A stretch of DNA of 64,000 nucleotides. Source: Pseudomonadota bacterium. GTDB taxonomy: Bacteria > Pseudomonadota > Alphaproteobacteria > CACIAM-22H2. The translations under genes were made by a program, and so were the position numbers. Positions 1 to 64,000 of this stretch are shown piece by piece. Under the pieces are notes generated by a model. The model worked only from the letters and a program-made list of their open reading frames with translations, was not told the DNA's origin and did not search any database. Where the stretch lies: NCBI GenBank assembly GCA_052387815.1, contig JBQTIU010000022.1:104913-168912 (forward strand). Reading direction: 5' to 3'. Each line of letters opens with the position of its first letter. Positions within the stretch are counted from its first letter, which is position 1.

Positions 1-335
1 GCGCCAAACGGCGGCCAGCGGTCGCCTTGTCGCCACGGCAGTTCCAGGCCGATCACCAGCGGACGATTCTCGGCATGATCACCGATGCCCGCAATCCCTC
101 CTGGCCAAGCGATGTCCCGCTTCGGGACCTCGGTTCGGCCGGCCTGGCGTTCGCCTCGGTCTTCCGCTGCAAGCTGTTCACGCTCGACAACAGCCTGATA
201 TTGCGACGGATCGGGTTGCTCTCCGCGGCCGATCGCGCAGCCGCCGCGAACGCTCTACGCGGCGCCCTCGCGGTTTGCCGCGCCCTGGGCCGGGCTCAAG
301 CATTCCGGTCGCGGGCCAGCTCCGCCAACCGTTGA
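1..335 (+). CDS. partial CDS, 3' end of a gene that starts upstream of the window; hypothetical, possibly the C-terminus of a regulator
   Basis: Reading frame is open to base 1 with no upstream in-frame stop; ordinary composition but no recognisable motif. Confidence 0.25.
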   Translation, partial: AKRRPAVALSPRQFQADHQRTILGMITDARNPSWPSDVPLRDLGSAGLAFASVFRCKLFTLDNSLILRRIGLLSAADRAAAANALRGALAVCRALGRAQAFRSRASSANR

Positions 336-457
336 CGGTCGGCGGCCGGAATACTAAGATTTCAAAGTGTTAGGTCGCGGTCGCCGCTGATCGTCGAGCC
401 CAGCCGAACCTTCGGCCGCGGCCAGCGGGTGTCGATACGAGCGAGGGGAATAGAGGG

Positions 458-793
458 ATGGGCGATCAGCCGGCGATGACGTGGCACGCGGTCGGGCGGG
501 TGGGCGAGCTCGGCGCGGGCGAGGCAAGGCAGGTGCGCGTCGGTGGGTTCGTGCTGGCGCTCTACAACGTCGATGGGACGCTTTACGCCACCGACGATAC
601 CTGCACCCATGCCCAGGCCAGCTTGTCCGAGGGCTACATCGAGGAGGGGGTCATCGAATGCCCGCTTCATCAGGGCCGTTACGACATCGCCTCGGGCAAG
701 GCGCTCAGCCCGCCGGTGACGCAGGATCTGCGCACCTATCCGGTCAAGATCGTGGGCGAGGAAATCCATGTCGCGACTCCGGCGGGGGGCTGA
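458..793 (+). CDS. Rieske [2Fe-2S] ferredoxin component of a ring-hydroxylating oxygenase system
   Basis: 111 aa; CTH...CPLH (C-X-H ... C-X-X-H) Rieske cluster ligands; size typical of a Rieske ferredoxin. Confidence 0.8.
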   Translation: MGDQPAMTWHAVGRVGELGAGEARQVRVGGFVLALYNVDGTLYATDDTCTHAQASLSEGYIEEGVIECPLHQGRYDIASGKALSPPVTQDLRTYPVKIVGEEIHVATPAGG

Positions 794-831
794 CGGCGGT
801 CTCTTTGGCGGCGTGATCGGGCGAGCGCAAC

Positions 832-1389
832 ATGAGCATGCTGATCCCGCGGCTCGAGATCGAGGACCTGGCCCCGGCGCTGCGGCAAGCGCTGGCGCCG
901 CGGGTCAAACGCCTCGGTTATCTCGGTGAGTTCTTCAAATGCGCGGGCCACCAGCCGGCGGCGCTCCTCTCGTTCATGCGGTTCACCGAAGATCTCAAGG
1001 AAGCCCTGCCGGACAACCTCACCGAAGTGGTGGCCCTGACGGTCGCCGGGAGCATGGACAACGCGTATGAGCGCCACCAGCACGAACGGCTGTGCCGGCG
1101 GCTCGGTTTTTCGCCGGAGTGGATCGGCGCCGTCAACGCGCTCGATCCGGCTGCCGGCACACCCCTCTCCGAGGACGAGCGGCTGGTGCAACGCTTGGTC
1201 GTGGCGGTCATCGAGCGCCAGGGCCGCGGCGTCGGCGAGAAATTCGACGCCGTGGTCCGCGCCGTCGGTCCCGCCCGGTCGATGGCCGTGCTCATGCTGA
1301 TCGGTCGCTACGTCACCCACGCCTTGATCGTCAACACCCTCGCGCTCGCCCCACCCGTGCCGTCCATATTTGCGGAGGCGAAGGCATGA
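832..1389 (+). CDS. carboxymuconolactone decarboxylase family / AhpD-like protein
   Basis: 185 aa helical protein of the CMD/AhpD type; stop overlaps the next start (ATGA at 1386-1389). Confidence 0.6.
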   Translation: MSMLIPRLEIEDLAPALRQALAPRVKRLGYLGEFFKCAGHQPAALLSFMRFTEDLKEALPDNLTEVVALTVAGSMDNAYERHQHERLCRRLGFSPEWIGAVNALDPAAGTPLSEDERLVQRLVVAVIERQGRGVGEKFDAVVRAVGPARSMAVLMLIGRYVTHALIVNTLALAPPVPSIFAEAKA

Positions 1390-2429
1390 GCGCGATTCCG
1401 GCCACGGCCCGCGAGCCGCTGTGGATCACCGAGGCCGAAACGGTCGCCCTCATCGATATGGGGGATGCGATCGTCGCCCTCGAGCGCGGCCTCGCCGCGG
1501 AGGGGCGCGGCGAGGCGGAGAACATGGTCAAGACGCATGCCACCTGGGGCAAAGACGACACGCTCCATGCCATCGGGGCCATCTTCCCGGCCACCGGCTT
1601 CGTCGGCACCAAGACCTGGGCGCATACCGGGGGCGGCGCCACGCCGCTCCTGCTGCTGTTCGACGCCCATGACGGCTCGCTCAAGGCGATCATCGAGGCA
1701 TTCGCGCTCGGCCAGTTGCGGACCGGAGGCATTTCGGGCGTCGCCACGCAATGGCTCGCCATGCCCGCGGCCGACGAGCTGGCGATCATCGGGACGGGAA
1801 AACAGGCGATCACGCAGGTCGCGGCGGTCGCCGCCGTGCGGCCGCTCAAGCGGGTGCGGGTTTTCAGCCCGACGCCGGCCAACCGAGCGCGGTTCGCGGA
1901 CCGCGTGACCAAGGAACTGCAAATTCCGGCGGCCGCCGCCGGCTCGGTCGCCGAGGCCGTCCGCGATGCGCCCATCATCACCTTGGTGACGCGCGCCACT
2001 TCGCCCTTCCTTAGCTCCGCCATGGTCGCGCGCGGGGCGCACATCAACGCGGTGGGGGCCATCGTGCCCGCCCGGGTCGAGTTCGCCCACGACCTGTTCG
2101 TGCGCTGCGGCCGGGTGGTGGTCGACAGCCCGCCCCAGGTCCAGAGGCTGTCGCGCGAGTTCATGGATCGCTACGGGTCGGACCCGGTCGCCTGGGAGGC
2201 CGTCGAATCGTTGTCGAAGGTCGTGGTCGGCCGCAAGTCGAGGTCGCCTGACACCGACTTGACGCTGTTCAAGGCGATGGGAATGGGCGTTTCCGACCTG
2301 TCGGTCGGCATCGAAGTCTATCGGCGCGCCGTCGAGCGCGGTCTCGGTCGCCGCATTCCGCGCCCGGAGCGCGCCATGCCCAGGTTGCGGGCCGTCGCGC
2401 CCGCGCAGAAGAGAGGAGCCGCATCATGA
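1386..2429 (+). CDS. ornithine cyclodeaminase / mu-crystallin family enzyme (cyclodeaminase or ketimine/pyrroline-2-carboxylate reductase type)
   Basis: 347 aa from the internal ATG at 1386; the upstream part of the 445-aa ORF is R/P-rich alternate-frame translation; Rossmann segment IIGTGKQA and OCD-family architecture. Confidence 0.8.
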   Translation: MSAIPATAREPLWITEAETVALIDMGDAIVALERGLAAEGRGEAENMVKTHATWGKDDTLHAIGAIFPATGFVGTKTWAHTGGGATPLLLLFDAHDGSLKAIIEAFALGQLRTGGISGVATQWLAMPAADELAIIGTGKQAITQVAAVAAVRPLKRVRVFSPTPANRARFADRVTKELQIPAAAAGSVAEAVRDAPIITLVTRATSPFLSSAMVARGAHINAVGAIVPARVEFAHDLFVRCGRVVVDSPPQVQRLSREFMDRYGSDPVAWEAVESLSKVVVGRKSRSPDTDLTLFKAMGMGVSDLSVGIEVYRRAVERGLGRRIPRPERAMPRLRAVAPAQKRGAAS

Positions 2430-3517
2430 GCGAGAAATACTTCATCGACCGGACCGGCGTGAGCGCGCCGAACCTCGACCTGTGGCCGCCGGTGGTCGTT
2501 CCCAAGGAGGCGATCGAGAGCGAAATCGCGCGGCTCGCCTCGCTGCCGGCGCCGGCGAACGGACGGCGCGAATCGCTGATCGTTCACCCCCAGGCGAGGC
2601 CGCCGGGTCTCGGGCTCGCGGCCGGCATCGAGGTCAAGCTCTGCGTGCTGAAGCCCGGCGAGAAGACGGCGCCGATCCGCCACAACTCGACCCAGGTCAG
2701 TTTCTGCATCCAGGGGGCCGGGGCCGGCGTCATCGGTGGCAAGCGGATCGAATTCGCGCAGTACGACGTGTGGAACCACCCCTCGTATACGACGTATTGG
2801 CATATCAACGACACCGGGGAGCTGCAGGTCCGGCTCGCCTACTCCAACGCCGCGCTGCTCGACAAGCTCAACATCCACGTCGTCGACGAGTCTCCGCCGA
2901 TCGTCGCGGCGGTGCCCCGCGCGGCCGAGCCGGCGGCGGCCGATCCGCGCCGCAAGAGCCCGTACGGGACCTTCGAGCTCACCGAGGACGGCGCCTGGCT
3001 GATGCCATACGAGCTGTTGATCAATCCCCAGGCCGTGGAATCGAAGCCCCTGCATTGGCCGTGGAAGCTGGTCAAGGAACATCTCGACAAGCTCGAGGCG
3101 CTGGGCAAGGACTACGTCGGCCGCCGGCTCTATCTGCTCTACAACCCGGCGACCGGGCGGACCAACGGCACGACCCCGAACTTCTTCGCCACGATGACGA
3201 TTCGCCCGCCCAAGATCGTCGACCGGCCGCATCGCCATTCCTCGGCCGCGATCAACTACTACTTCCAAGGCAGCGGCCGCAGCACGGTGGAGGGCAAAGT
3301 CTACACCTGGAAGGCCGGCGACCTGATGCTGTCGGCCCCCGGCTGGGCGGTCCATAACCACGCCTCCTACGGCGATTACGTGTACGAGCTCACCGTTCAG
3401 GATCAGCCGCTCAACATCAACATGGAATCCCTGCTGTGGCAGGAAAGCCTGAAGCATCCGGCGGCGTTGCTCGGCGCCGAGCCCGGCTTCGAGACCAACC
3501 GGGCCAGGGCGGGCTGA
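2426..3517 (+). CDS. bicupin dioxygenase, gentisate/1-hydroxy-2-naphthoate 1,2-dioxygenase-like
   Basis: 363 aa; two cupin-like halves with His-rich metal motifs (for example RPHRHSSAAINYYFQG); ATGA overlap with the upstream gene. Confidence 0.6.
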   Translation: MSEKYFIDRTGVSAPNLDLWPPVVVPKEAIESEIARLASLPAPANGRRESLIVHPQARPPGLGLAAGIEVKLCVLKPGEKTAPIRHNSTQVSFCIQGAGAGVIGGKRIEFAQYDVWNHPSYTTYWHINDTGELQVRLAYSNAALLDKLNIHVVDESPPIVAAVPRAAEPAAADPRRKSPYGTFELTEDGAWLMPYELLINPQAVESKPLHWPWKLVKEHLDKLEALGKDYVGRRLYLLYNPATGRTNGTTPNFFATMTIRPPKIVDRPHRHSSAAINYYFQGSGRSTVEGKVYTWKAGDLMLSAPGWAVHNHASYGDYVYELTVQDQPLNINMESLLWQESLKHPAALLGAEPGFETNRARAG

Positions 3518-3524
3518 GGCGCCC

Positions 3525-4442
3525 ATGATCGAGCTGGCCAAGGACAAGCTGCGCGGCTCCTACCCGCCGCTGGTGAGCCCGTTCACGAACGGCAAGGTCG
3601 ACTACGACGCCTATGCCGGACTCGTCGAGCGGCAGATCAAGGAGGGCTCGCACGGCATCGTCGTCAACGGGACGACCGGCGAGCCGACCACCCTTACGAT
3701 CGCCGAGCGCAACAAGCTGGTCGAGGTGGCGGTCGAGGCCGCATCCGGCTGCATCGCGGTCGTGGCGGCCACCGGCTCGCAGAGCCATGCCGAATCGGTG
3801 GCGCTCACGCGCGCGGCCGAGAAGGCCGGCGCCGATGCGGTGCTCGTCGTCACGCCGTACTTCATCCGCCCGCCCCAGCGCGGCCTCGTCGACTACTACC
3901 TGGACATCGGCCGGCAGACCGCCCTTCCGCTCATGATCTACCACATCCCGGGCCGCGCGGCCGTCAACCTGACCGCCGACACGATCGCCGCCATCGCGGA
4001 GCGAGTGCCGAACCTGGTCGGAATCAAGCACGCTGTCAACGATCTCAACCTGGTGACCGAGCTCTTGGCCCGGCTCGGGTTCGAGTTCCGGGTGTTCGTC
4101 GGCCTCGAGGATTTGAGCTTTCCGATGCTGGCGGTCGGCGCGGCGGGACTCATGAACGCGGTCGGCAACCTTGCGCCACGCAAGGTGGCGGCGCTCTACG
4201 AAGCGACGGCGGCCGGCAAGCTTGCGCAAGCCCGCGCCCTTCATTACGAGCTGTTCGAGCTCAATCAGGCGGTGTTCTTCGACACCAACCCCATCCCAAT
4301 GAAATACATGATGAAGCGCTTGGGCCTGCTCGCCAACGAAGAGCACCGGCTGCCGATGGTGCCGGCCACGCCCGAGCTCGCGCGACGCTTGGACGAGGTG
4401 TTGCGGCGCGCGGGTCTGCTCAAGCGCGCGGCGGCCGAGTAG
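3525..4442 (+). CDS. DHDPS/N-acetylneuraminate lyase family class I aldolase (DapA-like; could be a hydratase-aldolase or pyrroline-hydroxy-carboxylate deaminase type)
   Basis: 305 aa; GIVVNGTTGE near the N-terminus and a GIKHAVNDLN segment typical of the DHDPS family. Confidence 0.8.
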   Translation: MIELAKDKLRGSYPPLVSPFTNGKVDYDAYAGLVERQIKEGSHGIVVNGTTGEPTTLTIAERNKLVEVAVEAASGCIAVVAATGSQSHAESVALTRAAEKAGADAVLVVTPYFIRPPQRGLVDYYLDIGRQTALPLMIYHIPGRAAVNLTADTIAAIAERVPNLVGIKHAVNDLNLVTELLARLGFEFRVFVGLEDLSFPMLAVGAAGLMNAVGNLAPRKVAALYEATAAGKLAQARALHYELFELNQAVFFDTNPIPMKYMMKRLGLLANEEHRLPMVPATPELARRLDEVLRRAGLLKRAAAE

Positions 4443-4473
4443 GCATGGCCGCCCTTTCCTTTTGCGCTGGCCT

Positions 4474-5001
4474 TCAGATCGGGTAGATCAGCGAGGCCGG
4501 CACGAGGTTCGAATCGAAGACGCAGAGCCGTTCCTTGAACACCAGCCGGCCCTGGTGGCGGACCAGCTTGTCGAGATAGCGTCCGGTGTTGAAGATCCGA
4601 GTCTCCTCGTCGACCCTGGTCTCGAGGACGAGGTAACTGGCCTGGGCCTCGATGACGCCGTCGACCATGCCCCGGATGCGGACCGGCCCGACGAGATGGC
4701 GCATGAACCGCGGCGCGTAGACGGCCGTTTGCCGGATCGCGACCACGCGGTCCTTGAGCATGCCGCGGCTCTCGCAGCGCAGGGTGGCGAGCGGCAAGCC
4801 GCGATCGAAATTCTCGCGGGGAATGATCTTGTACGTGCACTCATCGGTGAACAAGTCGGGCCAGCGCTCGAGCTCGTCGTCGTCGAGGCAGGTCGCGTAG
4901 TCGCAGTAGAGATCCTCGATCTCGAGGCGCAGTTCGCGCAGCTCGCGCGGATCCATGGACTCTCGCGCATTGGTCGGGCGTTGCACGGCCGCGACCCTCA
5001 C
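4474..5001 (-). CDS. ring-hydroxylating dioxygenase beta (small) subunit
   Basis: 175 aa of RHO small-subunit size, SnoaL-like fold suggested by composition; start overlaps the alpha-subunit stop (ATGA). Confidence 0.75.
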   Translation of the reverse strand: MRVAAVQRPTNARESMDPRELRELRLEIEDLYCDYATCLDDDELERWPDLFTDECTYKIIPRENFDRGLPLATLRCESRGMLKDRVVAIRQTAVYAPRFMRHLVGPVRIRGMVDGVIEAQASYLVLETRVDEETRIFNTGRYLDKLVRHQGRLVFKERLCVFDSNLVPASLIYPI

Positions 5002-6257
5002 AGCCCCATGACTTCGCGGTAATGCTTATAGAAACCGCGGACCGAGGTCTCGGTGACCAGGTGCGGCTCGTTGCGGACCTCGCGCCCGCCCATCTCGAGC
5101 ACGCTGGCGTCATCGGGATAGGGCGCGACGCCGAGTTGCGAGAATTCCATCATTTCGCTGTCATCGACCGAGACATAGCCGGCCGGCCCCATCAGGTTGG
5201 CCTGGCGCAGGCGGCGCGTCGTCATCTCCTCGCTGTCGGCGGCGTAGCCGAAGAAGGTCCACACCAATTCGAATTCCCGTGGTCCGCGCGTCACCAGCTG
5301 GCGCGTGGCCAGCGTGTTCGACTGCTGCTGGATAATCAGGTTCGGCCACAGCGTCTGCATAACCACCGTGGCCTCGCCCGGGAACTCGCGCACCGGGTCC
5401 AGGAGCCGCGCGTCGTTGAGCTTGAAATCGGGCCGCATCGACTTCATGTCGGCGGTGGCTTCGCTCGCCTTTTGCTCGCCCTTGCGCGAGATGAGCGCCG
5501 CGTGCCGCCCGCTGTCGTCCATCTCGACCGCCGAGGGCTGATCGGCCCGGAAGAGCCCGAAGGTGACCAGGAAGACATGCAGCAGGCTCGCGTGATAGGG
5601 GTCCTTGATGTTCTCGAACATCAGCTTCCAGTTGCTGCGGATGGCCTGGCGCATGTAGCCGAGCAGCGTCAGCGGGCGCCCGTCGAACACGCGATCGAAA
5701 TATTTGAGCATCGGCGGCCCGAGGTAGTCCTCGAAGGACGGCATGTCGTGGCGGAAGCTCGCGAAGACGACGCCGTGGCGCTCCGTGACCGCGAGCTTGC
5801 GCAGGCCGTGGTCCTCGGGCTTGAAATCGGCCGGCATGCCGCCCTGCTTGTTGACCCCGCGGCGGAACGGCACGCCGATGAGGTTGCCCTTGAGGTCATA
5901 GGTCCACTGGTGGTAGGGGCACATGAACTCGCGCGTGTTGCCGAGGCTGCGACGGCAGAACTGGACGCCGCGATGGGCGCACTTGTTGACGACGACGTTG
6001 ATCCCACCCTCGGCGTCGCGCGTCACGATCACCGCCTTGTCCCCGATCGAACTGCGTTTGAAATCGCCCGGGTTCGGGATCTCCGCCGCGAGCCCGACGT
6101 AGTTCCAGCTCGGCCCGCAGAAGATCCGCTCCTGCTCGCGCGCATAGAGCTCGGGATCGGTGTAGACCCAGTGGGGCACCCGCGACACGCCCTCGCGGGG
6201 CCATGCCCGATCGGCCGTGGCGTGTGCGCTGGCCGCTGCCATGCCCCTTCCGTTCAT
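4998..6257 (-). CDS. ring-hydroxylating dioxygenase alpha (large) subunit
   Basis: CAHRG...CPYHQW Rieske motif plus a catalytic domain; start taken at Met23 of the ORF (6257), which has a GGGAGG Shine-Dalgarno 7 nt upstream. Confidence 0.85.
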   Translation of the reverse strand: MNGRGMAAASAHATADRAWPREGVSRVPHWVYTDPELYAREQERIFCGPSWNYVGLAAEIPNPGDFKRSSIGDKAVIVTRDAEGGINVVVNKCAHRGVQFCRRSLGNTREFMCPYHQWTYDLKGNLIGVPFRRGVNKQGGMPADFKPEDHGLRKLAVTERHGVVFASFRHDMPSFEDYLGPPMLKYFDRVFDGRPLTLLGYMRQAIRSNWKLMFENIKDPYHASLLHVFLVTFGLFRADQPSAVEMDDSGRHAALISRKGEQKASEATADMKSMRPDFKLNDARLLDPVREFPGEATVVMQTLWPNLIIQQQSNTLATRQLVTRGPREFELVWTFFGYAADSEEMTTRRLRQANLMGPAGYVSVDDSEMMEFSQLGVAPYPDDASVLEMGGREVRNEPHLVTETSVRGFYKHYREVMGL

Positions 6258-6394
6258 CCGCTGGCCTCCCCGCCCGAGCCGGCAGCCGAAGTGCCCGGGT
6301 GCGCCAGGGCGGGCCAAAAACATAGCTTTCGAAGCAATCGCTTAGCACGATGGCGCGCCCCCGGTCAACAAGCAGGGCGGCACGCCTTTTCACG

Positions 6395-7189
6395 TTATCT
6401 CCGCAACAGGCGTTCAACTTCGTCGCCGGCGTCGAAGACGAGGTTGAGTATTGCCGCCGTGACCGTGATGGCGAGCGTGGGCCACAAGAGCAGCACAGGG
6501 TTGTCGAAAAGGAACAGCCGGTACTCGTGTACCATGGCCCCCCAGTCGGGGCGGGAGGTGTCGGCGCCCAACCCGAGGAAGGCCAGCGCGGCGTAGCTGA
6601 GCACGTTTCGGCCGGCATCGCTTCCGAGATAGGTCGATACGGTATCGCGGATACTCGGCAGAACATGGCGCCGGAGCTTTCCCCATGTCCCCGCCCCCAG
6701 CGCCTCGGCGGCGCGCATGTAATCCTGGGCGAGGACGCGGGTCGTGAGGTGGTGGGCAAGCATTGCGTAGGATCCCCAACCGGCGACGCCAAGCGCGACC
6801 CCCGCGGTCACCGGGGTGAGCCCGACCAGCGTCGTCAGGGTTAGGGCCAGCACGAGTTGCGGCATGACGATGACGAATTCCGCCGCCCTCACCAGGGCGC
6901 CCTCGACGAGCCGGCCGGAGAGCGCCGCAATCACGCCGATGAGCGTCCCGGTCAAAGCCGAGACCACGGTGACCACGACCAATACGGTCGCGGTATGACC
7001 CGCGCCGACCATGAGCCGCGACAGCACATCGCGACCGAGATGGTCGGTCCCGAGCGGATGGATCAGCGATGGGCCGGCGTGGCGGAGCAGTAAATCGACG
7101 GCATCCGGGTCGTGCGGCTGCCAGACCGCCGCGAGCACGATTGCCAGGCAAATGACGGCGAGGACCGAAGGAGGTAGCCGCCGCCTCAT
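6395..7189 (-). CDS. ABC transporter permease, DppC/OppC-like
   Basis: Multi-TM permease of the family-5 peptide/nickel/opine type; internal start at 7189 overlaps the upstream permease stop. Confidence 0.8.
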   Translation of the reverse strand: MRRRLPPSVLAVICLAIVLAAVWQPHDPDAVDLLLRHAGPSLIHPLGTDHLGRDVLSRLMVGAGHTATVLVVVTVVSALTGTLIGVIAALSGRLVEGALVRAAEFVIVMPQLVLALTLTTLVGLTPVTAGVALGVAGWGSYAMLAHHLTTRVLAQDYMRAAEALGAGTWGKLRRHVLPSIRDTVSTYLGSDAGRNVLSYAALAFLGLGADTSRPDWGAMVHEYRLFLFDNPVLLLWPTLAITVTAAILNLVFDAGDEVERLLRR

Positions 7190-8097
7190 TGGATCCTCGG
7201 GTCCAGCCGGCGCCGCACGAGGCCCGCGACGAGCCCCACCGCGAGCATCCAGACACTGATGGCGACGATGTAGCCCTGGAGCACGAAATAGTCCCGGGCG
7301 GCGATGCTCTGGACGAGGAAGTCGCTGATGCCGGGCACGGCAAAGACGACCTCGGTGACCGCGGTGCCCCCGATGGCCCAGCCGCACTCCGGCGTCAGCG
7401 CGCCGAGCAGGCCGAACAGCGCATGCCTGGAGCCATGCCGTCGCAGCGCCTGCCGAGGGGAGAGCCCTTTGGCGAGGGCCGTGCGGAAGAAGGGACGAGT
7501 CTGCACGGCCCGCAGTTCGGAGCGGAACACCCGGACGAGCGAGCCGGTCGAGTACAGAGCGACGATGAGGGTTGGCAGGACAATCTGTTCGAGGAATCCG
7601 CCGGAGAACGGCCGGATCAAACGGAACTCAATAGCCAGGAGCCAGATCGCGAAGAGACCAGTGACGAAGATCGGCACCGACTGGGACAAGACGGTGATCG
7701 CGCGCGAGAGCCGGTCGGCGACGCCGTTCGGGCGCGCCGCCGCCTCGAACCCCAGCGCGATGGCCACCGCGGTTGCCAGCGCCAATCCGCCGAGGCCAAG
7801 CGCGAGCGAGACCGGCAATCGGGCCAGGAATTCGTGGAGGATCGGTTGCCGGGTCCGAAACGAGGTTCCCCAATCGCCGGAAATGAACCGCGCCAGCCAA
7901 AACCAATACTGTTCGACCAGCGATCGGTCGAGGCCCCATTCCTTATGGAGAGCGGCAATCGCCTCTGGGGTGACCGCCAGATGGGCATCGGTCAAAAGCA
8001 GCACCGCCGGGTCGCCGGGCATCGCCCGGATGGTGGCGAAGGCGACCAGGCTCGCCAACCACAGCAGCAGGAAACTGCGCCCGACCAGACGAACCAT
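7186..8097 (-). CDS. ABC transporter permease, DppB/OppB-like
   Basis: 303 aa; six-TM BPD-type transporter signature region. Confidence 0.85.
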   Translation of the reverse strand: MVRLVGRSFLLLWLASLVAFATIRAMPGDPAVLLLTDAHLAVTPEAIAALHKEWGLDRSLVEQYWFWLARFISGDWGTSFRTRQPILHEFLARLPVSLALGLGGLALATAVAIALGFEAAARPNGVADRLSRAITVLSQSVPIFVTGLFAIWLLAIEFRLIRPFSGGFLEQIVLPTLIVALYSTGSLVRVFRSELRAVQTRPFFRTALAKGLSPRQALRRHGSRHALFGLLGALTPECGWAIGGTAVTEVVFAVPGISDFLVQSIAARDYFVLQGYIVAISVWMLAVGLVAGLVRRRLDPRIQ

Positions 8098-8119
8098 GCG
8101 CGGCCCGCGCCTTTCGCCG

Positions 8120-9637
8120 CTATCGCCGCAAGCCCATCTCCGGCCGCACGATGAAGTAGTCGGATGGATAGGGACGATAGTCGGCCAGGCGCTCGGACAG
8201 CCCGGTGTGGACGAGCGGTGTCATCAGGAAGGCCGCCGGTGCCTCCTCGAACATGATCGCCTGGGCCTTCTTGAGCAACGCGGTGCGCGCGTTGCCATCG
8301 GTGGTCTCGCGAAGCCGGTCGAGAACGGCGTCGATGCGCGGCATGGAAAGCCGAGAGAAGTTGTGCACCGCCGTCGAGCGCATAAGGCGTTCGAGGATGA
8401 ATGCGCCGTCGCCGCCGGGGGCGGCATGGGTCGCCAAGAACGCAAGATGGTAGTTCCCCTCCAGGATGGCCGTCGTGATCGCCTCGACCGCCCGGGTCGC
8501 GATCCGAAAGCCGAGCGCGCCCAACTGCGATTTCACGACCGGCGCCAGCGTGAGAAAGTCGGGTCTTTGCGGTGAGGACAGCAGGACCAATTCGAGCCCC
8601 CGGTCGTCCTTGCGGCGGACGCCATCGCGAGCGAGCCGCCATCCCGCCTCGTCGAGAAGGCGTTCCGCCTGGGCGCGGTCGGTTGGCCGCGGCGCAGGCA
8701 GCGCGAACGGCATGATGGACGGGTAAATGCCGGTTGCCACCTCGCCGCCGCCGGCTGCCTCCACGAGCATGCCCCGGTCCAATGCCAGATCGACCGCGCG
8801 TCGCACCCGCACGTCGTCGAGCGGGGGACGGCTGGCCTGGAAGAACATCATATACTGGTACGCGACCAGCGTGGACTTGATCGTCAGGTTGGGATTGCGG
8901 CGCAGGCGCGGCAGGTTGTCCGCGGCAAGCTCGTAGGCAAGATCGGCTTCCCCGATTTCCAACGCCAGCGCCCGTGCCTGCGGATCGATGATCCGCCGCA
9001 CTGTCACGTTCGGACGGGTCGGCGCGCCGGGGAAGTGCGGGTTCGGGTGCAGAACGATACGATCTCCGGGCCGGTGCTCGACGATCCGGTAGGGGCCGGT
9101 GAAGACGATCTGGCCGCCGACCGGCTTATGGATCATCTGCGCCCACTCGGCCAGAACCGATGCCATGACCGGCACCGGCCGTTCGGGACGCAGCCGCAGC
9201 GTCAGCGCGTCGAGCATGTCGATCTCCAGGCGGCCGGTCTGCGCGGCGGCGATGGGATTACCGGTATTGGCGCGCAGCAGGGCGGCGCGGACGGTCTCGG
9301 CATCGACCGGGCTGCCGTCGCTGAATGTGCGATCCGGGCGCAAGCGCAGGCGCCACGTCGGACCCTCCGCCGTGACGCTTTCGGCGAGGTGCGGTACGAT
9401 CTCGCCGCCTTCGTCGAGCCGGAACAATCCCTCTGCGACGCCATGGGACTGCAAGGACCAGCCGGCGTTGCCTCGAATGGGATCAAGGGTGTCGGCGAGA
9501 AACGCTTGCGCGACCGTGATCATCGGCCGCGCGCCTGCCATGGCGGGCATCGCGATGACCGTCAGAGCGAGCGCGATGAATAGGCGCGACCGGAAGAACG
9601 GCTGAACAAAATCGGAGGTTCGCGTAGGCGGAGCCAT
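8120..9637 (-). CDS. ABC transporter substrate-binding protein, family 5 (peptide/nickel/opine type)
   Basis: 505 aa with an N-terminal signal peptide; size and composition of SBP_bac_5 proteins. Confidence 0.85.
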   Translation of the reverse strand: MAPPTRTSDFVQPFFRSRLFIALALTVIAMPAMAGARPMITVAQAFLADTLDPIRGNAGWSLQSHGVAEGLFRLDEGGEIVPHLAESVTAEGPTWRLRLRPDRTFSDGSPVDAETVRAALLRANTGNPIAAAQTGRLEIDMLDALTLRLRPERPVPVMASVLAEWAQMIHKPVGGQIVFTGPYRIVEHRPGDRIVLHPNPHFPGAPTRPNVTVRRIIDPQARALALEIGEADLAYELAADNLPRLRRNPNLTIKSTLVAYQYMMFFQASRPPLDDVRVRRAVDLALDRGMLVEAAGGGEVATGIYPSIMPFALPAPRPTDRAQAERLLDEAGWRLARDGVRRKDDRGLELVLLSSPQRPDFLTLAPVVKSQLGALGFRIATRAVEAITTAILEGNYHLAFLATHAAPGGDGAFILERLMRSTAVHNFSRLSMPRIDAVLDRLRETTDGNARTALLKKAQAIMFEEAPAAFLMTPLVHTGLSERLADYRPYPSDYFIVRPEMGLRR

Positions 9638-9971
9638 CGGACACCTCGACGCAGGACGTCTGACACGTCACCGCGAACGAGGCGCGGCCCCCGCTCGAGA
9701 ACAGCGGAAGCCGACCACCCATCGGTACACCCCGTCCGATGTGCTCGCGCTGACCACGCCGATGGCAGGTCTCCGGACTCGCGGGTCTCTGCCGTCCGCC
9801 GCCTTCCCAGTCACCCAGTGGCCGTATGGCGTCCGGCTCGCCGCCTACCGTAGCGGGGGCTGTCGCGGCATGAGGCGTGCGCCCGAACCGCGTTCCCTTT
9901 TCATCCCCGGCAGGGGAACCATCGAGATCATGATAGCTACGCGCCGCGCCGATGTCAAGTTTGCCGGCGCC

Positions 9972-11882
9972 TCAGACTTTCGGTTCCCCGAGTGTGCGCG
10001 GCACGAAACGATGGAGGACCGAGCCGGCGCCCGACAGGCCGACCGCGGCGGCCAGGATCGGCGCCGAGGAGCCGAAGAAGCACAATCCCCCGGCCCCGAA
10101 CAGCAGCCGCGCCGGCCACGACACCGCCCGGTCCAGATGGCCCTCGACGGCGATGGCCAACAGCACGACGCCGATGATCGCGAGAACAGTGGACCCGACG
10201 ATGCCGACAAAATCTCCCGTCAGGAGAATCGATTCATGATAGGCGAACGCAAACGGGACCACGAAAGCGACGATGGAAATGCGACAAGCGAGGACGGAAA
10301 GCGTCAGCGGATTGCTTTTCGCGATCGCCGCCACGGCATAGGCGGCGATGGCGACCGGCGGCGTCACCGCCGACAGCACCGCATAATACAGGATGAACAT
10401 GTGCGCGGCCATCAGCGACACGCCGAGCTTCACCAGCACCGGGCCGATGAGCACGGCGGCGAGAATGTAGGAGCTCGAGGTCGGCAATCCGAGACCGAAG
10501 ACGATGGTCAGCACTGCGGTGACGAGCAACGACACGAACACGCTGTTGCCCGTTATGAGCGTGATCACGTCGGCGAATTTGGCCACCAAGCCCGTCATCG
10601 TCAGCCCGCCGACGATCAAGCCGGCCGCCGCGCAGGCCCCGGCCACCGGCGCCATCCGCAACGTGGTTTCGCTCAAGGCGTCGAAGAGCGCGACGAGCCC
10701 TATCCGGGTTCGCGGCCTGATCGCCGCGACGGCGACGACGGCGACGGTGGCGACCACCGCCGTCAGGTTGACCGACAGGCCCGCCGCGATCGCCAGCACC
10801 AGCACGAGGATCGGGATCACGAACACCCAGCCCTGGGCAATGGTCGCGCGCGCGCTCGGAATTTCGGATGGGTCCAAGCCCTTGAGGCCGAGCCGGAGCG
10901 CGCTCAAGTGCACCTGCGCATAAATGCCGAGGTAGTAGAGGAAGGCGGGGATGGTCGCCGCGATCATGATCTCCACATAGGGGATGCCGGTGTACTCGGC
11001 CATGATGAACGCCGCCGCCCCCATGACCGGCGGCGCGAGCGAGCCGCCGGCGGAGGCCGCGACCTCGATCGCGCCGGCGAGTGTGGGCGGATATCCCAGG
11101 CGTATCATGACCGGGATGGTGACCGATCCGGTGGTGAGCGCGTCCGAGACCGGATTGCCGGAGATCGTTCCGTAAAGGCCAGAGGAGATGACCGCGATCT
11201 TGGCCGGGCCGCCCACCGATTTCCCGGTGAGTCGCGCCGCCAGGTTGAAAAAGAACTCTCCCCCGCCGGCTTTGACCAGCATCGTCCCGAACAGCACGAA
11301 CAAGAAAGCATAGGTGGCGGCAACGCGCAGCGGCGCGCCGAAGATGCCGTCGGTCGTGAAGACGATGATGTCGAGGAAGTGGTCGTAGGGGATGAAGCCG
11401 TGACCGAGCGGGCCCGAAAGACGATGGCCGAACAGGTCGTAGGCGAAAAAGAACAGGACGAGCAGGGTGAGCCCCAGCCCCGTCGTTCGCCGCGACACTT
11501 CGAGGACCAACAAGAGCAGAGCGGTTCCGAACAGGATATCGAAGGCTGTCAGCTCGTCGAACAGCGTCATCCGGGTGATGATCGTCCTGCTGTTGGCGAC
11601 GAAGTAGAGACCGGTGACGGCGGCGGCCAGCGCCAATCCCCAGTCGAGCGGCGGGATGCGCACCGGATCGGCGTCCGCTGTCGCGCCGATGATGAGGAAC
11701 ACGAGCACCAGCATCGCCGCCAAGAAAACGATGGTGAGCTGGAAGAGATCGACGATCGCGTAGACCGTCCCGTAGATGACGCCGACGGCGATGAGAGCCG
11801 CCAGCACCTTGGCTCCCCCCCCGACCCAGCCGCCTGGAGCTCGGATGCTGCCGGTGCCGAACAGCAGATCAACCGCCGTCAT
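9972..11882 (-). CDS. TRAP transporter fused permease (DctQ-DctM fusion, TAXI-associated type)
   Basis: 636 aa, highly hydrophobic polytopic protein typical of the 4TM/12TM fusion. Confidence 0.85.
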   Translation of the reverse strand: MTAVDLLFGTGSIRAPGGWVGGGAKVLAALIAVGVIYGTVYAIVDLFQLTIVFLAAMLVLVFLIIGATADADPVRIPPLDWGLALAAAVTGLYFVANSRTIITRMTLFDELTAFDILFGTALLLLVLEVSRRTTGLGLTLLVLFFFAYDLFGHRLSGPLGHGFIPYDHFLDIIVFTTDGIFGAPLRVAATYAFLFVLFGTMLVKAGGGEFFFNLAARLTGKSVGGPAKIAVISSGLYGTISGNPVSDALTTGSVTIPVMIRLGYPPTLAGAIEVAASAGGSLAPPVMGAAAFIMAEYTGIPYVEIMIAATIPAFLYYLGIYAQVHLSALRLGLKGLDPSEIPSARATIAQGWVFVIPILVLVLAIAAGLSVNLTAVVATVAVVAVAAIRPRTRIGLVALFDALSETTLRMAPVAGACAAAGLIVGGLTMTGLVAKFADVITLITGNSVFVSLLVTAVLTIVFGLGLPTSSSYILAAVLIGPVLVKLGVSLMAAHMFILYYAVLSAVTPPVAIAAYAVAAIAKSNPLTLSVLACRISIVAFVVPFAFAYHESILLTGDFVGIVGSTVLAIIGVVLLAIAVEGHLDRAVSWPARLLFGAGGLCFFGSSAPILAAAVGLSGAGSVLHRFVPRTLGEPKV

Positions 11883-12082
11883 CGGCCGGCCCCCCTAGGG
11901 CCTGCTTTCGCAACAAAGCGAGTCGTGATGACGCCTTTCGGATCGGCAACCGTAGGGGCGAGTTTCGAACCCGCCTCCACAGGACCAACTGTTTGCTCCC
12001 CGGTCTCCCGTTTTCGCGGCTGGCGCTCGAAAACGCGATCCCGGGTCCTGGGTCGGCGCCGGCCTGCGCCCCTTTCCCGTGT

Positions 12083-13066
12083 CTAACTCTGGAGCCTCTT
12101 CTCCTTGAAGTACTTCACGGCGCCGGGGTGGTAGGGGATCACGCCTTGGCTCACCATCAGCTCCGGGGTGAGCGCCTTCATCGACGGGTGAACGCCTTGC
12201 ATCTTGTCGATGTTCTCGACGAGCGCCTTCGCCAGATTGTAGGCGGTCTTCTCGTCCATGCTCTCGTGCACGACCAAGCTGGCGCCGAGCGAGACGGTGG
12301 GGATGTCCTGGGTCTGGAAATCGTAGGATTTCGCCTTGATCACGTAAGGATCGATGCCGACCTCCGCCGCCACTTTCTTGATCACGGACTCGGAGATCGG
12401 CAGCATCACCACGTCGAGCGCGTGGGCGACCTCGAGGATCGATTTCTGCGGCACGAAGATGCTGTTGTTGATCATGTCGATGCGGCGGTCCTTCATCAGG
12501 TCGCTCTGCTCCTCGGAGGCCGCATAGACGACCAGGCCGCCCCTTTGCTCGATCTCAGCGAGGGGAAACCCGATGGCCGCGAACAGCCGCTCGGAAATGT
12601 GCTCGGCGATGTTGCCGCGCTTGTTGACGGCGACCCGAAGCGGCGGTTTCTTCGCCGCAATGTCGTCGAAGGTCTTGATTCCATATTTGTCGGCGAAGCT
12701 TTTCGTCACCACGATCTGCTGCGGCGACCAGTTGTAGAGGTTGGCGATCACTCGCAGCTCCTTGACCGGCGCCCTGAACGGCGCCGTGCCTTCGGTCGCG
12801 ACCTTGAGCTCGGCGCCGTGCACGATGCCGAGCGGGGCGCGGTTCTGCTGAACGAGCAAAACATTCGCGAACCCGCCGCCCGAGGTCTGGTAGGTGATGG
12901 TCGAGCCGGGAAAGGCGGCTTTCACCGCCCCGTCGACCCCGAGCCCGATCAGCGACCACAGCCCGCCCGGGCTCGCCCCGGCCAGCGTCAAATTGTAGGG
13001 CTGCGCGCCGGCCGGGCTCGCCGACAGCGCCACGATCGCGGAACCAATGAGCGCCAGACGCCGCAT
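12083..13066 (-). CDS. TAXI family TRAP transporter solute-binding subunit
   Basis: 327 aa with signal peptide; sits immediately upstream of the fused TRAP permease on the same strand. Confidence 0.85.
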   Translation of the reverse strand: MRRLALIGSAIVALSASPAGAQPYNLTLAGASPGGLWSLIGLGVDGAVKAAFPGSTITYQTSGGGFANVLLVQQNRAPLGIVHGAELKVATEGTAPFRAPVKELRVIANLYNWSPQQIVVTKSFADKYGIKTFDDIAAKKPPLRVAVNKRGNIAEHISERLFAAIGFPLAEIEQRGGLVVYAASEEQSDLMKDRRIDMINNSIFVPQKSILEVAHALDVVMLPISESVIKKVAAEVGIDPYVIKAKSYDFQTQDIPTVSLGASLVVHESMDEKTAYNLAKALVENIDKMQGVHPSMKALTPELMVSQGVIPYHPGAVKYFKEKRLQS

Positions 13067-13261
13067 GATCGCCTCCTGATGGTCGAGACCCGGACGAAGG
13101 AACGCGCCGGTCCGTTTGGCCTTGTCTCTTCGGCGTTCGGACCGGCCGCCGCCGAAGCCCGCAATGCAATCCCTTAGAATGCTAACCGTCGTAGACGCTA
13201 TCAGCGAGGGGCGGTATGGTCAAGCCCGGCCCGGAGGCCGGATTTTTGGGACGCGGACGCC

Positions 13262-14488
13262 ATGGCGGGCCAAGTGTACCTTATCGTCGGTGCGGGGCAC
13301 GCCGGCGGACGGGCGGCGGAGACCATCCGCCAGGCGGGTTTCGCCGGCACCCTGGTGCTGGTCGGCGAGGAGCGCTATCGCCCTTACGAACGGCCGCCGC
13401 TGTCGAAGGAGCTCCTGCTCGCTCCGGCCGCGGCCCATCTGCCGTTCCTGCGCGAGGGCGGATACTACGCGGCCGAGCGCATCGATTTTCGGCCGGGCAT
13501 CCGCGTCATGGCCCTCGACCGGGCCGCGCGGCAGGTCCTCTTGTCCACCGGCGACAGGCTCGCCTATGACCGGCTGCTGCTCGCCACCGGCGGCCGGGCG
13601 CGCACGCTTGCGGTCCCGGGGGCGGACCTCTCCGGGGTGCTCACGTTGCGCGACCTCGACGATTGCCAGGCCATCGCGGCCGGGCTGCGGCAAGGGGCTT
13701 CCGTCGTCGTTATCGGCGCCGGGTTCATCGGCCTCGAGGTGGCGGCGGCGGCGCGCACGCGCGGGGCCCGCGTCAGCGTGCTCGAGGCCACCGAGCGGCT
13801 GATGGGGCGCGCCGTGCCGCCGGACATCGGCGACATCTTCGCGCGCCTCCACCGCGCCCGCGGGGTCGAGCTTCGCCTCGGCATCGGGGTGATCGGGTTC
13901 GAGGGTCGGGCAAAAGTCGAACGGGTCGTGCTCGGCGACGGCACCGCCTTGGCGGCCGACCTGGTCGTGGTCGGGATCGGGATCAAGCCCAACGACGAGC
14001 TGGCCGCGGATTCCGGCCTCGCCGTCGCCGACGGCATCCTGGTCGACGAATTCGGCGCCACCTCGGACCCGCGCATCGCTGCCGCCGGCGACGCGACCCG
14101 GCACTACAATCCGTCGCTCGGCCGCCATTTGCGCCTCGAATCCTGGCACAACGCCCAGAACCAGGCGATTGCGGTGGCGCGGACCATGTGCGGGGCGCCG
14201 ACCCCTTACGCGCAGGTGCCCTGGTTCTGGACCGACCAGTACGACGTCAACCTGCAGATGGTGGGCGCGCCCGAGAGCATCGACGGGCTGGTCTTCCGCG
14301 GCGACCCGGCGGGCCCGAGATTCACCGCCTTCGCCCTTGCCGGTGGCGCGGTGGTCGCCGCCTACACCCTCAATGCCGCCCGCGACATGCGCTTGGCGCG
14401 AAAATTGGTCGAGGCCAACATGCGGGTGGACCCGGGTTCTCTCGGCGACGAGAAACTGCCGCTCAAGGACGTTGTGGCGCGCGGCTGA
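13262..14488 (+). CDS. FAD-dependent ferredoxin reductase (pyridine nucleotide-disulfide oxidoreductase) for Rieske oxygenase systems
   Basis: 408 aa; N-terminal GAGHAG and central GAGFIGLE dinucleotide-binding motifs. Confidence 0.85.
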   Translation: MAGQVYLIVGAGHAGGRAAETIRQAGFAGTLVLVGEERYRPYERPPLSKELLLAPAAAHLPFLREGGYYAAERIDFRPGIRVMALDRAARQVLLSTGDRLAYDRLLLATGGRARTLAVPGADLSGVLTLRDLDDCQAIAAGLRQGASVVVIGAGFIGLEVAAAARTRGARVSVLEATERLMGRAVPPDIGDIFARLHRARGVELRLGIGVIGFEGRAKVERVVLGDGTALAADLVVVGIGIKPNDELAADSGLAVADGILVDEFGATSDPRIAAAGDATRHYNPSLGRHLRLESWHNAQNQAIAVARTMCGAPTPYAQVPWFWTDQYDVNLQMVGAPESIDGLVFRGDPAGPRFTAFALAGGAVVAAYTLNAARDMRLARKLVEANMRVDPGSLGDEKLPLKDVVARG

Positions 14489-14994
14489 TACGCATCGGCA
14501 AGAATAATATTGGTTTTCATGCGCTCAAGGATAACGCGCAGCCGCCGCATCTCATCGGGCGCGATGCCCTGGCCCAAGACCTGGTTTACATCGAAGGCGC
14601 AGGGCATCAGCCTCGCTTTCAGCTTGCGGCTCTTCGGCGTCAGGTAAACATTGATCTTGCGGCGATCGACCGGGTTGCGCAGTCGCTTGACCAAGCCGCG
14701 CCTTTCCATGCCGGCCAGCGCGGTTACCGTCGTCGGCTCCATCATGCGGACCCGCCGGCTCAGCTCGCGCTGGGTGAGGCCGTCCTCCTCCCACAGCACC
14801 CACAGGAAGTACCACTGCCCGAGACTCACGCCCGCCGGCGCGATCCTTTGTTGCAGCGAGCGCGACGCCGCGCGGAAGACCTCGCGGATGAGATAGCCAA
14901 TGCTGTCCTGCGGCTTGTAGTCGAAGGCGGCGCGGGAGAGGGCGGTCGAATTGGCGCGGGCGGATCGGGGCGGCGATTTCGAGGACGGCATGGT
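14362..14994 (-). CDS. MarR family transcriptional regulator with an unusual ~40-aa C-terminal tail
   Basis: Winged-HTH MarR core; start at the internal Met (14994); the ORF continues 126 nt into the convergent reductase gene. Confidence 0.7.
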   Translation of the reverse strand, partial: TMPSSKSPPRSARANSTALSRAAFDYKPQDSIGYLIREVFRAASRSLQQRIAPAGVSLGQWYFLWVLWEEDGLTQRELSRRVRMMEPTTVTALAGMERRGLVKRLRNPVDRRKINVYLTPKSRKLKARLMPCAFDVNQVLGQGIAPDEMRRLRVILERMKTNIILADAYQPRATTSLSGSFSSPREPGSTRMLASTNFRAKRMSRAALRV

Positions 14995-14999
14995 TTCTC

Positions 15000-15971
15000 T
15001 TAGGCGGCCATCAGCGCGGCCACGTGGGCGGCGGCCGAGGCGGCGAGGGCCTTCAAGTCGTAGCCGCCCTCGAGCGCGGAGACGATGCGGCCCTTGGCGT
15101 GGGTGCGCGCCACCTCGGCGAGCGCCGCCGTCACCCATTCGTAGTCTTCTTCCCTGAGCATGAGGGACGCCAAGGGATCGGCCTCGTGGGCATCGAAGCC
15201 GGCCGAGACGATCACCAGCTCGGGCGCGAATTTGTCAAGCGCCGGCAGGATCTCCTTGGTGAAGGCGGCGCGAAACTCGGGCCCCCCCGAATGGCTCGCC
15301 AACGGCACGTTGACCACGTTGCCGATCCCGCGCTCCCCGGCCGCCCCGGTGCCGGGATAGAACGGATACTGATGGGTCGAGGCGTAGAACAGCGACGGGT
15401 CGCGCTCGAACATGTGTTGCGTGCCGTTGCCGTGGTGGACGTCGAAATCGACGACCGCGACGCGGGCAAGGCCGTGCGCCGCGCGCGCATGGAGGGCGCC
15501 CACCGCGACGTTGTTGAACAGGCAGAACCCCATCGCACGCGCCGCCTCGGCATGATGGCCGGGCGGGCGGACCGCGCAGAAGGCGTTCTTGGCCTCGCCC
15601 TTGCATACCGCATCGACCGCCGCTACCACGGCGCCCGCCGCGCGCAACGCCGCCTCGCCCGAGCCGGGGCTGACCACCGTGTCGGGGTCGAGGCCGCAAC
15701 GGCCCGCGCGCGGGATGGTGGCGAGGACCGCCTCGACATAAGCCCCCGCGTGGGCGAGCCTGAGGTGCCGGTCTTCGGCCAGCGGCGCCTCCCGGCGCTC
15801 GAGGCCGCGGACCTCGGCCAGCCCCGCCAGCACCGCCTCGAGGCGGGCCGGGGATTCCGGGTGATAGGTCCCGGGATCGTGGCCAAGACAGGCGGAATGG
15901 CTGAGGACGAGCGTGGTCAAGGGGGCGGCGGTCCCAAAAAATTCGACGGGGGCGTTAGCGTTCTCGGCCAT
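15000..15971 (-). CDS. histone deacetylase-family amidohydrolase (AcuC / acetylpolyamine amidohydrolase-like)
   Basis: Contains the VDFDVHHGNGTQ zinc/catalytic segment of the HDAC superfamily; start at Met10 (15971). Confidence 0.85.
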   Translation of the reverse strand: MAENANAPVEFFGTAAPLTTLVLSHSACLGHDPGTYHPESPARLEAVLAGLAEVRGLERREAPLAEDRHLRLAHAGAYVEAVLATIPRAGRCGLDPDTVVSPGSGEAALRAAGAVVAAVDAVCKGEAKNAFCAVRPPGHHAEAARAMGFCLFNNVAVGALHARAAHGLARVAVVDFDVHHGNGTQHMFERDPSLFYASTHQYPFYPGTGAAGERGIGNVVNVPLASHSGGPEFRAAFTKEILPALDKFAPELVIVSAGFDAHEADPLASLMLREEDYEWVTAALAEVARTHAKGRIVSALEGGYDLKALAASAAAHVAALMAA

Positions 15972-16158
15972 TGTGGCAGGCCGGGGCGCGCCCCACAAGG
16001 CGCGCTTACACGCGGCCTTCCCAAGCGCCCGGCCGACCGACTATAATCAAGATGGAAATTACCGTCGCTTCGTGCCCCCTTGCGCTTGGGGCGGGGCGGC
16101 GCTTTTTTCGGCTTGGTGTTTTCCGCGCCTCGGTTGAGGCCAAGGGAATGATGGCGGC

Positions 16159-17241
16159 ATGCGGGTATTGATGCAGCTCGCGGTGGTCGTGGTGCTCGCC
16201 GGGGTCGGCACGGGCGGGTGGTACTATTGGAAGCAGTACGGAGGGGTCGGCGCCGCCACCGATGCCGGGACGCCGGCGGGACGCAGCTCTCCGGTCCCGG
16301 TCGAGGTCGCCGAGGTCCGCGCCGGCGCGGTCATCGAGCGCGTCGAGGCGGTGGGGACCGCGCGCGCCAACGAGTCGGTGATCGTCGCGGCCAAGCAGAC
16401 CGGCAACGTCGCGACCATCAATTTCATCGAGGGCCAGCGCATGCGCGCCGGCTCGACGCTGGTCGAACTGGAGGCGGGGGAACGGCGGGCGGATGTCGAC
16501 CAGGCGCACGCCCTGCGCGACGAGGTTCGCCAGCGTAACGACCGCGCCCGTCAGCTCCGCGGGACGGGCAGCGTCACCGAGGCGCGGCTCGACGAGCTCG
16601 AGTCCCTGCTCCGGGCCGCCGAGGCCCGCGTGCGCTCGGCCGAGGCGCGGCTCCAAGACGCGCGCATCACGGCGCCCTTCGACGGCCGGGTCGGCCTGCG
16701 CCAGGTGAGCCTCGGGGCGCTCCTGCAGCCCGGGACCCAGATCACGACGCTCGACGACATTTCGCGCATCAAGCTCGACTTCTCGGTGCCTGAAACCGTG
16801 TCCGGCCGCCTCAAGCCGGGGCTCGCCGTGCTCGCCACCACCCCCGCCTATCCCGCCCGCGTGTTCGAGGGCAAGGTGAGCGTGATCGACACGCGGATCG
16901 ACCCGGCGACCCGCTCGGTGCGCGTCAACGCGCTGTTCGACAACTCCGACGAGGCGCTCAAGCCGGGACTGTTCCTGTCGGTCGTGCTGGCGCTCTCACG
17001 ACGCGACGACGCGCCGCTCTTGCCCGAGGATGCGGTCCTCGCCGAGGGGCTCGCCCATTTCGTCTTCGTGGTCAAGGACAACCGCGTCGAACGCCGCCAG
17101 GTCAAGCTCGGCCAGCGCCGCCAAGGCGAAATCGAGGTGCTCGAGGGGCTGTCCGTCGGCGACACCGTCGTGGTACGCGGCCTCCAGAAGATCCGCGGCG
17201 GCCAATCGGTCGCCCCCCGGCCGCTCCGGCCGACGAGCTAG
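16159..17241 (+). CDS. RND efflux periplasmic adaptor (membrane fusion protein)
   Basis: 360 aa; N-terminal TM anchor, coiled-coil region, beta-barrel C-terminus; directly upstream of the RND permease. Confidence 0.85.
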   Translation: MRVLMQLAVVVVLAGVGTGGWYYWKQYGGVGAATDAGTPAGRSSPVPVEVAEVRAGAVIERVEAVGTARANESVIVAAKQTGNVATINFIEGQRMRAGSTLVELEAGERRADVDQAHALRDEVRQRNDRARQLRGTGSVTEARLDELESLLRAAEARVRSAEARLQDARITAPFDGRVGLRQVSLGALLQPGTQITTLDDISRIKLDFSVPETVSGRLKPGLAVLATTPAYPARVFEGKVSVIDTRIDPATRSVRVNALFDNSDEALKPGLFLSVVLALSRRDDAPLLPEDAVLAEGLAHFVFVVKDNRVERRQVKLGQRRQGEIEVLEGLSVGDTVVVRGLQKIRGGQSVAPRPLRPTS

Positions 17242-17247
17242 AGTCTC

Positions 17248-20200
17248 ATGATCCTCTCCGACGTCTCGATCAAGCGCCCGGTCTTCGCCTCGGTCATCAG
17301 CCTGATGCTGGTGGTGCTCGGGCTCGGCTCGTATCTGCGCTTGCCGGTGCGCGAATATCCGGCCATCGACCCGCCGATCGTCTCGGTGGTCACGGTCTAC
17401 AAGGGCGCCTCCAACGAGGTCATGGAAGGCCGGGTGACCGAGCTCATCGAGGCGGCGGTCGCCGGCATCGAGGGCGTCAAGACGATGACCTCGTCGAGCC
17501 GCGAGGAGCGCAGCCAGGTCACCATCGAATTCCGCCTCGATCGCGGCATCGACGCCGCCGCCGCCGATGTCCGCGACCGGGTGGCCCGCATCGCGGCCCG
17601 CCTGCCCGAAGGCGCCGACCTGCCGGTGGTCACCAAGGTCGACTCCGACGCCCGCGCCATCGTCTGGTTCACCCTGACGAGCGACCGCATGAGCCAGATG
17701 CAGCTCACCGACTACGCCCGGCGCTATCTTGTGGACCGCATGTCGATCGTGCCGGGCGTCGCCTCGGTGTTCATTTCCGGCGAGCGGCGCTACTCGATGC
17801 GGGTGTGGATCGACCGCCAGGCGCTTGCCGCCCGCTCGCTCACCGTCGAGGATGTCGAGCAGGCGATCAAGCGGCAGAACGTCGAGCTTCCCGGCGGCCG
17901 CATCGAAAGCCGGGCGCGGGAATTCACGGTCAAGACTGACTCGCGGCTCGCCACGCCGGAGGAGTTCGCCGCCGTCATCGTCGTCAACCGCGCCGGCTAT
18001 CACGTGCGGCTGGGCGAAGTCGCCAGCGTCGAGGTCGGGCCCGAGGACGAGCGCGGCGAGCTGCGCGCCAACAGCCAGACCGCGATCGGGTTGGGCGTAC
18101 TCCGGCAGTCAACCGCCAACACCCTTTCGGTCGCCGAAGGCGTCAAGGCCGAGATGGACCGAATCCGGGCCTCGATGCCGCCCGAGATCTCGGTGCTGAT
18201 CGGCTACGACGAGTCGGTGTTCATCCAGGAATCGATCCGCGAGGTCATCCACGCCCTGATGGTCGGCGTCGGCCTGGTGATCGGCGTGATTTTCCTGTTC
18301 CTGCGCTCGGTGTGGGCCACCGTCATCCCGGCGATCTCCATTCCGGTGGCGATCATCGCGGCCCTGACCGTGATCTGGTCGCTCGGCTTCTCGATCAACG
18401 TGCTCACCTTGCTCGCCCTCGTGCTGGCTATCGGCATCGTGGTCGACGACGCGATCGTGGTGCTCGAGAACGTCCACCGGCGCATCGAATTGGGCGAACC
18501 GCCGCTCTTGGCCGCAATGCTCGGCTCGCGCCAGATCGCCTTCGCCGTCATCGCGAGCACGCTCACGCTCATCTCCGTGTTCGTGCCGATCTCGTTCATG
18601 GAGGGCAACACGGGCCGGCTGTTCGGCGAGTTCGGCCTGGCGCTCGCGGCCGCGGTCTTGTTCTCGGGCGTGGTGGCGCTGTCGCTGACGCCGATGATGT
18701 GTTCGAAGCTGCTCAAGACCCACGACGAGGAAGGCTGGCTCTACCGTAAGACCGAGATCGTCTTCATCGGCCTCAACCGGGGGTACCGCTTCCTGCTCGC
18801 CGGCGCGCTCAAGGCGCCCCTGATCGTGCTCGCCGGAGCCGTGGCGGTTTCCGGCTTCGCCTATATGCTATGGAACGTGCTACCCAAGGAATTCACGCCG
18901 GTCGAGGATCGCGGGGTCATCATCCTGCCGGTCACCGCCCCCGAAGGGGCGAGCCTCGCCTACACGCGCGAGCAGGTGATCCAGCTCGAGCGCATCGTCG
19001 CCCCGCTCGTCGAACAGGGACAGGCTTACGTCATCATGGCCAATATCGCGCCGGGCTTCCAGCGCCCGGCGCCGGTCAATTCGGCCCTGGTGTTCGTCCG
19101 CCTCAAACCGTGGGACCAGCGGACCCGCAAGCAGCAGGACATGACGCAGGAGATCTTCCCGAAGGTGCTCGCCGTCCCCGGGGCGCGCGCCTTCGCCGTC
19201 AACCCGCCGAGCCTTGGCCAGCGCGGCTTCCAGCCGCCTATCCAGTTCGTCATCGGCGGCTCGGATTACACGACCTTGCGCGCCTGGCGCGACCGCATCA
19301 TCGAGCGGGCCGGGCGCGACCGCCGGTTCCTCAACCTCGATTCGAACTTCCGCGAGAACAAGCCCGAGCTGCGCGTCAAGATCGACCGCAACAAGGCGGC
19401 CGACCTCGGCGTATCGATCGACCAGGTCGGCAAGACCCTCGAGATCATGTTCGGATCGCGCGAGGTCAACACCTATGTCGACCGCGGCGAGGAATACAAG
19501 GTGATCGTCCAGGCGCGGTCCGAGGACCGCGCCACGCCGGCCGACCTTGCCAGCATCTTCGTGCGCTCGAACTCGACCGGCCAACTCATCCCGCTGTCGA
19601 ACCTGGTATTCCTCGCCGAGGCGGCGGGACCGCAGGAGCTCAACCGGGTCGACCGGCTGCGCTCGATCACCATCTCGGCCTCGCTCGCGCCCGGGTTCCC
19701 CATCTCCGACGCGCTCGAGACGCTCGAGCGGGTCGTCGCCGAGGAACTGCCGCCCGAGGTCAGGATCGGCTATCAGGGCCAGAGCCGCGAATACAAGGAG
19801 TCCTCGAGCAGCCTCTATGTCACCTTCGGGCTCGCCCTGGTCATCGTGTTCCTGGTGCTGGCCGCCCAGTTCGAGAGCTGGATCCACCCGTTCATCATCA
19901 TGCTCGCGGTCCCGCTCGCCGTCACCGGCGGCCTGTTGGCGCTGTTCCTCATCGGCATCAGCCTCAACGTCTACAGCCAGATCGGCATGATCCTCTTGAT
20001 CGGGCTGATGACGAAGAACGGCATCCTGATCGTCGAGTTCGCCAACCAGCTGCGCGATCAGGGCAAGGACATCCCCGAGGCCGTGCTCGAGGCGGCGGTC
20101 ATCCGGCTGCGGCCCATCCTCATGACCTCGATCTCGACCGTCGCCGGCGCCGTGCCGCTGGTCATCGCGGTGGGCGCCGGCGCCGAAAGCCGGGCCTCGA

Positions 20201-20358
20201 TCGGCTGGGTGATCATCGGCGGCGTCTCGGTGGCGACCGTCCTCACCAGCTTCGTCGTCCCGGCGCTCTATCTGCTGCTCGCCGGCTTCACCCGGCCGAT
20301 CAACTCGGTGGCCCTGCGGCTCGCCGCCATCGAGCGCGGCCGCGCTGCCGCCGAATAG
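17248..20358 (+). CDS. RND family efflux permease (AcrB/HAE1-like)
   Basis: 1036 aa, 12-TM RND architecture with two large periplasmic loops. Confidence 0.9.
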   Translation: MILSDVSIKRPVFASVISLMLVVLGLGSYLRLPVREYPAIDPPIVSVVTVYKGASNEVMEGRVTELIEAAVAGIEGVKTMTSSSREERSQVTIEFRLDRGIDAAAADVRDRVARIAARLPEGADLPVVTKVDSDARAIVWFTLTSDRMSQMQLTDYARRYLVDRMSIVPGVASVFISGERRYSMRVWIDRQALAARSLTVEDVEQAIKRQNVELPGGRIESRAREFTVKTDSRLATPEEFAAVIVVNRAGYHVRLGEVASVEVGPEDERGELRANSQTAIGLGVLRQSTANTLSVAEGVKAEMDRIRASMPPEISVLIGYDESVFIQESIREVIHALMVGVGLVIGVIFLFLRSVWATVIPAISIPVAIIAALTVIWSLGFSINVLTLLALVLAIGIVVDDAIVVLENVHRRIELGEPPLLAAMLGSRQIAFAVIASTLTLISVFVPISFMEGNTGRLFGEFGLALAAAVLFSGVVALSLTPMMCSKLLKTHDEEGWLYRKTEIVFIGLNRGYRFLLAGALKAPLIVLAGAVAVSGFAYMLWNVLPKEFTPVEDRGVIILPVTAPEGASLAYTREQVIQLERIVAPLVEQGQAYVIMANIAPGFQRPAPVNSALVFVRLKPWDQRTRKQQDMTQEIFPKVLAVPGARAFAVNPPSLGQRGFQPPIQFVIGGSDYTTLRAWRDRIIERAGRDRRFLNLDSNFRENKPELRVKIDRNKAADLGVSIDQVGKTLEIMFGSREVNTYVDRGEEYKVIVQARSEDRATPADLASIFVRSNSTGQLIPLSNLVFLAEAAGPQELNRVDRLRSITISASLAPGFPISDALETLERVVAEELPPEVRIGYQGQSREYKESSSSLYVTFGLALVIVFLVLAAQFESWIHPFIIMLAVPLAVTGGLLALFLIGISLNVYSQIGMILLIGLMTKNGILIVEFANQLRDQGKDIPEAVLEAAVIRLRPILMTSISTVAGAVPLVIAVGAGAESRASIGWVIIGGVSVATVLTSFVVPALYLLLAGFTRPINSVALRLAAIERGRAAAE

Positions 20359-20461
20359 GGCGGCTGGGGCTGCCTGGGGCCGGCCCGGGCATTGACGACT
20401 AACGCCGTGATTCGCCATACACATCGCGTTGATCTAATATTTTCGGTATCCTCATATTAGA

Positions 20462-20827
20462 TTGGCAATGAAGCCTTGCCCCATGGATATAGCCGACCTC
20501 GAACGCAGTGCTCTCAAGGCCAGCGCCCTCCTCAAGGCGATGGCCAACCAGCGGCGCCTCCTCATCCTGTGCTTTCTCGCCGACGGGGAAAGATCGGTGG
20601 GCGAACTGGAGGGACTCGTGGGTCTCCGCCAATCGGCGCTGTCCCAGCACCTGGCGCGCCTGCGCCGCGACGGCCTGGTCACCACCCGCCGGGTGGCGCA
20701 GACGATTTACTACTCGCTGGCAGGCCGCGAGCCGCAGGCGGTCATCGAAACGCTGTACGCGCTCTATTGCGAGCCCGTGAAGGCCCCGCTCCCTCCCGCC
20801 GCTCGCACGCCGGAGGTCGAAGCCTGA
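20462..20827 (+). CDS. ArsR/SmtB family transcriptional regulator
   Basis: 121 aa; NQRRLLIL ... ELSVGEL ... RQSALSQHLARLR winged-HTH signature. Confidence 0.8.
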   Translation: MAMKPCPMDIADLERSALKASALLKAMANQRRLLILCFLADGERSVGELEGLVGLRQSALSQHLARLRRDGLVTTRRVAQTIYYSLAGREPQAVIETLYALYCEPVKAPLPPAARTPEVEA

Positions 20828-20832
20828 GAGCC

Positions 20833-20848
20833 GGTCCGGTTTTTTTTG
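20833..20848 (+). terminator. possible intrinsic terminator after the ArsR gene (short GC stem followed by a T8 run)
   Basis: ccggtccgg followed by tttttttt; an 8-T run is conspicuous in a genome of this GC content. Confidence 0.3.
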
Positions 20849-20973
20849 TTAACCCATTGTAAACGCTAAATTTTGTATGTGATTCCGGTCACTTACGGCG
20901 GCCGAGAAAGGGGGTAATGTGCCTCGCAGTTGGCGCTGGGACTGCCCGGCGCTGGCGGTAAGGAGCGAGGAAC

Positions 20974-21162
20974 ATGACCAGCACCTTGGAGGCCCGCGAG
21001 CTCTACGGCGGCGGCGAGTTGCCGGATGCGGTTATGGATGAATTGCGAGCGCGGGTGGAGACCTACGAGTCGTCCGAGCCGCCTGGCGGGCCGCATGACT
21101 CGCGGCCGGTGCTGTGGCTTGCCGGCACGCTGCGCCGCATGCTGGGCTGCCGGTCCATGTAG
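20974..21162 (+). CDS. small hypothetical protein (62 aa)
   Basis: AAGGAG Shine-Dalgarno 8 nt upstream of the ATG; non-biased composition; a REP-like hairpin lies immediately downstream. Confidence 0.35.
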   Translation: MTSTLEARELYGGGELPDAVMDELRARVETYESSEPPGGPHDSRPVLWLAGTLRRMLGCRSM

Positions 21163-21178
21163 GGTTTATAACTCGCCC

Positions 21179-21204
21179 GGGCGGGTCGTCAGACCCGCCC
21201 CTAC
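21179..21204. repeat. REP-like palindromic element (GGGCGGGTC-N4-GACCCGCCCCTAC)
   Basis: 9-bp perfect inverted repeat with a 4-nt loop; the same motif recurs twice near 63.6 kb. Confidence 0.6.
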
Positions 21205-21311
21205 AAGCCGCCCCCGCCTTGCGAGCGGAGGCGACGTGCTTTTGCGCCCTTGCTTTGCCGCCAGGCCGGCATGCGCCTATAATCGGAGGGATCGTTTTCA
21301 AAGAGGTCGAT

Positions 21312-21926
21312 ATGCGCCGGGCCATCTCGACGGCGTTGCGTTTGGCGTTGCTGGTCGCCCCGGCCCTGACCTTGCACCCTGTGGCGGCGAGCGCGCAGAG
21401 CGTCGATCCGAGCGGACCGGGCCAGCTGCGCAGCACGGCTTATGCGGACATGCCGGCCGGCCTTGCCATCGCGGTGCGGCCGCTCGACAACTCGCCCACC
21501 AATTTGCGCCTCAAGTCGAGCTTCATCTCGGCGCTCGGTCGCCGCGCGCTGGGTGTCAAGGAACCGCCGGCCCGACTGGTCCTCAATTTCGAAACCGAGG
21601 TCCAGCAAACCGGCCGGCGCGCCGACGGCCCCTCGCTCGGCGAGGTGCGGGGCGACCGGCACGACCAGGAGGTTCGCCTCAACGTGTGGTCGACGACGCG
21701 GGACAGCTTGCTGCTCGGCCGGCAGAGCCAGGGCACGGGCGCGACCGGGGTGCGCTACGTTCTTACCGCCACGCTCGACGAGTCGGGCGGCCGGCGCCTG
21801 TGGCAAGGCGAGGTCAGCTATGACGGCGGGCCGCCGGACGAATTTTCCGCCCTCTCCGCCCTGGTCCCGATTTTGGTGGACGAAATCGGCAACACCGTTC
21901 GCCACCGCGGTTTCCGCCTCGAATGA
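21312..21926 (+). CDS. secreted or periplasmic hypothetical protein
   Basis: 204 aa from the internal ATG; signal peptide with an ASA-QS cleavage-site-like motif; translationally coupled (ATGA) to the macro-domain gene. Confidence 0.55.
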
Positions 21927-22459
21927 ACCCGGCGGCGATCCCGTCGATGCGGGCGGAGCAGGGCGACATCACGCGCTTCGCTGGCGATGCCATCGTCAAT
22001 GCGGCCAACGAAACCCTGCTTGGCGGCGGCGGGGTCGACGGCGCCATCCATCGCGCTGCCGGGCCCCAACTCCGGGCGGAGTGCCGGACGCTCGGCGGCT
22101 GCCCGACCGGCGAGGCCCGCATCACGCGCGGCTACCGGCTCGAGGCGAAATACGTCATCCACACCGTCGGCCCGGTGTGGCGCGGCGGCGGACACGGCGA
22201 GGACGGACTGCTGGGGTCCTGCTATCGAAACTGCCTGGCCCTGGCCCGCCGGCATGACGTGAGGAGCCTCGCCTTCCCGGCCATCAGCACCGGCGTCTAT
22301 CGCTTTCCGCTCGAGCGTGCGACGCGCATCGCGCTCGAAACGATCGCCGCCGAGCTCGCGGCAAACCCGGATTTGAGCGTCACCTTCGTCTGTTTCGACG
22401 CATCGACCCTTGCCACCTACCGCGCCGTTCTCGCCGACCTCCACTCGGCACGGGCTTAA
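21923..22459 (+). CDS. macro domain protein (O-acetyl-ADP-ribose deacetylase, YmdB/MacroD-like)
   Basis: [22 protein letters not shown] and a second glycine-rich segment ([12 protein letters not shown]) typical of macro domains. Confidence 0.85.
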
Positions 22460-22773
22460 AGGCTGGTGTAGCTGAGCCCCGCGATGCCGGCGACGATCAG
22501 CGCGATGCAGACGATGCGGGTGAGCGTTCCCGGCTCGTCGAAGAACAGGATGCCGAGCGTGGCGATGCCCGCCGCCCCGACGCCGGTCCAGATTGCATAG
22601 GCGGTGCCCATCGGGATCGTCCGCACCGCCTGGGCGAGAAAGACGAGGCTCGCCGCCATCGACGCCAGCATACCGAGCATCGGCCATGGGCGGGTGAGCC
22701 CGTGCGACAATTTGAGCCCCACCATCCAGCCGATCTCGGCGCCGCCGGCGAGCGCCAGGTAGACCCAGGCCAT
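22456..22773 (-). CDS. sugE: SMR family small multidrug resistance efflux protein (SugE/EmrE-like)
   Basis: 105 aa, four TM helices, conserved membrane-embedded Glu ([10 protein letters not shown]). Confidence 0.8.
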
Positions 22774-22782
22774 GCGAGCGAG

Positions 22783-23460
22783 TCAGGCCGGGCCCACCGA
22801 CTCGCGCTCACCGGCGCGCATCCACTTGCCGAGGATGCAGCCGTAGAGCCGGTCGGCCTCGGCGAGCCGCCGGGCGAGCCAGGCGCGCGTGGTCGTCTGG
22901 CCGGGCGAGGAATCGCTGGCCCACACCGCCACCGTCGCCACGAACAGCCAGGTGAGAGCGATCTCCTCGAGCTGGCGGCGCGGCGGCGGCGCGTCGATGA
23001 GCGCCGCCTCGCGCACCCACTGGACCGTGCGCGATAGCCGGAACACCAACGCCGCAAGGTGGTGCGGATGGCCGGGATAGAGTTTGCCGAGCAGCATCCG
23101 GCCGGTAAGCTTGCGGTGGGCCCCGAGCGCATCGAGCCAGCGCAGGATCGCGTGCGCGATTCGCTCCGCGGCCGGCAATTGCGCATAGCCGGCCTCGGGG
23201 GTCGCCAGCATCGCCCGGTCGGCGACCGACAGCCAGGCCTCCGCGACCGCGTCGGCGTCGCGGAAATGGCCGTAGACGTCGGCGAGCGACAAGCCGAGGC
23301 CGGCGGCGACCCGATTGAGGCGCAGCGCGTCCCAGCCGACGCGCTCGGCCTCGACGAGGGCCGCATGCATGATCTTGTCCTTGGGCTCGGCCGCCGCGGG
23401 CGGTGTGCGCGGGCCGGCCCGGCGGGGCTTGCGGGGCATGGCCGGCCATGGTAGCCGCAA
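22783..23460 (-). CDS. TetR family transcriptional regulator
   Basis: N-terminal HTH (LRLNRVAAGLGLSLADVYGHF); immediately upstream of sugE on the same strand. Confidence 0.7.
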   Translation of the reverse strand: MRLPWPAMPRKPRRAGPRTPPAAAEPKDKIMHAALVEAERVGWDALRLNRVAAGLGLSLADVYGHFRDADAVAEAWLSVADRAMLATPEAGYAQLPAAERIAHAILRWLDALGAHRKLTGRMLLGKLYPGHPHHLAALVFRLSRTVQWVREAALIDAPPPRRQLEEIALTWLFVATVAVWASDSSPGQTTTRAWLARRLAEADRLYGCILGKWMRAGERESVGPA

Positions 23461-23595
23461 GCGGCGGCGCTGTCAGCAGGCGCGAAAGGCCGGCGCGTGG
23501 CGAGGGCCGGAACTCGCCAGGCGGTCCGTATCGGCGTATAGTCTGCGAGTCGGGCGGCGGGGCATTGTGCCGCCGCCCTAACCCCTCGGGAACCG

Positions 23596-24453
23596 ATGCC
23601 GGCCATTCGCCTCGGTCTTCTTCGGCTGCTTGCGGTCGCCGTCATGGCGCTCTCGCCCGCCGTGGCGCTGGCCGTCGAGGTCGACCTCGAGCTGGTGCTG
23701 GCGGTCGACGTCTCGCGCAGCATCGACGGCGATGAATACGCGCTCCAGAAACAGGGCTACGCCGAGGCCTTCGCTCACCCGGCGGTGATTCGCGCCATCC
23801 AGTCGAACCCGCTCCGGCAGATCGCGGTCACTGTGGTCGAATGGGGCGGATCCGATTTCCAGAAGGTGGTCGTTCCGTGGACGGTGCTGTCCGACGAGGA
23901 GAGCGGCACGCTGTTCGGAGAGGCGATCATGCGCGCCCCGCGCTCGTTCTGGGGGTGGACCTCGATCAGCGGCGCGATCGATTTCTCGGCGAAGCTGTTC
24001 GGGGCCGCCGGCCTCAAGGGGACGCGGCGGGTGATCGACGTCTCGGGCGACGGCATCAACAACAGCGGCCGGCCGGCGGAACTGGCCCGCGACGAAGCGG
24101 TCAAGGCCGGGATCGTCATCAACGGGCTGGTGATCATGAATGATCGGCCGACCCCGGGCGTGATGCCGCGACCGCAGCCGCCGCTCGACGATTACTTTCG
24201 CGGCTCCGTGATCGGCGGACCGGGCGCCTTCGTCATCGCGATCGAGGATTTCACGACCTTCGCCTATGCGATCGTCAACAAGCTGATCAAGGAGATCGCT
24301 GGCCATCCCCCGGCCACTGCGCACGCCGGGCTGGTGCGCGGGGTGGGGAATTCGTCATCCGCCGGCGCGCCGGCCACGAGCTTCGGGGACGAACGCGAAG
24401 GTTCAGAATTGTTGGTCCTTGAGCGACCGGAACAGAACCATCCCGGTCAATGA
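23596..24453 (+). CDS. DUF1194 / vWA-like secreted protein
   Basis: Signal peptide; a MIDAS-like DVSRSIDGDE segment followed by DVSGDGINNSG. Confidence 0.65.
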   Translation: MPAIRLGLLRLLAVAVMALSPAVALAVEVDLELVLAVDVSRSIDGDEYALQKQGYAEAFAHPAVIRAIQSNPLRQIAVTVVEWGGSDFQKVVVPWTVLSDEESGTLFGEAIMRAPRSFWGWTSISGAIDFSAKLFGAAGLKGTRRVIDVSGDGINNSGRPAELARDEAVKAGIVINGLVIMNDRPTPGVMPRPQPPLDDYFRGSVIGGPGAFVIAIEDFTTFAYAIVNKLIKEIAGHPPATAHAGLVRGVGNSSSAGAPATSFGDEREGSELLVLERPEQNHPGQ

Positions 24454-24624
24454 CTCGCAGGATAGGGTCTTCAGCGTCGAGGGGTCGTCGACCCGCCCCA
24501 AACGGGCGTAATCGATGTCGTCGACGAGCTTGAACAGCGCCTTCACTTCCCAGACGATCTTCGGCGTTTCCGCCTGGACGTAGCGCTGCCCCACGGCGAC
24601 GGGCTTTCTATTGTTCAACGGCAT
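24403..24624 (-). CDS. small hypothetical protein (73 aa); questionable
   Basis: Ordinary composition and a GGAGG close to the ATG, but it overlaps the DUF1194 3' end by 50 nt and contains a palindrome. Confidence 0.3.
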   Translation of the reverse strand: MPLNNRKPVAVGQRYVQAETPKIVWEVKALFKLVDDIDYARLGRVDDPSTLKTLSCESLTGMVLFRSLKDQQF

Positions 24625-24858
24625 CTCCCTCCGTCGTCCTTGCCGAACGAGCCCTGGCGCGGGCGCGCCCTTGTGCCCCGCGGGCTGGCCGATATTGTGA
24701 TTGCAGACCGAAAAGATACCGCCAAAGATAAAGGGCCAAGACGATTTTGCAAGGGACGGCAATGACGGGAAGCCGGATGGCGATGCGTGTCACGGGACCG
24801 ATGCCGGTTTCGATCGCCTCCGGCGCGCCGGCCGACCCAGCGCTCGGCCGTTAGGCCC

Positions 24859-25551
24859 ATGGCGCTCGTCGAAACCGTCGGCCTCGCCCGCGAGTACCGG
24901 ATCGGCGCCTTGACCGTGCGGGCCTTGCGCGCCGTCACGGTATCGATCGAGGCCGGCGAGTTCGTGGCCGTGATCGGGCCCTCGGGCTCGGGCAAGTCGA
25001 CGTTCCTCAACCTGGTCGGCTGCCTCGATACGCCGAGTGCCGGCGCCTACCGGTTCGACGGCGCCGACGTCTCCGGCCTGGATGGCGATGCGCGCGCCCG
25101 CATCCGCAACCGCAAGATCGGGTTCGTGTTCCAGACCTTCAACCTGCTGGCGCGCGCCAGTGCCGCGGGAAACGTCGAGCTGCCGCTCATCTACGCCGGC
25201 CTTGCGGCGGGCGCCCGCCGCCGACGGGCGCACGCTTCGCTCGCCGCGGTCGGCCTTCTCGATCGCGCCCGGCATCGGCCCTCGCAACTCTCCGGCGGGC
25301 AGCAACAGCGCGTCGCCATCGCCCGGGCGCTGGTGAGCGACCCCATCCTGATCCTCGCCGACGAACCGACCGGCGCCCTCGATACGGCGACCGGCCAGGA
25401 AATCCTCGACATCTTCGACGCGCTCAACCGCCGGGGAATCACCATCGTCATGGTGACCCACGAGGCCGAAATCGCCCGCCGAGCGCGGCGCATCCTCACC
25501 TTCCGCGACGGCCTGGTGACCGGCGACGACCGGTTTCAAGGTGCGCCATGA
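24859..25551 (+). CDS. ABC transporter ATP-binding protein, MacB/LolD/FtsE type (orphan)
   Basis: Walker [13 protein letters not shown] signature [10 protein letters not shown], Walker [10 protein letters not shown]; no cognate permease adjacent. Confidence 0.85.
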
Positions 25552-25678
25552 GGTTCCCAGCCCCGGCGACCTCCATCCGACTATCGGGACAGGCCCTAAG
25601 ACCCAAGCAGCGAGTCGCTCGGGGGCGCGCACCGAGCAAGAGGCGGTTGCCCGGGGGCGATCGTAGCTTTTTCCGCCC

Positions 25679-25966
25679 GTGCCGATAACCATGGCCCCCG
25701 CATTTCGCGTTCCCGAACGGCGTGGTAAGGTCGCGTCGATCCGATACGGACAATCGCCGATGACGATCGACGGGCGCTTCATCACGACGGCGGGACTCGA
25801 GCTCCAAGGCATCCGCCTTTCGCCCGGGCGCGCGGACGAGCTCGCCCGCGAGGTGGACCGCCTCAACCGGGTCTGCCTCGGCGCCGCCCGACGGTTCGGC
25901 GTCGACCGCGATCCGTCGGAGTTCCTGTCGCTGCTGGTCGAACTGAGCTGCAAACGGACAGGCTGA
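25679..25966 (+). CDS. small protein, possible GatC/AtzG-like partner subunit of the downstream amidase (alternative starts at 25691 and 25760 give 91 or 68 aa)
   Basis: Ends 1 nt before the amidase start; the I-x3-A-x-L-x-L-x-LS...GVDxDP pattern resembles GatC; the first ATG start is uncertain. Confidence 0.4.
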   Translation: MPITMAPAFRVPERRGKVASIRYGQSPMTIDGRFITTAGLELQGIRLSPGRADELAREVDRLNRVCLGAARRFGVDRDPSEFLSLLVELSCKRTG

Positions 25967-25967
25967 C

Positions 25968-27380
25968 TTGGCCGCGGCCCTCACGCATCTGTCGCTGGCT
26001 GAGATTTCGGAGGCGATCGGCCGGCGAGAGGTGACATCGCTCGAGGTGACGAGCGCGTGTCTCGAGCGGCTCGAAGCCGTGCAGCCGCGGATCGGTTGCT
26101 TCATCGCCGTCGAGGCCGATGCGGCGCTAGCCGCGGCCCGCGCGGCGGATGCTGAAATAGCCGCCGGCAGGCGGCGCGGCAAGCTGCACGGCGTCCCCGT
26201 TGCCTGCAAGGACATCTTCGATCGCCGGGGCCGGGCAACGACGGGCGGTGCGAAGGTCTATGCCGACCGCCTCGCCACCGCGACCGCGACGGTCATCGAA
26301 CGGCTGGATGCCGCCGGCGCGGTCCGCCTCGGAACCCTCAACCTCGACGAATTCGCGGCCGGGGCGACCGGCGACAACCCGCATTTCGGACGTTGTCGCA
26401 ACCCCTGGAATACCGGTCATATCGCCGGCGGATCGTCGGGCGGCGCGGCGGCCGCGGTCGCGGCGCGGGCGGTCTATGCCGCGCTCGGCTCGGACACCGG
26501 CGGCTCGCTGCGTTTGCCGGCCGCCTGCTGCGGCGTGAGTGCCCTCAAGCCGACCTATGGCCGCGTCAGCCGGTTTGGCGTCTTCGCACGTGCCCGGTCG
26601 TTCGACAGCATCGGTCCGGCCGCCCGCACGGCGCAGGACTGCGCCATCGTGCTCGGCGCGATTGCCGGGCGCGATGGGCGCGATGCGACCACGGCGGACC
26701 TGCCGGTGCCCGATTACGCGGCCCTCCGCCGGGCCGATCTCGGCGGCCTTGCCATCGGCGTGGCGACGCGCCAGTTCGTTACGGCCGGCGACCCGGCAAT
26801 CCTCGACCGGCTTGCCGAGGCGGCAAAGGTTTTCCGCGAGCTCGGCGCGCGCCTCGTCGATATCGAACTCGCCGAGATCGAGCTCATGACCGATCTCCAC
26901 CAGATCATCGTCAAATGCGAGGCGGCGAGCCTCCACGGGCGAGTCATCCGGGAGCGACCGGACGATGTATCGCTCGCCACAAAAAGCGTGATCGAGGAAG
27001 GCTTCTTCATTCCGGCGGGCCGATATATCGACGCGCTCGCCCTGCGGCCGGCGCTGCTCGCCGCCTTCCTCGACAAGACCTTCGCCGGGCTCGATGCCGT
27101 CATGACTCCGGTCCTCGCGGCACCCGTGCCGACGATCGCCGAGACCGACCTCGCGGTTGCGGCCGCCATCTCCCGCTTTTTCGCCGATGTGGCCCGCGCC
27201 CTGCGCTTCGTCAATTATCTCGGTCTGCCGGCCCTCGCGCTGCCCTGCGGCTTCGCCGCCAACGGACTCCCGCTCGGATTCCAGCTCGTCGCTCGCCCCT
27301 TCCACGAAGCCACGTTGTTCGCGCTCGGCGCGGCCTACCAGGCGGCTACGACCTGGCACACGGCGGCCCCACCGCGCTAG
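25968..27380 (+). CDS. amidase signature (AS) family enzyme, GatA-like
   Basis: 470 aa; Ser-cisSer-Lys elements present (VPVACKDIF Lys, GGSSGGAAAA nucleophile region); TTG start. Confidence 0.9.
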   Translation: MAAALTHLSLAEISEAIGRREVTSLEVTSACLERLEAVQPRIGCFIAVEADAALAAARAADAEIAAGRRRGKLHGVPVACKDIFDRRGRATTGGAKVYADRLATATATVIERLDAAGAVRLGTLNLDEFAAGATGDNPHFGRCRNPWNTGHIAGGSSGGAAAAVAARAVYAALGSDTGGSLRLPAACCGVSALKPTYGRVSRFGVFARARSFDSIGPAARTAQDCAIVLGAIAGRDGRDATTADLPVPDYAALRRADLGGLAIGVATRQFVTAGDPAILDRLAEAAKVFRELGARLVDIELAEIELMTDLHQIIVKCEAASLHGRVIRERPDDVSLATKSVIEEGFFIPAGRYIDALALRPALLAAFLDKTFAGLDAVMTPVLAAPVPTIAETDLAVAAAISRFFADVARALRFVNYLGLPALALPCGFAANGLPLGFQLVARPFHEATLFALGAAYQAATTWHTAAPPR

Positions 27381-28762
27381 GACGCGAGGCGCGCCGCGGC
27401 GCGCCGTCGCGCGGCGGCCGCGCCCGCCGCCTCGCCGAGCCGTGCCAGGACATCGCCATAGAGGGTCCAGGTCCACGGGCTGTTCGGCTTCAGCCGGGTC
27501 CGTTCGGCGAGAAGGGCGCGGGCCAGGGCGAGGCGCCCGGATCTGACGGTCGCCAGGAGCAGCATCCTTTGGCAAACGTCCCGCTGGGCATGGCTGCCTC
27601 CGATCCGGTAAATCTCGTATCTGATGGGGAGCAAGAGGTCGACGGTCCGCGAGAAATCGCCTGAGCGGAAGGCGAGGATGGCCGCGAGCAGCGGCAGGCC
27701 GACCTCGGCCAGGACCGCGGTCTCGGTGTTATCGGGGTCTTTCGGCAAGGCTTCGATCGATTCAAGCGCCGATCGAGCCGCCTCGATGCGATGGTCGGCC
27801 GCCAGCGCCATGACGAAGTGCGCGTCGGCGAAGGCGAGCAGGTGCTCGGTCGCTCTGGTCTCGGACTTATCGGCCAATTCCCGCCAGCGTTCGCCCACAT
27901 CCACGCCGTCGTCCTCGAGTCGCCACAGCAGGGAGACGCCATTGCTGATGTCGAGGTATTCGTTCGACTGGTCGGCGCGGATGCGACGGTCATAAAGCGA
28001 CAGGACATCGTCGTACTGCCCCAGTTCCAAGTGGAACAACGCCCGGTGCCACCACACATGGTAGGCGAAGTTGTTGCAAGCGGACCAATGCGGCTCGAGC
28101 GCGGCGAGCCATTCGATGCCCTCGCGGTGCCGGCCCTGCATTTCCATGACATGGGCGACTGCATGGACGGCCCAGATGTCGGCCGGATTGATCGCCACCG
28201 CCCGGCGACCGAACGCCTCGGCGGCGCCCCAATCGCCGCTTTCCTCCAATCCGAACGCATACGCGCCGAGGATGAAGCCGTAGCCGGGCACGCCCTCGTC
28301 CCACGCCGGCAACACGCGCGCGATCGAGTCCCGCATGCGCGCGGCATGGCCGAGATAGAAATGGGCGAAATGCGCCAGCCTTATCGCCATGACGTCGCGC
28401 GGGTCGTCGATCAGGATATCGTCCCAGAGTTCCGCGGCGCGCCGCAAATTGCCCGCGCACCAGGCCCCGAGCGCCGCGATGTGTCGGCGCTCCCGGGGCT
28501 GTGCGCCGCCGGCCGCCGCGCGCTCCGCCGCCGCCAGCGCCCGCGCCGCTTTGGGCTCGAGGCCCGCGTCGGCGAACAGTTTGAAGAAGTAGCCGCGCAC
28601 GCACAGCGCCATCGCCATGTCGGGGTCGAGCGCCAAAGCCCGCTTGAGCCGCGGTCCGGTGTCGCGGCCGAAACCGAGGTAGTCGGTGACCGCGGCATCG
28701 AGGTGACGCGCGGCCTCCGGGCTGGTCGTCGATACCGGCAGGCCCCACTGATCGTTGACCAT
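27377..28762 (-). CDS. tetratricopeptide repeat protein, TTC38-like
   Basis: N-terminal WGLPVSTTSPEAARHLDAAV segment typical of TTC38 homologues, with TPR-like helical repeats throughout. Confidence 0.65.
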   Translation of the reverse strand: MVNDQWGLPVSTTSPEAARHLDAAVTDYLGFGRDTGPRLKRALALDPDMAMALCVRGYFFKLFADAGLEPKAARALAAAERAAAGGAQPRERRHIAALGAWCAGNLRRAAELWDDILIDDPRDVMAIRLAHFAHFYLGHAARMRDSIARVLPAWDEGVPGYGFILGAYAFGLEESGDWGAAEAFGRRAVAINPADIWAVHAVAHVMEMQGRHREGIEWLAALEPHWSACNNFAYHVWWHRALFHLELGQYDDVLSLYDRRIRADQSNEYLDISNGVSLLWRLEDDGVDVGERWRELADKSETRATEHLLAFADAHFVMALAADHRIEAARSALESIEALPKDPDNTETAVLAEVGLPLLAAILAFRSGDFSRTVDLLLPIRYEIYRIGGSHAQRDVCQRMLLLATVRSGRLALARALLAERTRLKPNSPWTWTLYGDVLARLGEAAGAAAARRRAAARLAS

Positions 28763-28800
28763 ATCGATATTCCAATCGTTCGGACCACCGATCGCACAAA

Positions 28801-30105
28801 TTGCATTTTGCCGGTGGAACGCTACACTCAAGGTGGCCGCCCAGCCAAGCGGCGGCGGGACGCGAGCGAGCGCCAACGGATGCGCCGCGGGTCGAGGCCG
28901 AGGACTTGGAAATCGTGGCCGAGTCGGTTTTGTCTCAAGCCCGAAAGCGGCTCAAGGACCGCGCCCGCGAATTGGCGCAAGGTCCGATCGCGGCCAGGGC
29001 CGCGGAGGTCGACCGCAGCGAGCAGTACCCCTGGGACAACGTCCGGGACTTGGCCGCGGCGGGCTTCTTCGGCATGACGATCCCCCGGTCCTACGGCGGC
29101 GCCGGCCTCACCTACATGGACGCGATCCTGGTCATCGAGGAGATGGCGCAAGTCTGCGGCGTCACCGGCCGCATCGTCGTCGAGGCCAACATGGGCGCGA
29201 TCGGCGCCATCATGGAGTACGGGACGGAGGAGCAGAAGCGCCTCGCGGCCGAGTGCGTGCTCGCGGGCGACAAGCCGGCGATCTGCATCACCGAGCCGGG
29301 TGCGGGCAGCGCGGCGCGGGACATGACCACGCGGGCCGATAAACGGGGCAACTGCTACGTGCTGAACGGCAAGAAGCACTGGATAACCGGGGCGGGCGTG
29401 TCGCGACTGCACCTGATCTTCGCCAAGGTCTTCGACGAGGACGGCACGGAACTGGGGATCGGCGGGTTCCTCGCCATCCGCGACCGGATTCCGGGCCTTG
29501 GCATCGGCCGGCGTGAGCCGACCATGGGGCTGCGCGGCATTCCCGAGGCCGAGGTCTTGCTCGAGGATGCGGAGATTCCCCCCTCCATGCTGGTGCTGCC
29601 GCCGCGCGGGATCGAGAAAGGTTTCGCCGACCTCATGAACGCCTACAACGCCCAGCGCGTCGGGGCGGCGACGGTGGCGCTCGGTCTCGCCGAAGGGGCC
29701 TACCGGCTGGCGCTCGCCTACAGCCAGGAGCGCGAGCAGTTCGGCCGCCCGATCTGCGAATTCCAGGGCCTGCAATGGATGCTCGCCGACATGTCGATCG
29801 AGCTCGCCGCGGCCAGAGCGCTCATCCACAAGGCGGCCGCCAATGCCGGCGGCGGATTCCCCGATCCGCTCGAGGCGGCCCAAGCCAAGATCTTCGCCTC
29901 GGAGATGGCCATCCGGGTAACGAACGATGCCCTGCAGATCTTCGGCGCCGCCGGTTATTCCCGCGCCCGCCCGCTGGAGCGCATGGCGCGCGACGCCCGC
30001 ATGTTCACCATCGGCGGCGGCACCGCGCAGATTCTGCGGACCCTGGTGGCCTCGAAGCTGCTCAAACGGCGATTGCCGCAAACCCGCGACGGCTATGCGA
30101 GCTGA
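28801..30105 (+). CDS. acyl-CoA dehydrogenase family protein (start uncertain; TTG 28906 and GTG 28915 are alternatives)
   Basis: Conserved ACAD middle and C-terminal domains (YVLNGKKHWITGAG ... ARDARMFTIGGGTAQI). Confidence 0.85.
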   Translation: MHFAGGTLHSRWPPSQAAAGRERAPTDAPRVEAEDLEIVAESVLSQARKRLKDRARELAQGPIAARAAEVDRSEQYPWDNVRDLAAAGFFGMTIPRSYGGAGLTYMDAILVIEEMAQVCGVTGRIVVEANMGAIGAIMEYGTEEQKRLAAECVLAGDKPAICITEPGAGSAARDMTTRADKRGNCYVLNGKKHWITGAGVSRLHLIFAKVFDEDGTELGIGGFLAIRDRIPGLGIGRREPTMGLRGIPEAEVLLEDAEIPPSMLVLPPRGIEKGFADLMNAYNAQRVGAATVALGLAEGAYRLALAYSQEREQFGRPICEFQGLQWMLADMSIELAAARALIHKAAANAGGGFPDPLEAAQAKIFASEMAIRVTNDALQIFGAAGYSRARPLERMARDARMFTIGGGTAQILRTLVASKLLKRRLPQTRDGYAS

Positions 30106-30185
30106 CGCAGCCGCCGATCCCTCGTGGCCGCGATCGCGGGCCTTGGCTTTGTGCGGCCCGAAACACTCGCCGCTTCCGAGCCCTC

Positions 30186-31358
30186 TCAAAGCTCAAGGCG
30201 CACCGGGCCGCCCGCGGTCTTGACCCGCATCGCGGAGATGACCGCGCGGACCTCCTCGAGGCTGGCGGAGCGCGGGTTGGTGCGCAGGTCGCCGCTCTTC
30301 ATCGCCGTGCGGGCGATCGCTTCGCGGCCCTCGCCGCCGTCGATGAAATCATCGAGGCTCGCATCGAGGCCAAGGGTGTGGCGCAGCTTCGAGATGCCCT
30401 CGGCGGCGCTGTCGGCGTCGAGGAGCCGCGCCAGCGCCTGGGCCTTGGCCCCCATGGCCGGTTCGTTGAAGGCGGTGACCGCCGGCAGCGCCAAGGCGTT
30501 TCCCAGGCCGTGGATCACATGGTAGATGGCGCCCAAGGGCGCCGAGATCGCGTGGGCGAGCCCGAGCTGGGTACTGTTGCAAGCGACCGCCGCCTGCATC
30601 GCGGCGATGAGGCAATGGCTCCGCGCCTCGGCGTGATCCGGAGATGTCATGGCGACCGGCAACCACTTCGCGAGCAAGGCCAGCGCATTGAAGGAATAAG
30701 GTTCGGTCATCAGGTTGGCGCCTTTCGACACATAGCCTTCGAGCGCGCGGGCAATGGCATCGAACCCGCACTGCGCGGTCACGGTGGGCGGCATGGAGAC
30801 GGTCAGCGAGGGGTCGAGGATGGCGATGCTGTTGGGGAGCTCCGCCGAGCGGTAGCGGAGCTTGAGGTCGGAGCCCGGCTCGGTAATGACCGCCATCTCC
30901 GAGACCTCGCTGCCGGTTCCAGCCGTGGTCGGAACGCCGACCATGAGCGAGCGGTGCGGCCGGTGCTTGGCGTTGAACCCGGCGATGGCCAGCACGCCGC
31001 CCGGGTTCGAGAGCATGATGCGGGCGACCTTCGCCGCATCCATCGTCGAGCCGCCGCCCACCGCCAGCACCAGGTCGGGGTCGCACACCTCCAGCACCGC
31101 GTGACAAGCGTTGACGGTGCCGATATCGGGCTCGCGCGGCGGCACGAAGAATATCGCCGGCGGCACCTCCAGGGGGCGGGCGAGCAGGCCCTTCAACCGC
31201 TCCACCACCGGACCGTCGCGAAAGAAATCGTCGACGACGAGGGCGGCGCGCCGGACGCCGTGACCGCTCGCGATGTCCGCGACCTGGGTGAGCGCCCCCC
31301 AGCCGAATATCACGCGCCGGGTCGCGTGGCGGAACACGAACGATTCGGGAATGGCCAT
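30186..31358 (-). CDS. iron-containing alcohol dehydrogenase family (maleylacetate reductase-like)
   Basis: GGGSTMDAAK NAD(P)-binding motif and His-rich metal site; start at MAIPESF (31358). Confidence 0.85.
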   Translation of the reverse strand: MAIPESFVFRHATRRVIFGWGALTQVADIASGHGVRRAALVVDDFFRDGPVVERLKGLLARPLEVPPAIFFVPPREPDIGTVNACHAVLEVCDPDLVLAVGGGSTMDAAKVARIMLSNPGGVLAIAGFNAKHRPHRSLMVGVPTTAGTGSEVSEMAVITEPGSDLKLRYRSAELPNSIAILDPSLTVSMPPTVTAQCGFDAIARALEGYVSKGANLMTEPYSFNALALLAKWLPVAMTSPDHAEARSHCLIAAMQAAVACNSTQLGLAHAISAPLGAIYHVIHGLGNALALPAVTAFNEPAMGAKAQALARLLDADSAAEGISKLRHTLGLDASLDDFIDGGEGREAIARTAMKSGDLRTNPRSASLEEVRAVISAMRVKTAGGPVRLEL

Positions 31359-31507
31359 GGCCGCCTCCCTCGGCCATTCTAGCACCGCGCCCACCGGCGC
31401 CGAAAGGTCGTCTCGACTTTACAGGTAGGAAAATTTTTTATTGCTTTAGTATAATGGTCTCGCGAGGCTCCTGTCACGGCGGCGCCACGGGGTGGCGGGG
31501 GAAACCG

Positions 31508-32522
31508 ATGTCGGACACCGCGATCTACGAGCCGGGCGACGTCCCCCTTCAGTCGGGCCGCAAGCTGCGCGGGGCAAAGCTTGCCTACAAGACTTTCGGG
31601 ACGCTCAACTCCGAGCGCACGAACGCGGTCATCGTCCCGACCTTTTATGCCGGGCAGCACACCGACAACGAATGGCTGATCGGGCCCGGGAACGCGCTCG
31701 ATCCCGGAACGTATTTCATCATCGTGCCGAACATGTTCGGCAACGGGGTGTCGTCCTCGCCGAGCAACACGCCGCCGCCCAACGATCGGGCGCGGTTCCC
31801 GAACGTGACCATCTACGACAATGTGCGCATGCAGCACCGCCTGGTCACCGAGAAATTCGGGATCAGGCCGATCGCGCTGGTGGTCGGTTTCTCGATGGCT
31901 GGGCAGCAGGCCAACCAGTGGGCCGCCCTCTATCCGGACATGGTGGAGCGCATCCTGCCGTTCTGCGGCTCGGCCAAGTGCTCGCCGCACAATTATGTCT
32001 TCCTCGACGGCGTGAAGGCAGCGCTTACCACCGACGCGGCGTGGGCGGGGGGGCTGGTACAAGGAGCCGCCGGAAAAGGGCATCCGGGCGCTCGGGCGGG
32101 TATGGGCCGGGTGGGGCTGCTCGCAGGCCTTCTATCGCGAGGGCCTCTACCGCGAGCTGGGGTTCGCCTCGGTCGAGGATTTCGTCATCGGCTTCTGGGA
32201 GGCGAACTTCCTGGCCTTCGACGCCAATGACCTCTTGGCCATGCTGTGGACATGGCAGAACTGCGACATCAGCGCCAACGCGATCTATCACGGCGACTTC
32301 GCGGCGGCGCTCGGCTCCATCACGGCGAAGGCGATCGTCATGCCGGGCGCGAGCGATCTCTATTTCCCGCCCGCGGACAACGCGGATCAGGTCACGAAGA
32401 TGAGACACGCCGAATTGCGGCCGATCCCATCGAAGTGGGGGCATATCGCCGGCGCGCCGAACCTCAACCCCGTCGATGGAACCTTCATCAAGAACGCAAT
32501 CAAGGAATTGCTGGCCCGCTAG
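31508..32522 (+). pseudogene. alpha/beta hydrolase of the homoserine O-acetyltransferase (MetX) family, interrupted by a +1 frameshift in a G7 homopolymer (32047-32053)
   Basis: N-terminal 180 aa in frame 1 including the GFSMAG nucleophile elbow; the C-terminal 155 aa continue in frame 2 (WYKEPPEKGIRALG...KELLAR); removing one G restores a single 337-aa ORF. Confidence 0.7.
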
Positions 32523-32560
32523 GCTGGGCCTCGGGCGGAGTGCACAGGGAGGATCGGGAG

Positions 32561-33502
32561 ATGAATACAGGGAACCGCACGCTTGACCGCGGCCAGGTCA
32601 TTGGCAAGGGCACCCTCAAATACGCGCTGGCGGCGACCGATGCGCTGATGGCCGAAGTCGAGCCGGGGGAAATCTTCGAGGTCGAGACCGAGCTCAATAT
32701 CGGCGGACACCTGATCACCTCGCTCGACGACAAGCTCACCGCCAAGGATGTCACCTTGCCGTTCCTCAACCCGGCGACGGGGCCGATCCGGGTCAAGGGC
32801 GCGAAGCCCGGCGACATGCTGGTGGTCGATGTCATCAATGTCGGCGTCCACGGGCTCGGCTACACCGCGCTGTGGCCGGGGATCGGGATTTTCCCCGACT
32901 GGGCGCGGCGCCAGGAATTCGGCATCCACAACCGCAACGTGCGGGTCGAGAACGGCATCGTCCATTGGAGCGACACGATCAAGATCGAAGCCAAACCCAT
33001 GATTGGGGTGATCGGGGTTGCGCCGGTCGCCGGCGGGATGCTGACCATCGACAATGGGGTCCATGGCGGCAATCTCGACATCCAGGAGGTGGCCAACGGC
33101 AACCGCGTCATGTTCCCGATTTTCCACGACGACGCCTTTCTCTATTTCGGCGACGTGCATGCCGTCCCGGGCGACGCCGAGTGCAACGGCATGGGTGCGA
33201 TCGAAATCCGCGGCCACCTGCGCGTCCAGGCCTCGCTGTCGCCGGCCCCGCGGCGCCTCGTGTGGCCGCGGATCGAGACCCCGACCCATATCTGCACGGT
33301 GGGTTGCGCGCGCCCGCTCGACGATGCGCTGCGCATCGCCTTCGAGGAGATGGTGTATTGGCTGGAGGACTCCTACGGCCTCCCCAGCCCCGAGGCCTAT
33401 ATGCTGCTCGGCCAGATCGCCGAGGCCCGCTGCACCCAGATGGTCAATCCGAAATACACCTATATCTGCAAGGTCAACAAGCGCTACCTGCCTCGGCGCT
33501 GA
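32561..33502 (+). CDS. acetamidase/formamidase family protein (FmdA/AmdA)
   Basis: 313 aa from the internal ATG; His- and Cys-containing catalytic regions of the family (GVHGGN, HAVPGDAECNGMG). Confidence 0.85.
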   Translation: MNTGNRTLDRGQVIGKGTLKYALAATDALMAEVEPGEIFEVETELNIGGHLITSLDDKLTAKDVTLPFLNPATGPIRVKGAKPGDMLVVDVINVGVHGLGYTALWPGIGIFPDWARRQEFGIHNRNVRVENGIVHWSDTIKIEAKPMIGVIGVAPVAGGMLTIDNGVHGGNLDIQEVANGNRVMFPIFHDDAFLYFGDVHAVPGDAECNGMGAIEIRGHLRVQASLSPAPRRLVWPRIETPTHICTVGCARPLDDALRIAFEEMVYWLEDSYGLPSPEAYMLLGQIAEARCTQMVNPKYTYICKVNKRYLPRR

Positions 33503-33542
33503 GGCTTGGAAACCGGGGCTCGAAAAAGATCGCGAGAGATCG

Positions 33543-33962
33543 ATGCCCATAACCGCTTCGGCCTTGAAACTGACCTATGAAGGCGCGGCCAAGATCCTGG
33601 CAGCGGCGGCGGCAAAGGCCGAGCAAATGCAGGCGCCCCAGTGCATCGCCGTGACCGACGCCGGCGGCTCCCTTTTGGCCTTCGGCCGCACCGACGGTGC
33701 CGCCTTCATCGCCAGCGAACCCGCCGTGCGCAAGGCCGCGACGGCGGCCTCGCGCGGCGAGCCTTCGGGGCGGTTGCCGAAGGAGTACGAGATGAATGTC
33801 GGCTTCGCCACCGACGGCCGGTTCCCCAACCTCGCGGGCGGCCTGCCGATCGTCATCGACGGACACGTGGTCGGCGGCATCGGCGTGAGCTCCGGCTCCG
33901 CCGAGCAGGACCTCGACGTCGCCCGCGCCGGGCTGGCCGCGATCGGTGCCAAGCCGTATTGA
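33543..33962 (+). CDS. GlcG/HbpS-like (DUF336) heme-binding protein
   Basis: 139 aa; N-terminal LTYEGAAKILAAAAAKAEQM helix typical of the family; downstream of formamidase. Confidence 0.7.
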   Translation: MPITASALKLTYEGAAKILAAAAAKAEQMQAPQCIAVTDAGGSLLAFGRTDGAAFIASEPAVRKAATAASRGEPSGRLPKEYEMNVGFATDGRFPNLAGGLPIVIDGHVVGGIGVSSGSAEQDLDVARAGLAAIGAKPY

Positions 33963-33998
33963 AGGGCCGGCTCACGCCCGTCCCACACGCGGGGCGGA

Positions 33999-34619
33999 TC
34001 AGCCGCCCGGCGGACGGACCCAGGTCTCGGAGAAGTACAGGAACGCGGTGGTGGTCTTGAGGCCGGCCTGCTCGCGCGCCACCGGCCGCCCCTTGAGGGT
34101 CCGCCCGTTGACCACCACCTGGGCCCGGCGCGATTCCACGAGCACGCTGTACATTTCATGCTCGTGCGTGCCGGAATTCTCGACCGGCATTTTCATCGCC
34201 GTCGGCCGGCCGAGCTCCTCCCAGACGAGCGCGATGTCGAAGGTCGGGCTCTTTACGCGCTCGACATAGCGCGTGCGCGCGTCGCCCTCGAACCCCACGT
34301 CAGCGAGCGGCTCGTAGGCGAGTGCCTTGAAGCCCGCCGAGTCCCGAAAGGGGCCGAACTTGGCGACGAAATCGTTGATCAGGAAGCGGGCGAGCGCCAT
34401 GTTGTCGGCGATGCAGACATTGCACGCCTCGGAGACCTTTTTCGCCTGGCCCGGCTCCTCGAGCACGACCATCGCGTGGCCGCGCCCGTGAACCGAGGTG
34501 ACGATGCGGAAGAACAGTGCCAGCGTGGTCCACGGGCCGTCCTCGCGCTCCTTCAAGAACATGCCGGGGTTCCCGCCCGACCATTCGACCCGGCCGGGGT
34601 TGAGCGGCTGAGCAGGCAT
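33999..34619 (-). CDS. hypothetical protein
   Basis: 206 aa, ordinary composition, no recognisable motif. Confidence 0.45.
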   Translation of the reverse strand: MPAQPLNPGRVEWSGGNPGMFLKEREDGPWTTLALFFRIVTSVHGRGHAMVVLEEPGQAKKVSEACNVCIADNMALARFLINDFVAKFGPFRDSAGFKALAYEPLADVGFEGDARTRYVERVKSPTFDIALVWEELGRPTAMKMPVENSGTHEHEMYSVLVESRRAQVVVNGRTLKGRPVAREQAGLKTTTAFLYFSETWVRPPGG

Positions 34620-34729
34620 CTTTCGTCCCTAGCTAGCGGCCACCGAAGGCAGCACGATCTTAACTCCTCGGCTGTCCAAGAAGTCCAGGCGGGCGTGCTC
34701 CCGCCCGCCTGGCTTTGCTTGCGGGCCGC

Positions 34730-35815
34730 TCAGCGCGTGACCGTGCGGCTCCACAGCTCGTTCCACTTGCTCAAGTTGACCTTCTCGAAATCGAGTCGCG
34801 CCATGTTTTTGAGCTGCTCGGGCTCGAGCATCAGGAAGTCCTTGACCACAGGCGTCGTCCCCAACCGCTTCTGGGTCTCGCGGTTGACCGCGATCGTGCC
34901 GTTGTTGAGCGACATTTGGTACTGCGCTTCCTCGGCGAGATAAGCGTTCAAGAAGAACTCCGCGGCCGCCTGGTGCTTGGTGTTGCGGACCACGCCGATG
35001 AAGCCCTCCTTGATCATGCCGCGCTTGGTCCCGTAGATCGGATGGCTGTTCGCCGCCGGCACGCCCGCATAGACCGCGCGCACGCCCCAGCCGGCGTGGA
35101 TGACCGCCGCCCAGACGTCGCCCGACTTGAGCTGGGTCACCACCTCGCCTCCCGCCTTCCAGAACCGAAGCGTGTTGATCTCCTTGATGAGCTTGAGGCC
35201 CGGCTCGATGTTGTCCTCGTTACCGCCGGCGGCGAATGCGAAGGCGGCCACGCCCTCGATGCCCCCGCCCGAGCTGATGTCGGGGATGGAGACCTTTCCG
35301 GCCAGCTTCGGGTTCTTGAGGTCCTGCAGCCGCTCGGGCTTGGGAATCCCGAGTTCCTTGAATTTCTCGACGTTGTAGACGATGCTTTCCTGGGTGATCC
35401 AGCTCGCGACCATCATGTCGTTGTACTGGTGCTTGTCCAGGTACTTGATGTTCGGGATGTTCTTGAGGTCGATCGGGGCGAGCACCTTGGCGCCCAGAGC
35501 TTCGGGCACGATCGAGGCCGACATTTCATAGACGTCGAACGGCACGTCCCGGCCGCGCGCCACCAAGAGCTTGGCCAGGTTGTCCTGCGGACTGCCGATC
35601 ACGTACTCGACCTTGCCGCCGAGCTTCTCGATTTCGTTGCCGACAAAGTCGCGTACGGAATCGCGCCACGCCCCGCCGTAGGTCGCGACCCTCAAGGTGA
35701 CGCCCGCGAACCTCTTGTCCTGGGCCGCCGCTTCCCGCTCGGCCGCCACGAGCGTGAGCGCCAGGCCCGCCGCTACGGCGAGCCCGAGTGTCTTGTTGAA
35801 CAGTCCCTGTTTCAT
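34730..35815 (-). CDS. ABC transporter substrate-binding protein, family 1 (PotD/PotF polyamine or opine type)
   Basis: 361 aa with signal peptide; SBP_bac_1-like. Confidence 0.85.
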   Translation of the reverse strand: MKQGLFNKTLGLAVAAGLALTLVAAEREAAAQDKRFAGVTLRVATYGGAWRDSVRDFVGNEIEKLGGKVEYVIGSPQDNLAKLLVARGRDVPFDVYEMSASIVPEALGAKVLAPIDLKNIPNIKYLDKHQYNDMMVASWITQESIVYNVEKFKELGIPKPERLQDLKNPKLAGKVSIPDISSGGGIEGVAAFAFAAGGNEDNIEPGLKLIKEINTLRFWKAGGEVVTQLKSGDVWAAVIHAGWGVRAVYAGVPAANSHPIYGTKRGMIKEGFIGVVRNTKHQAAAEFFLNAYLAEEAQYQMSLNNGTIAVNRETQKRLGTTPVVKDFLMLEPEQLKNMARLDFEKVNLSKWNELWSRTVTR

Positions 35816-35858
35816 CGCCGTGTCTCCTGTCTTCGGGTTGGTGTTCGAAAGGCTCGTC

Positions 35859-36797
35859 TCATCGGCCGCCGCTCGACCTCAGAAGGTTCTCGAGCCCGAT
35901 GATGCGCTGGACGACCAGCAGCATGAACAAGCAGAACGTCATCACGACCGTGGCCGAGGCCAGCGCGCTGGGGTTGAAGTCGCCCTCCATCGAATAGAAC
36001 AGTTCGACCGGATACGTGGCCATGCCCGAACCGCCAAGGAACATGGAGACCGGCACGTCGCCGAACGAGACCATGAACCCGTAAAGGGCGCCGGCATAAA
36101 CGCCGGGCATGATCACCGGCAGCGTCACGCGGCGGAACGTGCGCCAGCGGCTGGCGCCGAGGCTCAAGGCCGCCTCCTCCAGGTTCTTGTTGAACCGCTG
36201 CAGGATCGCGCCGATGGTGCCGACCACGAAGGGCGTGGCGAGGAAGACGTGGGCGATCAGCATGCCGGCATAGCTCGCTTGCAGGCTCACGTCGACCCAG
36301 TCCCCGACGCTGTAATAGAGCTGCAGGAACGCGATGCCGGTCACCACGGCCGGGATCTGCATCGGCGCGCGGAACAGCGCCGCAACCAGCGTCTTGCCGG
36401 GAAAGCGACCGCGCACGAGGCCGAACGCCGCCGGCACCCCGAGCACGCAGGCCAGCAAGGCTGCGCCGAAGGCGAGCGCGAGGCTCAAGGACAGCGCCTT
36501 GAACTGGGCGGCCGGGATGATCCGGTACCAGTCGAGGGTCAGGTTCTCGGGCGGGAAGCGGACATAGGAATGGGCGATGTAGAATTGCGTGCCCTGTCCC
36601 ACGTCCACCCTATCGGGGCCGCTGAACGAGGCGCCGGCGACGACGATCAGGGGGGCGAGCATGAACAGGAGCACGAACCCGAACCAAAGGAGCGTGATCA
36701 CCGGCCCGACCGCGACATAGCGGCGCACGAGCCTGAGGGCCGGCGCCCGCGCCAGGCGCCCGGCGTGGCCCGAGGCAAGGGTGCGCGCTGTGCTCAT
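35859..36797 (-). CDS. ABC transporter permease (PotC-like)
   Basis: Multi-TM protein with the EAA-type loop region of BPD transporters. Confidence 0.85.
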   Translation of the reverse strand: MSTARTLASGHAGRLARAPALRLVRRYVAVGPVITLLWFGFVLLFMLAPLIVVAGASFSGPDRVDVGQGTQFYIAHSYVRFPPENLTLDWYRIIPAAQFKALSLSLALAFGAALLACVLGVPAAFGLVRGRFPGKTLVAALFRAPMQIPAVVTGIAFLQLYYSVGDWVDVSLQASYAGMLIAHVFLATPFVVGTIGAILQRFNKNLEEAALSLGASRWRTFRRVTLPVIMPGVYAGALYGFMVSFGDVPVSMFLGGSGMATYPVELFYSMEGDFNPSALASATVVMTFCLFMLLVVQRIIGLENLLRSSGGR

Positions 36798-37648
36798 GCG
36801 ACCAACAACCGCGCGGCGCGGAACCGCTTGAGGACGAGAACGGAGGCGAGATTGATCAGCAGCACCGAGACGAGAAGGACCACCGCCAGCGTCGCGCCCA
36901 TGGCGTACTTCACTTCCATGAGGACCGTGCGCTGGATGAGGACGGGCAGCGTCAGCACGCGGCCTCCGCCCAGGAGCGCCGCCGAGGTGAACGCCCCCAT
37001 GCAGAGATTGAAGACCATCAGGAACCCGACGGTGATGCCGGGCAGGCTTAAGGGCAGGACGATGCGCCGGAAGACATGCAGGCGACTCGCGCCGTGGATC
37101 TGGGCCGCCTCCTCGAGCGAGCGCGGAATGGTCTGCACCACGCCGTACATCAAGAGCACCCCCAACCCGAGCGTGAAATACATCAGCCCCATGACGATGC
37201 CGCCCTGGGTGCCGATCGGGGTGATCGGCTGGGCAACGACGCCGAGCCAGACCAAGAAGCGATTGAGGGGCCCGTTGGCCTGGAAGATGACGATGATGCC
37301 GAAAATCTTGATGACGATGGTGATGAACGAGGACAGGACGACGGTCGCGAGAATGACCAGCGACCAGCGCGAACGCATGCGCGCCAGCACGTAGGCGACC
37401 GGAAATCCCATGACGATGGTGAACAGCGCCGCCAGCCCCGACACCATGACCGTGATCCTGAGGATGTAAAGGTAGAACGAGTCCGAGAAGACGCGGAGGT
37501 AATTGGCCATCGTCGGATCATCCCCCAGCCGGCCGAACCCGCGATCGACGAAAAAGCTCCCCTGCACGAAGACGTACTGCGAGAGGCTGAGAAGCGAGAA
37601 GCTGATCACGAAGGGGACGAACAGCACGAGGCCCCAGCGTGCCTTCAT
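36794..37648 (-). CDS. ABC transporter permease (PotB-like)
   Basis: Start at MKARWGL (37648); ATGA overlap with the downstream permease. Confidence 0.85.
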   Translation of the reverse strand: MKARWGLVLFVPFVISFSLLSLSQYVFVQGSFFVDRGFGRLGDDPTMANYLRVFSDSFYLYILRITVMVSGLAALFTIVMGFPVAYVLARMRSRWSLVILATVVLSSFITIVIKIFGIIVIFQANGPLNRFLVWLGVVAQPITPIGTQGGIVMGLMYFTLGLGVLLMYGVVQTIPRSLEEAAQIHGASRLHVFRRIVLPLSLPGITVGFLMVFNLCMGAFTSAALLGGGRVLTLPVLIQRTVLMEVKYAMGATLAVVLLVSVLLINLASVLVLKRFRAARLLVA

Positions 37649-37817
37649 GACGACTTCCCCCTCCTTGGTCCTCGAGATTGACCCTCGCCGCGGCCGGTGA
37701 GAACGATGTTGCATATCTTGCCATGAATGCTACTTTCTTGTCAGTAAAAATCGTCGTCGTCGGGTGCGGCCGCCGGCGCGCGCCGTGCCGCGACGTCCGG
37801 TGGTTGGGGGAGCGGGC

Positions 37818-39176
37818 ATGACCTATGTACGGTCCGAACATTTGCCGAACGGAATTTACCGGGGCCACGAGAAATCGAGGCGGGCGCCGGCGGACCCGCA
37901 ACTGACCCAGGTCGGCCCGGGGACCCCTTGCGGCGAATATATGCGCCGCTTCTGGCAGCCGGTTGCCATGACCCAGGAAGTGACCGATCTGCCGCTGCGC
38001 ATCCGCATCCTGGGCGAAGACCTCGTCCTGTTCCGCGACAAGTCCGGCCGCTACGGCCTTTTGCACCTCCATTGCAGCCACCGCAACACCTCGCTGGAAT
38101 TCGGGGTCGTCGAAGAGCGCGGCATCCGCTGCTGCTACCACGGCTGGCACTACGATATCGACGGCCGCATCCTCGACACGCCGGGCGAGCCGGCCGGAAG
38201 CCCGATCAAGGACCGGCTGTGGCACGGCGCCTATCCGGTGATCGAGTACAAGGGGCTGATCTTCGCCTATATGGGCCCGCGGGCGGAGATGCCGGAATTT
38301 CCGGCCTACGACATCACGGAACTCCTCGGGGTCGAGCTCGTCCCCTACTCGATCACCTATCCCTGCAACTGGCTGCAGATCTGCGAAAACACCATGGACG
38401 CCTACCACACGGTGTTCCTGCATGCCCGGGTGACCGACATCCATTTCGGGTCGACTTGGGGGATAATGCCGTTGATCGAATTTCACGAGCTGCCCCACAA
38501 GGTGTACGCGACGCTGGCTTACCGCGTCGACGACATGATCTGGGTGCACTCGCAGGAAACTGTGTTCCCTTCGTTCAGCCAGGTCGGGGCCTGGTGGGAG
38601 GAAGGCAGGGACGAGAAGTATTTCAAGCGCGCCAGCATCACCAAATGGACGGTGCCCCACGATGACACGAGCTGCATGATCATCGCCTGGCGCAGCTTCG
38701 GCGCGGCGATCGATCCCGAGGGCAAGGGGAACCGCGCGCGCTGCGGCAAGCAGATGGTCGATTTCGACGGCCAGACCGGGGTCGAGCCTTACGCGCAGCG
38801 CCAGCGCCGACCCAACGACTACGAGGCCCAGGTGTCGGTCGGCCCCATCGCCCGCTACGCTTGCGAAAATCTCGGGCGGACCGATGTCGGGGTCCAAATG
38901 CTGCGGCGCGGCTTGCGGCGGGGCATCGAGGCCGTGCAGCGGAGCGAGCGGCTTGCGCGCACGCCGCGCAACGGCACGGAGTGGCCGACCCATGTGCAGG
39001 ACACCGTCCTGCCGATCCCGCCCCGCGCGGGCGCGGATGACGAAACCTTGCTGCGCGCGGTGACCAAGGCGGTTATGGATGTGGTATTCGCTGGCGACGC
39101 CTATACGGGCGCCGAGCGGGTCGCCACCATCGAAGCCAATCTCCTAAAGATCAAGGAGGACGAGCGGTTCGCCTGA
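37818..39176 (+). CDS. Rieske non-heme iron oxygenase alpha subunit, single-component phthalate-dioxygenase/PDO class
   Basis: CSHRN...CCYHGW Rieske motif and mononuclear-iron catalytic domain; long C-terminal extension; no beta-subunit gene adjacent. Confidence 0.85.
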   Translation: MTYVRSEHLPNGIYRGHEKSRRAPADPQLTQVGPGTPCGEYMRRFWQPVAMTQEVTDLPLRIRILGEDLVLFRDKSGRYGLLHLHCSHRNTSLEFGVVEERGIRCCYHGWHYDIDGRILDTPGEPAGSPIKDRLWHGAYPVIEYKGLIFAYMGPRAEMPEFPAYDITELLGVELVPYSITYPCNWLQICENTMDAYHTVFLHARVTDIHFGSTWGIMPLIEFHELPHKVYATLAYRVDDMIWVHSQETVFPSFSQVGAWWEEGRDEKYFKRASITKWTVPHDDTSCMIIAWRSFGAAIDPEGKGNRARCGKQMVDFDGQTGVEPYAQRQRRPNDYEAQVSVGPIARYACENLGRTDVGVQMLRRGLRRGIEAVQRSERLARTPRNGTEWPTHVQDTVLPIPPRAGADDETLLRAVTKAVMDVVFAGDAYTGAERVATIEANLLKIKEDERFA

Positions 39177-39243
39177 GCGCGATAAAAGACCCCCGCGTGC
39201 GCGCCGGCGGCGCCGGGATGGCGGGTCGGGCCAACCAGGCGCC

Positions 39244-40266
39244 ATGACGAGCGCCCGCCATCCGAGCCCGCAAAGCGGGACGCACCCGGCGCGCCGCCCG
39301 GCCCTCAAGATCGCCGTCATGATGTATCGCGGCCATGACGCGATCGCGCGCTTGGCCGACCGCTTTGCCGACGTCTCGTTCGTCGCCATCGAGGGCACCG
39401 ATGCGTTCCGGCGCGAGATCGTCGATGCGGACGCGCTGATCATCTTCGGGCAGTACTACGATGCCGAGATCGCCGAAGCGATCGGGCTTACGGCCCGCTC
39501 CTTGCGGTGGATCCAGTTCGCCACGGCGGGGATCGACGCGGTCCTCCGCCATGGCGCGCCGCCGGGGATCGCGGTGACGAACGCCGGCGCCGCCTGGGCG
39601 CCGACCGTGGCGGAGCACGCCTTTGCGCTGCTGATCGGGCTCGCCCGTCGGCTCCATGAGCTCGAGCGCGACCGCGGCCGCGCCGCCTGGCGCCGCGGGC
39701 CGCTGGCGGACTGCCTTGCGACGCTCGAAGGCGCGCGGCTTCTCGTCGTCGGCTTCGGGGCGGTCGGCCGCGAGGTGGGGCGCCGCGCGCGGGCCTTCGA
39801 CATGACGGTGACGGGGGTGGCGCGGCAAGCGCGGCGCGAGCCCTTGGCCGAGCGCGTCGTCGGCGTCGCCGACCTCGAGGCCGTCCTGCCGGCGGCCGAT
39901 GCGGTCGTGCTCGCGCTGCCGCTCTCGCGCGACACCGAACGGATGTTCGACGCGCGCCGGCTGGCGCTGATGAAGTCCTCGGCCTTCCTCGTCAATGTCA
40001 GTCGCGGCGGCGTGATCGACGAGGCCGCGCTGGTCGCGGCGCTCATGGCCGGCCGCCTCGCCGGCGCAGGGCTCGATGTGTTCATGCGCGAGCCGCTGCC
40101 CGCGGATCATCCGCTCTGGCGGCTACCCAATGTCATCCTGTCGCCGCACGTCGCCGGCTACGGCGGGAGCCAAGCCTTCGCCCGGCTGGCCGCCCTGTTT
40201 GCCGCCAACATCGAGCGCTTCCGCTCGGGCGCGCCGCTCCTCAACCGGGTGGAGATCCCGGCCTAA
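39244..40266 (+). CDS. D-isomer-specific 2-hydroxyacid dehydrogenase (NAD-binding)
   Basis: GFGAVGREVGRRA Rossmann motif; catalytic His in the conserved LSPHVAGY segment near the C-terminus. Confidence 0.85.
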   Translation: MTSARHPSPQSGTHPARRPALKIAVMMYRGHDAIARLADRFADVSFVAIEGTDAFRREIVDADALIIFGQYYDAEIAEAIGLTARSLRWIQFATAGIDAVLRHGAPPGIAVTNAGAAWAPTVAEHAFALLIGLARRLHELERDRGRAAWRRGPLADCLATLEGARLLVVGFGAVGREVGRRARAFDMTVTGVARQARREPLAERVVGVADLEAVLPAADAVVLALPLSRDTERMFDARRLALMKSSAFLVNVSRGGVIDEAALVAALMAGRLAGAGLDVFMREPLPADHPLWRLPNVILSPHVAGYGGSQAFARLAALFAANIERFRSGAPLLNRVEIPA

Positions 40267-40273
40267 GAGCCTG

Positions 40274-41626
40274 TCACATCACGTTCAACGGCGAGATCCG
40301 TTTCTCGATCGCGGCGCGCCGCTCCGCATCGGGCAGGTCCTGCGTGGCGACATAGGCCGCGGCGATCTTGCGCGACACCTCGCGGATGAGCTTGCGGTCG
40401 TCGGCGTTCGATTTCGGGACCTGGACGATCGTATCGCCGCCATGGGTCGGGATCGGCATTCCGTTCCTCCGCTGCGGCCGTACCGGCTCGTTGCCGTTCT
40501 TGAGCGCCCGGATCTCCTCGCGCAGCTTCCTGCGCAGCATGGCCACGCCCGTGTCGGTGGACCCGAGATGCTCGCGCGCATGGCTGGTGAGCGGACCCTG
40601 CGCCACCCACGCCTCGTAATCGCCGGGCTTGTCCTGCATCAGCTCGTAGGGGCGATGCCGGGTCTGGCCGTAGAAATCGACCATCTCGCAACCGACCTGC
40701 GTGCGGTCGCGCTTGCCCAAGGGATCGTCGCGATCGTTGAAATGCCGCCAGGCGCAGAACATGGCGTTGGTGTCGTCGATCGGCACCACCCAGCGGGTGA
40801 GGCTCGGCCGTCCGAAATAGCGGATCTTGCTCGCGGTTTCGTAGAGGCCGCCGTTCTGGGCGAAGTTGGGGAGCAGGTGATCGTGCATCCGGACCCAGAC
40901 CTTGTTGCCGACGCGCCGCGCGTTGGTATAGAAGAAGCCGAAATCGCGCTGGTGATACTCGACCACGGGGAGTTCGGCCCACACGTCCTCGAACTGCGTG
41001 CCGCTGACGCGGGTGTGCAGGAATGGCGTATGGAAGGGGTCGATCGCGTTCTCGCTGACCTGCAGCCAGTTGACCGGCGATTTGATCTGGTAGGGCACCA
41101 GCTCGTCGTCCGGGATTTCGAAGACGTCGAAGATCGGGAACTCGGGCATCGCCTCCGGCGGCCCCATATAGGCGAAGATCAGCCCCTTGTATTCGTGGAC
41201 GGGGTAGGCCCCGTGCCACACGGTGTCCTTGAGCCGGGAGGTCGGCGGTTCCCCCGGGGTTTCGAGGAGCTTGCCGTCGATGCCGTAGAGCCAGCCGTGA
41301 TAGCAGCAGCGGATGCCGTCCTTGGCGATGATGCCGTATTCGAGCGAGGTGCCGCGATGGCTGCAGGCGAGGCCCAAGAGGCCGAGTTTGCCGCCGAGCG
41401 AGCGGAACAGGACGAGGTCCTCGCCCACAATGCGGATCGCCTTCGGCCGAGCGGTCAATTCCGACGATAACAGCACGGGCTGCCAGAAGCGGCGCAGATA
41501 GTCCCCGCACGGCGTCCCGGGCCCGACGCGCGCCAACTCTTCGTCGACCTCGCGGGTCTTCGGCTGGTGATAGCCGCTGTATGGTTTCAGGACTTTGTCC
41601 GACGCCGCGCTCGCGTGCTCGCTCAT
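40274..41626 (-). CDS. Rieske non-heme iron oxygenase alpha subunit, PDO class; paralogue of 37818-39176
   Basis: CSHRG...CCYHGW; shares the GPGTPCG(D/E)Y(L/M)RRFWQPV N-terminus and the long C-terminal tail with its paralogue. Confidence 0.85.
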   Translation of the reverse strand: MSEHASAASDKVLKPYSGYHQPKTREVDEELARVGPGTPCGDYLRRFWQPVLLSSELTARPKAIRIVGEDLVLFRSLGGKLGLLGLACSHRGTSLEYGIIAKDGIRCCYHGWLYGIDGKLLETPGEPPTSRLKDTVWHGAYPVHEYKGLIFAYMGPPEAMPEFPIFDVFEIPDDELVPYQIKSPVNWLQVSENAIDPFHTPFLHTRVSGTQFEDVWAELPVVEYHQRDFGFFYTNARRVGNKVWVRMHDHLLPNFAQNGGLYETASKIRYFGRPSLTRWVVPIDDTNAMFCAWRHFNDRDDPLGKRDRTQVGCEMVDFYGQTRHRPYELMQDKPGDYEAWVAQGPLTSHAREHLGSTDTGVAMLRRKLREEIRALKNGNEPVRPQRRNGMPIPTHGGDTIVQVPKSNADDRKLIREVSRKIAAAYVATQDLPDAERRAAIEKRISPLNVM

Positions 41627-41769
41627 GCCTGGTCTCCTCCGCTCGGCTCAATGCCTGCCCCCCGACCGGACTCGGGCGGGGGGGCCCATGACCTCGGCAG
41701 GCTAACATTGTTATTCCGGGCGCTCAATTTATTATTATCGCGGTGAAAACGGCGGGCGCGCCGCTGCTG

Positions 41770-41796
41770 CCGGTGTGGCCGGTGTGGCCGGTGTGG
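41770..41796. repeat. perfect 9-bp tandem repeat (CCGGTGTGG) x3 in a divergent promoter region
   Basis: Read directly from the sequence, between the Rieske oxygenase and the ttuC-like gene. Confidence 0.9.
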
Positions 41797-41840
41797 TAGG
41801 CTGCCGGCCCAACCCGAGCGACCCCGCGAGCGAGGACCGG

Positions 41841-42899
41841 ATGACCAACGCATACGAGATCGCCGTCATCCCCGGCGACGGCATCGGCAAGGAAGTCGTC
41901 CCCGAAGGTGTTCGCGTGCTGGAGGCGGCCAGCCGCAAGTTCGGTCTCGAGTTCACGTTCGAGACCTTCGACTGGAGCTGCGAGAGGTACGCGCGCAGCG
42001 GGCGCATGATGCCCGAAGGCGGCCTCGACCGGCTCCGCCCCTTCGATGCGATCTTCTTGGGCGCCGTCGGGTTTCCCGGCGTGCCGGATCACGTCTCGCT
42101 GTGGGGGCTGTTGATTCCGATCCGCCGCACCTTCCAGCAATACGTGAATCTGCGCCCCGTTCGCCTCTTGAAGGGCACCGAATCGCCGCTCAAGGGCCGC
42201 GGCCCCGCCGACATCGATTTCGTGGTCGTGCGCGAGAACACCGAAGGCGAGTATTCGGAGATCGGCGGTCGGCTCTACAAGGGGACCGAACACGAACTTG
42301 CGGTGCAGGAATCGGTGTTCACGCGGCGCGGCGTCGACCGCGTGCTGCGCCACGCCTTCGAATTGGCGCGCACGCGCAAGAAACACGTGACATCGGCCAC
42401 CAAGTCGAACGGCATCATCCACACCATGCCGTTCTGGGACGAGCGCTTCAAGGCGATCGCCACGGACTACCCGGACGTGGCGAGCGACCGCTACCACATC
42501 GACATCCTGGTCTCGCATTTCGTCCGCCATCCCGACTGGTTCGACGTCGTGGTCGCCAGCAACCTGTTCGGCGACATCCTGTCCGACCTAGGGCCGGCGG
42601 TGGCGGGGGGCATCGGCATCGCGCCCTCGGCCAATCTCAACCCCGAGCGCGAGTACCCCTCGATGTTCGAGCCGGTGCACGGCTCGGCGCCTGACATCGC
42701 CGGGCGCGGAATCGCCAACCCGATCGGCCAGATCTGGTCGGCGGCGATGATGCTCGACCATTTCGGCCACTCGGCGGCGGCCCGCGCCGTCGAGCGGGCG
42801 ATCGAGACCGCGCTCGCCGATAAGGGGCTCAGGACGCCCGACCTCGGCGGCAAGGCGACCACATCCCAGCTCGGCCAGGCGATCGCGGAGGCCGTGTGA
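41841..42899 (+). CDS. ttuC: tartrate dehydrogenase/decarboxylase-like (isocitrate/isopropylmalate dehydrogenase family)
   Basis: IPGDGIGKEV N-terminus; NLFGDILSDL active-site loop; about 352 aa. Confidence 0.8.
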   Translation: MTNAYEIAVIPGDGIGKEVVPEGVRVLEAASRKFGLEFTFETFDWSCERYARSGRMMPEGGLDRLRPFDAIFLGAVGFPGVPDHVSLWGLLIPIRRTFQQYVNLRPVRLLKGTESPLKGRGPADIDFVVVRENTEGEYSEIGGRLYKGTEHELAVQESVFTRRGVDRVLRHAFELARTRKKHVTSATKSNGIIHTMPFWDERFKAIATDYPDVASDRYHIDILVSHFVRHPDWFDVVVASNLFGDILSDLGPAVAGGIGIAPSANLNPEREYPSMFEPVHGSAPDIAGRGIANPIGQIWSAAMMLDHFGHSAAARAVERAIETALADKGLRTPDLGGKATTSQLGQAIAEAV

Positions 42900-43005
42900 G
42901 CGTTTGGCCGGCGCTTTCCCGGCGGCCGCTCGCTGGCCCGAGCGGCCTTGACCCGAGGTGCGGAACCGGTCACTGATTGGCTCCCACCCTCGCGGAGGAA
43001 CGCCG

Positions 43006-43974
43006 ATGTCCTTCGTCCTTGCCTTCCTCTTGACCCTCGTTCTCGTGGCCCCGTTGCCGGTCGTGGCGCAGGAGAGCTTTCCCGCCCGCCCGATCGCCGT
43101 CGTGGTGCCGTTCCCGCCCGGCGGCGTCGCCGACCAGACCGCCCGCCCGATCGCCGCGGCGATGGAAAAAGTTTTGAAGCAGCCGCTCGTCCTGCGCAAC
43201 GTGGCGGGTGCCGGCGGCGCAGTCGGGATGGCCAATGTCGCCAACGCGCGGCCCGACGGCTATACGATCTTGATGGCCCTTTCGAGCATCTCGATCATCC
43301 CCGAGGCGGACAAGCTGTTCGGCCGCCAGCCGGCCTACACCATGGACCAGTTGACGCCCATCGCGCTGATCAGCGCCGACCCGACGATCCTCGTGGTGCG
43401 CGCCGAGCACCCGTGGAAGACGGTCAAGGAGTTCGTCGACGACGCCAAGCAGCGGCCGGGGGCGATCTCGTTCTCGTCTTCGGGCATCTACGGAACTCTG
43501 CACATGGCGACGGCGATGTTCGCGCACGCCGCCGGCATCAATCTGCGCCACGTGCCCTTCAATGGCGCCGGCCCGGCCTTGACCGCCATCCTGGGGGCCA
43601 ACGTCGACGCGCTTGCCTCGGGCCCCGGGGTGGTCCTGCCGCACATCAAGGCGGGAACCCTGCGGCCGCTCGCCGGCTGGGGCGCCGAGCGGGTCGCGGT
43701 GTTGCCCGACCTGCCGACCTTCAAGGAGCTCGGCTACGACGCGCTGTTCTACATCTGGGCCGGGCTGTTCGCGCCCAGCCGCACTCCGGCGCCCATTCTC
43801 GATGTGCTGCGGGACGCCGTCCGGCAAGGGGTGCAGGACCCGGAGTTCAAGGCCACCATGGCCAATCTCGGAACCCCGATCCGCTATCTCGATGCGCCGG
43901 AGTTCCAGAAATTCTGGGACGACGACGCCAAGCGGCTGGCCGAGGCGGTGCGGCGGGTCGGCAAGGTCGAGTAG
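43006..43974 (+). CDS. tctC: tripartite tricarboxylate transporter substrate-binding protein (TctC/Bug family)
   Basis: Signal peptide followed by Bug-family composition; followed by tctB and tctA. Confidence 0.85.
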   Translation: MSFVLAFLLTLVLVAPLPVVAQESFPARPIAVVVPFPPGGVADQTARPIAAAMEKVLKQPLVLRNVAGAGGAVGMANVANARPDGYTILMALSSISIIPEADKLFGRQPAYTMDQLTPIALISADPTILVVRAEHPWKTVKEFVDDAKQRPGAISFSSSGIYGTLHMATAMFAHAAGINLRHVPFNGAGPALTAILGANVDALASGPGVVLPHIKAGTLRPLAGWGAERVAVLPDLPTFKELGYDALFYIWAGLFAPSRTPAPILDVLRDAVRQGVQDPEFKATMANLGTPIRYLDAPEFQKFWDDDAKRLAEAVRRVGKVE

Positions 43975-44001
43975 AACCCGGCCGCGGTCGCCGGGTCCGT
44001 C

Positions 44002-44481
44002 ATGGCCGAGGGGTCGGCGCCCGGCCGCGGCCCGGCCGCCTTGACTAGGGACCGGATCGCCGGCTCGGTCCTGCTGCTCTTGGCCTTGGGCATCGCTTGG
44101 CAGACCCGAGATCTGCCGCTCGGTTCGCTCACCGAACCGGGCCCGGCCTATATGCCGCTCCTGGTCGCGATCCTGTTGGGCGCGCTCGGTGTCGCGGTGG
44201 CGCTCACGGGCGGCCGGTCGCCGTCGCTCGGATCGATGCGGTGGCCCGAATCCGGGCACGCGGCGATGATCCTGCTGGCCTGCGCCTTCGCGGCCGTGGC
44301 GCTCGAGCGGCTCGGCTACCGCTTGACGACGATCGCGCTGCTGGTCTTCCTGGTCGGCGTGGTCGAGCGCAAGCCGCCGGCGATCGTCGCGGCCCTCGCC
44401 CTCGGGCTTTCGATGGGCTCGTTCTTCCTGTTCTCCGACCTCTTGCGGGTGCCGCTGCCGCGCGGCCCGTGGAACTTCTAG
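44002..44481 (+). CDS. tctB: tripartite tricarboxylate transporter small membrane subunit TctB
   Basis: 159 aa, four TM helices; positioned between tctC and tctA. Confidence 0.7.
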   Translation: MAEGSAPGRGPAALTRDRIAGSVLLLLALGIAWQTRDLPLGSLTEPGPAYMPLLVAILLGALGVAVALTGGRSPSLGSMRWPESGHAAMILLACAFAAVALERLGYRLTTIALLVFLVGVVERKPPAIVAALALGLSMGSFFLFSDLLRVPLPRGPWNF

Positions 44482-44482
44482 G

Positions 44483-45997
44483 GTGTTGGACACCTTCCAG
44501 AACCTCTATCTGGGCTTCGCGGTCGCGTTCACGCCGGCGGTCCTGTTCTACGCCGTCCTCGGCTGCGTCGTGGGAACGCTGGTCGGGATGCTGCCCGGCC
44601 TGGGCCCGCTGGCCGGCATCAGCCTGCTGTTGCCGATCACCTTCGGCCTCAACCCCACCGCCGCGATCGTGCTGCTCGCCGGCATCTATTACGGCGCCAT
44701 GTACGGCGGATCGACGACCTCGATCCTGATGCGCATCCCGGGCGAGGCGGCCTCGGTCATCACCTGCATCGACGGCTACGCCATGACCCAGAACGGCCGC
44801 GCCGGACCGGCGCTCGCCATCGCGGCGATCGGGTCCTTCGTCGCCGGAACGCTGAGCGTGGTGGCCCTCATGCTGCTCGCCCCGCCGCTCGCCGCCTTCG
44901 CGCTGCGGTTCGGTCCGCCCGAATACGTGGCCCTGCTCCTGCTCGCGCTGCTGGTGCTTTCCTATATGAGCAGCGGCCCCATGCCCAAGACTCTGGCGAT
45001 GGCGGCGCTCGGCCTGTTCCTGGGCACCATCGGCATCGACGCCATGTCGGGGTTCATGCGCTTCAGCTATGGCCTGTACGAGCTCGGCGACGGCATCGGT
45101 ATCGTCCCCGTCGCCGTGGGGCTGTTCGGCATCTCCGAGATCCTGCTCGTCGCCGGGCAGCCGACGCCGCCGCGCATCCGCAAGCCCAGGTTCAAGGAGC
45201 TATACCCATCCCGGGAGGAGATGGCCCTCTCGGTCGGGCCGGTTGCCCGGGGAACCTTGCTCGGCTTCCTCATCGGCATCGTCCCGGGCTCGGCCCACAT
45301 CATTTCGTCCTTCGTGTCCTATGGCGTCGAGCGGCGCCTGTCGGCGCACCCCGAGCGCTTCGGGCAGGGCGCGGTCGAAGGCGTCGCCGGGCCGGAATCG
45401 GCGAACAACGCCGCCGCCTCGGGCGCCTTCGTCCCGATGCTGGCCTTGGGGCTGCCGTCGGGGCCGATCCCGGCGGTGATGATGGCCGCGCTCATGGTCC
45501 ACGGCGTCTCGCCCGGGCCGCTGCTGATCGAACAGCAGCCGGCGCTGTTCTGGGGGTTCATCGCCAGTATGTACGTGGGCAACGTGGTCCTCCTGGTCCT
45601 CAACCTGCCGATGGTGGGACTGTTCGTGAACCTGCTGCGCATCCCCTACCCTTATCTTTACCCGGCCATCCTCCTGTTCTGCGTGCTGGGCGTCTATGCG
45701 GTCAACCAGAGCACGCTCGACGTGTGGATCATGGCGGCGATGGGTGCGCTCGGCTATGGGTTGCGCAAGTTCGACTTCGACGTGGCGCCGGTCGTCCTCG
45801 GGCTCATCCTGTCGCCGATGCTGGAGATGAGCCTGCGCCAGTCGCTCGCCATGTCGGCGGGGAGCTACGGGATCTTCCTCGACCGGCCGATCGCCGCCGC
45901 CATGCTCGGGCTCGGCCTCGTGCTTCTCATCGTCAGCCTGCGGCCGCTGGGAGGCGCGGGTTGGCGCCGGCGGATCGGGCTGGACGACCGGGCTTAA
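44483..45997 (+). CDS. tctA: tripartite tricarboxylate transporter large permease TctA
   Basis: 504 aa polytopic membrane protein with TctA family composition. Confidence 0.9.
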   Translation: MLDTFQNLYLGFAVAFTPAVLFYAVLGCVVGTLVGMLPGLGPLAGISLLLPITFGLNPTAAIVLLAGIYYGAMYGGSTTSILMRIPGEAASVITCIDGYAMTQNGRAGPALAIAAIGSFVAGTLSVVALMLLAPPLAAFALRFGPPEYVALLLLALLVLSYMSSGPMPKTLAMAALGLFLGTIGIDAMSGFMRFSYGLYELGDGIGIVPVAVGLFGISEILLVAGQPTPPRIRKPRFKELYPSREEMALSVGPVARGTLLGFLIGIVPGSAHIISSFVSYGVERRLSAHPERFGQGAVEGVAGPESANNAAASGAFVPMLALGLPSGPIPAVMMAALMVHGVSPGPLLIEQQPALFWGFIASMYVGNVVLLVLNLPMVGLFVNLLRIPYPYLYPAILLFCVLGVYAVNQSTLDVWIMAAMGALGYGLRKFDFDVAPVVLGLILSPMLEMSLRQSLAMSAGSYGIFLDRPIAAAMLGLGLVLLIVSLRPLGGAGWRRRIGLDDRA

Positions 45998-46024
45998 AGC
46001 CCGCCGCCTGGCCTCATGGCCCGT

Positions 46025-47257
46025 TCAGGCGCGGGGCCGCCTGAGGAACGAGGTTCCGCGCTCGAGCGGCGGGAGGCCGAGGTGGAGGGCGAGGCTCTGG
46101 CCGATATCGGCGAAGGTCTTGCGCTGGCCGATGGGCCTGGGCGCCACCTCGGGGCCGAAGGCCAGCACCGGCACGTGCTCGCGGGTGTGGTCGGTGCCGC
46201 GCCAGGTGGGATCGCAGCCGTGATCGGCGCTGATCACCGCCACGTCGCCGGGACGCAAGGCGCGCTCGAATTCCGGCAGGCGCGCGTCGAACTCCTCGAG
46301 CGCCGCGGCATAGCCGGCGGGGTCGCGGCGGTGGCCGAACAAGGTGTCGAAATCGACGAAGTTGGCGAACACCAGCGTGCGCTCTTGGGCCTCGCGCGCC
46401 GCCTCGAGCGTGACGTCGAACAACGCCATGTTGCCCTCGGCCTTGACGGTGCGGGCGATGCCGCGATGGGCGAAGATGTCGGCGACCTTGCCGACCGCGA
46501 CCACCGTCCCGCCGCTCGCCGTAAGCCGGTCGAGCAGGGTGGGCGCCGGCGGCGGGGTCGCGAGGTCGCGGCGGTTGCCGGTGCGCCGGAAGCCGCCCGG
46601 GGAGCCCACGAAGGGCCGTGCGATCACCCGGCCGATGCGGTAGGCGTCGACCAGATCGCGGGCGATCTCGCACACCTCGTAGAGCCGCGTCAGGCCGAAG
46701 GTCTGTTCATGGGCCGCGATCTGGAACACGCTGTCGGCCGAGGTGTAGACGATCGGCTTGCCGGTGCGCAGGTGCTCGGCCCCCAGCTCGGCGACGATCT
46801 CGGTGCCCGAGGCGTGGCGGTTGCCGATGAGGCCGGGCAGCCGCGCCCGGGCGATCAGCGCGCCCGTTAGCTCCTCGGGGAAACTCGGGTAGGCCGGCGG
46901 GAAATAGCCCCAGTCGAACTCGACCGGCACGCCGGCCATTTCCCAGTGGCCGCTCGGCGTGTCCTTGCCGCGGCTCACTTCCGCCGCATAGCCATGAGCG
47001 CCGGCGAACGGCCCGGCGGACTCGAGGCCCGGCGGCATGCGCCCGGAACTCAAGCGCGCGGCCTCGCCGAGGCCGAGGCGCACGAGGTTGGGGAGCTTGA
47101 GCCGACCGCGGCGACGAGGGGTGTCGGCGCCGCCGGCCGCGCAGGCGAGCGCGATGTGGCCGAGCGTATCGGCGCCCGCATCGCCGAACGAGGCGGCATC
47201 GAGGGCGGAGCCGATGCCGAACGAATCCATGACCAGGAGGAAGGCGCGTCGAGCCAT
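46025..47257 (-). CDS. deoB: phosphopentomutase
   Basis: 410 aa; metal-binding [12 protein letters not shown]-terminus and a C-terminal ADHGCDPT motif. Confidence 0.9.
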
Positions 47258-47337
47258 GCGTGCCTCGCCACCGAGACCGCGAGTTTACCCGATTCCACCG
47301 CCGGCGGGGACGTTCTCGGGTCTCCTTCTCGGGGAAA

Positions 47338-47703
47338 CTATGATCTGCCGTCCCGCCAGCGGTCCAGGATGCCCCATGCGTCGAGACCGACGCCTGTGCC
47401 TTCGTACTCTCGACAGATCGCTTCGAGGACGGACACGGCGCGATCGGGAGCGAACAGTAGGGCGTCCGCCGCGGCCTGAGTGCGCACGCCCAGGTTCTCG
47501 TGTTCGAGGAGCAGCAGCAGTGCCGCGTGCGCGTCCCTGCCGCGTGCATGAAGTTCGCGCCCAATGCCGATGATGATGTCCATCTTGCGGTTCTCCGCCG
47601 GCGTGTCGAGAACGACGACCGCTTCGAAATGCTCGAGGGCCGTCTTCTCGTACCGAGCGACGAGTTCCGCGACCGCCAGTTTGGCATAGTTCGGTCTGGC
47701 CAT
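47338..47703 (-). CDS. HEAT-repeat-like small protein, copy 2 (putative immunity protein; DUF2019-like)
   Basis: 121 aa; about 95% nucleotide identity to the upstream copy; HEAT-like ALLLLLEHENLGVRTQAAADAL repeat. Confidence 0.6.
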   Translation of the reverse strand: MARPNYAKLAVAELVARYEKTALEHFEAVVVLDTPAENRKMDIIIGIGRELHARGRDAHAALLLLLEHENLGVRTQAAADALLFAPDRAVSVLEAICREYEGTGVGLDAWGILDRWRDGRS

Positions 47704-47731
47704 CGGCTGGTCGTTCCTCGCGCCTCCCCTT

Positions 47732-48106
47732 TCACGGAAGTTGTGATTCACCGTTCCGCCAACGGTCCAGGATGCCCCCTGCGTCCGCTCCGATGCCTGT
47801 CCCTTTGAAATCGCGTCGGATCGCTTCGAGGACGGACACGGCGCGATCGGGAGCGAACAGAAGGGCGTCCGCCGCGGCCTGAGTGCGCACGCCCGGGTTC
47901 TCGTGTTCGAGGAGCGGCAGCAACGCCGCGTGCGCGTCCCTGCCGCGTGCATGAAGTTCGCGCCCAATGCCGATGATGATGTCCATCTTGCGGTTCGCGG
48001 TCGGCGTGTCGAGGACGACGACCGCTTCGAAATGCTCGAGGGCCGTCTTCTCGTACCGAGCGACCAGCTCGGCGACGGACAGTTTCGCGTAGTTGACTTT
48101 GCTCAT
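47732..48106 (-). CDS. HEAT-repeat-like small protein, copy 1 (putative immunity protein; DUF2019-like)
   Basis: 124 aa; start codon overlaps the stop of the upstream 245-aa gene (ATGA), indicating translational coupling. Confidence 0.6.
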   Translation of the reverse strand: MSKVNYAKLSVAELVARYEKTALEHFEAVVVLDTPTANRKMDIIIGIGRELHARGRDAHAALLPLLEHENPGVRTQAAADALLFAPDRAVSVLEAIRRDFKGTGIGADAGGILDRWRNGESQLP

Positions 48107-48840
48107 TTTAGAACTCCATGGTCTCGCAAGATATTCAACCCTCTTCTGTACTGCCGACCGAAGTCCAGCTCCTCGATCGATTCGCGGACCGAAAGGCCGT
48201 TCAGGTCACGGGGCCTCCTGTTGTAATACCCGGTTATCCCCCAGTGTTTCCAGAACGGGATGCAGACGATGTTCTCGGTGGTGTGGATGCGGCCCGGGAA
48301 CCTCGCCAAATTCCCGTCGGTCTGCCCGACGATATGATGGCAGTCCTGCCAAACCCGGATCTTGTTCTCGAAATACTTCTCGAAAGCCTTGGGGCTGTCA
48401 AACTCCATGTACTCGGGCGACATGCGAAGCTCATCGAGGGTCCGCGGGTACTCCAGCTCGTCCATCAGCGCGCGCACGACTTCTGCCGTGATGACCACCG
48501 CACCTCTCAGCCGGCGACCCAACTCGCTGGTGACTTTCTCAACGTTGATGGCAACCAGCTGGAGCCAGCGCTCGCGCTCCGTCGTCGGCGTTCCGTTGGC
48601 GCCGTTCCCGTGGTTGCTGCTGTCGGCATTGCCATCGCCGCCGCCGGCCTCCCGCCACTGTCCGCCCGTGGACGTGCCGGCAGGATGACGCGGCTGGTTG
48701 GGATCGAACCCGGCTTTGAGGCCGAGTTGCACCTCGAGCGCGATGAGCCGGCGGTCCACATCCTCATAGAAGCGCCGCACCCCCGCACGGATTCGATCCA
48801 GGAGCTCGCGGAGCTTGTCGGGTGGGAGATGCTGCAGCAA
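48103..48840 (-). CDS. putative toxin with a C-terminal HNH/AHH-like nuclease motif
   Basis: 245 aa; C-terminus reads QDCHHIVGQTDGNLARFPGRIHTTENIVCIPFWKHW, an HH-x(n)-N-x(n)-H His-Me finger pattern; lower GC than flanking genes; AGGAA Shine-Dalgarno. Confidence 0.5.
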   Translation of the reverse strand: MLQHLPPDKLRELLDRIRAGVRRFYEDVDRRLIALEVQLGLKAGFDPNQPRHPAGTSTGGQWREAGGGDGNADSSNHGNGANGTPTTERERWLQLVAINVEKVTSELGRRLRGAVVITAEVVRALMDELEYPRTLDELRMSPEYMEFDSPKAFEKYFENKIRVWQDCHHIVGQTDGNLARFPGRIHTTENIVCIPFWKHWGITGYYNRRPRDLNGLSVRESIEELDFGRQYRRGLNILRDHGVLK

Positions 48841-49021
48841 GGGAATTCCTGGAGTCCGTATGCCCGTTTCGTACTTATTATCAACAATACGGACTTATTG
48901 TCAAGAACAAACTGGTCTTTCCGGTTCGGCGCCATCAACCTCTTGATATGGCTGTTAGATTTATCCACCGGCGGGCCCGATCACGCGGCCGCGCGAACCA
49001 CGCCGGCGACCGCGCGCCGCG

Positions 49022-50353
49022 TTACGGCCCGGCGCCGAGCCGCCGCAGGATCACGGGCGTGAGTGCCGGTCGGTGATCGCCGACCACGACCGCGGCGCGG
49101 ATCGCGGCCGCGGCGCGCTCGGCGTCGGCGCCGTTGCGGGCGTGGACCACGCACAGCGGCGCCGCGCCGACCTCTTCGCCGGGGCCGCGCACGTCCGCGA
49201 GCCCGACCGCGGGATCGATGTCGTCCTCGGCCCGCCGGCGCCCGCCGCCGAGCGCCACAACCACGAGCCCGAGCGCGCGGGCGTCCATGCGCTGGAGGAT
49301 GCCGGCGCGATCCGAGGCGACCGGCAGCCGCACCGGCGCCGCCTCGAGATAGCGGCCAGCGTGCTCGACGAGATCGGCGGGGCCGCCAAGCGCGGCCACC
49401 ATCCGTGCGAAGCGCTCGGCGGCGTCGCCCGAGGCGAGCGCGCGCTCGACCGCGTGATGCGCGGCGTCGCGATCCGGGGCCACGCGCCCCAGCACCAAAA
49501 GCTCGGTCGCCAGCGCGCGCGTCACCTCGTCGAGCCGGGCCTCGCGCGCAGCGCCCGTCAAGTAGGCGACCGCCTCCTTGACCTCGAGCGCATTGCCAGC
49601 ACTGCGGCCCAGCACCTGGTTCATGTCGGTGAGCAACGCCACGGTGGGTAGCCCGGCGCCGGTCGCCACCTCGACGATGTTCTCGGCCAGCAAAGTTGCG
49701 TCGCCGACCGCCGGTAGGAAGGCGCCCGAGCCGAACTTCACGTCCATCACCAAACCCTTGAGGCCTGCCGCGAGCTTTTTCGACAGGATCGAGGCGGTGA
49801 TCAGCGGCACCGACTCGACGCTCGCGGTCAGGTCGCGGACGGCATAGAGGCGGCGGTCGGCCGGCGCGAGGTTCGGCGTCTGGCCGACGATGGCGCAGCC
49901 GACCTCGCGGACCGCGCGCTGGAAGCGATCGAGGCCGGGCCTGGTGTCGTAGCCAGGGATGCTGGCGAGCTTGTCGAGGGTGCCGCCGGTGTGGCCGAGC
50001 CCGCGACCCGAGATCATCGGCACCGCCCCGCCCGCCGCCGCGACGATCGGGGCGAGCATGAGGCTGACCTTATCCCCCACCCCGCCGGTCGAGTGCTTGT
50101 CGAGCGGGGGCCCCGGCAGGTCCTCTCGCGACCAGTCGAGAACGACGCCCGAGCGGGTCATGGCGCGGGTCAGCGCGACTCCTTCCTCGCGCGTCATGCC
50201 GCGCAAGAAGACCGCCATGGCGAAGGCGGCGATCTGCGCCTTGTTGAGCGACCCGTCCGTGATCCCGCCAACCACGAACTCGATCTCGGCCTCGCTCAAG
50301 CTCGCGCCGTCGCGCTTGCGGCGGATGATCTCCTGGGGCAGGAACGAAGCCAT
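49022..50353 (-). CDS. deoA: thymidine phosphorylase
   Basis: 443 aa; HSTGGVGDK phosphate-binding motif. Confidence 0.9.
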   Translation of the reverse strand: MASFLPQEIIRRKRDGASLSEAEIEFVVGGITDGSLNKAQIAAFAMAVFLRGMTREEGVALTRAMTRSGVVLDWSREDLPGPPLDKHSTGGVGDKVSLMLAPIVAAAGGAVPMISGRGLGHTGGTLDKLASIPGYDTRPGLDRFQRAVREVGCAIVGQTPNLAPADRRLYAVRDLTASVESVPLITASILSKKLAAGLKGLVMDVKFGSGAFLPAVGDATLLAENIVEVATGAGLPTVALLTDMNQVLGRSAGNALEVKEAVAYLTGAAREARLDEVTRALATELLVLGRVAPDRDAAHHAVERALASGDAAERFARMVAALGGPADLVEHAGRYLEAAPVRLPVASDRAGILQRMDARALGLVVVALGGGRRRAEDDIDPAVGLADVRGPGEEVGAAPLCVVHARNGADAERAAAAIRAAVVVGDHRPALTPVILRRLGAGP

Positions 50354-50377
50354 GTCACGCCCGCGGGGTGAGCGCGA

Positions 50378-51160
50378 TCAGTATCGGGAGCGCTCGCCGG
50401 CGCCCGTCCCGTGGCCGAGCCGGCGCAGGAGGTCGTCGAGGAGCCCGCTGGCGCCGATGCGCAACGTGCGCGAGCTCGCCCAGGCGGGCCCCAGGATCGC
50501 ATCCGCGAGTTCGAGATAGGCCCGCGCCTGCTCGAGGGTCTTGACGCCGCCCGCGGCCTTGAAGCCGACCGTCCGGCGCGACCGACGGGCCTCGCGGATC
50601 GCCTCGAGCATGGTGCGCGCCGCCGCCGGCGTGGCGCCCACCGCAACCTTGCCGGTCGAGGTCTTGAGGAAGTCGGCGCCGGCCGATATCGCCTCGCGGC
50701 TCGCCGCGGCGATGAGCTCGGGGCTCTTCAGCACCCCGGTCTCGAGGATGACCTTGAGGGTGGTCCGGGGTCCGGCCGCCGCGCGGACCGCCGCCACCCC
50801 CGCGCGCGCCTGCGCCCGCCGCCCGGCCATGAAGCGGCGATAGGGGAACACCATGTCGATCTCCTCGGCGCCTTCGGCAAGCGCCGCCTTCGCTTCCCTG
50901 GCGGCGGCGGCGGGGCTGGCGTTGCCGGCCGGGAAATCGACCACGGCGGCGACCCGGACCCCGGTGCCTTCGAGCGCCCGGCGGGCCACGCAGGCAAGCC
51001 GCGGGTAGACGCACACCGCGGCCACCTTGCCCGCCGGCGTGAGCGCGCGCTTGCACAGCGCCGCGATCGCCGCCTCGTCGTCGCTGTCGTTGAGGCTCGT
51101 TAGATCGAGCAGCGAGAGCGCCCGACGGGCGTCTCGAGTCTCCTTGCGCTCACTCGGCAT
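50378..51160 (-). CDS. deoC: deoxyribose-phosphate aldolase
   Basis: 260 aa; catalytic Lys in the conserved DFLKTSTGK segment. Confidence 0.85.
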   Translation of the reverse strand: MPSERKETRDARRALSLLDLTSLNDSDDEAAIAALCKRALTPAGKVAAVCVYPRLACVARRALEGTGVRVAAVVDFPAGNASPAAAAREAKAALAEGAEEIDMVFPYRRFMAGRRAQARAGVAAVRAAAGPRTTLKVILETGVLKSPELIAAASREAISAGADFLKTSTGKVAVGATPAAARTMLEAIREARRSRRTVGFKAAGGVKTLEQARAYLELADAILGPAWASSRTLRIGASGLLDDLLRRLGHGTGAGERSRY

Positions 51161-51968
51161 CGCCGAGGCCCTCGAGAAACGCCGTCAACAGCCGGCCGAG
51201 ATCGCCTGCCGCTTGCGCCGCGACCCGCAGGGTCTCGGCGTGGGCGATCGGGCTTGCGTCGAGGCCGGCGGCGAGGTTGGTGATCGTCGAGATGGCGGCG
51301 ACGCGCAGGCCGCAATGGCGGGCGACGATGACTTCGGGCACCGTCGACATGCCCACGGCATCGGCGCCGAGCGCGATGAAGGCGCGGATCTCGGCCGGAG
51401 TCTCGAAGCTCGGGCCGAGACAGCCGAGATAGACGCCCTCGCCGAGCGCGATCCCGAGCGCCGCCGCCTTGGCTTTCAGCAACCGGCGCAGCGCCGGATC
51501 GTAGGCATCGACCAGCGACGGGAAGCGCGGTCCGAAGGCCTCGTCGTTGGGCCCGGCCAGGGGATTGCCGGGAAAGAAGTTGATGTGGTCGGCGATCGTC
51601 ATCAGCTCGCCGGGGCGCAGGTCGCGCTTGAGCGCGCCGGCGGCGTTGGTCAGGATCACGATCTCGCACCCGATCAACTTCAAGGTGCGGATGAAGGTCT
51701 TGACGGATTCGGGCGCCACACCCTCGTAGGCATGGGCGCGGCCCTTGAGGCAGGCCACGCAAACGCCGCCGAGCCTCCCCAAGACCGCTTGCCCCGGGTG
51801 CCCTTCCACGCGCGCCGTCGGGAATCCAGGGAGATCGCCATAGGCGATGGCGATGGGCGCCTCGATGCGCTCCGCGAGGGCGGACAGGCCCGACCCGAGG
51901 ACGATGCCGACGCGGGGCGCGAACCCGGGCGCCAGACTCGCGATGACCTCGGCCGCCGTCGCCGCCAT
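51150..51968 (-). CDS. punA: purine nucleoside phosphorylase (trimeric PNP-I / PunA-type)
   Basis: 272 aa; GIVLGSGLS phosphate loop and a VGMSTVPEV segment. Confidence 0.85.
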   Translation of the reverse strand: MAATAAEVIASLAPGFAPRVGIVLGSGLSALAERIEAPIAIAYGDLPGFPTARVEGHPGQAVLGRLGGVCVACLKGRAHAYEGVAPESVKTFIRTLKLIGCEIVILTNAAGALKRDLRPGELMTIADHINFFPGNPLAGPNDEAFGPRFPSLVDAYDPALRRLLKAKAAALGIALGEGVYLGCLGPSFETPAEIRAFIALGADAVGMSTVPEVIVARHCGLRVAAISTITNLAAGLDASPIAHAETLRVAAQAAGDLGRLLTAFLEGLGDAE

Positions 51969-52370
51969 CTACCGCCCCAGGTTACGCGGGCCGAAGGACA
52001 GCGGCAGCAATTCGCCGAGGCTCAAGGTGCGCCGCAGTCCCTCGGGACCGCAGATGTGGACCTTCACCTCGGGCGCCGCGAACTCCGACAGGCGCTGGCG
52101 GCAGCCGCCGCAGGGCGTGCACAACTCGGGCCCGCCGCCCATGATCACGACCTCGACGATCCGGCGGTCGCCGCCGGTCACCATGGCGCCGATCGCGCTC
52201 GCCTCGGCGCATTGGGCTTGCGGGTAGGCAGCGTTCTCGACGTTCGCGCCGGCGTAGAGCCGGCCGCTCGCGGCCTTGACGCACGCCCCCACTCGGAACC
52301 CCGAGTACGGTGCATGGGCGTTGTCCATCGCCGCCCGCGCCAGCGTGATCATGTCGTCGGGCACGCTCAT
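51969..52370 (-). CDS. cdd: cytidine deaminase
   Basis: 133 aa; CAEASAI and PCGGCRQ zinc-binding motifs; the N-terminal part of the long six-frame ORF is an artefact. Confidence 0.85.
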   Translation of the reverse strand: MSVPDDMITLARAAMDNAHAPYSGFRVGACVKAASGRLYAGANVENAAYPQAQCAEASAIGAMVTGGDRRIVEVVIMGGGPELCTPCGGCRQRLSEFAAPEVKVHICGPEGLRRTLSLGELLPLSFGPRNLGR

Positions 52371-53341
52371 CGCTCTTTCACATAGGGGACGCCGATCGCC
52401 TTGGGCGCCACCGCCTTGCCGACGAAGCCGGCAAGCAGCAACACGGTCAAGAGGTATGGGAGCGCCTGGATGAACTGCACCGGGATCACCCCGACGAGGG
52501 GGAGGGCGACGCCCTGGAGCCGCGCCTGGACGGCATCGGTGAACGCGAACAAGAGGCAGGCGAGAAGGGTCGGCACCGGCCGCCACTTTCCGAAGATGAG
52601 GGCGGCGAGGGCGAGGTAGCCCTTGCCCGCCGACATGTCGCGGATGAACAAGGCGTTGTGCGCGGTCGACAGGTATGCCCCGGCGATCCCGCACAGCATG
52701 CCGTTGACCAGCAGCGCACGGTAGCGCATCGCGGCGACCGAGATCCCGGCAGTATCGACGGCGCTGGGGTTCTCGCCCACGGCGCGCAGGCGCAGGCCGA
52801 ACCGGGTGCGGTAGACGACGAAGGCGACGGCCGGCACCGCGATCGCGGCGATGTAGACAAGCGCGTTGTGGCCGCTGATGATCTCGGAATAGAGCGCGCC
52901 CACTACGGGCACGTCGGCGAGGGCTTCGGCGAACGGCAGGTCGATGCTGGAAAAACGCGCCCCCTCGCGCAGCTGCGGGGTCTGGCCGCCCTGGCGGAAC
53001 CAGGCAACCCCCAGGACCGGCGTCAAGCCCGCCGCCGTGATATTGAGCGCCATGCCGGAGACCACCTGGTTGCCGTGGTGGGTCACGCACGCATAGGCGT
53101 GCACGAGCGACAGGCTCATGGCGGCGAGAATGCCGAAGCCGAGGCCGATCCAGGCCGAGCCGTAGACCGCGGCGGCGGCGGCGGCGAAAAACGCGGCGGC
53201 CAGCATCTTGCCCTCGAGCCCGATGTCGACGACACCCGAGCGCTCGGCGAACAGGCCGCCCAGGGCCGCCAGCACGAGCGGGGTCGCGACCCTGAGCGTG
53301 GCATCGAGGATGAGCACGAAGAGCAGCAGGAACTCGATCAC
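52367..53341 (-). CDS. ABC transporter permease, nucleoside/Bmp-type (YufQ/NupQ-like)
   Basis: 324 aa polytopic protein; ATGA overlap with cdd. Confidence 0.85.
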   Translation of the reverse strand: MIEFLLLFVLILDATLRVATPLVLAALGGLFAERSGVVDIGLEGKMLAAAFFAAAAAAVYGSAWIGLGFGILAAMSLSLVHAYACVTHHGNQVVSGMALNITAAGLTPVLGVAWFRQGGQTPQLREGARFSSIDLPFAEALADVPVVGALYSEIISGHNALVYIAAIAVPAVAFVVYRTRFGLRLRAVGENPSAVDTAGISVAAMRYRALLVNGMLCGIAGAYLSTAHNALFIRDMSAGKGYLALAALIFGKWRPVPTLLACLLFAFTDAVQARLQGVALPLVGVIPVQFIQALPYLLTVLLLAGFVGKAVAPKAIGVPYVKER

Positions 53342-53351
53342 CGCGCCCTCC

Positions 53352-54473
53352 TCACGGCACCGCCTCGGCCGGCGCGCGCCGGCCCCGGAACAGGGACGCG
53401 ACCGCCGGCCGGAAGATGTTCTCGAGCGCCCCGCACAGGAGGATGATCAGGCCCTGGATCACCACCACCATTTCGCGCGTCAGCGTGGGCATCTCCATGG
53501 CCATCTCGGAACCGCCTTGGTAGAGCGCGCCGAACAACAGGGCGGCGAAGAACACGCCCAGCGGATGGTTGCGGCCCATGAGCGCCACGGCGATGCCGAC
53601 ATAGCCGTAGCCGCCGGTGAAGTTGAGGATGAGGCGGTGGTGGACCCCCATGATTTCGTTCAAGCCCACGAAGCCCGCCAGCCCGCCCGAGATCGCCATG
53701 GTGAGGATGATGGTGCGCGAGGGCGAAATGCCGCCATAGACCGCCCCGGTCTCGTTGTGCCCGAGCGCGCGCAGCTCGTAGCCCCAGCGCGTATGCCAGA
53801 TGTAGACCCACACCAGCACGCAGCAGACGACCGCCCACAGGAACGACAGGTTGAGCGGCGAGTGGATCGCCTGGAGGCCGACCCAGTCCAGCAATTCATG
53901 GCCCTTGGGCAGCCAGGTGTCGGGATCGAATTCGCGGCTTTCGGGCGATTGCTGTCCCGGCTTGATCAGCACGTTGACCAGGAGATAGGTCATCACCGCC
54001 GCGGCGAGGAAGTTGAACATGATGGTGGTGATGACGATGTGGCTGCCGCGCTTGGCCTGCAAGTAGGCGGGAATGAACGCCCAGGCGGCACCGAAGGCGG
54101 CGGTGGCGGAAATGGCCAGCGGCAGCAGGATCGCGAACGGGGTGCCGGCGGCGGCAAGCGCGAGCAGGCCGACGCCCAGCCCGCCGATATAGGCCTGGCC
54201 CTCGCCGCCGATGTTGAACAGACCGCAATGGAAGGCGATGGCGACGGCCAGCCCGGTGAAGATGAAGTTGGTCGTGTAGTAGAGCGTATAGCCGATCGAC
54301 TCCGGATCGCCGAAGGCGCCGAACAGAAGCGCCGCCATCGCACGCCAGGGATTTTCACCGACCGCCAGGATGATGAGCGCCGAGATGATCAGCGAGACGG
54401 CGAGGTTCAACAGCGGCAGCAGCGCATAATCGGCCCAGCGCGGCATTTGCGCCCCTGCCGCGGGCGCGGTCAT
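53352..54473 (-). CDS. ABC transporter permease, nucleoside/Bmp-type (YufP/NupP-like)
   Basis: Start at MTAPAAG (54473) overlapping the ATPase stop; the upstream part of the 567-aa ORF is R/G-rich artefact. Confidence 0.85.
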   Translation of the reverse strand: MTAPAAGAQMPRWADYALLPLLNLAVSLIISALIILAVGENPWRAMAALLFGAFGDPESIGYTLYYTTNFIFTGLAVAIAFHCGLFNIGGEGQAYIGGLGVGLLALAAAGTPFAILLPLAISATAAFGAAWAFIPAYLQAKRGSHIVITTIMFNFLAAAVMTYLLVNVLIKPGQQSPESREFDPDTWLPKGHELLDWVGLQAIHSPLNLSFLWAVVCCVLVWVYIWHTRWGYELRALGHNETGAVYGGISPSRTIILTMAISGGLAGFVGLNEIMGVHHRLILNFTGGYGYVGIAVALMGRNHPLGVFFAALLFGALYQGGSEMAMEMPTLTREMVVVIQGLIILLCGALENIFRPAVASLFRGRRAPAEAVP

Positions 54474-56095
54474 GCCGCGTGCGCCTCGATGCCGGCCATC
54501 ATCAAGCCGAGCGCCCGCTCGCTCGCCTCGGCGCGCGCGATCTCGCCGACGATGCGGCCGTCGAACATGACGAGGATGCGGTCGGACAGCGACATGATCT
54601 CGTCGAGCTCGACCGAAACGAGCAGGATGCCTTTGCCGGCGTCGCGCATGGCGACCAGGCGCCGGTGGATGAACTCGATGGCGCCAATGTCGATGCCGCG
54701 CGTCGGCTGGCCGACCAGCAGCAGCTCGGGGTTGCGGCCCAGCTCGCGCGCCAGCACGATCTTCTGCTGGTTGCCGCCCGAAAACGCCGCGGTGACAAGG
54801 CCGGGATCGGGCGGACGGACGTCGTACTCCGTCATCTGGCGGCCGCACGCGGCGACGACCGCCGCGCGGTCCATCAGCACCGCCCGGTTGTAGCCGGCAT
54901 CGCCGTGGTAGCCCAGGATGGCGCTTTCGCTGGCCACGAAGGGGACGATCAGGCCCATGCGCTGGCGGTCCTCGGGGACGTGCGCGAGGCCGAGCCGGCG
55001 CAGGCCCTTGCCCGCCAGCGCCGCCGGCTCGCGGGCGATGTCGCGGCCCTTCCACCGGATCCGCCCGGCGGCAATCGGCCGCATGCCGGCGAGCGCTTCC
55101 AAGAGCTCCGACTGGCCGTTGCCGGCGACGCCGGCCACGCCCACGATCTCGCCGGCGCGCACCTGGAAGCTCACGCGCCTGACCCGCTCGGCCCCGGCCC
55201 CGTCGCGTACCGTGAGGTCCTGGACCTCGAGGATGGTGGCGCCGAGCGTGGTGGGCGCCTTGTCGACGCGCAGCAGGACCTTGCGGCCGACCATCAGCTC
55301 GGCGAGCTGTTCCTGGCTGGTCGCCGCGGTCTCGAGATCGGCCACCACTTGGCCGGCGCGCATGACGGTGACGTTGTCGGTCGCGTCGAGGATTTCGCGC
55401 AGCTTGTGGGTGATGAGGATGACCGTCTTGCCCTCGCGCTTGAGCGCGCGCAGGATGCGGAACAGGTGATCCGCCTCCTGGGGCGTCAGCACGCCGGTCG
55501 GCTCGTCGAGGATCAGGATTTCGGCGCCGCGATAGAGCGCCTTCAGGATCTCGAGGCGCTGCTGCACGCCGACCGGAAGCTCGCCGGCCACGGCGTCGGG
55601 ATCGACCTCGAGGTGGTATTCGCGCTCGAGCCGCAAGAGGGCCGCCCGCGCCTCGGCGAGGCCCTTGCCGAGCAAGGCGCCGCCCTCGACGCCGAGGATG
55701 ACGTTTTCAAGCACGGTGAAATTTTCCACCAGCATGAAGTGCTGGTGCACCATGCCGATCCCGGCCAAGAGCGCGTCCAAGGGCGTCTCGATCGCGATTT
55801 TGCGGCCGTGGACTAGGATCTCGCCGGAATCGGGTTGGTAATAGCCATAGAGGATGCTCATCAGGGTGGATTTTCCCGCCCCGTTCTCGCCGACGATGCC
55901 GTGGATCGTGCCCTTGGCCACGACCAGCGAGACGTCGCGGTTGGCGCGCACCGGGCCGAACCGCTTGTCGATGTGCCGGAGCTCGATGGCGGGCGGGGCA
56001 CCCCGCGAAATGCCGCGTTTCGCGGGGACCCCGGGCGGCGCCCCGCCGCCGGATTCGGGCGAAGGGGCCAAGGCGCCCTCGTCCCGCCCGGCCAT
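54470..56095 (-). CDS. ABC transporter ATP-binding protein with duplicated ATPase domains (nucleoside/sugar type)
   Basis: Two Walker A motifs (GENGAGKST and GVAGNGQSEL) and two signature/Walker B sets; start at Met26 chosen to avoid overlap with the SBP gene. Confidence 0.85.
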   Translation of the reverse strand: MAGRDEGALAPSPESGGGAPPGVPAKRGISRGAPPAIELRHIDKRFGPVRANRDVSLVVAKGTIHGIVGENGAGKSTLMSILYGYYQPDSGEILVHGRKIAIETPLDALLAGIGMVHQHFMLVENFTVLENVILGVEGGALLGKGLAEARAALLRLEREYHLEVDPDAVAGELPVGVQQRLEILKALYRGAEILILDEPTGVLTPQEADHLFRILRALKREGKTVILITHKLREILDATDNVTVMRAGQVVADLETAATSQEQLAELMVGRKVLLRVDKAPTTLGATILEVQDLTVRDGAGAERVRRVSFQVRAGEIVGVAGVAGNGQSELLEALAGMRPIAAGRIRWKGRDIAREPAALAGKGLRRLGLAHVPEDRQRMGLIVPFVASESAILGYHGDAGYNRAVLMDRAAVVAACGRQMTEYDVRPPDPGLVTAAFSGGNQQKIVLARELGRNPELLLVGQPTRGIDIGAIEFIHRRLVAMRDAGKGILLVSVELDEIMSLSDRILVMFDGRIVGEIARAEASERALGLMMAGIEAHAA

Positions 56096-56129
56096 CGCGC
56101 CGCCCGCGCCCCTTGCCCCCGTCGCGCGG

Positions 56130-57113
56130 CTACTTGGCCATGTAGTCGGTGACCTTGATCTTGCCGCCAATGATCTCCGCCTTCGCCTGCTCGAGCCGCC
56201 TTTCCATCTCGGCGGTGATCAGCTTGCGGTTGTGCTCGTCGATGGAATAGCCGACGCCGTTCTCCTTGAGGCCCAGCACCTTGATCCCCGGCTTCAAGGT
56301 GCCCGCCTTCGCGGTCTGGAATGCCTCGTAGACGGCGACATCCACCCGCTTGATCATCGAGGTCAGGACCGACCCTGGCTGGAGATGGTTCTGGTTGGAA
56401 TCGACGCCGATGGCGAGCTTGCCGCGGTCCTTCGCCGCCTGCAGCACGCCCATCCCGGTGCCGCCGGCCGCCGCGTAGACGACGTCGGCGCCGCGGTCGA
56501 ACTGGCTGCGCGCGAGCTCCCCGCCCTTGGTGGGATCGTTCCAGGCCGCGGGCGTGGTGCCGGTCATGTTCTGGAACACCTCGACCCGGGGATTGACGAA
56601 CTTGGCGCCCTCCTCGTAGCCGAGCGCGAACTTGCGGATGAGCGGAATGTCCATGCCGCCGATGAAGCCGACCTTGCCGGTCTTCGACGCCAACGCCGCC
56701 GCCATGCCGACCAGGAACGACCCTTCGTGCTCCTTGAAGATCACCGACTGGACATTGGGCAGGTCGACGACCGCGTCGATGATGGCGAACTTGGCGTCGG
56801 GGAATTCCTTGGCCACTTTCTCGAGGCCGGGGGCCTGCGAGAAGCCGATGGCGATGATCATGTTGGCGCCCCGGCGGGCCAGGTTGCGCAGGGCCTGCTC
56901 GCGCTGCGCTTCGTTGGTGACCTCGAATTCGCGATAGGCGATGCCGGTGTCCTTCTTGAACCGCTCGGCGCCATCATACGCCGATTCGTTGAACGACTTG
57001 TCGAACTTCCCGCCCATGTCGAACAAGAGGGCGGGCACGAGCTCGGCCGCGGTGGCGGGACCGGTCGCGAGGATGGCCGCCGTGGCGAGGGCGGCGAGCA
57101 AACGGGCTTTCAT
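56130..57113 (-). CDS. BMP-family (basic membrane protein) ABC substrate-binding lipoprotein, nucleoside-binding type
   Basis: Signal peptide and Bmp/PnrA-like composition; start at MKARLLAAL (57113). Confidence 0.85.
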   Translation of the reverse strand: MKARLLAALATAAILATGPATAAELVPALLFDMGGKFDKSFNESAYDGAERFKKDTGIAYREFEVTNEAQREQALRNLARRGANMIIAIGFSQAPGLEKVAKEFPDAKFAIIDAVVDLPNVQSVIFKEHEGSFLVGMAAALASKTGKVGFIGGMDIPLIRKFALGYEEGAKFVNPRVEVFQNMTGTTPAAWNDPTKGGELARSQFDRGADVVYAAAGGTGMGVLQAAKDRGKLAIGVDSNQNHLQPGSVLTSMIKRVDVAVYEAFQTAKAGTLKPGIKVLGLKENGVGYSIDEHNRKLITAEMERRLEQAKAEIIGGKIKVTDYMAK

Positions 57114-57324
57114 GGTGTGGCTCCCTGTCGGACGGTTCGCCTCCATCGGCCGAATCGAGGCCGATGGTCGGGCAATGCCCCGTATTCTACATCATCGCCC
57201 GGGACTTGGGAACGTCGGGACCCGGCGGGCGGGCGCCACTCGCATCCCGCCCGCGTATTGCATGGCGCCGCTTGCTGCTATAGCCTTCCCGGCCATAAAG
57301 CCGTTGAACCAGGGAGAGGATGCC

Positions 57325-58842
57325 ATGCTCGCACGATTGAGATTTGCGCTCGTCCCCGTCTTGGCAGCGATCGCCGCCGCCGCGCTGTCGGCCTCGGCGC
57401 TGGCGCAGAAGACCACGGTGACCTTCCTCCACACCAACGACGTCTACGAGATTTCCCCCGTCCGCGGCTGGGGCGGGTTCGCCGAGCTCATGACCCTCTT
57501 GCGCAAGGAGCGTGCCGCCGCCCGCAATTCGCTGACCACCTTGGGCGGCGACCTGATTTCGCCGTCGCTGATGTCGGGCCTGACCAAGGGCACGCAGATG
57601 ATCGAGCTCATGAACGCCATCGGCCTCGAACTGGCGGTGTTCGGCAACCACGAATTCGACTTCGGCGACGACGTGCTCAAGAGCCGCATGGCGGAATCGC
57701 GCTTCACGTGGTTCGCGACCAACGTGGTGGGCGCCGACGGCAAGCCCTTCAACGGCGCAGCCTCGACCATCATCCGGGAGATCGACGGCTTCAAGTTCGG
57801 CTTCTTCGGCCTGTTGACGCCGGAGACCGCGACGCTGTCGTCCCCCGGCAAGGACATCAAGTTCCTGCCGATCGTCGAGACCGCCGCGGCGGCGGTCAAG
57901 GCGCTCAAGGACCAGGGTGCCGAAGTGATCGTCGCGATCACGCACCTCTCCATCGCCGAGGACCGCACGGTCGCCCGCCGGGTGCCGGGAATCGACCTCA
58001 TCCTGGGCGGCCACGATCACGATCCGATCACCTATCGCGACGGCGCGACGCTCATCCACAAGGCGGGCTACGACGCCCATCACCTCGCCGTGGTCGAGCT
58101 GGCGGTGACGCGGACCCAGACCTCCGCCGGGCCGCGGATCGGCGTGGTACCGGCCTGGCGCATGCTGGCAGTCAACGCCGTCGCCCCCGACCCGGAGATC
58201 GCGGCCGTCGTCAAGAAGCACAACGACCGGCTGGATGCCGAGCTCAACGTCAAGATCGGCGTCGCCGCGACGGCGCTCGACAGCCGGCGCGCGTCCGTGC
58301 GCGCCAAGGAAAGCGCGATCGGCAACCTGATCGCGGATGCGACGCGCGAGGCGGTCGGGGCGGAGGTCGGGCTTGCCAACGGCGGTGGCATCCGCGGCGA
58401 TAAGACCTACGAGGCCGGCCACCAGCTCACCCGCAAGGACATCCTGACCGAACTGCCGTTCGGCAACCTGACGGTGCTGATCGAGCTCAAGGGTAGCGAT
58501 CTCAAGGCGGCGCTCGAGCATTCCGTCAGCCGGGTCGCGGAGCTGCAAGGGCGCTTCCTGCAGATTTCGGGCGCCTCCATGGTCTACGACCCGAACCTGC
58601 CGCCGGGCAGCCGCGTGCTCGAGGTCAACGTGGGCGGCGCCCCCCTCGATCCGAACAAGACCTACAAGGTGGCGACCAACGAGTACATATACGGGGGCGG
58701 CGACGGGTTCGAGACCCTCAAGAACGGCAAGTCGCTGATCGACCCCAGCGGCGCTAAGCTGCTGGCGAGCCAGGTCATCGACTACATCGCCGCCAAGGGC
58801 ACGGTCGCGCCCCAGATCGAGGGCCGCATCGTGGCGAAATAG
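57325..58842 (+). CDS. periplasmic 5'-nucleotidase / 2',3'-cyclic phosphodiesterase (UshA-like)
   Basis: Signal peptide; N-terminal metallophosphoesterase motifs (HTNDVYE, GGDLISPS, GNHEFD); C-terminal 5'-nucleotidase domain. Confidence 0.85.
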   Translation: MLARLRFALVPVLAAIAAAALSASALAQKTTVTFLHTNDVYEISPVRGWGGFAELMTLLRKERAAARNSLTTLGGDLISPSLMSGLTKGTQMIELMNAIGLELAVFGNHEFDFGDDVLKSRMAESRFTWFATNVVGADGKPFNGAASTIIREIDGFKFGFFGLLTPETATLSSPGKDIKFLPIVETAAAAVKALKDQGAEVIVAITHLSIAEDRTVARRVPGIDLILGGHDHDPITYRDGATLIHKAGYDAHHLAVVELAVTRTQTSAGPRIGVVPAWRMLAVNAVAPDPEIAAVVKKHNDRLDAELNVKIGVAATALDSRRASVRAKESAIGNLIADATREAVGAEVGLANGGGIRGDKTYEAGHQLTRKDILTELPFGNLTVLIELKGSDLKAALEHSVSRVAELQGRFLQISGASMVYDPNLPPGSRVLEVNVGGAPLDPNKTYKVATNEYIYGGGDGFETLKNGKSLIDPSGAKLLASQVIDYIAAKGTVAPQIEGRIVAK

Positions 58843-59039
58843 TGGCAGGCCTGCCGATCACACCTCCCCGGGGAGGGCCGGCCGCCTCTTGTCGCGGCCG
58901 GCGCTCGTCCCTATATATCGAATGGTTCTAAAGTGGAGGTGGACTGCCATGTCGGTCAAACTTACGACATTCGCGCCGGACTGGCCCCAACTGGGCCGGC
59001 ACTGAACGCCTGGCCGCCCCGCGCCGGCGGGGCCCTGTC

Positions 59040-59336
59040 ATGGCGGCGATGCTGGTCGCCGTCGCGCTGTTCGCATCGACCGGCCCCGTTGCCGCCGAGC
59101 TGGTCTGCGGTCCCCGAGCCAACCTCGTGGCCTGGTTCGCCGAAAACTTCAAAGAGGTGCCGGTCAGCGTCGGGCTGACCGAGGGTGGGACTCTGCTCGA
59201 AGTCCTCGCCTCGCCGACCGGAACCTGGACGATGCTCTTAAGCTTCCCGAGCGGCCAGGCTTGCGTGGTCGAAACCGGCGAGGCATGGGAGAATGTCGGC
59301 CCCCGGCCGGCCGCAAAACGCGCGGGCGAAGCGTAG
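59040..59336 (+). CDS. small secreted hypothetical protein (98 aa)
   Basis: Clear signal peptide (MAAMLVAVALFASTGPVAAE); ordinary composition. Confidence 0.45.
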   Translation: MAAMLVAVALFASTGPVAAELVCGPRANLVAWFAENFKEVPVSVGLTEGGTLLEVLASPTGTWTMLLSFPSGQACVVETGEAWENVGPRPAAKRAGEA

Positions 59337-59341
59337 GCGCC

Positions 59342-59989
59342 TCACGCCCCGAGATCGGCGGCGCCGGCGAAGCGCACGCCGAGCTCGCGCATTTCCTTGA
59401 TCGCGGCGGCGAGCGATCCGTCGAGGTCGATGCCGCGACAGCAATCCTCGACCACGACCGCCTCGAAGCCTTCGCGCGTCGCATCCCGGGCTGAATAAAG
59501 CACGCAGAAATCGGTCGCGAGGCCGGTCAAGAACAGGCGGCGGAACCCGCGAGCGCGCAGATAGCCCGCCAGCCCGGTGTTGGTCGCGCGGTCGTTCTCG
59601 TAGAACGCCGAATAGGAATCGATCTCGCGCCGGAACCCCTTGCGCAGGATCAGCTCGCAGTGCGGCAGGTCGACGCCGGCGTGGAACGCGGCCCCGGTCG
59701 TGTCCTGGACGCAGTGGTCGGGCCACAGCACCTGCTCGCCATAGGCGAGCCGCGTGGTCTCGAAGGGCCGCTTGCCGGCATGGCTGGAGGCGAAGGACTG
59801 GTGCCCCTTGGGGTGCCAGTCCTGGGTCATGGCGACATGGGCGAAGCGCCGGCCGAGCCGGTTGACGACCGGCACCACCCGGTCGCCCTCCGGGACGGCG
59901 AGCGCCCCGCCGGGACAGAAATCGTTCTGGAGGTCGACGACCAGCAGGATATCGCCGTCCGACGGTCTCAACGGGTCTGCCATGGACAC
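59342..59989 (-). CDS. pncA: nicotinamidase/pyrazinamidase (isochorismatase family)
   Basis: ILLVVDLQNDFCPGGAL N-terminus and a catalytic Cys in LATDFCV. Confidence 0.85.
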   Translation of the reverse strand: MSMADPLRPSDGDILLVVDLQNDFCPGGALAVPEGDRVVPVVNRLGRRFAHVAMTQDWHPKGHQSFASSHAGKRPFETTRLAYGEQVLWPDHCVQDTTGAAFHAGVDLPHCELILRKGFRREIDSYSAFYENDRATNTGLAGYLRARGFRRLFLTGLATDFCVLYSARDATREGFEAVVVEDCCRGIDLDGSLAAAIKEMRELGVRFAGAADLGA

Positions 59990-60186
59990 CTTCCGAGGTG
60001 GACGGCCCTAAGAGTCGTGCCGCCCGGGGCCCGTGTCAACGGTCGGGTGGCAAAGGCGCGCGGGGTGGCGGTGCGGTCCGATCTGGGCTAACTTCCACGG
60101 CGACTGTTTCCCCGCTGGCCCGTTCACGGGCGGCGCGCTTGGGATTCGAAGCCAGAGATTCCGAAGCCAGAAACAAGGAGGCGGAG

Positions 60187-61002
60187 ATGCGAACGAGACT
60201 AAGTGCGGCGATCGTCTTGGGGCTTGCTGCAGCCCTCGCGAGTCTTCCCGCACCGGCCCAGACCCTCGACAAGATCAAGAGCCGCGGCACGATCGTGGTC
60301 GGCATCAAGAACGACTACAAGCCGTGGGGCTTCCTCGATCCATCGGGCAAGATCGTCGGCATGGAGATCGATCTCGCCCACGACATCGCCGGCCGCCTCA
60401 ATACCAAACTCGAGATGATTCCCGTGGTGGCGGCGAACCGCATGGAGTTCCTGCAGCAAGGCCGGATCGACCTGATCATCGCCACGATGGGCGACAATCC
60501 GCAGCGCCGCCAGGTCGTCGGCATGATCGAGCCGAACTACTATGCGGGCGGCACCAACGTGCTGGCCCCGAAATCGGCCGGGCTCAAGAGCTGGGAGCAG
60601 CTGCGCGGCCGGCAGGTCTGCGCCATCCAGGGCGCCTACTACAACCGGCGCGTGACCCAGATGTACGGCCCGACCCTGGTCGCCTTCACCGGCATCCCCG
60701 AGGTGCTCAATGCCCTCCAGCAGGGCAACTGCATCGCCTTCGTGTACGACAACACCTTCATCGACTCGACGCTGGCCGGCGGCGATGCGCGGTGGAAGGA
60801 CTACGAGATGCCGCTGGTGACCGAGGACGAGCAGGCCTGGGCCATCGCCGTGCCGCTTCCCGAACTCAACGGCCCGTACGGCGAGTTCATGCGCAAGGCG
60901 AGCGTCGAGTGGCACAAGACCGGCAAGCTCATCGAGCTCGAGAAGAAATGGGGCATCAAGCCGAGCCCGTTCCTCGCCGACATGAACAAGAAGTACAAGT
61001 AG
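60187..61002 (+). CDS. polar amino acid ABC transporter substrate-binding protein (family 3)
   Basis: 271 aa with signal peptide; SBP_bac_3 features; followed by two permeases and an ATPase. Confidence 0.85.
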   Translation: MRTRLSAAIVLGLAAALASLPAPAQTLDKIKSRGTIVVGIKNDYKPWGFLDPSGKIVGMEIDLAHDIAGRLNTKLEMIPVVAANRMEFLQQGRIDLIIATMGDNPQRRQVVGMIEPNYYAGGTNVLAPKSAGLKSWEQLRGRQVCAIQGAYYNRRVTQMYGPTLVAFTGIPEVLNALQQGNCIAFVYDNTFIDSTLAGGDARWKDYEMPLVTEDEQAWAIAVPLPELNGPYGEFMRKASVEWHKTGKLIELEKKWGIKPSPFLADMNKKYK

Positions 61003-61078
61003 GACGACAGCGTTCGCCAGGGGCGGGCGGTGCGGGCCCTGCGCATTGCCCGCCCTTTGCCCCACGGGCATTTCGGAC

Positions 61079-61825
61079 ATGGACGCGGTCGCGGACTGGT
61101 TCGAGTGGCTCCATGCCGCGCACGGGGTCAACCTGACGGTCATCTACGACCCCTTCGACCGCGGCCGCTTCATCCAGGGCTTCTTGACCACCGTCCGCCT
61201 GTCGGCCGTCTGCATCGTCGTGAGCGTCGTCATCGGCTTGGCGGGGGCCTGGCTCCAGGGCTCGCGGTTCAAGCTCACGCGCCGCATCGTCCAGGCCTAC
61301 ATCCAGTTCTTCCGCAACACGCCGCCCTTGGTCCAGCTCTATTTCTTCTATTTCGCGGTCGGCGGCCTGTTGCCGCGGGTGACCGACCAGTTTGGGGCGC
61401 AGGTCCCGCCGATCGGCGGCTTGGCCTGGGCGATCATCTCGTTTTCGTTTTTCGCCGGCGCCTTCAACGTCGAGATATTCCGCGCCGGGATCGAGGCGGT
61501 GCCGCGCGCGACCATCGAGGCGGCGATGGCGCTCGGCTACAGCCGGCTCAAGGCCTTCGTCCACGTGGTCCTGCCGCTGGCCTTCCGCATCTGCCTGCCG
61601 GCCCTCAACAACAACCTCGTGAACCTCATCAAGACGACGACGCTCGCCTATGCCATCGGGGTGCCGGAACTCCTCTACGCCTCGGCCCAGATCTGGTCCG
61701 AGGTCCTCAACGTCCGCGAGATGATGTGGGTCTTGCTGCTCACCTATGTCGCCATCGTCGGCCTGCTGGTCGTGGCCATGAGCCGCTGGGAGCGGGCGCT
61801 GCGCATCCCGGGGTACAGCGTATGA
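61079..61825 (+). CDS. polar amino acid ABC transporter permease
   Basis: His/Glu/Gln/Arg/opine family permease with an EAA-like loop region; start taken at MDAVADW. Confidence 0.8.
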   Translation: MDAVADWFEWLHAAHGVNLTVIYDPFDRGRFIQGFLTTVRLSAVCIVVSVVIGLAGAWLQGSRFKLTRRIVQAYIQFFRNTPPLVQLYFFYFAVGGLLPRVTDQFGAQVPPIGGLAWAIISFSFFAGAFNVEIFRAGIEAVPRATIEAAMALGYSRLKAFVHVVLPLAFRICLPALNNNLVNLIKTTTLAYAIGVPELLYASAQIWSEVLNVREMMWVLLLTYVAIVGLLVVAMSRWERALRIPGYSV

Positions 61826-62718
61826 CCGCGGGCGCCGCCTGCGGACGGGCGTTGTTCCGGCCCCGGCCGGGCGGGACCGATCTGCCGGTCCTCCTCGGCC
61901 CCGGACCCGCGCTTGCCCGCGATACGGGGGCGAGCCAAGCGTCGGCGACGCTTGCGGGCTGGCGGTCCGGCGCCTGGCTCGCGCTGGCCTTCGGGGTCGC
62001 GATCCTGGCCGGCGAGGCGCACGCCGCTCCGGCCCCGCCGGGCATTCTCGCCACCTTGTGGAAATGGGCGCCCTTGGTCTTCCAGGGCTTCCTGCTGAAC
62101 CTGCTGGTAAGCTTCCTCGCCATGGCGATCGGCACCGTCGCCGGGACGGCGCTTGGCCTCGCCCAGGTCTCGCTCCTCGCCCCAGTGCGCGGCGCCGCGT
62201 GGGCCGCGACGCAGTTCTTCCGCAACTCGCCGTGGCTGGTGCTGCTGTTCTTCGCCATGCTCCTCCTCCCCTTCGAGATCCGCGCCGGCGGCTACGTCGT
62301 GCCGTTGCCGGGCTGGATCAAGGCGACGATCGGGCTGTCGCTGCCGGTGATGGCCAACGTCTCCGAGATCGTCCGCGGCGCGGTGAAGTCGATCCCCTTG
62401 GCCCAATGGGAGTCGGCCGAGGCGCTGGCCTTCTCGCGCCGGCAGACCCTGTGGATGGTCATCCTGCCGCAGTGCATCAAGCGCATGCTGCCGCCGTGGA
62501 TGAATCTCTACGCCATCCTCACCATGGCGACGTCGCTGATCTCGATCGTCGGCGTCCAGGAATCGATGACGCTGACCCGCGCGGCCTTGAACGCCGAGGG
62601 GCGCACCGAGATGCTGGTGCCGATGTATCTCATGCTGCTCGCCTGGTTCTTCATCTATTGCTACCCGATCGCCCGCTCGACGATCCGGCTCGAACGCCGC
62701 TACGCGGTCAAGATCTGA
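61822..62718 (+). CDS. polar amino acid ABC transporter permease with an A/G/P-rich N-terminal extension (true start may be further downstream)
   Basis: ATG overlaps the upstream stop (ATGA); the conserved permease core begins around LWKWAPLVFQGF. Confidence 0.75.
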   Translation: MTAGAACGRALFRPRPGGTDLPVLLGPGPALARDTGASQASATLAGWRSGAWLALAFGVAILAGEAHAAPAPPGILATLWKWAPLVFQGFLLNLLVSFLAMAIGTVAGTALGLAQVSLLAPVRGAAWAATQFFRNSPWLVLLFFAMLLLPFEIRAGGYVVPLPGWIKATIGLSLPVMANVSEIVRGAVKSIPLAQWESAEALAFSRRQTLWMVILPQCIKRMLPPWMNLYAILTMATSLISIVGVQESMTLTRAALNAEGRTEMLVPMYLMLLAWFFIYCYPIARSTIRLERRYAVKI

Positions 62719-62720
62719 CC

Positions 62721-63467
62721 ATGGCCTGGACCCCCGACCAGCCGATCGTCCGCATCGACCGCGTTCACAAATCCTTCGGCGATCTCGACGTGCTGAGCGG
62801 AATCTCCCTCGACGTCGCCAAGAGCGAGGTGGTGTGCGTCATCGGACCGTCGGGGTCGGGAAAATCCACGCTGCTGCGCTGCATCAACGCGCTGGTGCCG
62901 ATCGATCGCGGCTCGATCCTGGTCGAGGGCCAGGAAGTCCACGACCCGAAGCTCGACAAGCTCGAGCTGCGCAAGAAGGTCGGCATGGTGTTCCAGCAAT
63001 ACAACCTGTTCCCGCACCGCACCGCGCTGCAGAACGTCATGATGGCGCCCATCCACGTGCTCAAGCAGGACCGCAGGCAAGTCGAGGCACTCGCCTACCG
63101 GCTCTTGAAGAAGGTCCGCCTGGCGGGCAAGGAGCACGGCTATCCGGGCGAGCTGTCGGGCGGCCAGCAGCAGCGCGTCGCCATCGCCCGCTCGCTGGCC
63201 ATGAACCCGGACATCATGCTGTTCGACGAAGTGACCGGGGCGCTCGATCCCGAGACCAAGAAGGAGGTGCTGGTCACCATCCGCGAGCTCGCCGAGGAGG
63301 GCATGACCTGCATCATCGTCAGCCACGAAATGGGCTTCGCGCGCGAGGTCGCCCATCACGTCTATTTCACCGATCGCGGCGTGATCGTCGAGCACGGCCG
63401 GCCCAAGGAGTTCTTCGCCACCCAGCGCGACCCGCGGACGCGCGAGTTCCTGAGCCAGGTGCTTTGA
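62721..63467 (+). CDS. polar amino acid ABC transporter ATP-binding protein
   Basis: Walker [10 protein letters not shown], signature [10 protein letters not shown], Walker B MLFDEVT; 248 aa. Confidence 0.9.
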   Translation: MAWTPDQPIVRIDRVHKSFGDLDVLSGISLDVAKSEVVCVIGPSGSGKSTLLRCINALVPIDRGSILVEGQEVHDPKLDKLELRKKVGMVFQQYNLFPHRTALQNVMMAPIHVLKQDRRQVEALAYRLLKKVRLAGKEHGYPGELSGGQQQRVAIARSLAMNPDIMLFDEVTGALDPETKKEVLVTIRELAEEGMTCIIVSHEMGFAREVAHHVYFTDRGVIVEHGRPKEFFATQRDPRTREFLSQVL

Positions 63468-63571
63468 ACCCGATGTCACGATGATTTGGGCCCGCGCCGG
63501 TGGGCCCTGTATCGTGTAGGGGCGAGGCCGCGCGGCAGCGCCTCGCGGCCTCGCCGGTTTCAAACCGGCCC

Positions 63572-63597
63572 GGGCGGGTCGAAAGACCAGCCCCTAC
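63572..63597. repeat. REP-like element (degenerate copy GGGCGGGTC-GAAA-GACCAGCCCCTAC)
   Basis: Same motif as 21179-21204; forms an inverted pair with 63622-63647. Confidence 0.55.
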
Positions 63598-63621
63598 ATG
63601 CATGAATGGAATTTCGGTCGC

Positions 63622-63647
63622 GTAGGGGCGGGTCTTGAGACCCGCCC
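63622..63647. repeat. REP-like element in inverted orientation (GTAGGGGCGGGTC-TTGA-GACCCGCCC)
   Basis: Reverse complement matches the consensus seen at 21179-21204. Confidence 0.6.
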
Positions 63648-63661
63648 GCCAGCAGGGCCTC

Positions 63662-64000
63662 TCACCCGCGCAAGCGGCTGCCCTTGGGATCGAACAGCGG
63701 CGAGCGGGCGACGACCCCCGGCAGGCGTTCGCCGAAATACTCGATCTCGACCCGCTGGCCTTGGCTGGCGCGCTCGGCCGGCAGATAGCCGTAGGCGATG
63801 AACTTGCCGAGGCTGTAGCCGTAATTGGCGCTGGTGACATAGCCGAGGACTTGGCCATCGAGCAGGATCGGCTCGCGTCCCAGGACCACGGCGTCGGCGC
63901 GCTCAAGCGTCATGCAGGCGAGCTTGCGCCTGGGATTCCTCGCGTCCTTCCTGACCAGGGCCTGGCGGCCGATGAACTCGCCCTTGTCGAGGTCGACGAC
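63662..64000 (-). CDS. partial CDS, C-terminal end of a glycine-cleavage-T-fold protein (aminomethyltransferase, or dimethylglycine/sarcosine dehydrogenase type); continues beyond the window
   Basis: C-terminal GcvT-like beta-barrel sequence (LDGQVLGYVTSANYGYSLGKFIAYGYL); frame is open to the window edge. Confidence 0.55.
   Translation of the reverse strand, partial: VVDLDKGEFIGRQALVRKDARNPRRKLACMTLERADAVVLGREPILLDGQVLGYVTSANYGYSLGKFIAYGYLPAERASQGQRVEIEYFGERLPGVVARSPLFDPKGSRLRG

Follow-up and report, generated by a model that had tools for sequence, protein, structure and literature searches.

The window, as we call the whole 64-kb stretch of DNA analyzed here, contains near its start a regulated gene set that, as far as its sequence tells, most likely serves the import and ring opening of an aromatic acid. 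We propose, with a probability of roughly 60%, that positions 332 to 14991, minus an ABC transporter unit at 6395 to 9958, form a MarR-controlled regulon for aromatic carboxylic acid catabolism. Its substrate would most likely be a benzoate substituted in the ortho position, as in salicylate or anthranilate, and its lower pathway is most likely one not yet described. The core is a block of four enzymes, i.e., an AhpD/CMD-fold protein (CMD), an OCD-family enzyme, a bicupin, and a DapA-like enzyme, which is widespread among soil and marine bacteria and has never been studied. Pfam and NCBIfam scans recovered all gene families that a preliminary description of this DNA had named, with every listed gene present (Table 1). 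Gene calls were based on a GC3 of 0.83 to 0.91, and a 16-kb identical contig from an independent assembly (L081) yielded the same calls. The true start of the OCD gene is 1386, so that the gene overlaps the CMD stop and, with its own stop, the bicupin start by 4 nt each. The alpha start at 6257 is backed by an upstream GGAGG and by the independent call in L081, and the beta gene starts at 5001 (GTG) or at 4986 (the call in L081).

Table 1. Features of the gene cluster, with positions in the window, strand, and basis of assignment.
Feature	Position	Strand	Basis or remark
Promoter-like site TTGACG-N16-CTAAG (-10 read as TAAGAT)	332-358	+	Sigma-70 scan; upstream of ferredoxin operon
Rieske-type [2Fe-2S] ferredoxin, putative electron carrier to oxygenase	458-793	+	Pfam Rieske, 75.8 bits
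CMD family protein, AhpD/CMD fold, 185 aa	832-1389	+	Pfam CMD, weak (27 bits); module gene 1
OCD/mu-crystallin family NAD(P)-dependent enzyme	1386-2429	+	Pfam OCD_Mu_crystall, 156.7 bits; module gene 2
Bicupin, putative Fe(II) ring-cleaving dioxygenase, gentisate/salicylate 1,2-dioxygenase type	2426-3517	+	Alignment and Foldseek; module gene 3
DapA-like (DHDPS family) Schiff-base enzyme	3525-4442	+	Pfam DHDPS, 256 bits; module gene 4
Terminator-like GC-rich hairpin, then T-tract	4430-4453	+	Between convergent DapA-like and beta genes
Rieske oxygenase beta subunit	4474-5001 or 4474-4986	-	Pfam Ring_hydroxyl_B and SnoaL_4
Rieske oxygenase alpha subunit, aryl-carboxylate subgroup	4998-6257	-	Match to PDB 7c8z (NagG)
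Promoter-like site TTGACC-N17-CTAAG, then CTAAGCGATTGCTTCG	6341-6368	-	Directly upstream of alpha
Two ABC permeases	6395-8097	-	Pfam/NCBIfam scans
Family-5 ABC binding protein	8120-9637	-	Pfam/NCBIfam scans
Cobalamin riboswitch	9747-9938	-	Upstream of family-5 ABC unit
TRAP transporter fused membrane component (DctQM type), TAXI partner	9972-11882	-	Pfam DctM, 253.9 bits
TAXI-family TRAP solute-binding protein	12083-13066	-	TIGR02122, 176.5 bits, above cut-off
Palindrome TTAGAATGCTAA, putative MarR operator	13174-13185	+	Divergent TAXI/reductase promoter region
FAD/NAD(P)H ferredoxin reductase, glutathione-reductase type with Reductase_C domain	13262-14488	+	Pfam Pyr_redox_2 and Reductase_C
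MarR-family regulator	14362-14991	-	tblastn, 46-52% identity to MarR family of the related loci

The four-gene block was present, in the fixed order CMD, OCD, bicupin, DapA-like, in every related contig of sufficient length, and a search based on the bicupin found this order repeated in independent metagenome contigs. The alpha clade and the bicupin lay at most 10 kb apart in 38 of 45 fully flanked loci from several phyla. Given this linkage and the repeated gene order, the gene combination is not due to chance. Synteny kept across Stellaceae, Binatia, Burkholderiales, Myxococcota, and Rhodospirillales-like genomes likewise supports the earlier proposal that the CMD, OCD, bicupin, DapA-like, and oxygenase genes form one functional set. 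We found no textbook pathway or paper that matches the combination, as had been suspected; its composition, described as unusual, is so relative to the literature and not in nature, where it is common. It is very improbable that two unrelated units merely lie side by side here, or that the genes make up a biosynthetic cluster, even though some contigs carry the module without the oxygenase and a DAHP synthase gene lies near it in two loci (L084 and L085). Apart from the linkage, the cluster has a common promoter design that appears nowhere else in the 64 kb (see below), as well as uptake transporters and a repressor-type MarR regulator, whereas carrier-protein, ligase, and tailoring genes are not recurrent. 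The block of four genes acts like a “central” lower pathway that different peripheral enzymes feed in other genomes.

Among characterized relatives, the alpha subunit of the oxygenase most closely resembles NagG of the aryl-carboxylate oxygenase NagGH (salicylate 5-hydroxylase, nag operon of Ralstonia sp. U2; 7C8Z; E = 1e-151, 57% identity), ahead of TphA2 (E = 4e-103). It retains the Cys/His motif of the Rieske center along with the iron ligands and the Arg that anchors the carboxylate. The pocket positions read L, L, F, M, similarly hydrophobic to M, M, W, M in NagG and different from S243, R390, and N224 of the terephthalate enzyme; we saw no second carboxylate-binding residue in the pocket, i.e., there is a single carboxylate anchor. 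In the nag pathway and in the cluster alike, a gentisate-dioxygenase-fold enzyme comes next. However, the cluster-linked alphas form their own sister clade outside NagG (51 to 58% identity to the NagG lineage), and electrons would be supplied by an AndA/Hca-type pair, a reductase of the glutathione-reductase type with a Rieske ferredoxin. This three-component make-up is that of AndAaAbAcAd (anthranilate 1,2-dioxygenase, Burkholderia cepacia DBO1 type), whose models are the best or nearly the best NCBIfam match for all four components, yet the scores fall far under the equivalog cut-offs: 468 bits versus 750 for alpha (AndAc), 158.8 versus 230 for beta (AndAd), 104 versus 150 for the ferredoxin (top matches HcaC and AndAb, ~104 to 106 bits, both under cut-off), and 392.6 versus 650 for the reductase (AndAa; HcaD, 387 bits, is also under its cut-off). 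Furthermore, the And product is catechol, and the cluster has no catechol dioxygenase. Of 80 loci, 77 have a beta gene and 27 a ferredoxin gene next to alpha.

The bicupin has the cupin fold and three-histidine Fe(II) site of gentisate, salicylate, and 5-nitrosalicylate 1,2-dioxygenases (3BU7, 2D40, 2PHD, and 8CH4), which are its best structural matches (Foldseek: 2phd, 3bu7, and 2d40; E ~ 1e-19, TM 0.64 to 0.70), at an identity of only 13 to 20%. In sequence, the two domains have changed places: in alignments, the C-terminal, catalytic-type cupin corresponds to the catalytic N-domain of these enzymes and the N-terminal cupin to their C-domain. Among 36 homologues, the three-His site (His269, His271, and His310), His312, and Arg233/234 are invariant, and equivalents of His162 and Arg83 are present. 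In contrast to the known dioxygenases, the protein has Asn in place of Arg127, Thr in place of Gln108, and Phe in place of Trp104, all three invariant in its family, and it scores 57.6 bits against TIGR02272, with a cut-off of 442. None of the >2,500 metagenomic homologues in this family has been characterized.

These features bear on a sub-variant of our preferred reading, a plain route without nitrogen from salicylate (or 3-hydroxybenzoate) to gentisate, which we regard as possible though doubtful. Here the oxygenase would be a salicylate 5-hydroxylase, the bicupin a divergent gentisate dioxygenase, the AhpD-like protein a thiol-type maleylpyruvate isomerase, and the OCD-like enzyme a keto, ene, or quinone reductase, with the DapA-like enzyme in place of a fumaryl/maleylpyruvate hydrolase. 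The kinship to NagG and its pocket, the nearest folds of the bicupin, and a conserved Cys/His pair in the AhpD-like protein speak for it, whereas the position of alpha outside the NagG lineage and the absence of Arg127 and Gln108 equivalents speak against it. Moreover, where the nag gentisate pathway has a maleylpyruvate isomerase and a fumarylpyruvate hydrolase, the cluster has the AhpD-like, OCD-like, and DapA-like proteins, and we found no FAH-type hydrolase and no GST/DinB-type isomerase in any locus examined. We also know of no OCD-family enzyme that reduces C=O or C=C bonds; to our knowledge, all characterized members act on C–N bonds.

The remaining module proteins would process the ring-fission product. 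The CMD protein (model pLDDT 94.5) matched AhpD/CMD-family structures and the debrominase Bmp8 at TM ~0.8, and its Cys37 and His40 (KCSGH) are nearly invariant; 1,922 homologues were found. Its role may lie in isomerization, tautomerization, or thiol chemistry. The OCD protein reached no NCBIfam equivalog cut-off, LhpI and related models included, and the top-scoring PDB entry for it is a delta1-pyrroline-2-carboxylate reductase (6t3e, E = 2e-28). The DapA-like protein, which we infer to be a pyruvate-releasing aldolase, scored highest with TIGR02313 (303.5 bits, cut-off 396.7), the model of DapA-like 2,4-dihydroxyhept-2-ene-1,7-dioate aldolases of homoprotocatechuate pathways, and reached 262.9 bits with TIGR00674 (cut-off 206). 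It matches genuine DapA (4-hydroxy-tetrahydrodipicolinate synthase) structures at E ~ 1e-67, with equivalents of Thr-Thr, Tyr133, Arg138, and the Schiff-base Lys161 kept, but Tyr107 of the catalytic triad is Phe throughout its family, and the genes around it are those of neither lysine biosynthesis nor a homoprotocatechuate operon. The aldehyde dehydrogenase gene that comes after the module in Binatia loci agrees with an aldolase role. We know of no DapA-family enzyme documented to act on a ring-fission product of the type proposed here.

Such chemistry could also belong to the catabolism of pyridine carboxylates or dicarboxylates (dipicolinate, quinolinate, or hydroxypicolinates), where the ring nitrogen would become an imine handled by the OCD-like enzyme and the DapA-like enzyme would run tetrahydrodipicolinate chemistry in reverse to pyruvate and aspartate semialdehyde. 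We consider this unlikely. The oxygenase pocket has no second carboxylate-binding residue, gentisate-type cleavage of 3-hydroxypicolinate would be expected to give an N-oxalyl amide rather than a 2-oxo acid usable by DapA, and there is no GntR/DipR gene, nor a GTATAC operator in any promoter; the known dip cluster, attributed to Mu et al. in 2022, reportedly uses an oxygenase, DipD, unrelated to Rieske alpha subunits. On the other hand, the DapA-like protein exceeds the dapA equivalog cut-off and keeps the aspartate-semialdehyde-binding Arg, OCD relatives reduce delta1-piperideine/pyrroline-2-carboxylates, and TAXI-TRAP, TTT, and DASS transporters suit dicarboxylates. The oxygenase subfamily of alpha includes a hydroxypicolinate monooxygenase (PMC9060491), and dipicolinate is abundant in soil (PMC11472048).

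The genes that neighbor the module in other genomes add a further line of evidence. Recurrent among them are homologues of 4,5- and 3,4-dihydroxyphthalate decarboxylases, UbiD/UbiX, and Amidohydro_2 proteins, and the carriers near the module elsewhere are of the TTT, DASS, or TAXI type. Since such decarboxylases act on hydroxy-aromatic acids, their recurrence favors the gentisate route and points to nitrogen-free hydroxybenzoates at least as much as to the N-heterocyclic or amino-aromatic substrate suggested initially, a suggestion that it weakens, as does the NagG-like pocket with its one carboxylate anchor. Decarboxylase homologues and dicarboxylate carriers beside the module in many other genomes also recall phthalate pathways (4,5- and 3,4-dihydroxyphthalate decarboxylases; phthaloyl-CoA decarboxylase with CoA-transferases); these, however, end in protocatechuate or benzoyl-CoA and have no bicupin/OCD/DapA-like block, and the 64-kb window holds no decarboxylase or carrier genes of that kind.

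A few neighbors point elsewhere. In L085, the module adjoins genes for a TauD-like (TauD/GBBH-like) hydroxylase and for a PLP decarboxylase, which would suit amino-acid metabolism, and in L082 it has an M24 creatinase-like peptidase gene as neighbor. The module might accordingly act on nonaromatic cyclic imino or amino acids (hydroxyproline, pipecolate, or diaminopimelate type), with a bicupin that does not cleave rings and with the adjacent Rieske, TauD-like, and P450 oxygenases as aliphatic hydroxylases, which we judge quite improbable. OCD and DapA families do co-occur in hydroxyproline catabolism, as delta1-pyrroline-2-carboxylate reductase and delta1-pyrroline-4-hydroxy-2-carboxylate deaminase, respectively. 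Hydroxyproline clusters also carry a 2-oxoglutarate semialdehyde dehydrogenase, and an aldehyde dehydrogenase gene follows the module in Binatia loci. Most solved TAXI proteins, moreover, bind glutamate. However, alpha is close to an aromatic-acid hydroxylase with the same pocket, the bicupin has the complete three-His site of ring-cleaving dioxygenases, its nearest structural relatives, and aromatic-acid decarboxylase homologues recur as neighbors. The cluster holds no epimerase, D-hydroxyproline or other D-amino-acid dehydrogenase, dehydratase, or proline racemase-like gene, and no LhpI-type equivalog; the OCD/DapA pair is always split by the ring-cleavage-type bicupin, usually with an aromatic-acid oxygenase.

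For the preferred reading, catabolism of an aromatic carboxylic acid, we propose the following route. The aromatic-acid anion would enter via the TAXI-TRAP transporter. The reductase would take electrons from NAD(P)H and hand them via the Rieske ferredoxin to an alpha3beta3 Rieske oxygenase, where the substrate, held by one carboxylate at the conserved Arg in the NagG-like hydrophobic pocket, would be hydroxylated para to its ortho substituent, yielding a gentisate-like p-diol or a p-aminophenol carboxylate. The Fe(II) three-histidine bicupin would then cleave the ring beside the carboxyl-bearing carbon to a 2-oxo-dicarboxylic C7 acid, which the AhpD-fold protein may isomerize or tautomerize by its Cys/His pair, and the OCD-family enzyme may use NAD(P)H to reduce a C=N bond (or C=O, if the substrate has no nitrogen). 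Last, the DapA-like enzyme would cut C3–C4 via its lysine Schiff base, releasing pyruvate and a C4 aldehyde-acid (aspartate, maleate, or succinate semialdehyde). An amino-substituted substrate is a tentative proposal with odds short of even, and a nitrogen-free one is possible but somewhat doubtful. Because characterized OCDs act on C–N bonds while the decarboxylase neighbors suggest nitrogen-free substrates, the proposed OCD role is unprecedented in the one variant and without a nitrogen source in the other. Running against this route are the Arg127/Gln108 replacements and low TIGR02272 score of the bicupin, the neighbors in L085, and three long contigs with no Rieske oxygenase within 9 kb of the module.

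The extent of the unit differs from the 14 kb initially proposed. The distal reductase had been counted in, which its position supports: it adjoins the MarR gene, whose 3′ end overlaps it by 127 nt, and the operator-like palindrome, and in L082 a reductase homologue (43% identity) likewise lies beside MarR, DapA-like, and the module. TAXI-TRAP also stays in the unit, with orthologues beside the module in six loci (52 to 61% identity for the TAXI protein, 55 to 56% for the permease). The TAXI protein is likely the substrate receptor; among solved structures, we found none that is both close to it and bound to an informative ligand. The argument that two embedded importers make the whole a single unit fails, though, for the family-5 ABC importer. 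As this has its own promoter, is controlled by a cobalamin riboswitch, has no ATPase genes, and nowhere else accompanies the module, it constitutes a separate inserted unit. The riboswitch, the missing ATPase genes, and the MarR gene had all been overlooked before; with MarR included, the unit ends at ~14991 rather than at 14488.

The regulator itself is an orthologue of those encoded divergently to alpha in loci of Binatia, Stellaceae, and Rhodospirillales-like genomes, and a MarR gene adjoins alpha in 19 loci. Its putative operator TTAGAATGCTAA occurs once in the 64 kb (0.04 expected), and the pattern TTAG-N4-CTAA, which in the window precedes cluster operons only, recurs in front of alpha or TAXI in six related loci (L004, L009, L011, L037, L038, and L039). 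Across 1.58 Mb of related loci, it matches 17 times, almost always in promoters of the cluster. At the ferredoxin promoter, TACTAAGA is unique in the window and common to the oxygenase promoters of Binatia loci. The ferredoxin and alpha/beta operons have a common promoter design, TTGACS-N16/17-CTAAG, whose only two matches in the 64 kb (0.01 expected) precede these two operons.

Genes in the window, whose G+C lies at 65-72%, were picked by third-position G+C (0.83-0.91), and Pfam and NCBIfam scans recovered every gene family named in the preliminary description, which had overlooked a MarR regulator and a cobalamin riboswitch. The OCD-family gene truly starts in overlap with the stop of the CMD-like gene, the long open reading frame from 1092 being an artifact. 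An identical 16-kb arrangement with identical gene calls was present in an independent assembly (locus L081), and the bicupin was 100% identical to an NCBI protein of a “Pseudomonadota bacterium” MAG. The gene set follows the overall logic of classical clusters for aromatic catabolism, i.e., hydroxylate, cleave, and process to pyruvate. All components are members of known superfamilies, while none reaches a characterized subfamily except for a formal dapA score. We assign a probability of roughly 0.35 to the reading that the block of four genes encoding the CMD-like, OCD-family, bicupin, and DapA-like proteins is an unrecognized central ring-fission pathway, comparable to the gentisate and homogentisate pathways and widespread in soil and marine settings. 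It would be fed here by a Rieske hydroxylase that is a sister of NagG (salicylate 5-hydroxylase) and elsewhere by four kinds of aromatic-acid decarboxylase, and imine or ketone reduction by the OCD-family enzyme together with Schiff-base C-C cleavage by the DapA homolog would convert the ring-fission product into pyruvate and a C4 semialdehyde, reactions that would be new to both enzyme families.

Features of the probable catabolic gene cluster and of the ABC unit within it
Feature	Position	Strand	Basis or remark
Promoter-like TTGACS-N16/17-CTAAG	332-358		Before ferredoxin operon
Rieske ferredoxin	458-793	+	Pfam/NCBIfam
CMD-family protein	832-1389	+	Pfam/NCBIfam
OCD/mu-crystallin protein	1386-2429	+	Pfam/NCBIfam
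Bicupin	2426-3517	+	Pfam/NCBIfam
DHDPS-family (DapA-like) protein	3525-4442	+	Pfam/NCBIfam
Oxygenase beta	4474-5001	-	Pfam/NCBIfam
Oxygenase alpha	4998-6257	-	Pfam/NCBIfam; real start 6257
Promoter-like TTGACS-N16/17-CTAAG	6341-6368		Before alpha
Two ABC permeases	6395-8097	-	Pfam/NCBIfam
Family-5 binding protein	8120-9637	-	Pfam/NCBIfam; NikA/Opp5A-like
Fused TRAP permease	9972-11882	-	Pfam/NCBIfam
TAXI binding protein	12083-13066	-	Pfam/NCBIfam
Glutathione-reductase-type ferredoxin reductase	13262-14488	+	Pfam/NCBIfam
MarR regulator	14362-14991	-	46-52% identity to MarR genes of related loci

Linkage was counted within 10 kb of the alpha gene in the best 80 of 448 alpha homologs. The beta gene was found in 77 of these 80 loci, a bicupin gene (62-71% identity) in 51, an OCD gene in 36, a DapA-like gene in 29, a ferredoxin gene in 27, TAXI plus TRAP genes in 6, and the reductase gene in 4, and family-5 ABC genes essentially never occurred at this distance in the 80 loci. 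Where at least 8 kb was available on both sides of alpha, a bicupin gene was present in 38 of 45 loci. Carriers include Stellaceae, Binatia, Burkholderiales, Myxococcota, Casimicrobiaceae, and Rhodospirillales-like MAGs as well as the cultured Algihabitans albus. These linkage statistics, together with the uptake systems and the repressor, make it unlikely that the genes were juxtaposed by chance or serve a biosynthesis.

Among 8,000 candidates scored, 2,528 bicupin homologs were found at E ≤ 1e-10, named solely “cupin domain-containing protein” or, automatically, “gentisate 1,2-dioxygenase”; the CMD-like family is equally large (1,922 matches). In the contigs with bicupin homologs, the order CMD-like, OCD, bicupin, DapA-like was nearly always kept. 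A Rieske oxygenase adjoined the module in about half of these contigs, and three long module contigs lacked one within 9 kb; one of the three, L082, carries the same reductase type and a MarR gene beside the module. Because the module order is near-invariant and the oxygenase is adjacent in only about half, the real constant is the four-gene module, with the oxygenase as its commonest partner. In a Burkholderiales MAG (L012, 15248-18167), the bicupin gene is followed by a D-2-hydroxyacid dehydrogenase and by another Rieske alpha/beta pair that differs from the first.

The other partners of the module are varied. A homolog of 4,5-dihydroxyphthalate decarboxylase (9JP7, E = 1.5e-73) lies beside it in 24 loci, and further neighbors are a class II aldolase-like protein that scores best, at 82 bits and under the cut-off, against the model for 3,4-dihydroxyphthalate decarboxylase, a UbiD decarboxylase accompanied by a DASS carrier and two family III CoA-transferases, a TPP enzyme that resembles benzoylformate decarboxylase, an aldehyde dehydrogenase, a luciferase-like monooxygenase, and recurrent TTT receptors. 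This is the pattern of a central lower pathway into which diverse peripheral reactions deliver hydroxylated aromatic (poly)carboxylates after processing them. In two soil-metagenome contigs (L096, 53-4347; L100, 33-7111), the DASS carrier, the two CoA-transferases, and UbiD precede the module, which is reminiscent of the phthaloyl-CoA decarboxylase system in anaerobic bacteria that degrade phthalate. Elsewhere, the module stands with three consecutive cupin-containing proteins of ~430-460 amino acids and a UbiX-like flavoprotein (L102, 1032-5715), or with a 662-amino-acid Amidohydro_2 decarboxylase-family protein and an RraA-like aldolase (L091, 134-2836). Oxalate handling by the neighboring TPP enzyme and CoA-transferases was considered and rejected, as the TPP enzymes are of the PRK08327/benzoylformate-decarboxylase-like type and not oxalyl-CoA decarboxylases. 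A search of the window for the accessory genes (PhtD-like, class II aldolase-like, TPP enzyme, aldehyde dehydrogenase, luciferase-like) found none of them; its sole matches were the MarR and CMD-like genes and a TTT receptor that is unrelated. The window thus lacks all the partner enzymes that adjoin the module elsewhere.

The large oxygenase subunit, alpha, matched NagG (7C8Z) at E = 1e-151 with 57% identity and TphA2, the terephthalate dioxygenase, at E = 4e-103. Upon alignment to 7c8z and 7q04, alpha displayed the Rieske motif CAHRG...CPYHQW, of the CxH...CxxH form, and its DPYHASLLH segment and the Asp of VSVDDSE fell on the iron ligands H210, H215, and D356 of the terephthalate enzyme, i.e., on a 2-His-1-carboxylate iron site. 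The Arg of ...NTLATRQLV... occupied the carboxylate-anchoring position, from which R309 in TphA2 and R323 in NagG form a salt bridge to the substrate (PMC9060491). Because the positions that hold the second carboxylate of terephthalate (S243, R390, and N224) are Leu, Leu, and Phe in alpha and Met, Met, and Trp in NagG, the pocket looks like that of a monocarboxylate enzyme. Catabolism of pyridine carboxylates or dicarboxylates, for example dipicolinate, is a rather unlikely alternative, against which this pocket speaks, as it holds no binder for a second carboxylate.

Beta adjoins alpha, and the ferredoxin and reductase lie in the same regulon. The NCBIfam And models were best or near-best for all four oxygenase components, at scores far under the cut-offs (467.8 versus 750, 158.8 versus 230, 103.7 versus 150, and 392.6 versus 650 bits), and none of the four reached the AndAaAbAcAd equivalog level. 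A scan of one genome per species yielded 448 alpha relatives, the best 80 of which were 63-75% identical. In a neighbor-joining tree with NagG and TphA2 as the only characterized references, 75 cluster-linked alphas formed a clade with NagG branching outside. NagG was 51-58% identical to these alphas, which were at least 64% identical to the alpha of the window. Relative to these two references, alpha hence belongs to a distinct orthologous group beside salicylate 5-hydroxylase.

The bicupin is related to gentisate, salicylate, and 5-nitrosalicylate dioxygenases with its halves exchanged: its C-terminal cupin aligned with their catalytic N-terminal cupin and its N-terminal cupin with their C-terminal domain. 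At the sequence level, the catalytic-type cupin comprises residues ~200-330, and the N-terminal half does not hold the catalytic cupin as it does in gentisate dioxygenase. Across 36 homologs, His269, His271, and His310 were invariant and aligned with His119, His121, and His160 of salicylate dioxygenase, which gives the three-histidine Fe(II) site of the gentisate 1,2-dioxygenase family; the equivalents of His162 and Arg83 were likewise invariant. The substrate-binding residues Arg127 and Gln108 (salicylate dioxygenase numbering) were not kept in these homologs: an invariant Asn277 stands at the first position and a near-invariant Thr258 at the second, and Trp104 has given way to an invariant Phe. 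The scores against TIGR02272 (57.6, cut-off 442.1) and MabB (68.6, cut-off 650) were low. An alignment-built structural model (pLDDT 75.6) had salicylate and gentisate dioxygenases as its nearest Foldseek matches (E ~1e-19, TM 0.64-0.70) and was clearly more distant from quercetinases and other bicupins; it thus shows the bicupin fold of the family. The most probable role of the bicupin is that of an Fe(II) dioxygenase that cleaves a ring, with a substrate other than gentisate. By our own derivation, gentisate-type cleavage of a 3-hydroxypicolinate would give no 2-oxo acid, which argues against pyridine (di)carboxylates.

The DapA-like protein matched genuine DapA at E = 1e-67 and passed the dapA model TIGR00674 (262.9, cut-off 206.15), but it scored higher, at 303.5 bits and under the cut-off of 396.7, against the “NOT-DapA” model TIGR02313, which covers DapA-like aldolases of homoprotocatechuate pathways. 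It carries the motifs NGTTGE, IYHIPGR, and GIKHA, which its family conserves, and it keeps the equivalents of the Schiff-base Lys161, Tyr133, Thr44/45, and Arg138 (E. coli DapA numbering). In DapA, Arg138 binds the carboxylate of aspartate semialdehyde. The catalytic-triad Tyr107 is replaced by Phe across the family (TPYF in place of PYY), and the gene lies in a catabolic operon, at odds with a role in lysine biosynthesis. The OCD-family protein matched PF02423 over its full length (156.7 bits), with the Rossmann GxGxxA conserved as GTGKQA. It stayed far under the cut-offs of all 13 NCBIfam models (best 157 bits versus 417) and reached none of the characterized subfamilies covered there (OCD, AlaDH, Pyr2C/Pip2C reductase, BhcD, EutC, SbnB); its nearest solved relative is delta1-pyrroline-2-carboxylate reductase. 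For the CMD-like protein, the model (pLDDT 94.5) displayed an AhpD-like all-helical fold (TM ~0.8 to 3lvy, 6e8l, 2prr, and 6ohj) with a single conserved Cys37 and His40 (KCSGH) in place of the CxxC redox motif of AhpD-type peroxidases. One locus (L085) has a TauD-like hydroxylase and a PLP decarboxylase next to the module, which suggests a non-aromatic imino-acid pathway; this reading conflicts with the NagG-like oxygenase and with a bicupin of the ring-cleavage type.

From these gene families, linkages, residues, and motifs, we infer an aromatic route as follows. The substrate anion would enter by TAXI-TRAP, and electrons from NAD(P)H would pass via the reductase and ferredoxin to the oxygenase, which, by analogy with NagG, would hydroxylate an ortho-substituted benzoate para to that substituent. 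The bicupin would cut the resulting p-diol or p-aminophenol carboxylate beside the carboxyl-bearing carbon to yield a C7 2-oxo-diacid, which the AhpD-like protein would isomerize or tautomerize. After an NAD(P)H-dependent reduction by the OCD-family enzyme, the DapA-like enzyme would release pyruvate and a C4 aldehyde-acid, the latter presumably oxidized in the Binatia loci by an adjacent aldehyde dehydrogenase. We tentatively entertain an amino-substituted substrate, for example a 3-amino-substituted salicylate that would give an alpha-imino acid after cleavage; it would provide the OCD enzyme with its usual C=N chemistry and suit the arginine of the DapA-like protein. A nitrogen-free substrate is nearly as likely; hydroxy acids of this kind are favored by the recurrence of decarboxylase-type neighbors, and the OCD reaction would then be new for its family.

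Our literature comparison found no match for a lower pathway with AhpD-like, OCD-like, and DapA-like proteins around a domain-swapped relative of gentisate dioxygenase, in agreement with the earlier view that the route is not a textbook one. The riboflavin/lumichrome pathway was rejected as a candidate for its other gene content (P450, xanthine oxidase, and extradiol dioxygenase). If the proposed reading is true, a common route of aromatic-acid mineralization in uncultured Binatia, Stellaceae, Burkholderiales, Rhodospirillales-like, and other bacteria of soil and sea is missing from pathway databases, with its genes now annotated as “cupin domain protein”, “gentisate 1,2-dioxygenase”, “alkylhydroperoxidase family enzyme”, and “dihydrodipicolinate synthase”. 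Solving it would correct thousands of annotations, supply a new lower pathway for ring-fission products, add to the reactions known for the OCD and DapA families, and make the MarR/operator pair usable as a substrate sensor.

The MarR genes to which that of the window is 46-52% identical are oriented divergently to alpha, in Binatia loci among others. By comparing orthologous intergenic regions, we found a palindrome, TTAG-N4-CTAA, where a generic inverted-repeat finder had detected no operator. The 64-kb window holds a single copy (expected 0.04), which separates the TAXI gene from the reductase gene (13174-13185). Related loci, 1.58 Mb in all, hold 17 copies, nearly always just upstream of alpha, TAXI, or a Binatia SDR operon. 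In eight Binatia loci (L042, L043, L053, L057, L058, L060, L063, and L066, at ~19.2-20.8 kb), it precedes an operon of a short-chain dehydrogenase and a MetE-like (Meth_synt_2) gene, which suggests that this operon is a member of the same regulon there. Of a second, promoter-like motif, TTGACS-N16/17-CTAAG, the window has exactly two copies (expected 0.01), before the ferredoxin operon and before alpha. Promoters of matching design hence precede the two catabolic operons, and the transporter/reductase region holds the operator-like site. In the dipicolinate (dip) cluster of Alcaligenes faecalis JQ135, the GntR/FadR repressor DipR acts with GTATAC operators in the promoters (PMC11472048). Neither element is found here, as 1-16 kb of the window contain no GntR gene and GTATAC occurs as a single copy inside the bicupin gene, at chance level; this absence of the DipR/GTATAC system counts against dipicolinate. 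Solved MarR structures included no close relative that could hint at a ligand.

The MarR and reductase genes are convergent with an overlap of 127 nt (14362-14488), and since MarR homology reaches at least 14434, at least 55 nt of it code for both genes. A histone-deacetylase/acetylpolyamine-amidohydrolase-like gene (15000-15998, minus strand) stops 8 nt before the MarR start and, given so short a gap, is probably cotranscribed with it. Three loci (L019, L024, and L067) have a distant homolog (36-40% identity) no more than 10 kb from alpha, and the protein might supply the pathway as a deacylase.

The preliminary description had taken the genes for one functional unit, which the conserved linkage and the common promoters and operator support for all but the family-5 ABC importer. 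The latter has its own near-consensus sigma-70-like promoter (9958-9930, minus strand) and a full-length cobalamin riboswitch (RF00174; 9747-9938, minus strand; model positions 1-189; 115.6 bits versus a gathering score of 31.5), the sole Rfam match in the 64-kb window. The riboswitch lies between the promoter-like site and the start of the binding-protein gene at 9637, as in a cobalamin-regulated transporter. Genes for an ATPase are absent from the unit (6395-9637, minus strand), which consists of the binding protein and two permeases, and the unit is absent from related loci. It is hence a separate B12-controlled importer, inserted between TAXI-TRAP and alpha/beta. B12 elements occur upstream of Nik-like cobalt transporters, and the importer is probably of the cobalt/nickel type. 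Such cobalamin-controlled metal or corrinoid uptake in the middle of a catabolic cluster illustrates how proximity misleads when taken by itself. Downstream, the unit is directly followed by alpha, which has its own promoter. Solved relatives of the TAXI and family-5 binding proteins were too distant to hint at ligands.

Further along the window, two monomeric LigXa-like Rieske oxygenases (37764-39176, plus strand; 40274-41626, minus strand) surround a D-2-hydroxyacid dehydrogenase and are followed by an Iso_dh-family dehydrogenase and a TTT transporter (41775-45997). As no ferredoxin or reductase of their own lies nearby, they may share the reductase of the cluster. Just past the cluster, an RND efflux pair of a membrane fusion protein and an AcrB-like pump (16159-20358, plus strand) diverges from the deacetylase-like/MarR operon, with an ArsR-family regulator beside it (20462-20827, plus strand). 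Directly upstream of the cluster lies a MazE/MazF (PrlF/PemK) toxin-antitoxin pair (27-335, plus strand, in the window, which begins within the toxin gene; 707-1319 in L081).

Follow-up and report, generated by a model that had tools for sequence, protein, structure and literature searches.

A probable orphan toxin–immunity cassette, related to phage-head-associated polymorphic toxins, inserted between deoA and deoB of an alphaproteobacterium

In the window analysed here (the whole 64-kb stretch of alphaproteobacterial DNA), the minus-strand gene order read from the ORF map is cdd, PNP, deoC, deoA, three ORFs of 245, 124 and 121 aa, and deoB. This raises the question of what the segment between deoA and deoB is, what its genes may do, and how it affects the expression of deoB. 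The junction is composed of the following features:

50378-51160, minus strand: deoC
49022-50353, minus strand: deoA (thymidine phosphorylase), the upstream flank, from the ORF map
47258-49021, minus strand: the islet, 1764 bp from the deoA stop to the deoB start, delimited by the ORF map, GC content and the junction in relatives
48877-48904, minus strand: sigma-70-like promoter, TTGACA-16 nt-GATAAT, ~37 nt upstream of the start of the putative toxin gene, in a spacer of 45% GC
46025-47257, minus strand: deoB (phosphopentomutase, PF01676), the downstream flank, with its ORF intact

The islet is foreign DNA in a nucleoside-metabolism operon, as the original prediction had proposed, and the features then described (its position, low GC content and an ATGA stop/start overlap) are all present. 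At 0.630, its GC content is lower than that of any other 1764-nt segment of the window (mean 0.680, sd 0.021), and the GC3 of the inserted genes is 0.77–0.79 versus 0.89–0.92 for the deo genes. Among relatives with usable contigs, the four closest have an empty junction: deoA and deoB either share 4 bp or are separated by a 2-bp gap, and the orthologous deoA position encodes Glycos_trans_3N/Glycos_transf_3/PYNP_C. Both comparisons, the second of which had been suggested together with the original prediction, came out in favour of an insertion. The cassette splits a translationally coupled deoA–deoB pair and would provide a clean example of a selfish cassette inside a metabolic operon; deoB has GAGG 5 nt ahead of its ATG and is 74–77% identical to deoB of the relatives. 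It would have arrived by horizontal transfer, landing exactly at the overlap of the deoA stop and deoB start. As predicted, the insert encodes neither an integrase nor a signal peptide. No target-site duplication is evident at the islet ends, and a 28-nt terminal direct repeat is 71% identical, which is chance level among the many repeats in GC-rich DNA. The islet spacers matched none of the fetched loci, and inspection by eye gave no convincing trace of a duplicated 3′ end of deoA or 5′ end of deoB.

The cassette appears to have brought its own sigma-70-type promoter, which had been overlooked earlier. This candidate, recognised by consensus match, agrees at 11 of 12 positions (0.3 such matches expected in shuffled sequences). 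No terminator or unusually stable RNA structure was predicted in the islet spacers; deoB is therefore probably transcribed both from the cassette promoter and, across the islet, from the deo promoter. The co-transcription of deoB with the islet that had been put forward is thus plausible as read-through, and deoB expression has probably been rewired.

The inserted genes, and the parts of the 245-aa protein, are as follows:

48103-48840, minus strand: putative toxin gene, 245 aa, with a TTG start and AGGAA 7 nt upstream
48727-48822, minus strand: long N-terminal helix, aa 7-38 (AlphaFold2 model, pLDDT about 80)
48655-48717, minus strand: junction (pre-toxin) motif KAGFDPNQPRHPAGTSTGGQW, aa 42-62, an invariant block in the alignment
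48106-48423, minus strand: aa 140-245, the C-terminal domain predicted to be the toxin, in which HH, N, H, R and G are invariant
48337-48339, minus strand: H168
48334-48336, minus strand: H169
48271-48273, minus strand: N190
48244-48246, minus strand: H199
48103-48106, minus strand: ATGA overlap of the putative toxin stop and the start of DUF2019 gene 1
47732-48106, minus strand: DUF2019 gene 1, 124 aa (PF09450, 46.5 bits, model positions 2-102 of 105)
47338-47703, minus strand: DUF2019 gene 2, 121 aa, a tandem paralogue (PF09450, 42.8 bits, model positions 2-88 of 105)

The 245-aa protein, identical to the NCBI hypothetical protein ACT4P2_05335, is organised as an N-terminal helix, the junction motif, a linker and a C-terminal HNH/AHH-like domain; equivalent helices precede the motif in stand-alone relatives with other C-termini. 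Searches of the protein against Pfam, NCBIfam and PADLOC models gave no match, and the Pfam toxin or nuclease model that had been anticipated for it was not found. At E ≤ 1e-3 its family comprises 3720 cluster representatives, of which 293 remain at E ≤ 1e-30, the family size being a lower bound of at least 3720 clusters at 50% identity, and has its hosts mainly among Hyphomicrobiales. Pfam models matched none of 48 family members, PHROG gave one irrelevant match only, and no description of the toxin family was found in the literature on DUF2019, portal–toxin fusions and GTA toxins. If the reading developed below is true, a very large family without a Pfam, NCBIfam or PHROG model gains a testable function, that of a nuclease-type polymorphic toxin.

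The two small proteins are DUF2019 proteins, as had been suspected; both score above the Pfam gathering cut-off of 23.3 bits, and the product of DUF2019 gene 1 gives a full-length match to PDB 2i9c (RPA1889; E 4.3e-10). Their genes form a tandem duplication with a 403-nt period (89% DNA and 86% protein identity), and the dN/dS of copy 2 relative to copy 1 is 0.37. Loci from alphaproteobacterial genomes were collected by a degenerate DNA pattern and examined alongside metagenome and viral loci. Of the 41 metagenome and viral loci, 40 have a DUF2019 gene directly downstream, in most cases overlapping the toxin gene by 4 bp, and such a gene directly follows 85 of the 96 toxin ORFs in the alphaproteobacterial genomes. 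The linkage recurs on plasmids of Priestia and Azospira, where the N-terminal contexts differ. Relatives often have additional immunity genes. The product of DUF2019 gene 1 is accordingly predicted to be the cognate immunity protein; if so, DUF2019, whose structure 2I9C was deposited as 'Hypothetical protein RPA1889', gains a function.

The region in front of the C-terminal domain supports this view. The stretch NQPRxPxGxxxGGQW is the most conserved at the DNA level in comparisons with distant homologues (76–84% of nucleotides), and it precedes not only the HNH-like domain but also a CdiA-CT RNase A domain (PF18431) and other C-termini. Non-HNH C-termini, as in loci L028 and L039, have other small ORFs behind them, which vary with the type of C-terminus and include no DUF2019. 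L028 repeats the 3′ end of the portal gene and the motif 5–6 times, ahead of different C-termini, and arrays of orphan cassettes are found in L015, L025, L028, L038 and L041; the window has no such array and shows a duplication of the immunity gene only. Conversely, a secreted coiled-coil protein in Priestia bears the same C-terminal domain as the window protein. Judged by these sequence patterns, the family is a polymorphic toxin–immunity system (sensu Zhang et al. 2012), and the toxin–immunity pairing first proposed for the islet is strongly supported by both the DUF2019 linkage and the change of the downstream gene with the C-terminal domain.

The C-terminal domain of ~105 aa is most likely a His-Me-finger (HNH/AHH-like) metal-dependent nuclease, an assignment that is plausible from conserved residues and the structural model and is sub-threshold in profile searches. 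The peptide on which the HNH/AHH proposal had been based is present, and its H168, H169, N190 and H199 are invariant across the family alignment. In the AlphaFold2 model of the C-terminus (pLDDT 93–97), these residues coincide with or adjoin a strand at 165–169, a strand at 191–195 and a helix at 196–207. AHH (PF14412) was reached below threshold in 5 of 40 relatives (E 0.004–0.006, best 17.1–17.2 bits against a gathering cut-off of 22.3), with HH..N..H placed on profile positions 11–55, and DUF2380 gave sub-threshold matches in 7 of the 40; DUF2380 corresponds to the SitA6 toxins, among them the nuclease pMF1.20 (PMC12077181, PMC6091211). The window protein itself gave nothing against AHH at E ≤ 1 over its full length or at E ≤ 10 for the C-terminal domain, no Pfam HNH model scored above threshold, and HNH_2 gave a single match (E 0.059) among the 40 members. 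In fold searches, Foldseek of the model against the PDB returned nothing below E 4.8, and the best matches in BFVD were a Bathycoccus virus protein (E 0.086) followed by several HNH proteins (E 1–8), which is suggestive although none is significant. Searching PDB profiles with the alignment of the C-terminus found nothing at E ≤ 10. In the suggested comparison with colicin E9, hhalign against the E9 DNase (sequence identical to 1bxi_B) aligned only 9 columns around HH (E 0.044), an insignificant match. The predicted core of the domain is strand–strand–helix. Distinctive to the toxin family is a C-terminal helical extension, GGLSPREYLRGKxWxERxxVGLxAL.

Where do such proteins normally reside? 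Neighbours of the relatives include Peptidase_S78, Phage_portal, Phage_capsid and terminase genes, and a portal and/or S78 gene is nearby in 39 of the 81 genome loci, usually in the order portal, S78, toxin. The toxin domain is fused to Phage_portal in L016 and L020, the portal proteins of L021, L027, L028 and L031 carry the motif followed by other C-termini, and GTA_TIM and Phage_capsid were found in other family loci. No family match was obtained in 50,697 sequenced phage genomes, so that the 'phage' context is that of prophage- or GTA-like regions and IMG/VR contigs. Within the 64-kb window there is no portal, S78 protease, second family member or other phage gene; the window copy is therefore an orphan, and its delivery is not arguable from local evidence. 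The original statement that a delivery domain is missing nevertheless needs revision: the N-terminal helix plus NQPRxPxGxxxGGQW is common to portal-fused toxins, and the module also occurs in phage/GTA-like head-gene clusters.

Taken together, these data make it probable that the islet is an orphan polymorphic toxin–immunity cassette of a family whose usual place is in the head-morphogenesis clusters of alphaproteobacterial HK97-like prophages or GTA-like elements. Its C-terminal domain would be a His-Me-finger nuclease acting as a toxin, and both DUF2019 proteins (HEAT-like, of the PDB 2I9C type) would bind this domain and thereby keep it inactive in the cell that makes it. In other family members, variable toxin domains are attached through the motif to the portal C-terminus or to a short helical N-terminus, an arrangement that suggests packaging in the capsid and delivery with the DNA, by analogy with the MuF proposal. 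The orphan copy could serve as immunity against an incoming toxin, as a toxin supplied in trans to particles encoded elsewhere, or as an addiction module.

The idea of toxins and effectors packaged in phage heads has been put forward before (PMC5576092, PMC3482391, PMC9503650), and the closest parallel is offered by the MuF polymorphic toxins of temperate phages (PMC5576092), the 'MuF phage-capsid-like system' of Zhang et al. 2012 (PMC3482391). Both families place variable C-terminal toxins on a head-associated protein, sit in a portal-adjacent gene with the immunity gene directly 3′, are prophage-borne, and are proposed to be packaged in the capsid and delivered with DNA. By contrast, the carrier here is the portal itself or a short helix plus NQPRxPxGxxxGGQW, no MuF domain (PF04233, PF06152) was found by Pfam in the window protein and 48 relatives, the hosts are mainly Hyphomicrobiales, and the window copy lies outside any phage region. 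If the assignment is true, the phage-head route of MuF proteins extends to portal-fused and helix-plus-motif toxins in Hyphomicrobiales prophage/GTA-like clusters, and the question arises whether such toxins are deliverable by GTA-like particles.

Other systems share parts of the design. Tox-AHH (PF14412) and the Myxococcus SitA6/DUF2380 toxins likewise have xHH...N...H in a predicted beta-beta-alpha core and pair a C-terminal toxin with a dedicated immunity gene, whereas the islet family scores below their gathering thresholds, has its own C-terminal helical extension, and has a partner, DUF2019, that is not among the AHH immunity partners in the accessible part of Zhang et al. 2012. As in CdiA-CT/CdiI and Rhs-CT, the variable C-terminal domain begins at a junction motif (compare VENN and PxxxxDPxGL), one alternative domain is the CdiA-CT RNase A domain itself, and the arrays in L028, L015, L025, L038 and L041 resemble the 5′-truncated C-terminal-plus-immunity cassettes that retain a homology handle. 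The scaffold differs, being a phage portal/head module and not T5SS or T6SS, as does the motif, and the window has a toxin and two immunity genes without an array. The colicin E9/E7 DNases and their Im9/Im7 partners share HH...N...H, an N-to-H spacing of 9 residues and a coupled small helical immunity gene 3′; unlike them, the islet toxin has no receptor-binding or translocation domains, and its partner is the HEAT-like DUF2019 instead of a 4-helix Im protein.

A bolder version of the preferred reading, which we regard as speculative and on balance doubtful, is that alphaproteobacterial HK97-like prophages, and possibly RcGTA-like GTAs, use their capsids as a kin-discriminating weapon. Variable toxins, among them the HNH-like domain seen here and RNase-A-like domains, would be mounted through the junction motif on the portal or on a short capsid-targeting helix, packaged, and injected into recipients, with DUF2019 as immunity for the HNH-like toxin; orphans such as the window copy would be trans-loaded ammunition and/or immunity stores, and operon insertion would guarantee their expression and retention.

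Several different accounts of the islet were also weighed. That the protein is an HK97 gp74-like HNH accessory of phage DNA packaging, left behind by a degraded prophage, would fit the position of relatives in packaging/head modules beside portal and terminase genes; it is hardly credible given the tight linkage to an immunity-like gene, the cassette arrays and the alternative toxin C-termini on one handle, copies outside phage regions and on plasmids, and the lack of any Pfam HNH model at threshold. A free-standing HNH homing-endonuclease cassette that inserts itself at the borders of conserved genes and uses DUF2019 as an accessory or for self-protection would explain both the HNH-like motif and the precise intergenic insertions (deoA|deoB here, protease|capsid or after the portal in relatives). 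This too is very improbable: the toxin lacks a domain for DNA binding or target recognition, RNase-type toxins are found on the same N-terminal motif, the immunity-like partner co-varies with the C-terminal domain, the secreted coiled-coil protein of Priestia has that domain, and the islet ends show neither an evident target-site duplication nor a repeat above chance. Somewhat more room is left for an intracellular type II TA, addiction or abortive-infection module, in which a nuclease that is never exported and a labile DUF2019 antitoxin stabilise the locus or kill infected cells. The two genes are compact, with a stop/start overlap and their own promoter, some chromosomal orphans lie outside phage clusters (such as L062 and others with TetR, ABC or response-regulator neighbours), and over 21 residues there is a weak resemblance to the C-terminal domain of the Xre/MbcA/ParS antitoxin. 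Against this, the toxin gene precedes its partner, DUF2019 has no DNA-binding domain, and neither a TA family nor a PADLOC toxin model was matched; the sole PADLOC match in the islet was a weak one to HEAT_CxxC_PD-DEXK (E 0.019) in one DUF2019 copy, and the abortive-infection reading offered originally found no support. Moreover, an N-terminal module common to portal fusions and CdiA-CT-type toxins, together with arrays of truncated C-terminal cassettes, is typical of exported polymorphic toxins rather than of TA modules; we consider this account quite improbable.

The remaining alternative accepts the family assignment and concerns the state of the window copy: the cassette, if it is retained, may owe this to its pair of DUF2019 genes, as protection against particle-delivered toxins of neighbours, while the toxin gene drifts toward loss of function. 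Among the 141 family members examined, the window toxin is the most divergent, differing at 11 of 28 conserved columns (family median 2) and scoring 68 bits, where the lowest score among other members is 122; it may thus be drifting functionally. The duplicated immunity gene, the frequency of extra immunity genes among relatives and the lack of delivery genes in the 64-kb window point in the same direction. We nevertheless hold decay to be unlikely: the ORF is intact and full length, it retains each of the six invariant residues (HH, N, H, R, G), many of its changes are conservative ones (W to Y, L to I, W to F), and the ATGA coupling, RBS and promoter are in place.

The deo genes lie on the reverse strand, and the deoA stop and deoB start are 1764 bp apart, with three ORFs in between (the islet, 47258-49021).

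Genes of the deo region and the islet
Head of the deo gene order, reverse strand, cdd and purine-nucleoside phosphorylase (PNP) genes
50378-51160, reverse strand, deoC
49022-50353, reverse strand, deoA
48103-48840, reverse strand, 245-aa ORF (TTG start, AGGAA ahead)
47732-48106, reverse strand, 124-aa ORF
47338-47703, reverse strand, 121-aa ORF
46025-47257, reverse strand, deoB, intact (GAGG ahead of ATG)

The 245-aa and 124-aa ORFs share an ATGA, in which the stop codon of the first overlaps the start codon of the second. The GC content of the insert (0.630) is the minimum among 1764-nt windows of the 64 kb (mean 0.680, s.d. 0.021), and GC3 is 0.77-0.79 in the islet versus 0.89-0.92 in the deo genes. 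Five deoB loci, from four deoB proteins (74-77% protein identity), were compared; they are those of the nearest relatives whose contigs were usable. In all five, the operon consists of an ABC transporter, cdd, PNP, sometimes deoC, then deoA and deoB, the last two with a 4-bp overlap or 2-bp gap. Because the deoA-deoB junction is closed in relatives and the GC content of the islet is low, the insertion is real, lineage-specific and foreign in composition. The original observation was confirmed, and its core interpretation, a toxin with a duplicated immunity gene inside the deo operon, is supported.

Neither the islet repeats nor comparison of its spacers with the fetched loci gave any sign of how the insertion occurred. 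The insert has an imperfect 28-nt direct repeat close to its two ends (47291-47318 and 48958-48985, 71% identity), which is probably due to chance, since many repeats in this GC-rich region are equally good. The sole tRNA in the 64-kb window is a tRNA-Val at 11841. Downstream, plus-strand ORFs of 338, 159 and 504 aa (42958-45997) converge on deoB and, judged by eye, look like a tripartite tricarboxylate transporter (TctC/B/A-like). An islet spacer of 45% GC holds a promoter-like site, TTGACA-16-GATAAT, that agrees with the consensus at 11 of 12 positions (chance expectation 0.3), and neither islet spacer contains a terminator or unusually stable structure. Transcription of deoB would then start at two promoters, that of the deo operon, by read-through, and that of the cassette.

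The 245-aa protein had no match in Pfam, NCBIfam or PADLOC. A word-indexed search of 5.8 billion proteins returned the protein itself (a hypothetical protein of the NCBI MAG 'Pseudomonadota bacterium') and only three relatives, at 27-34% identity, while an exhaustive profile search of cluster representatives returned 3720 at E<=1e-3, 1012 at 1e-10 and 293 at 1e-30. These profile matches place it, as a divergent member, in a large family. Two parts are conserved: an N-proximal motif, KAGFDPNQPRxPxGxxxGGQW, and a C-terminal domain of ~105 residues with the consensus GYDxHHIVEQ...ENLVRIPxLKHWEI...GGLSPREYLRGKxWxERxxVGLxAL..GVLKP, in which H168, H169, N190, H199, R219 and G234 (window numbering) are invariant. 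No Pfam or PHROG assignment was obtained for any of 48 sampled members, and we found no description of the toxin family, the junction motif or the DUF2019 pairing in the literature.

Both small proteins matched Pfam DUF2019 (46.5 and 42.8 bits; cut-off 23.3) and, over their full length, the crystal structure 2I9C ('hypothetical protein RPA1889'). Their genes are tandem duplicates spaced at a period of 403 nt (89% DNA and 86% protein identity; dN/dS 0.37). Differences between the paralogues (47338-48106) concentrate in the first ~10 and last ~25 codons, the central ~80 codons being near-identical, synonymous sites included; this pattern hints at partial gene conversion, or at diversification confined to the ends. 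PDB 2i9c, the sole solved DUF2019 structure, was deposited as a hypothetical protein, and it matched (E 2.9e-23) the DUF2019 gene downstream of a toxin homologue in a Rhodopseudomonas MAG, where the order is portal, S78 protease, toxin homologue, DUF2019 (comparison loci L097:7511-7942 and L113:7530-7901). By sequence similarity, RPA1889 is a typical member of the predicted immunity family.

In 40 of 41 metagenomic and IMG/VR loci, the gene directly 3' of the homologue is DUF2019, the two mostly overlapping by 4 bp; the single exception stops at a contig edge. In 85 genome loci gathered by a degenerate DNA pattern, whose hosts are almost all Alphaproteobacteria, mainly Hyphomicrobiales, DUF2019 immediately follows 85 of 96 toxin-domain ORFs, and two more are at a locus edge. 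Many loci (L015, L025, L038 and L041 among them) also carry extra DUF2019 genes and 5'-truncated toxin-domain copies. The pair is present in other phyla and architectures too. The Priestia megaterium plasmid pFDU301A (NZ_CP045273.1; L132:2621-4638) has an unannotated ORF of 558 aa whose N-terminus resembles a signal peptide and which contains a long, asparagine-rich coiled-coil region; the toxin domain forms its end (E 4e-20 against the family HMM), so the cassette is used also by a Firmicute secreted protein; a DUF2019-like 108-aa ORF follows. On the Azospira sp. I09 IncP plasmid (NZ_AP021845.1; L133:3947-5142), a 129-aa truncated toxin domain directly follows an ISL3 transposase and precedes two DUF2019-like genes annotated as hypothetical, giving the toxin-immunity-immunity layout of the window. 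Where the same N-proximal motif heads other C-termini, the small downstream ORFs are different and none is DUF2019. A change of C-terminal domain is accompanied by a change of the gene downstream, and the toxin-immunity assignment is independent of the nuclease assignment.

The N-proximal motif is common to ORFs with unrelated C-termini, three of which are the bacterial CdiA-CT RNase A domain PF18431. In six viral loci it comes after a Phage_portal domain, and two of these portal proteins (L016, 570 aa; L020, 699 aa) terminate in the window-type toxin domain. On one IMG/VR contig (L028:2048-10500), the 3' end of a 656-aa Phage_portal protein, together with the motif, recurs as five to six downstream repeats (276-300 nt, 65-94% identity), each heading a different C-terminus (two CdiA-CT RNase A and one HNH-like domain among them); the small ORF downstream differs as well. 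Such a portal-based orphan-cassette array has the architecture known from CdiA and Rhs systems. The motif-coding stretch is also the part of the islet most conserved in DNA relative to distant homologues (76-84% nucleotide identity), which would fit a recombination handle.

Neighbours in the viral loci are Peptidase_S78, Phage_portal, Phage_capsid and terminase. Among the genome loci, 39 of 81 have a portal and/or S78 protease in the 8-kb chunk, mostly arranged as portal-protease-toxin-DUF2019; others have Phage_capsid nearby or the toxin directly after a GTA_TIM (RcGTA g15-like) gene, and some have ordinary cellular neighbours. In two genome loci (L073 and L087), the toxin-DUF2019 pair immediately follows a ~1300-aa gene, which hints at insertion where RcGTA-like clusters end; the Pfam matches GTA_TIM, Phage-tail_3 and Rcc01698_C fall within this locus set, as a set rather than per locus. 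The family consensus had no tblastn match in 50,697 sequenced phage genomes (INPHARED), and 38 IMG/VR contigs carry the family; the carriers may be prophages or GTA-like elements never isolated as phages. [quoted passage not shown]

Taken together, the islet is an orphan member of an unmodelled phage-head/GTA-associated polymorphic toxin family with DUF2019 as its predicted immunity protein. The claim that it lacks any delivery domain is not supported, as the N-terminal part of the 245-aa protein is a module typical of the family, one by which toxins are elsewhere joined to the phage portal and head; nothing supported the proposed abortive-infection reading. A further orphan, in a Rhodoblastus MAG (L062:3736-5848), comprises a 225-aa toxin, DUF2019, a toxin-domain fragment and a second DUF2019, with a promoter-like site (TTGACA-17-TAGGAT) at the same offset from the start codon as in the window and no portal or protease nearby. 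Its flanking ORFs, judged by eye, look like housekeeping enzymes.

With respect to nuclease function, HH, N and H are invariant in the toxin domain, with an N-to-H spacing of 9 that, read from the sequences, equals that of colicin DNases. An AlphaFold2 model from 141 sequences (pLDDT 93-97 over residues 165-245) places strands at 165-169 and 191-195 and a helix at 196-207, a beta-beta-alpha arrangement. Pfam AHH was matched below threshold by 5 of 40 members (E 0.004-0.006) across HH..N..H (profile positions 11-55), and DUF2380, the SitA6 toxin family that includes the experimentally shown nuclease pMF1.20 (PMC12077181, PMC6091211), was matched below threshold by 7 of 40. The window protein matched neither, a profile search of PDB sequences found nothing, and hhalign aligned only nine columns with colicin E9. 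On balance, we lean towards a His-Me (HNH/AHH) nuclease. The nuclease fold of the original claim is plausible, with all these HMM scores sub-threshold.

The window toxin has the stand-alone architecture (helix, motif, C-terminal domain), with every invariant residue preserved. No other of the 141 members is as divergent: 11 of its 28 conserved columns are changed (median 2), and its score is 68 bits, against at least 122 for the others. It could be a separate sub-branch, or constraint on it may be relaxed. No portal, prohead protease or second family member is present in the 64-kb window. Residues 209-230 of the toxin (48150-48215) and the corresponding family consensus, GGLSPREYLRGK, bear a weak likeness to PF09722, the toxin-binding C-terminal domain of Xre/MbcA/ParS antitoxins, over a 21-residue stretch in 10 of 40 members (best E 2.7e-4).

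Follow-up and report, generated by a model that had tools for sequence, protein, structure and literature searches.

Between a deoA-type and a deoB-type gene, the window analyzed here (the whole 64,000-nucleotide stretch of DNA, part of a 191,887-bp contig from a Pseudomonadota metagenome-assembled genome, MAG) carries a gene for a 245-amino acid (aa) protein followed by two similar small genes, termed copies A and B. The NCBI annotation lists the 245-aa product as a hypothetical protein and each copy as a "DUF2019 domain-containing protein." An earlier note on this DNA described the two small genes as a recent tandem duplication of a putative immunity gene, which raises the questions of how old the duplication is, what the duplicated family does, and how such genes came to lie in a deo gene cluster. 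The explanation favored here is that positions 47338-48840 constitute a three-gene cassette of the polymorphic-toxin type with two immunity paralogues, formed by an older duplication whose center was later homogenized; taken as a whole, this explanation is considered moderately probable.

Layout and setting of the locus

The genes follow one another on the minus strand in the order deoA, 245-aa gene, copy A, copy B, and deoB (Table 1). The tandem repeat that had been reported at 47338-47703 and 47732-48106 was recovered as two open reading frames with exactly these coordinates on that strand, and the shared strings quoted in support of it occur in both. The start codon of copy A and the stop of the 245-aa gene overlap (ATGA), and copy A is probably translationally coupled to this gene. 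Copy B is intact, and its end lies 80 nt short of the deoB start. Since copy A appears to be coupled to the putative toxin gene and copy B has a ribosome-binding site of its own, both copies are probably made. The TTG start of the 245-aa gene is preceded, at a distance of ~7 nt, by an AGGAA Shine-Dalgarno sequence. The promoter-like site matches the consensus at 11 of 12 positions, as against 0.2 such sites expected in shuffled sequences, and is located within the AT-rich spacer after deoA. No terminator-like sites were found in 47100-49200.

Table 1. Features of the cassette and its flanks, with positions in the 64,000-nt window.
Feature	Position	Strand	Remarks
deoA-type thymidine/pyrimidine-nucleoside phosphorylase, upstream flank	49022..50353	minus	Pfam Glycos_transf_3, Glycos_trans_3N, PYNP_C
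Candidate sigma-70-like promoter of the cassette	48877..48904	minus	TTGACA, 16 nt, GATAAT; consensus match only
Putative toxin, 245 aa	48103..48840	minus	TTG start at 48840
Copy A, DUF2019 putative immunity gene, 124 aa	47732..48106	minus	PF09450 E 3.8e-12
Low-divergence tract, copy A (gene nt 43-288)	47819..48064	minus	Pairs with 47416-47661
Spacer between copies A and B, 28 nt	47704..47731	minus	Purine-rich GGGGAGG…GAGGAA ribosome-binding region for copy B
Copy B, DUF2019 putative immunity paralogue, 121 aa	47338..47703	minus	PF09450 E 5.4e-11
Low-divergence tract, copy B (gene nt 43-288), putative gene-conversion tract	47416..47661	minus
deoB-type phosphopentomutase, downstream flank	46025..47257	minus	Pfam Metalloenzyme superfamily E 6.5e-40

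The cassette genes have a GC content at third codon positions (GC3) of 0.77-0.79, compared with 0.91 in deoA and 0.92 in deoB. No delivery apparatus, phage, or secretion genes were found beside the cassette or anywhere in the 64-kb window. We infer that the cassette is a horizontally acquired, stand-alone insertion in the deo gene cluster; its foreign origin is suggested by GC3 below that of the flanks together with its own promoter-like site, while the placement of an insertion between deoA and deoB derives from GC3 alone. In the proposed sequence of events, this lower-GC insert would have brought in the toxin and immunity cassette. Scans of the three cassette proteins with NCBIfam, PADLOC, and PHROGs returned nothing meaningful.

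A mosaic of divergence between copies A and B

Compared codon by codon, copies A and B differ at 40 of 363 nt (89.0% identity, 323/363), and their products are identical at 104 of 121 aa (86%), with 17 aa changes. The longest run identical between them is 72 nt. A repeat search returned a 300-nt direct repeat with a period of 403 nt and 89% identity, and an ungapped repeat core of 344 nt (47751-48094 versus 47348-47691) is 91% identical. The alignment thus bears out the repeat itself, but not the ~95% nucleotide identity estimated earlier, a level attained only by gene nt 43-288 (9 differences in 246 nt, 96.3%); the other 117 nt contain 31 differences (73.5%). Identity in sliding windows rises from 78% at either end to 93-100% in the center. 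Clustering of the differences as strong as that observed occurred in 0 of 500 permutations, each with its own breakpoint search.

The description of the duplication as recent does not fit these copies. By the Nei-Gojobori method, the whole-gene comparison gives a dS of 0.24, a dN of 0.08, and a dN/dS of 0.35; for codons 1-12, 13-96, and 97-121, dS is 1.15, 0.115, and 0.50, respectively, so that the ends (0.5-1.15) and the center form a mosaic. Both copies are intact and, as judged from the codon comparison, under purifying selection. Purely synonymous codon differences are found at 4 of 82 central codons versus 10 of 39 end codons (Fisher p=0.0017). Since synonymous differences are also clustered, relaxed or positive selection at the termini alone is an insufficient explanation. 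Amino acid identity falls to 56% over codons 97-121. The earlier note had placed the substitutions at a few codons, as L/P and N/T/A changes within the helices; L/P and T/A changes do occur (P64L, P71L, T36A, and A37E), but of the 17 changes, which affect residues 2-4, 10, 36, 37, 64, 71, and others within 97-120, 13 lie within the first 10 and last 25 codons. The 17 differences favor columns that vary across the family (mean entropy of 2.40 vs 1.62 bits; Mann-Whitney p=0.002).

Two candidate accounts of the duplicated unit were set aside. A recently copied 403-nt unit including the 3′ spacer was dropped because the sequences of A and B beyond their stop codons are not significantly similar. 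The start of copy B (MARP) resembles that of deoB (MARR), though the resemblance is too short to evaluate as a duplication junction. Copies A and B are instead read as the products of an older, lineage-specific duplication (end dS ~0.5-1), the central ~246 nt of which would have been homogenized afterwards, with gene conversion between A and B as the simplest route (central dS ~0.1); this reading is drawn from one sequence pair with breakpoints chosen post hoc and few sites at the ends. Retention of both copies could provide a higher dose of immunity or two slightly different binding specificities.

The source of the sequence is a MAG, and a second sample carrying the locus, in which copy-number variation might show, was sought in three ways. 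JGI metagenomes contained no exact match to a 26-mer from the tract common to both copies, a degenerate-peptide search using A and B recovered no relatives, and the 90% clusters of copy A and copy B each consist of one sequence from one contig. Because the locus is present in one genome only, the order of events at it cannot be rooted. The MAG origin and the lack of a second sample among those searched also speak for an assembly artefact, in which strain variants were stitched in tandem or a repeat was expanded, an alternative that the earlier note had raised against itself. It is extremely improbable given the 40 differing sites, the absence of any identical run above 72 nt, the different stop positions, and the distinct flanks, with copy A overlapping the toxin stop and copy B having its own spacer and abutting deoB. 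A chimera of strain variants would not yield a functional spacer and a second start context.

The 245-aa protein, DUF2019, and their pairing in related loci

The 245-aa protein consists of an N-terminal module (~aa 1-65) formed by a long helix and a KAGFDPNQPR…GGQW motif, a low-complexity linker, and a C-terminal domain (~aa 128-245) that carries an HH…N…H motif (H168, H169, N190, and H199). It has no sequence match in Pfam, NCBIfam, PADLOC, PHROG, or the PDB, and a 47-sequence profile of its family likewise found nothing in the PDB. A word-indexed search of 5.8 billion proteins with the 245-aa sequence yielded three distant relatives only. The family profile, searched against 1.84 billion representative proteins at 50% identity, matched 3720 at E<=1e-3 and 293 at E<=1e-30. 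Conservation in the family covers the N-terminal helix followed by KAGFDPNQPR.P.G…GGQW and a C-domain with the consensus GYDIHHIVEQ … N.V.IP..KH.EI..WY … SPR.YL…W..R..VGL.AL…GVLKP. H168 and H199 do not vary in the family alignments, and H169 and N190 hardly do. The C-domain of the window protein is at most 36% identical to its relatives. It carries W164 for G, Q165 for Y, and G172 for E where the family is near-invariant and has a short insertion ahead of HH. Since three near-invariant residues are missing, the activity of the window toxin may be altered or lost.

An AF2 model of the C-domain (pLDDT 87, pTM 0.78) places a strand ending in HH ahead of a second strand, a helix with H199, and further helices, with pLDDT >90 around the conserved residues; the modeled fold is compatible with a ββα-metal (HNH/EndoVII) core. 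Foldseek searches with the full-length and C-terminal AF2 models returned no significant match in the PDB or BFVD, and many of the sub-threshold BFVD fold matches are HNH endonucleases. Among the 47 family members, AHH (PF14412) matches one weakly (E 0.017, below threshold), and one member has a weak match to HNH_2. The HH…N…H domain would most likely be a ββα-metal (HNH/EndoVII-like) nuclease domain, and the 245-aa protein would be a toxin with a nuclease-like C-terminal domain. Separately, the C-terminal domain of Xre/MbcA/ParS antitoxins (PF09722) has weak matches in 11 of the 47 members (best E 6e-4, below threshold). This similarity was set aside as a 24-residue sub-threshold match.

Copies A and B both pass the Pfam gathering threshold of 23.3 bits for DUF2019 (PF09450), with 46.5 bits for copy A (model positions 2-102 of 105) and 42.8 bits for copy B (2-88 of 105). 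These matches (E 4e-12 and 5e-11 when rounded), together with weak HEAT_2 matches for both copies, bear out the HEAT-like helices proposed for them earlier. With copy A as the query, phmmer also matched PDB 2I9C over residues 1-118 of 124 (E 4.3e-10), and the toxin-linked DUF2019 genes of related loci match this entry with E values down to 1e-38. The entry is RPA1889 from Rhodopseudomonas palustris, a small all-helical protein that serves as the structural-genomics representative of DUF2019 and was deposited as a hypothetical protein. A full-text literature search for DUF2019, RPA1889, and PF09450 returned no function assigned to DUF2019.

A scan of one genome per species produced 64 toxin-family loci, whose records are all labeled as Alphaproteobacteria or as MAGs of unclassified Proteobacteria/Pseudomonadota, with Pseudolabrys, Methylocella, Rhodoplanes, and Blastochloris among the genera, and a scan of IMG/VR gave one viral contig. 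Carriers available in culture include Pseudolabrys sp. Root1462, Blastochloris sulfoviridis DSM 729, and Mangrovicella endophytica. INPHARED phages contained no tblastn match for the toxin family or DUF2019. The toxin N-module, the toxin C-domain, and DUF2019 were each represented by a hidden Markov model (HMM), and the three models were searched against six-frame open reading frames of the related loci (n=68). Across these 68 loci, a full-length DUF2019 gene comes next, within -30 to +40 nt, after 44 of 48 full-length toxin C-domains. The pairwise distances between toxin domains correlate with those between their downstream DUF2019 genes (Mantel r=0.62; 0 of 2000 permutations). Several loci (L004, L013, L028, L029, L032, L035, L042, and L045) contain arrays in which every toxin tip, full or truncated, is accompanied by a DUF2019 gene of its own. 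In ~10 loci, the toxin domain is followed by two DUF2019 genes, and L003 encodes a 305-aa protein of two fused DUF2019 domains ("polyimmunity").

The N-module is also found with other toxin domains, being fused to the CdiA-CT RNase A domain (PF18431) in L056 and L065 and to a MafB19-like deaminase (PF14437) in L062 and L049. On a Priestia megaterium plasmid, a 558-aa protein combines a PT-TG pre-toxin domain (PF14449, E 2.4e-10) with a homologous C-domain, and its gene is followed by a DUF2019-like gene of 108 aa. On an Azospira plasmid, a truncated C-domain adjoins an ISL3 transposase and precedes two tandem HEAT-like genes. The putative toxin and immunity roles are assigned from the conserved gene order, the co-varying distances, the tip arrays, the swapped N-module fusions, and the PT-TG-linked homologue, features that agree with the definition of a polymorphic toxin and its immunity protein given by Zhang et al. 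(2012; PMC3482391). At the level of the family, we thus infer that DUF2019 is the immunity partner of the unnamed HH…N…H toxin domain. The helical-repeat DUF2019 proteins would bind and block this domain. The suggestion of a putative immunity gene beside the 245-aa protein is accordingly upheld, in the form of a tandem lineage-specific duplicate directly downstream of the 245-aa gene. The pairing of this toxin domain with DUF2019 as its immunity protein looks new.

The relatives also bear on how the second copy arose. Against a median pairwise identity of 46% among 71 DUF2019 genes of the related loci, the likeness of A and B far exceeds chance, and directly tandem DUF2019 pairs elsewhere are 34-63% identical, which makes the window pair the least diverged seen. 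In the model of a string of immunity genes for polymorphic toxins (Zhang et al., 2012; PMC3482391), copy B could be the leftover immunity gene of an earlier related toxin tip, ahead of which the present C-domain and copy A recombined in. The related loci do contain alternating toxin-immunity arrays with truncated tips as well as toxins followed by two immunity genes, and toward their ends, A and B differ from each other as much as unrelated family members do (56% aa identity over codons 97-121). This origin is nevertheless unlikely, as A and B are mutual nearest neighbors at 86%, whereas any other sampled DUF2019 is at most ~35% identical to them. Only 28 nt lie between the copies; the window lacks the orphan arrays of toxin tip and immunity gene seen in relatives, having a second immunity gene only and no toxin-tip remnant. 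The 96% identical center would, moreover, still require a later exchange between A and B. Since the copies are mutual nearest neighbors far from other DUF2019 genes, the older duplication with central homogenization is taken to be specific to this lineage.

Known toxin systems and the head-module habitat of the family

Several immunity genes after one toxin are a known arrangement in polymorphic toxin systems, for which the string model was proposed (Zhang et al., 2012; PMC3482391). The remark in the earlier note that immunity genes are often multiplied agrees with this description and with the recurrence of multiple immunity genes per toxin in the related loci. The present family shares with these systems a conserved N-module with swappable C-terminal toxins and an immunity gene immediately downstream. 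Its relatives also include orphan tip and immunity cassettes, strings of at least two immunity genes, and the fused double DUF2019. It differs in that the toxin C-domain has no Pfam model and the window cassette has no known trafficking domain or apparatus. DUF2019 does not appear in the main text of PMC3482391.

An alternative is that the cassette is a chromosomal module of the type II toxin–antitoxin or addiction/abortive-infection kind, in which the DUF2019 copies would act as antitoxins of an intracellular toxin. Such a module would suit a small toxin that lacks a recognized trafficking domain and has no secretion or phage genes near it, and the weak sub-threshold PF09722 matches in 11 of 47 family members point the same way. 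It is decidedly unlikely, however, given that PADLOC gives no match and that DUF2019 lacks the DNA-binding domain typical of antitoxins. The toxin-first order, tip arrays, swapped RNase and deaminase tips, and PT-TG homologue are instead hallmarks of polymorphic toxins.

Within the polymorphic toxins, the Tox-AHH/HNH-EndoVII group is defined by the motif set [AG]HH, N, H, H, and Y (Zhang et al., 2012; PMC3482391). As in that group, the family described here has an HH pair closing a β-strand, then a conserved N, and an H in the next helix, with a predicted strand–strand–helix core. The family departs from Tox-AHH in that HH usually follows I (C in the window protein) and not A or G, and in that the C-domain continues into a C-terminal helical extension bearing a conserved SPR.YL…GVLKP tail. 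On the immunity side, the window copies resemble Imm-HEAT proteins as small helical-repeat proteins encoded after a toxin domain. Imm-HEAT has been reported with Tox-REase-7 and Ntox34 (Zhang et al., 2012; PMC3482391), whereas the partner of DUF2019 here is the HH…N…H domain. RPA1889 (2I9C), for its part, is homologous to both window copies over its full length and has no assigned function.

The genomic surroundings of the relatives suggest that most of them reside in head modules of HK97-type prophages or gene transfer agents (GTAs) of Alphaproteobacteria. With five reference queries, 34 of the 68 related loci were found beside head-morphogenesis genes (portal, S78 protease, or capsid). In the viral contig (L004), the portal gene and the gene for the head-maturation protease flank the array. 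The portal gene of Pseudolabrys sp. Root1462 (L014) is followed in turn by the genes for the S78 prohead protease, the toxin, and DUF2019 and, further on, by the capsid gene. The toxin gene is directly downstream of portal in L004, L029, L030, and L045, and in others it follows the S78 protease. This placement in head modules, with small immunity open reading frames after the toxin, is shared with the MuF class of polymorphic toxins in temperate phages (Jamet et al., 2017; PMC5576092). In contrast to MuF toxins, the window cassette lies outside any prophage and not downstream of portal, and the N-terminal region of the family comprises ~60 aa only. The window protein and 10 longer relatives gave no Pfam match to the MuF domain (PF04233, PF06152).

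A broader reading, possible though doubtful when its parts are taken jointly, is that these proteins form an undescribed polymorphic-toxin family native to HK97-type prophage or GTA-like head modules of Alphaproteobacteria. The short non-MuF N-module would target swappable tips (HH…N…H, RNase A-like, and deaminase) into capsids, perhaps with processing by S78, and DUF2019 would serve as the immunity protein dedicated to the HH…N…H tip. On this reading, the window would hold a domesticated, stand-alone copy, with its immunity gene at an early stage of the duplication, conversion, and divergence that gave the pairs of 34-63% identity elsewhere.

The duplication itself is ordinary, since tandem immunity genes are a known theme of toxin–immunity loci. 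An immunity role would provide a testable function for DUF2019, a family without an assigned role although a structure has been solved (2I9C), and the unnamed toxin domain is now defined by at least 293 strongly matching (E<=1e-30) representatives at 50% identity. The related loci suggest that prophage or GTA head modules of soil Alphaproteobacteria may carry swappable toxin cassettes without a MuF domain. If the window toxin is active, the A/B pair, at 86% identity and with 17 substitutions, would offer a compact natural experiment for mapping immunity specificity.

Domain combinations in the toxin family

The N-terminal module of the toxin family (DPNQPR…GGQW) also occurs without the HH…N…H domain, joined in four related loci (L056, L065, L062, and L049) to other C-terminal domains, either CdiA-CT RNase A-like (PF18431) or MafB19-like deaminase (PF14437). 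The HH…N…H domain is itself found beyond Alphaproteobacteria. On plasmid pFDU301A of Priestia megaterium (L070, 2621-4638), it forms the C-terminal end of a coiled-coil protein of 558 aa that also carries a PT-TG pre-toxin domain, and a DUF2019-like gene comes after the gene encoding this protein. On Azospira plasmid pAZI09 (L069, 3893-5088), a shortened HH…N…H copy adjoins an ISL3 transposase; after this copy come two HEAT-like genes in tandem, which share 34% identity.

Within the C-terminal ~45 residues of the family, over the SPR.YL… segment, 11 of 47 members gave weak, sub-threshold matches to PF09722 (for example, residues 189-212 of the family member P0012), the toxin-binding C-terminal domain of Xre/MbcA/ParS antitoxins. 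Within residues 150-172, three near-invariant sites set the 245-aa protein of the window (48103-48840) apart from ~90% of the family: it carries W164 for G, Q165 for Y, and G172 for E (HHIVEQ motif), and an insertion of ~12 residues precedes its HH dipeptide. The activity of this toxin may be altered or reduced.

Immunity-gene arrays and phage-like clusters

In the IMG/VR viral contig IMGVR_UViG_3300014491_000437 (L004), an array at 3976-8330, flanked by the portal gene and the gene for the head-maturation protease, holds two full toxins, four DUF2019 genes, one split toxin tip, and one toxin N-terminal fragment. The N-terminal motif in this contig is the variant ESKHPRVPAGSPGGGQF. In L003, a toxin gene and a single DUF2019 gene are followed by a gene in which two DUF2019 domains are fused, which is a "polyimmunity protein" arrangement. 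The cassette has no fixed position within phage-like clusters. In L002 (69-1891) it comes after two genes, one for a Phage_TAC_6 chaperone and one that is tape-measure-like, whereas in L001 (426-2122) and many Pseudolabrys loci it follows an S78 prohead protease gene.

Coordinates of N-module fusions, the double-DUF2019 protein, and repeats
Feature	Sequence	Locus and position	Strand or setting
N-module fusion		L056 5950-7041	
N-module fusion		L065 1247-2368	
N-module fusion		L062 4439-5470	
N-module fusion		L049 2329-3279	
Fused double-DUF2019 protein, 305 aa		L003 1311-2228	downstream of toxin and single DUF2019 gene
12-nt direct repeat, arm 1	TTGACAATAAGT	window 48893-48904	minus
12-nt direct repeat, arm 2	TTGATAATAAGT	window 48873-48884	minus
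8-nt inverted repeat, arm 1	GTCCGTAT	window 48887-48894	minus
8-nt inverted repeat, arm 2	ATACGGAC	window 48854-48861	minus

The cassette within the deo cluster

The promoter-like site upstream of the 245-aa gene is enclosed by repeats (window 48854-48904, minus strand). Its -35 and -10 boxes fall inside the 12-nt direct repeat, and the -10 box is flanked on both sides by the 8-nt inverted repeat. These repeats could be an operator for autoregulation. The lower-GC cassette (1.76 kb) separates deoA from deoB in a deo-type cluster for nucleoside catabolism (PNP, deoC, deoA, and deoB; 46025-51968, all on the minus strand). Since no terminator-like site was found around the cassette (47100-49200), deoB may now rely for its expression on read-through or the promoter-like site of the cassette.
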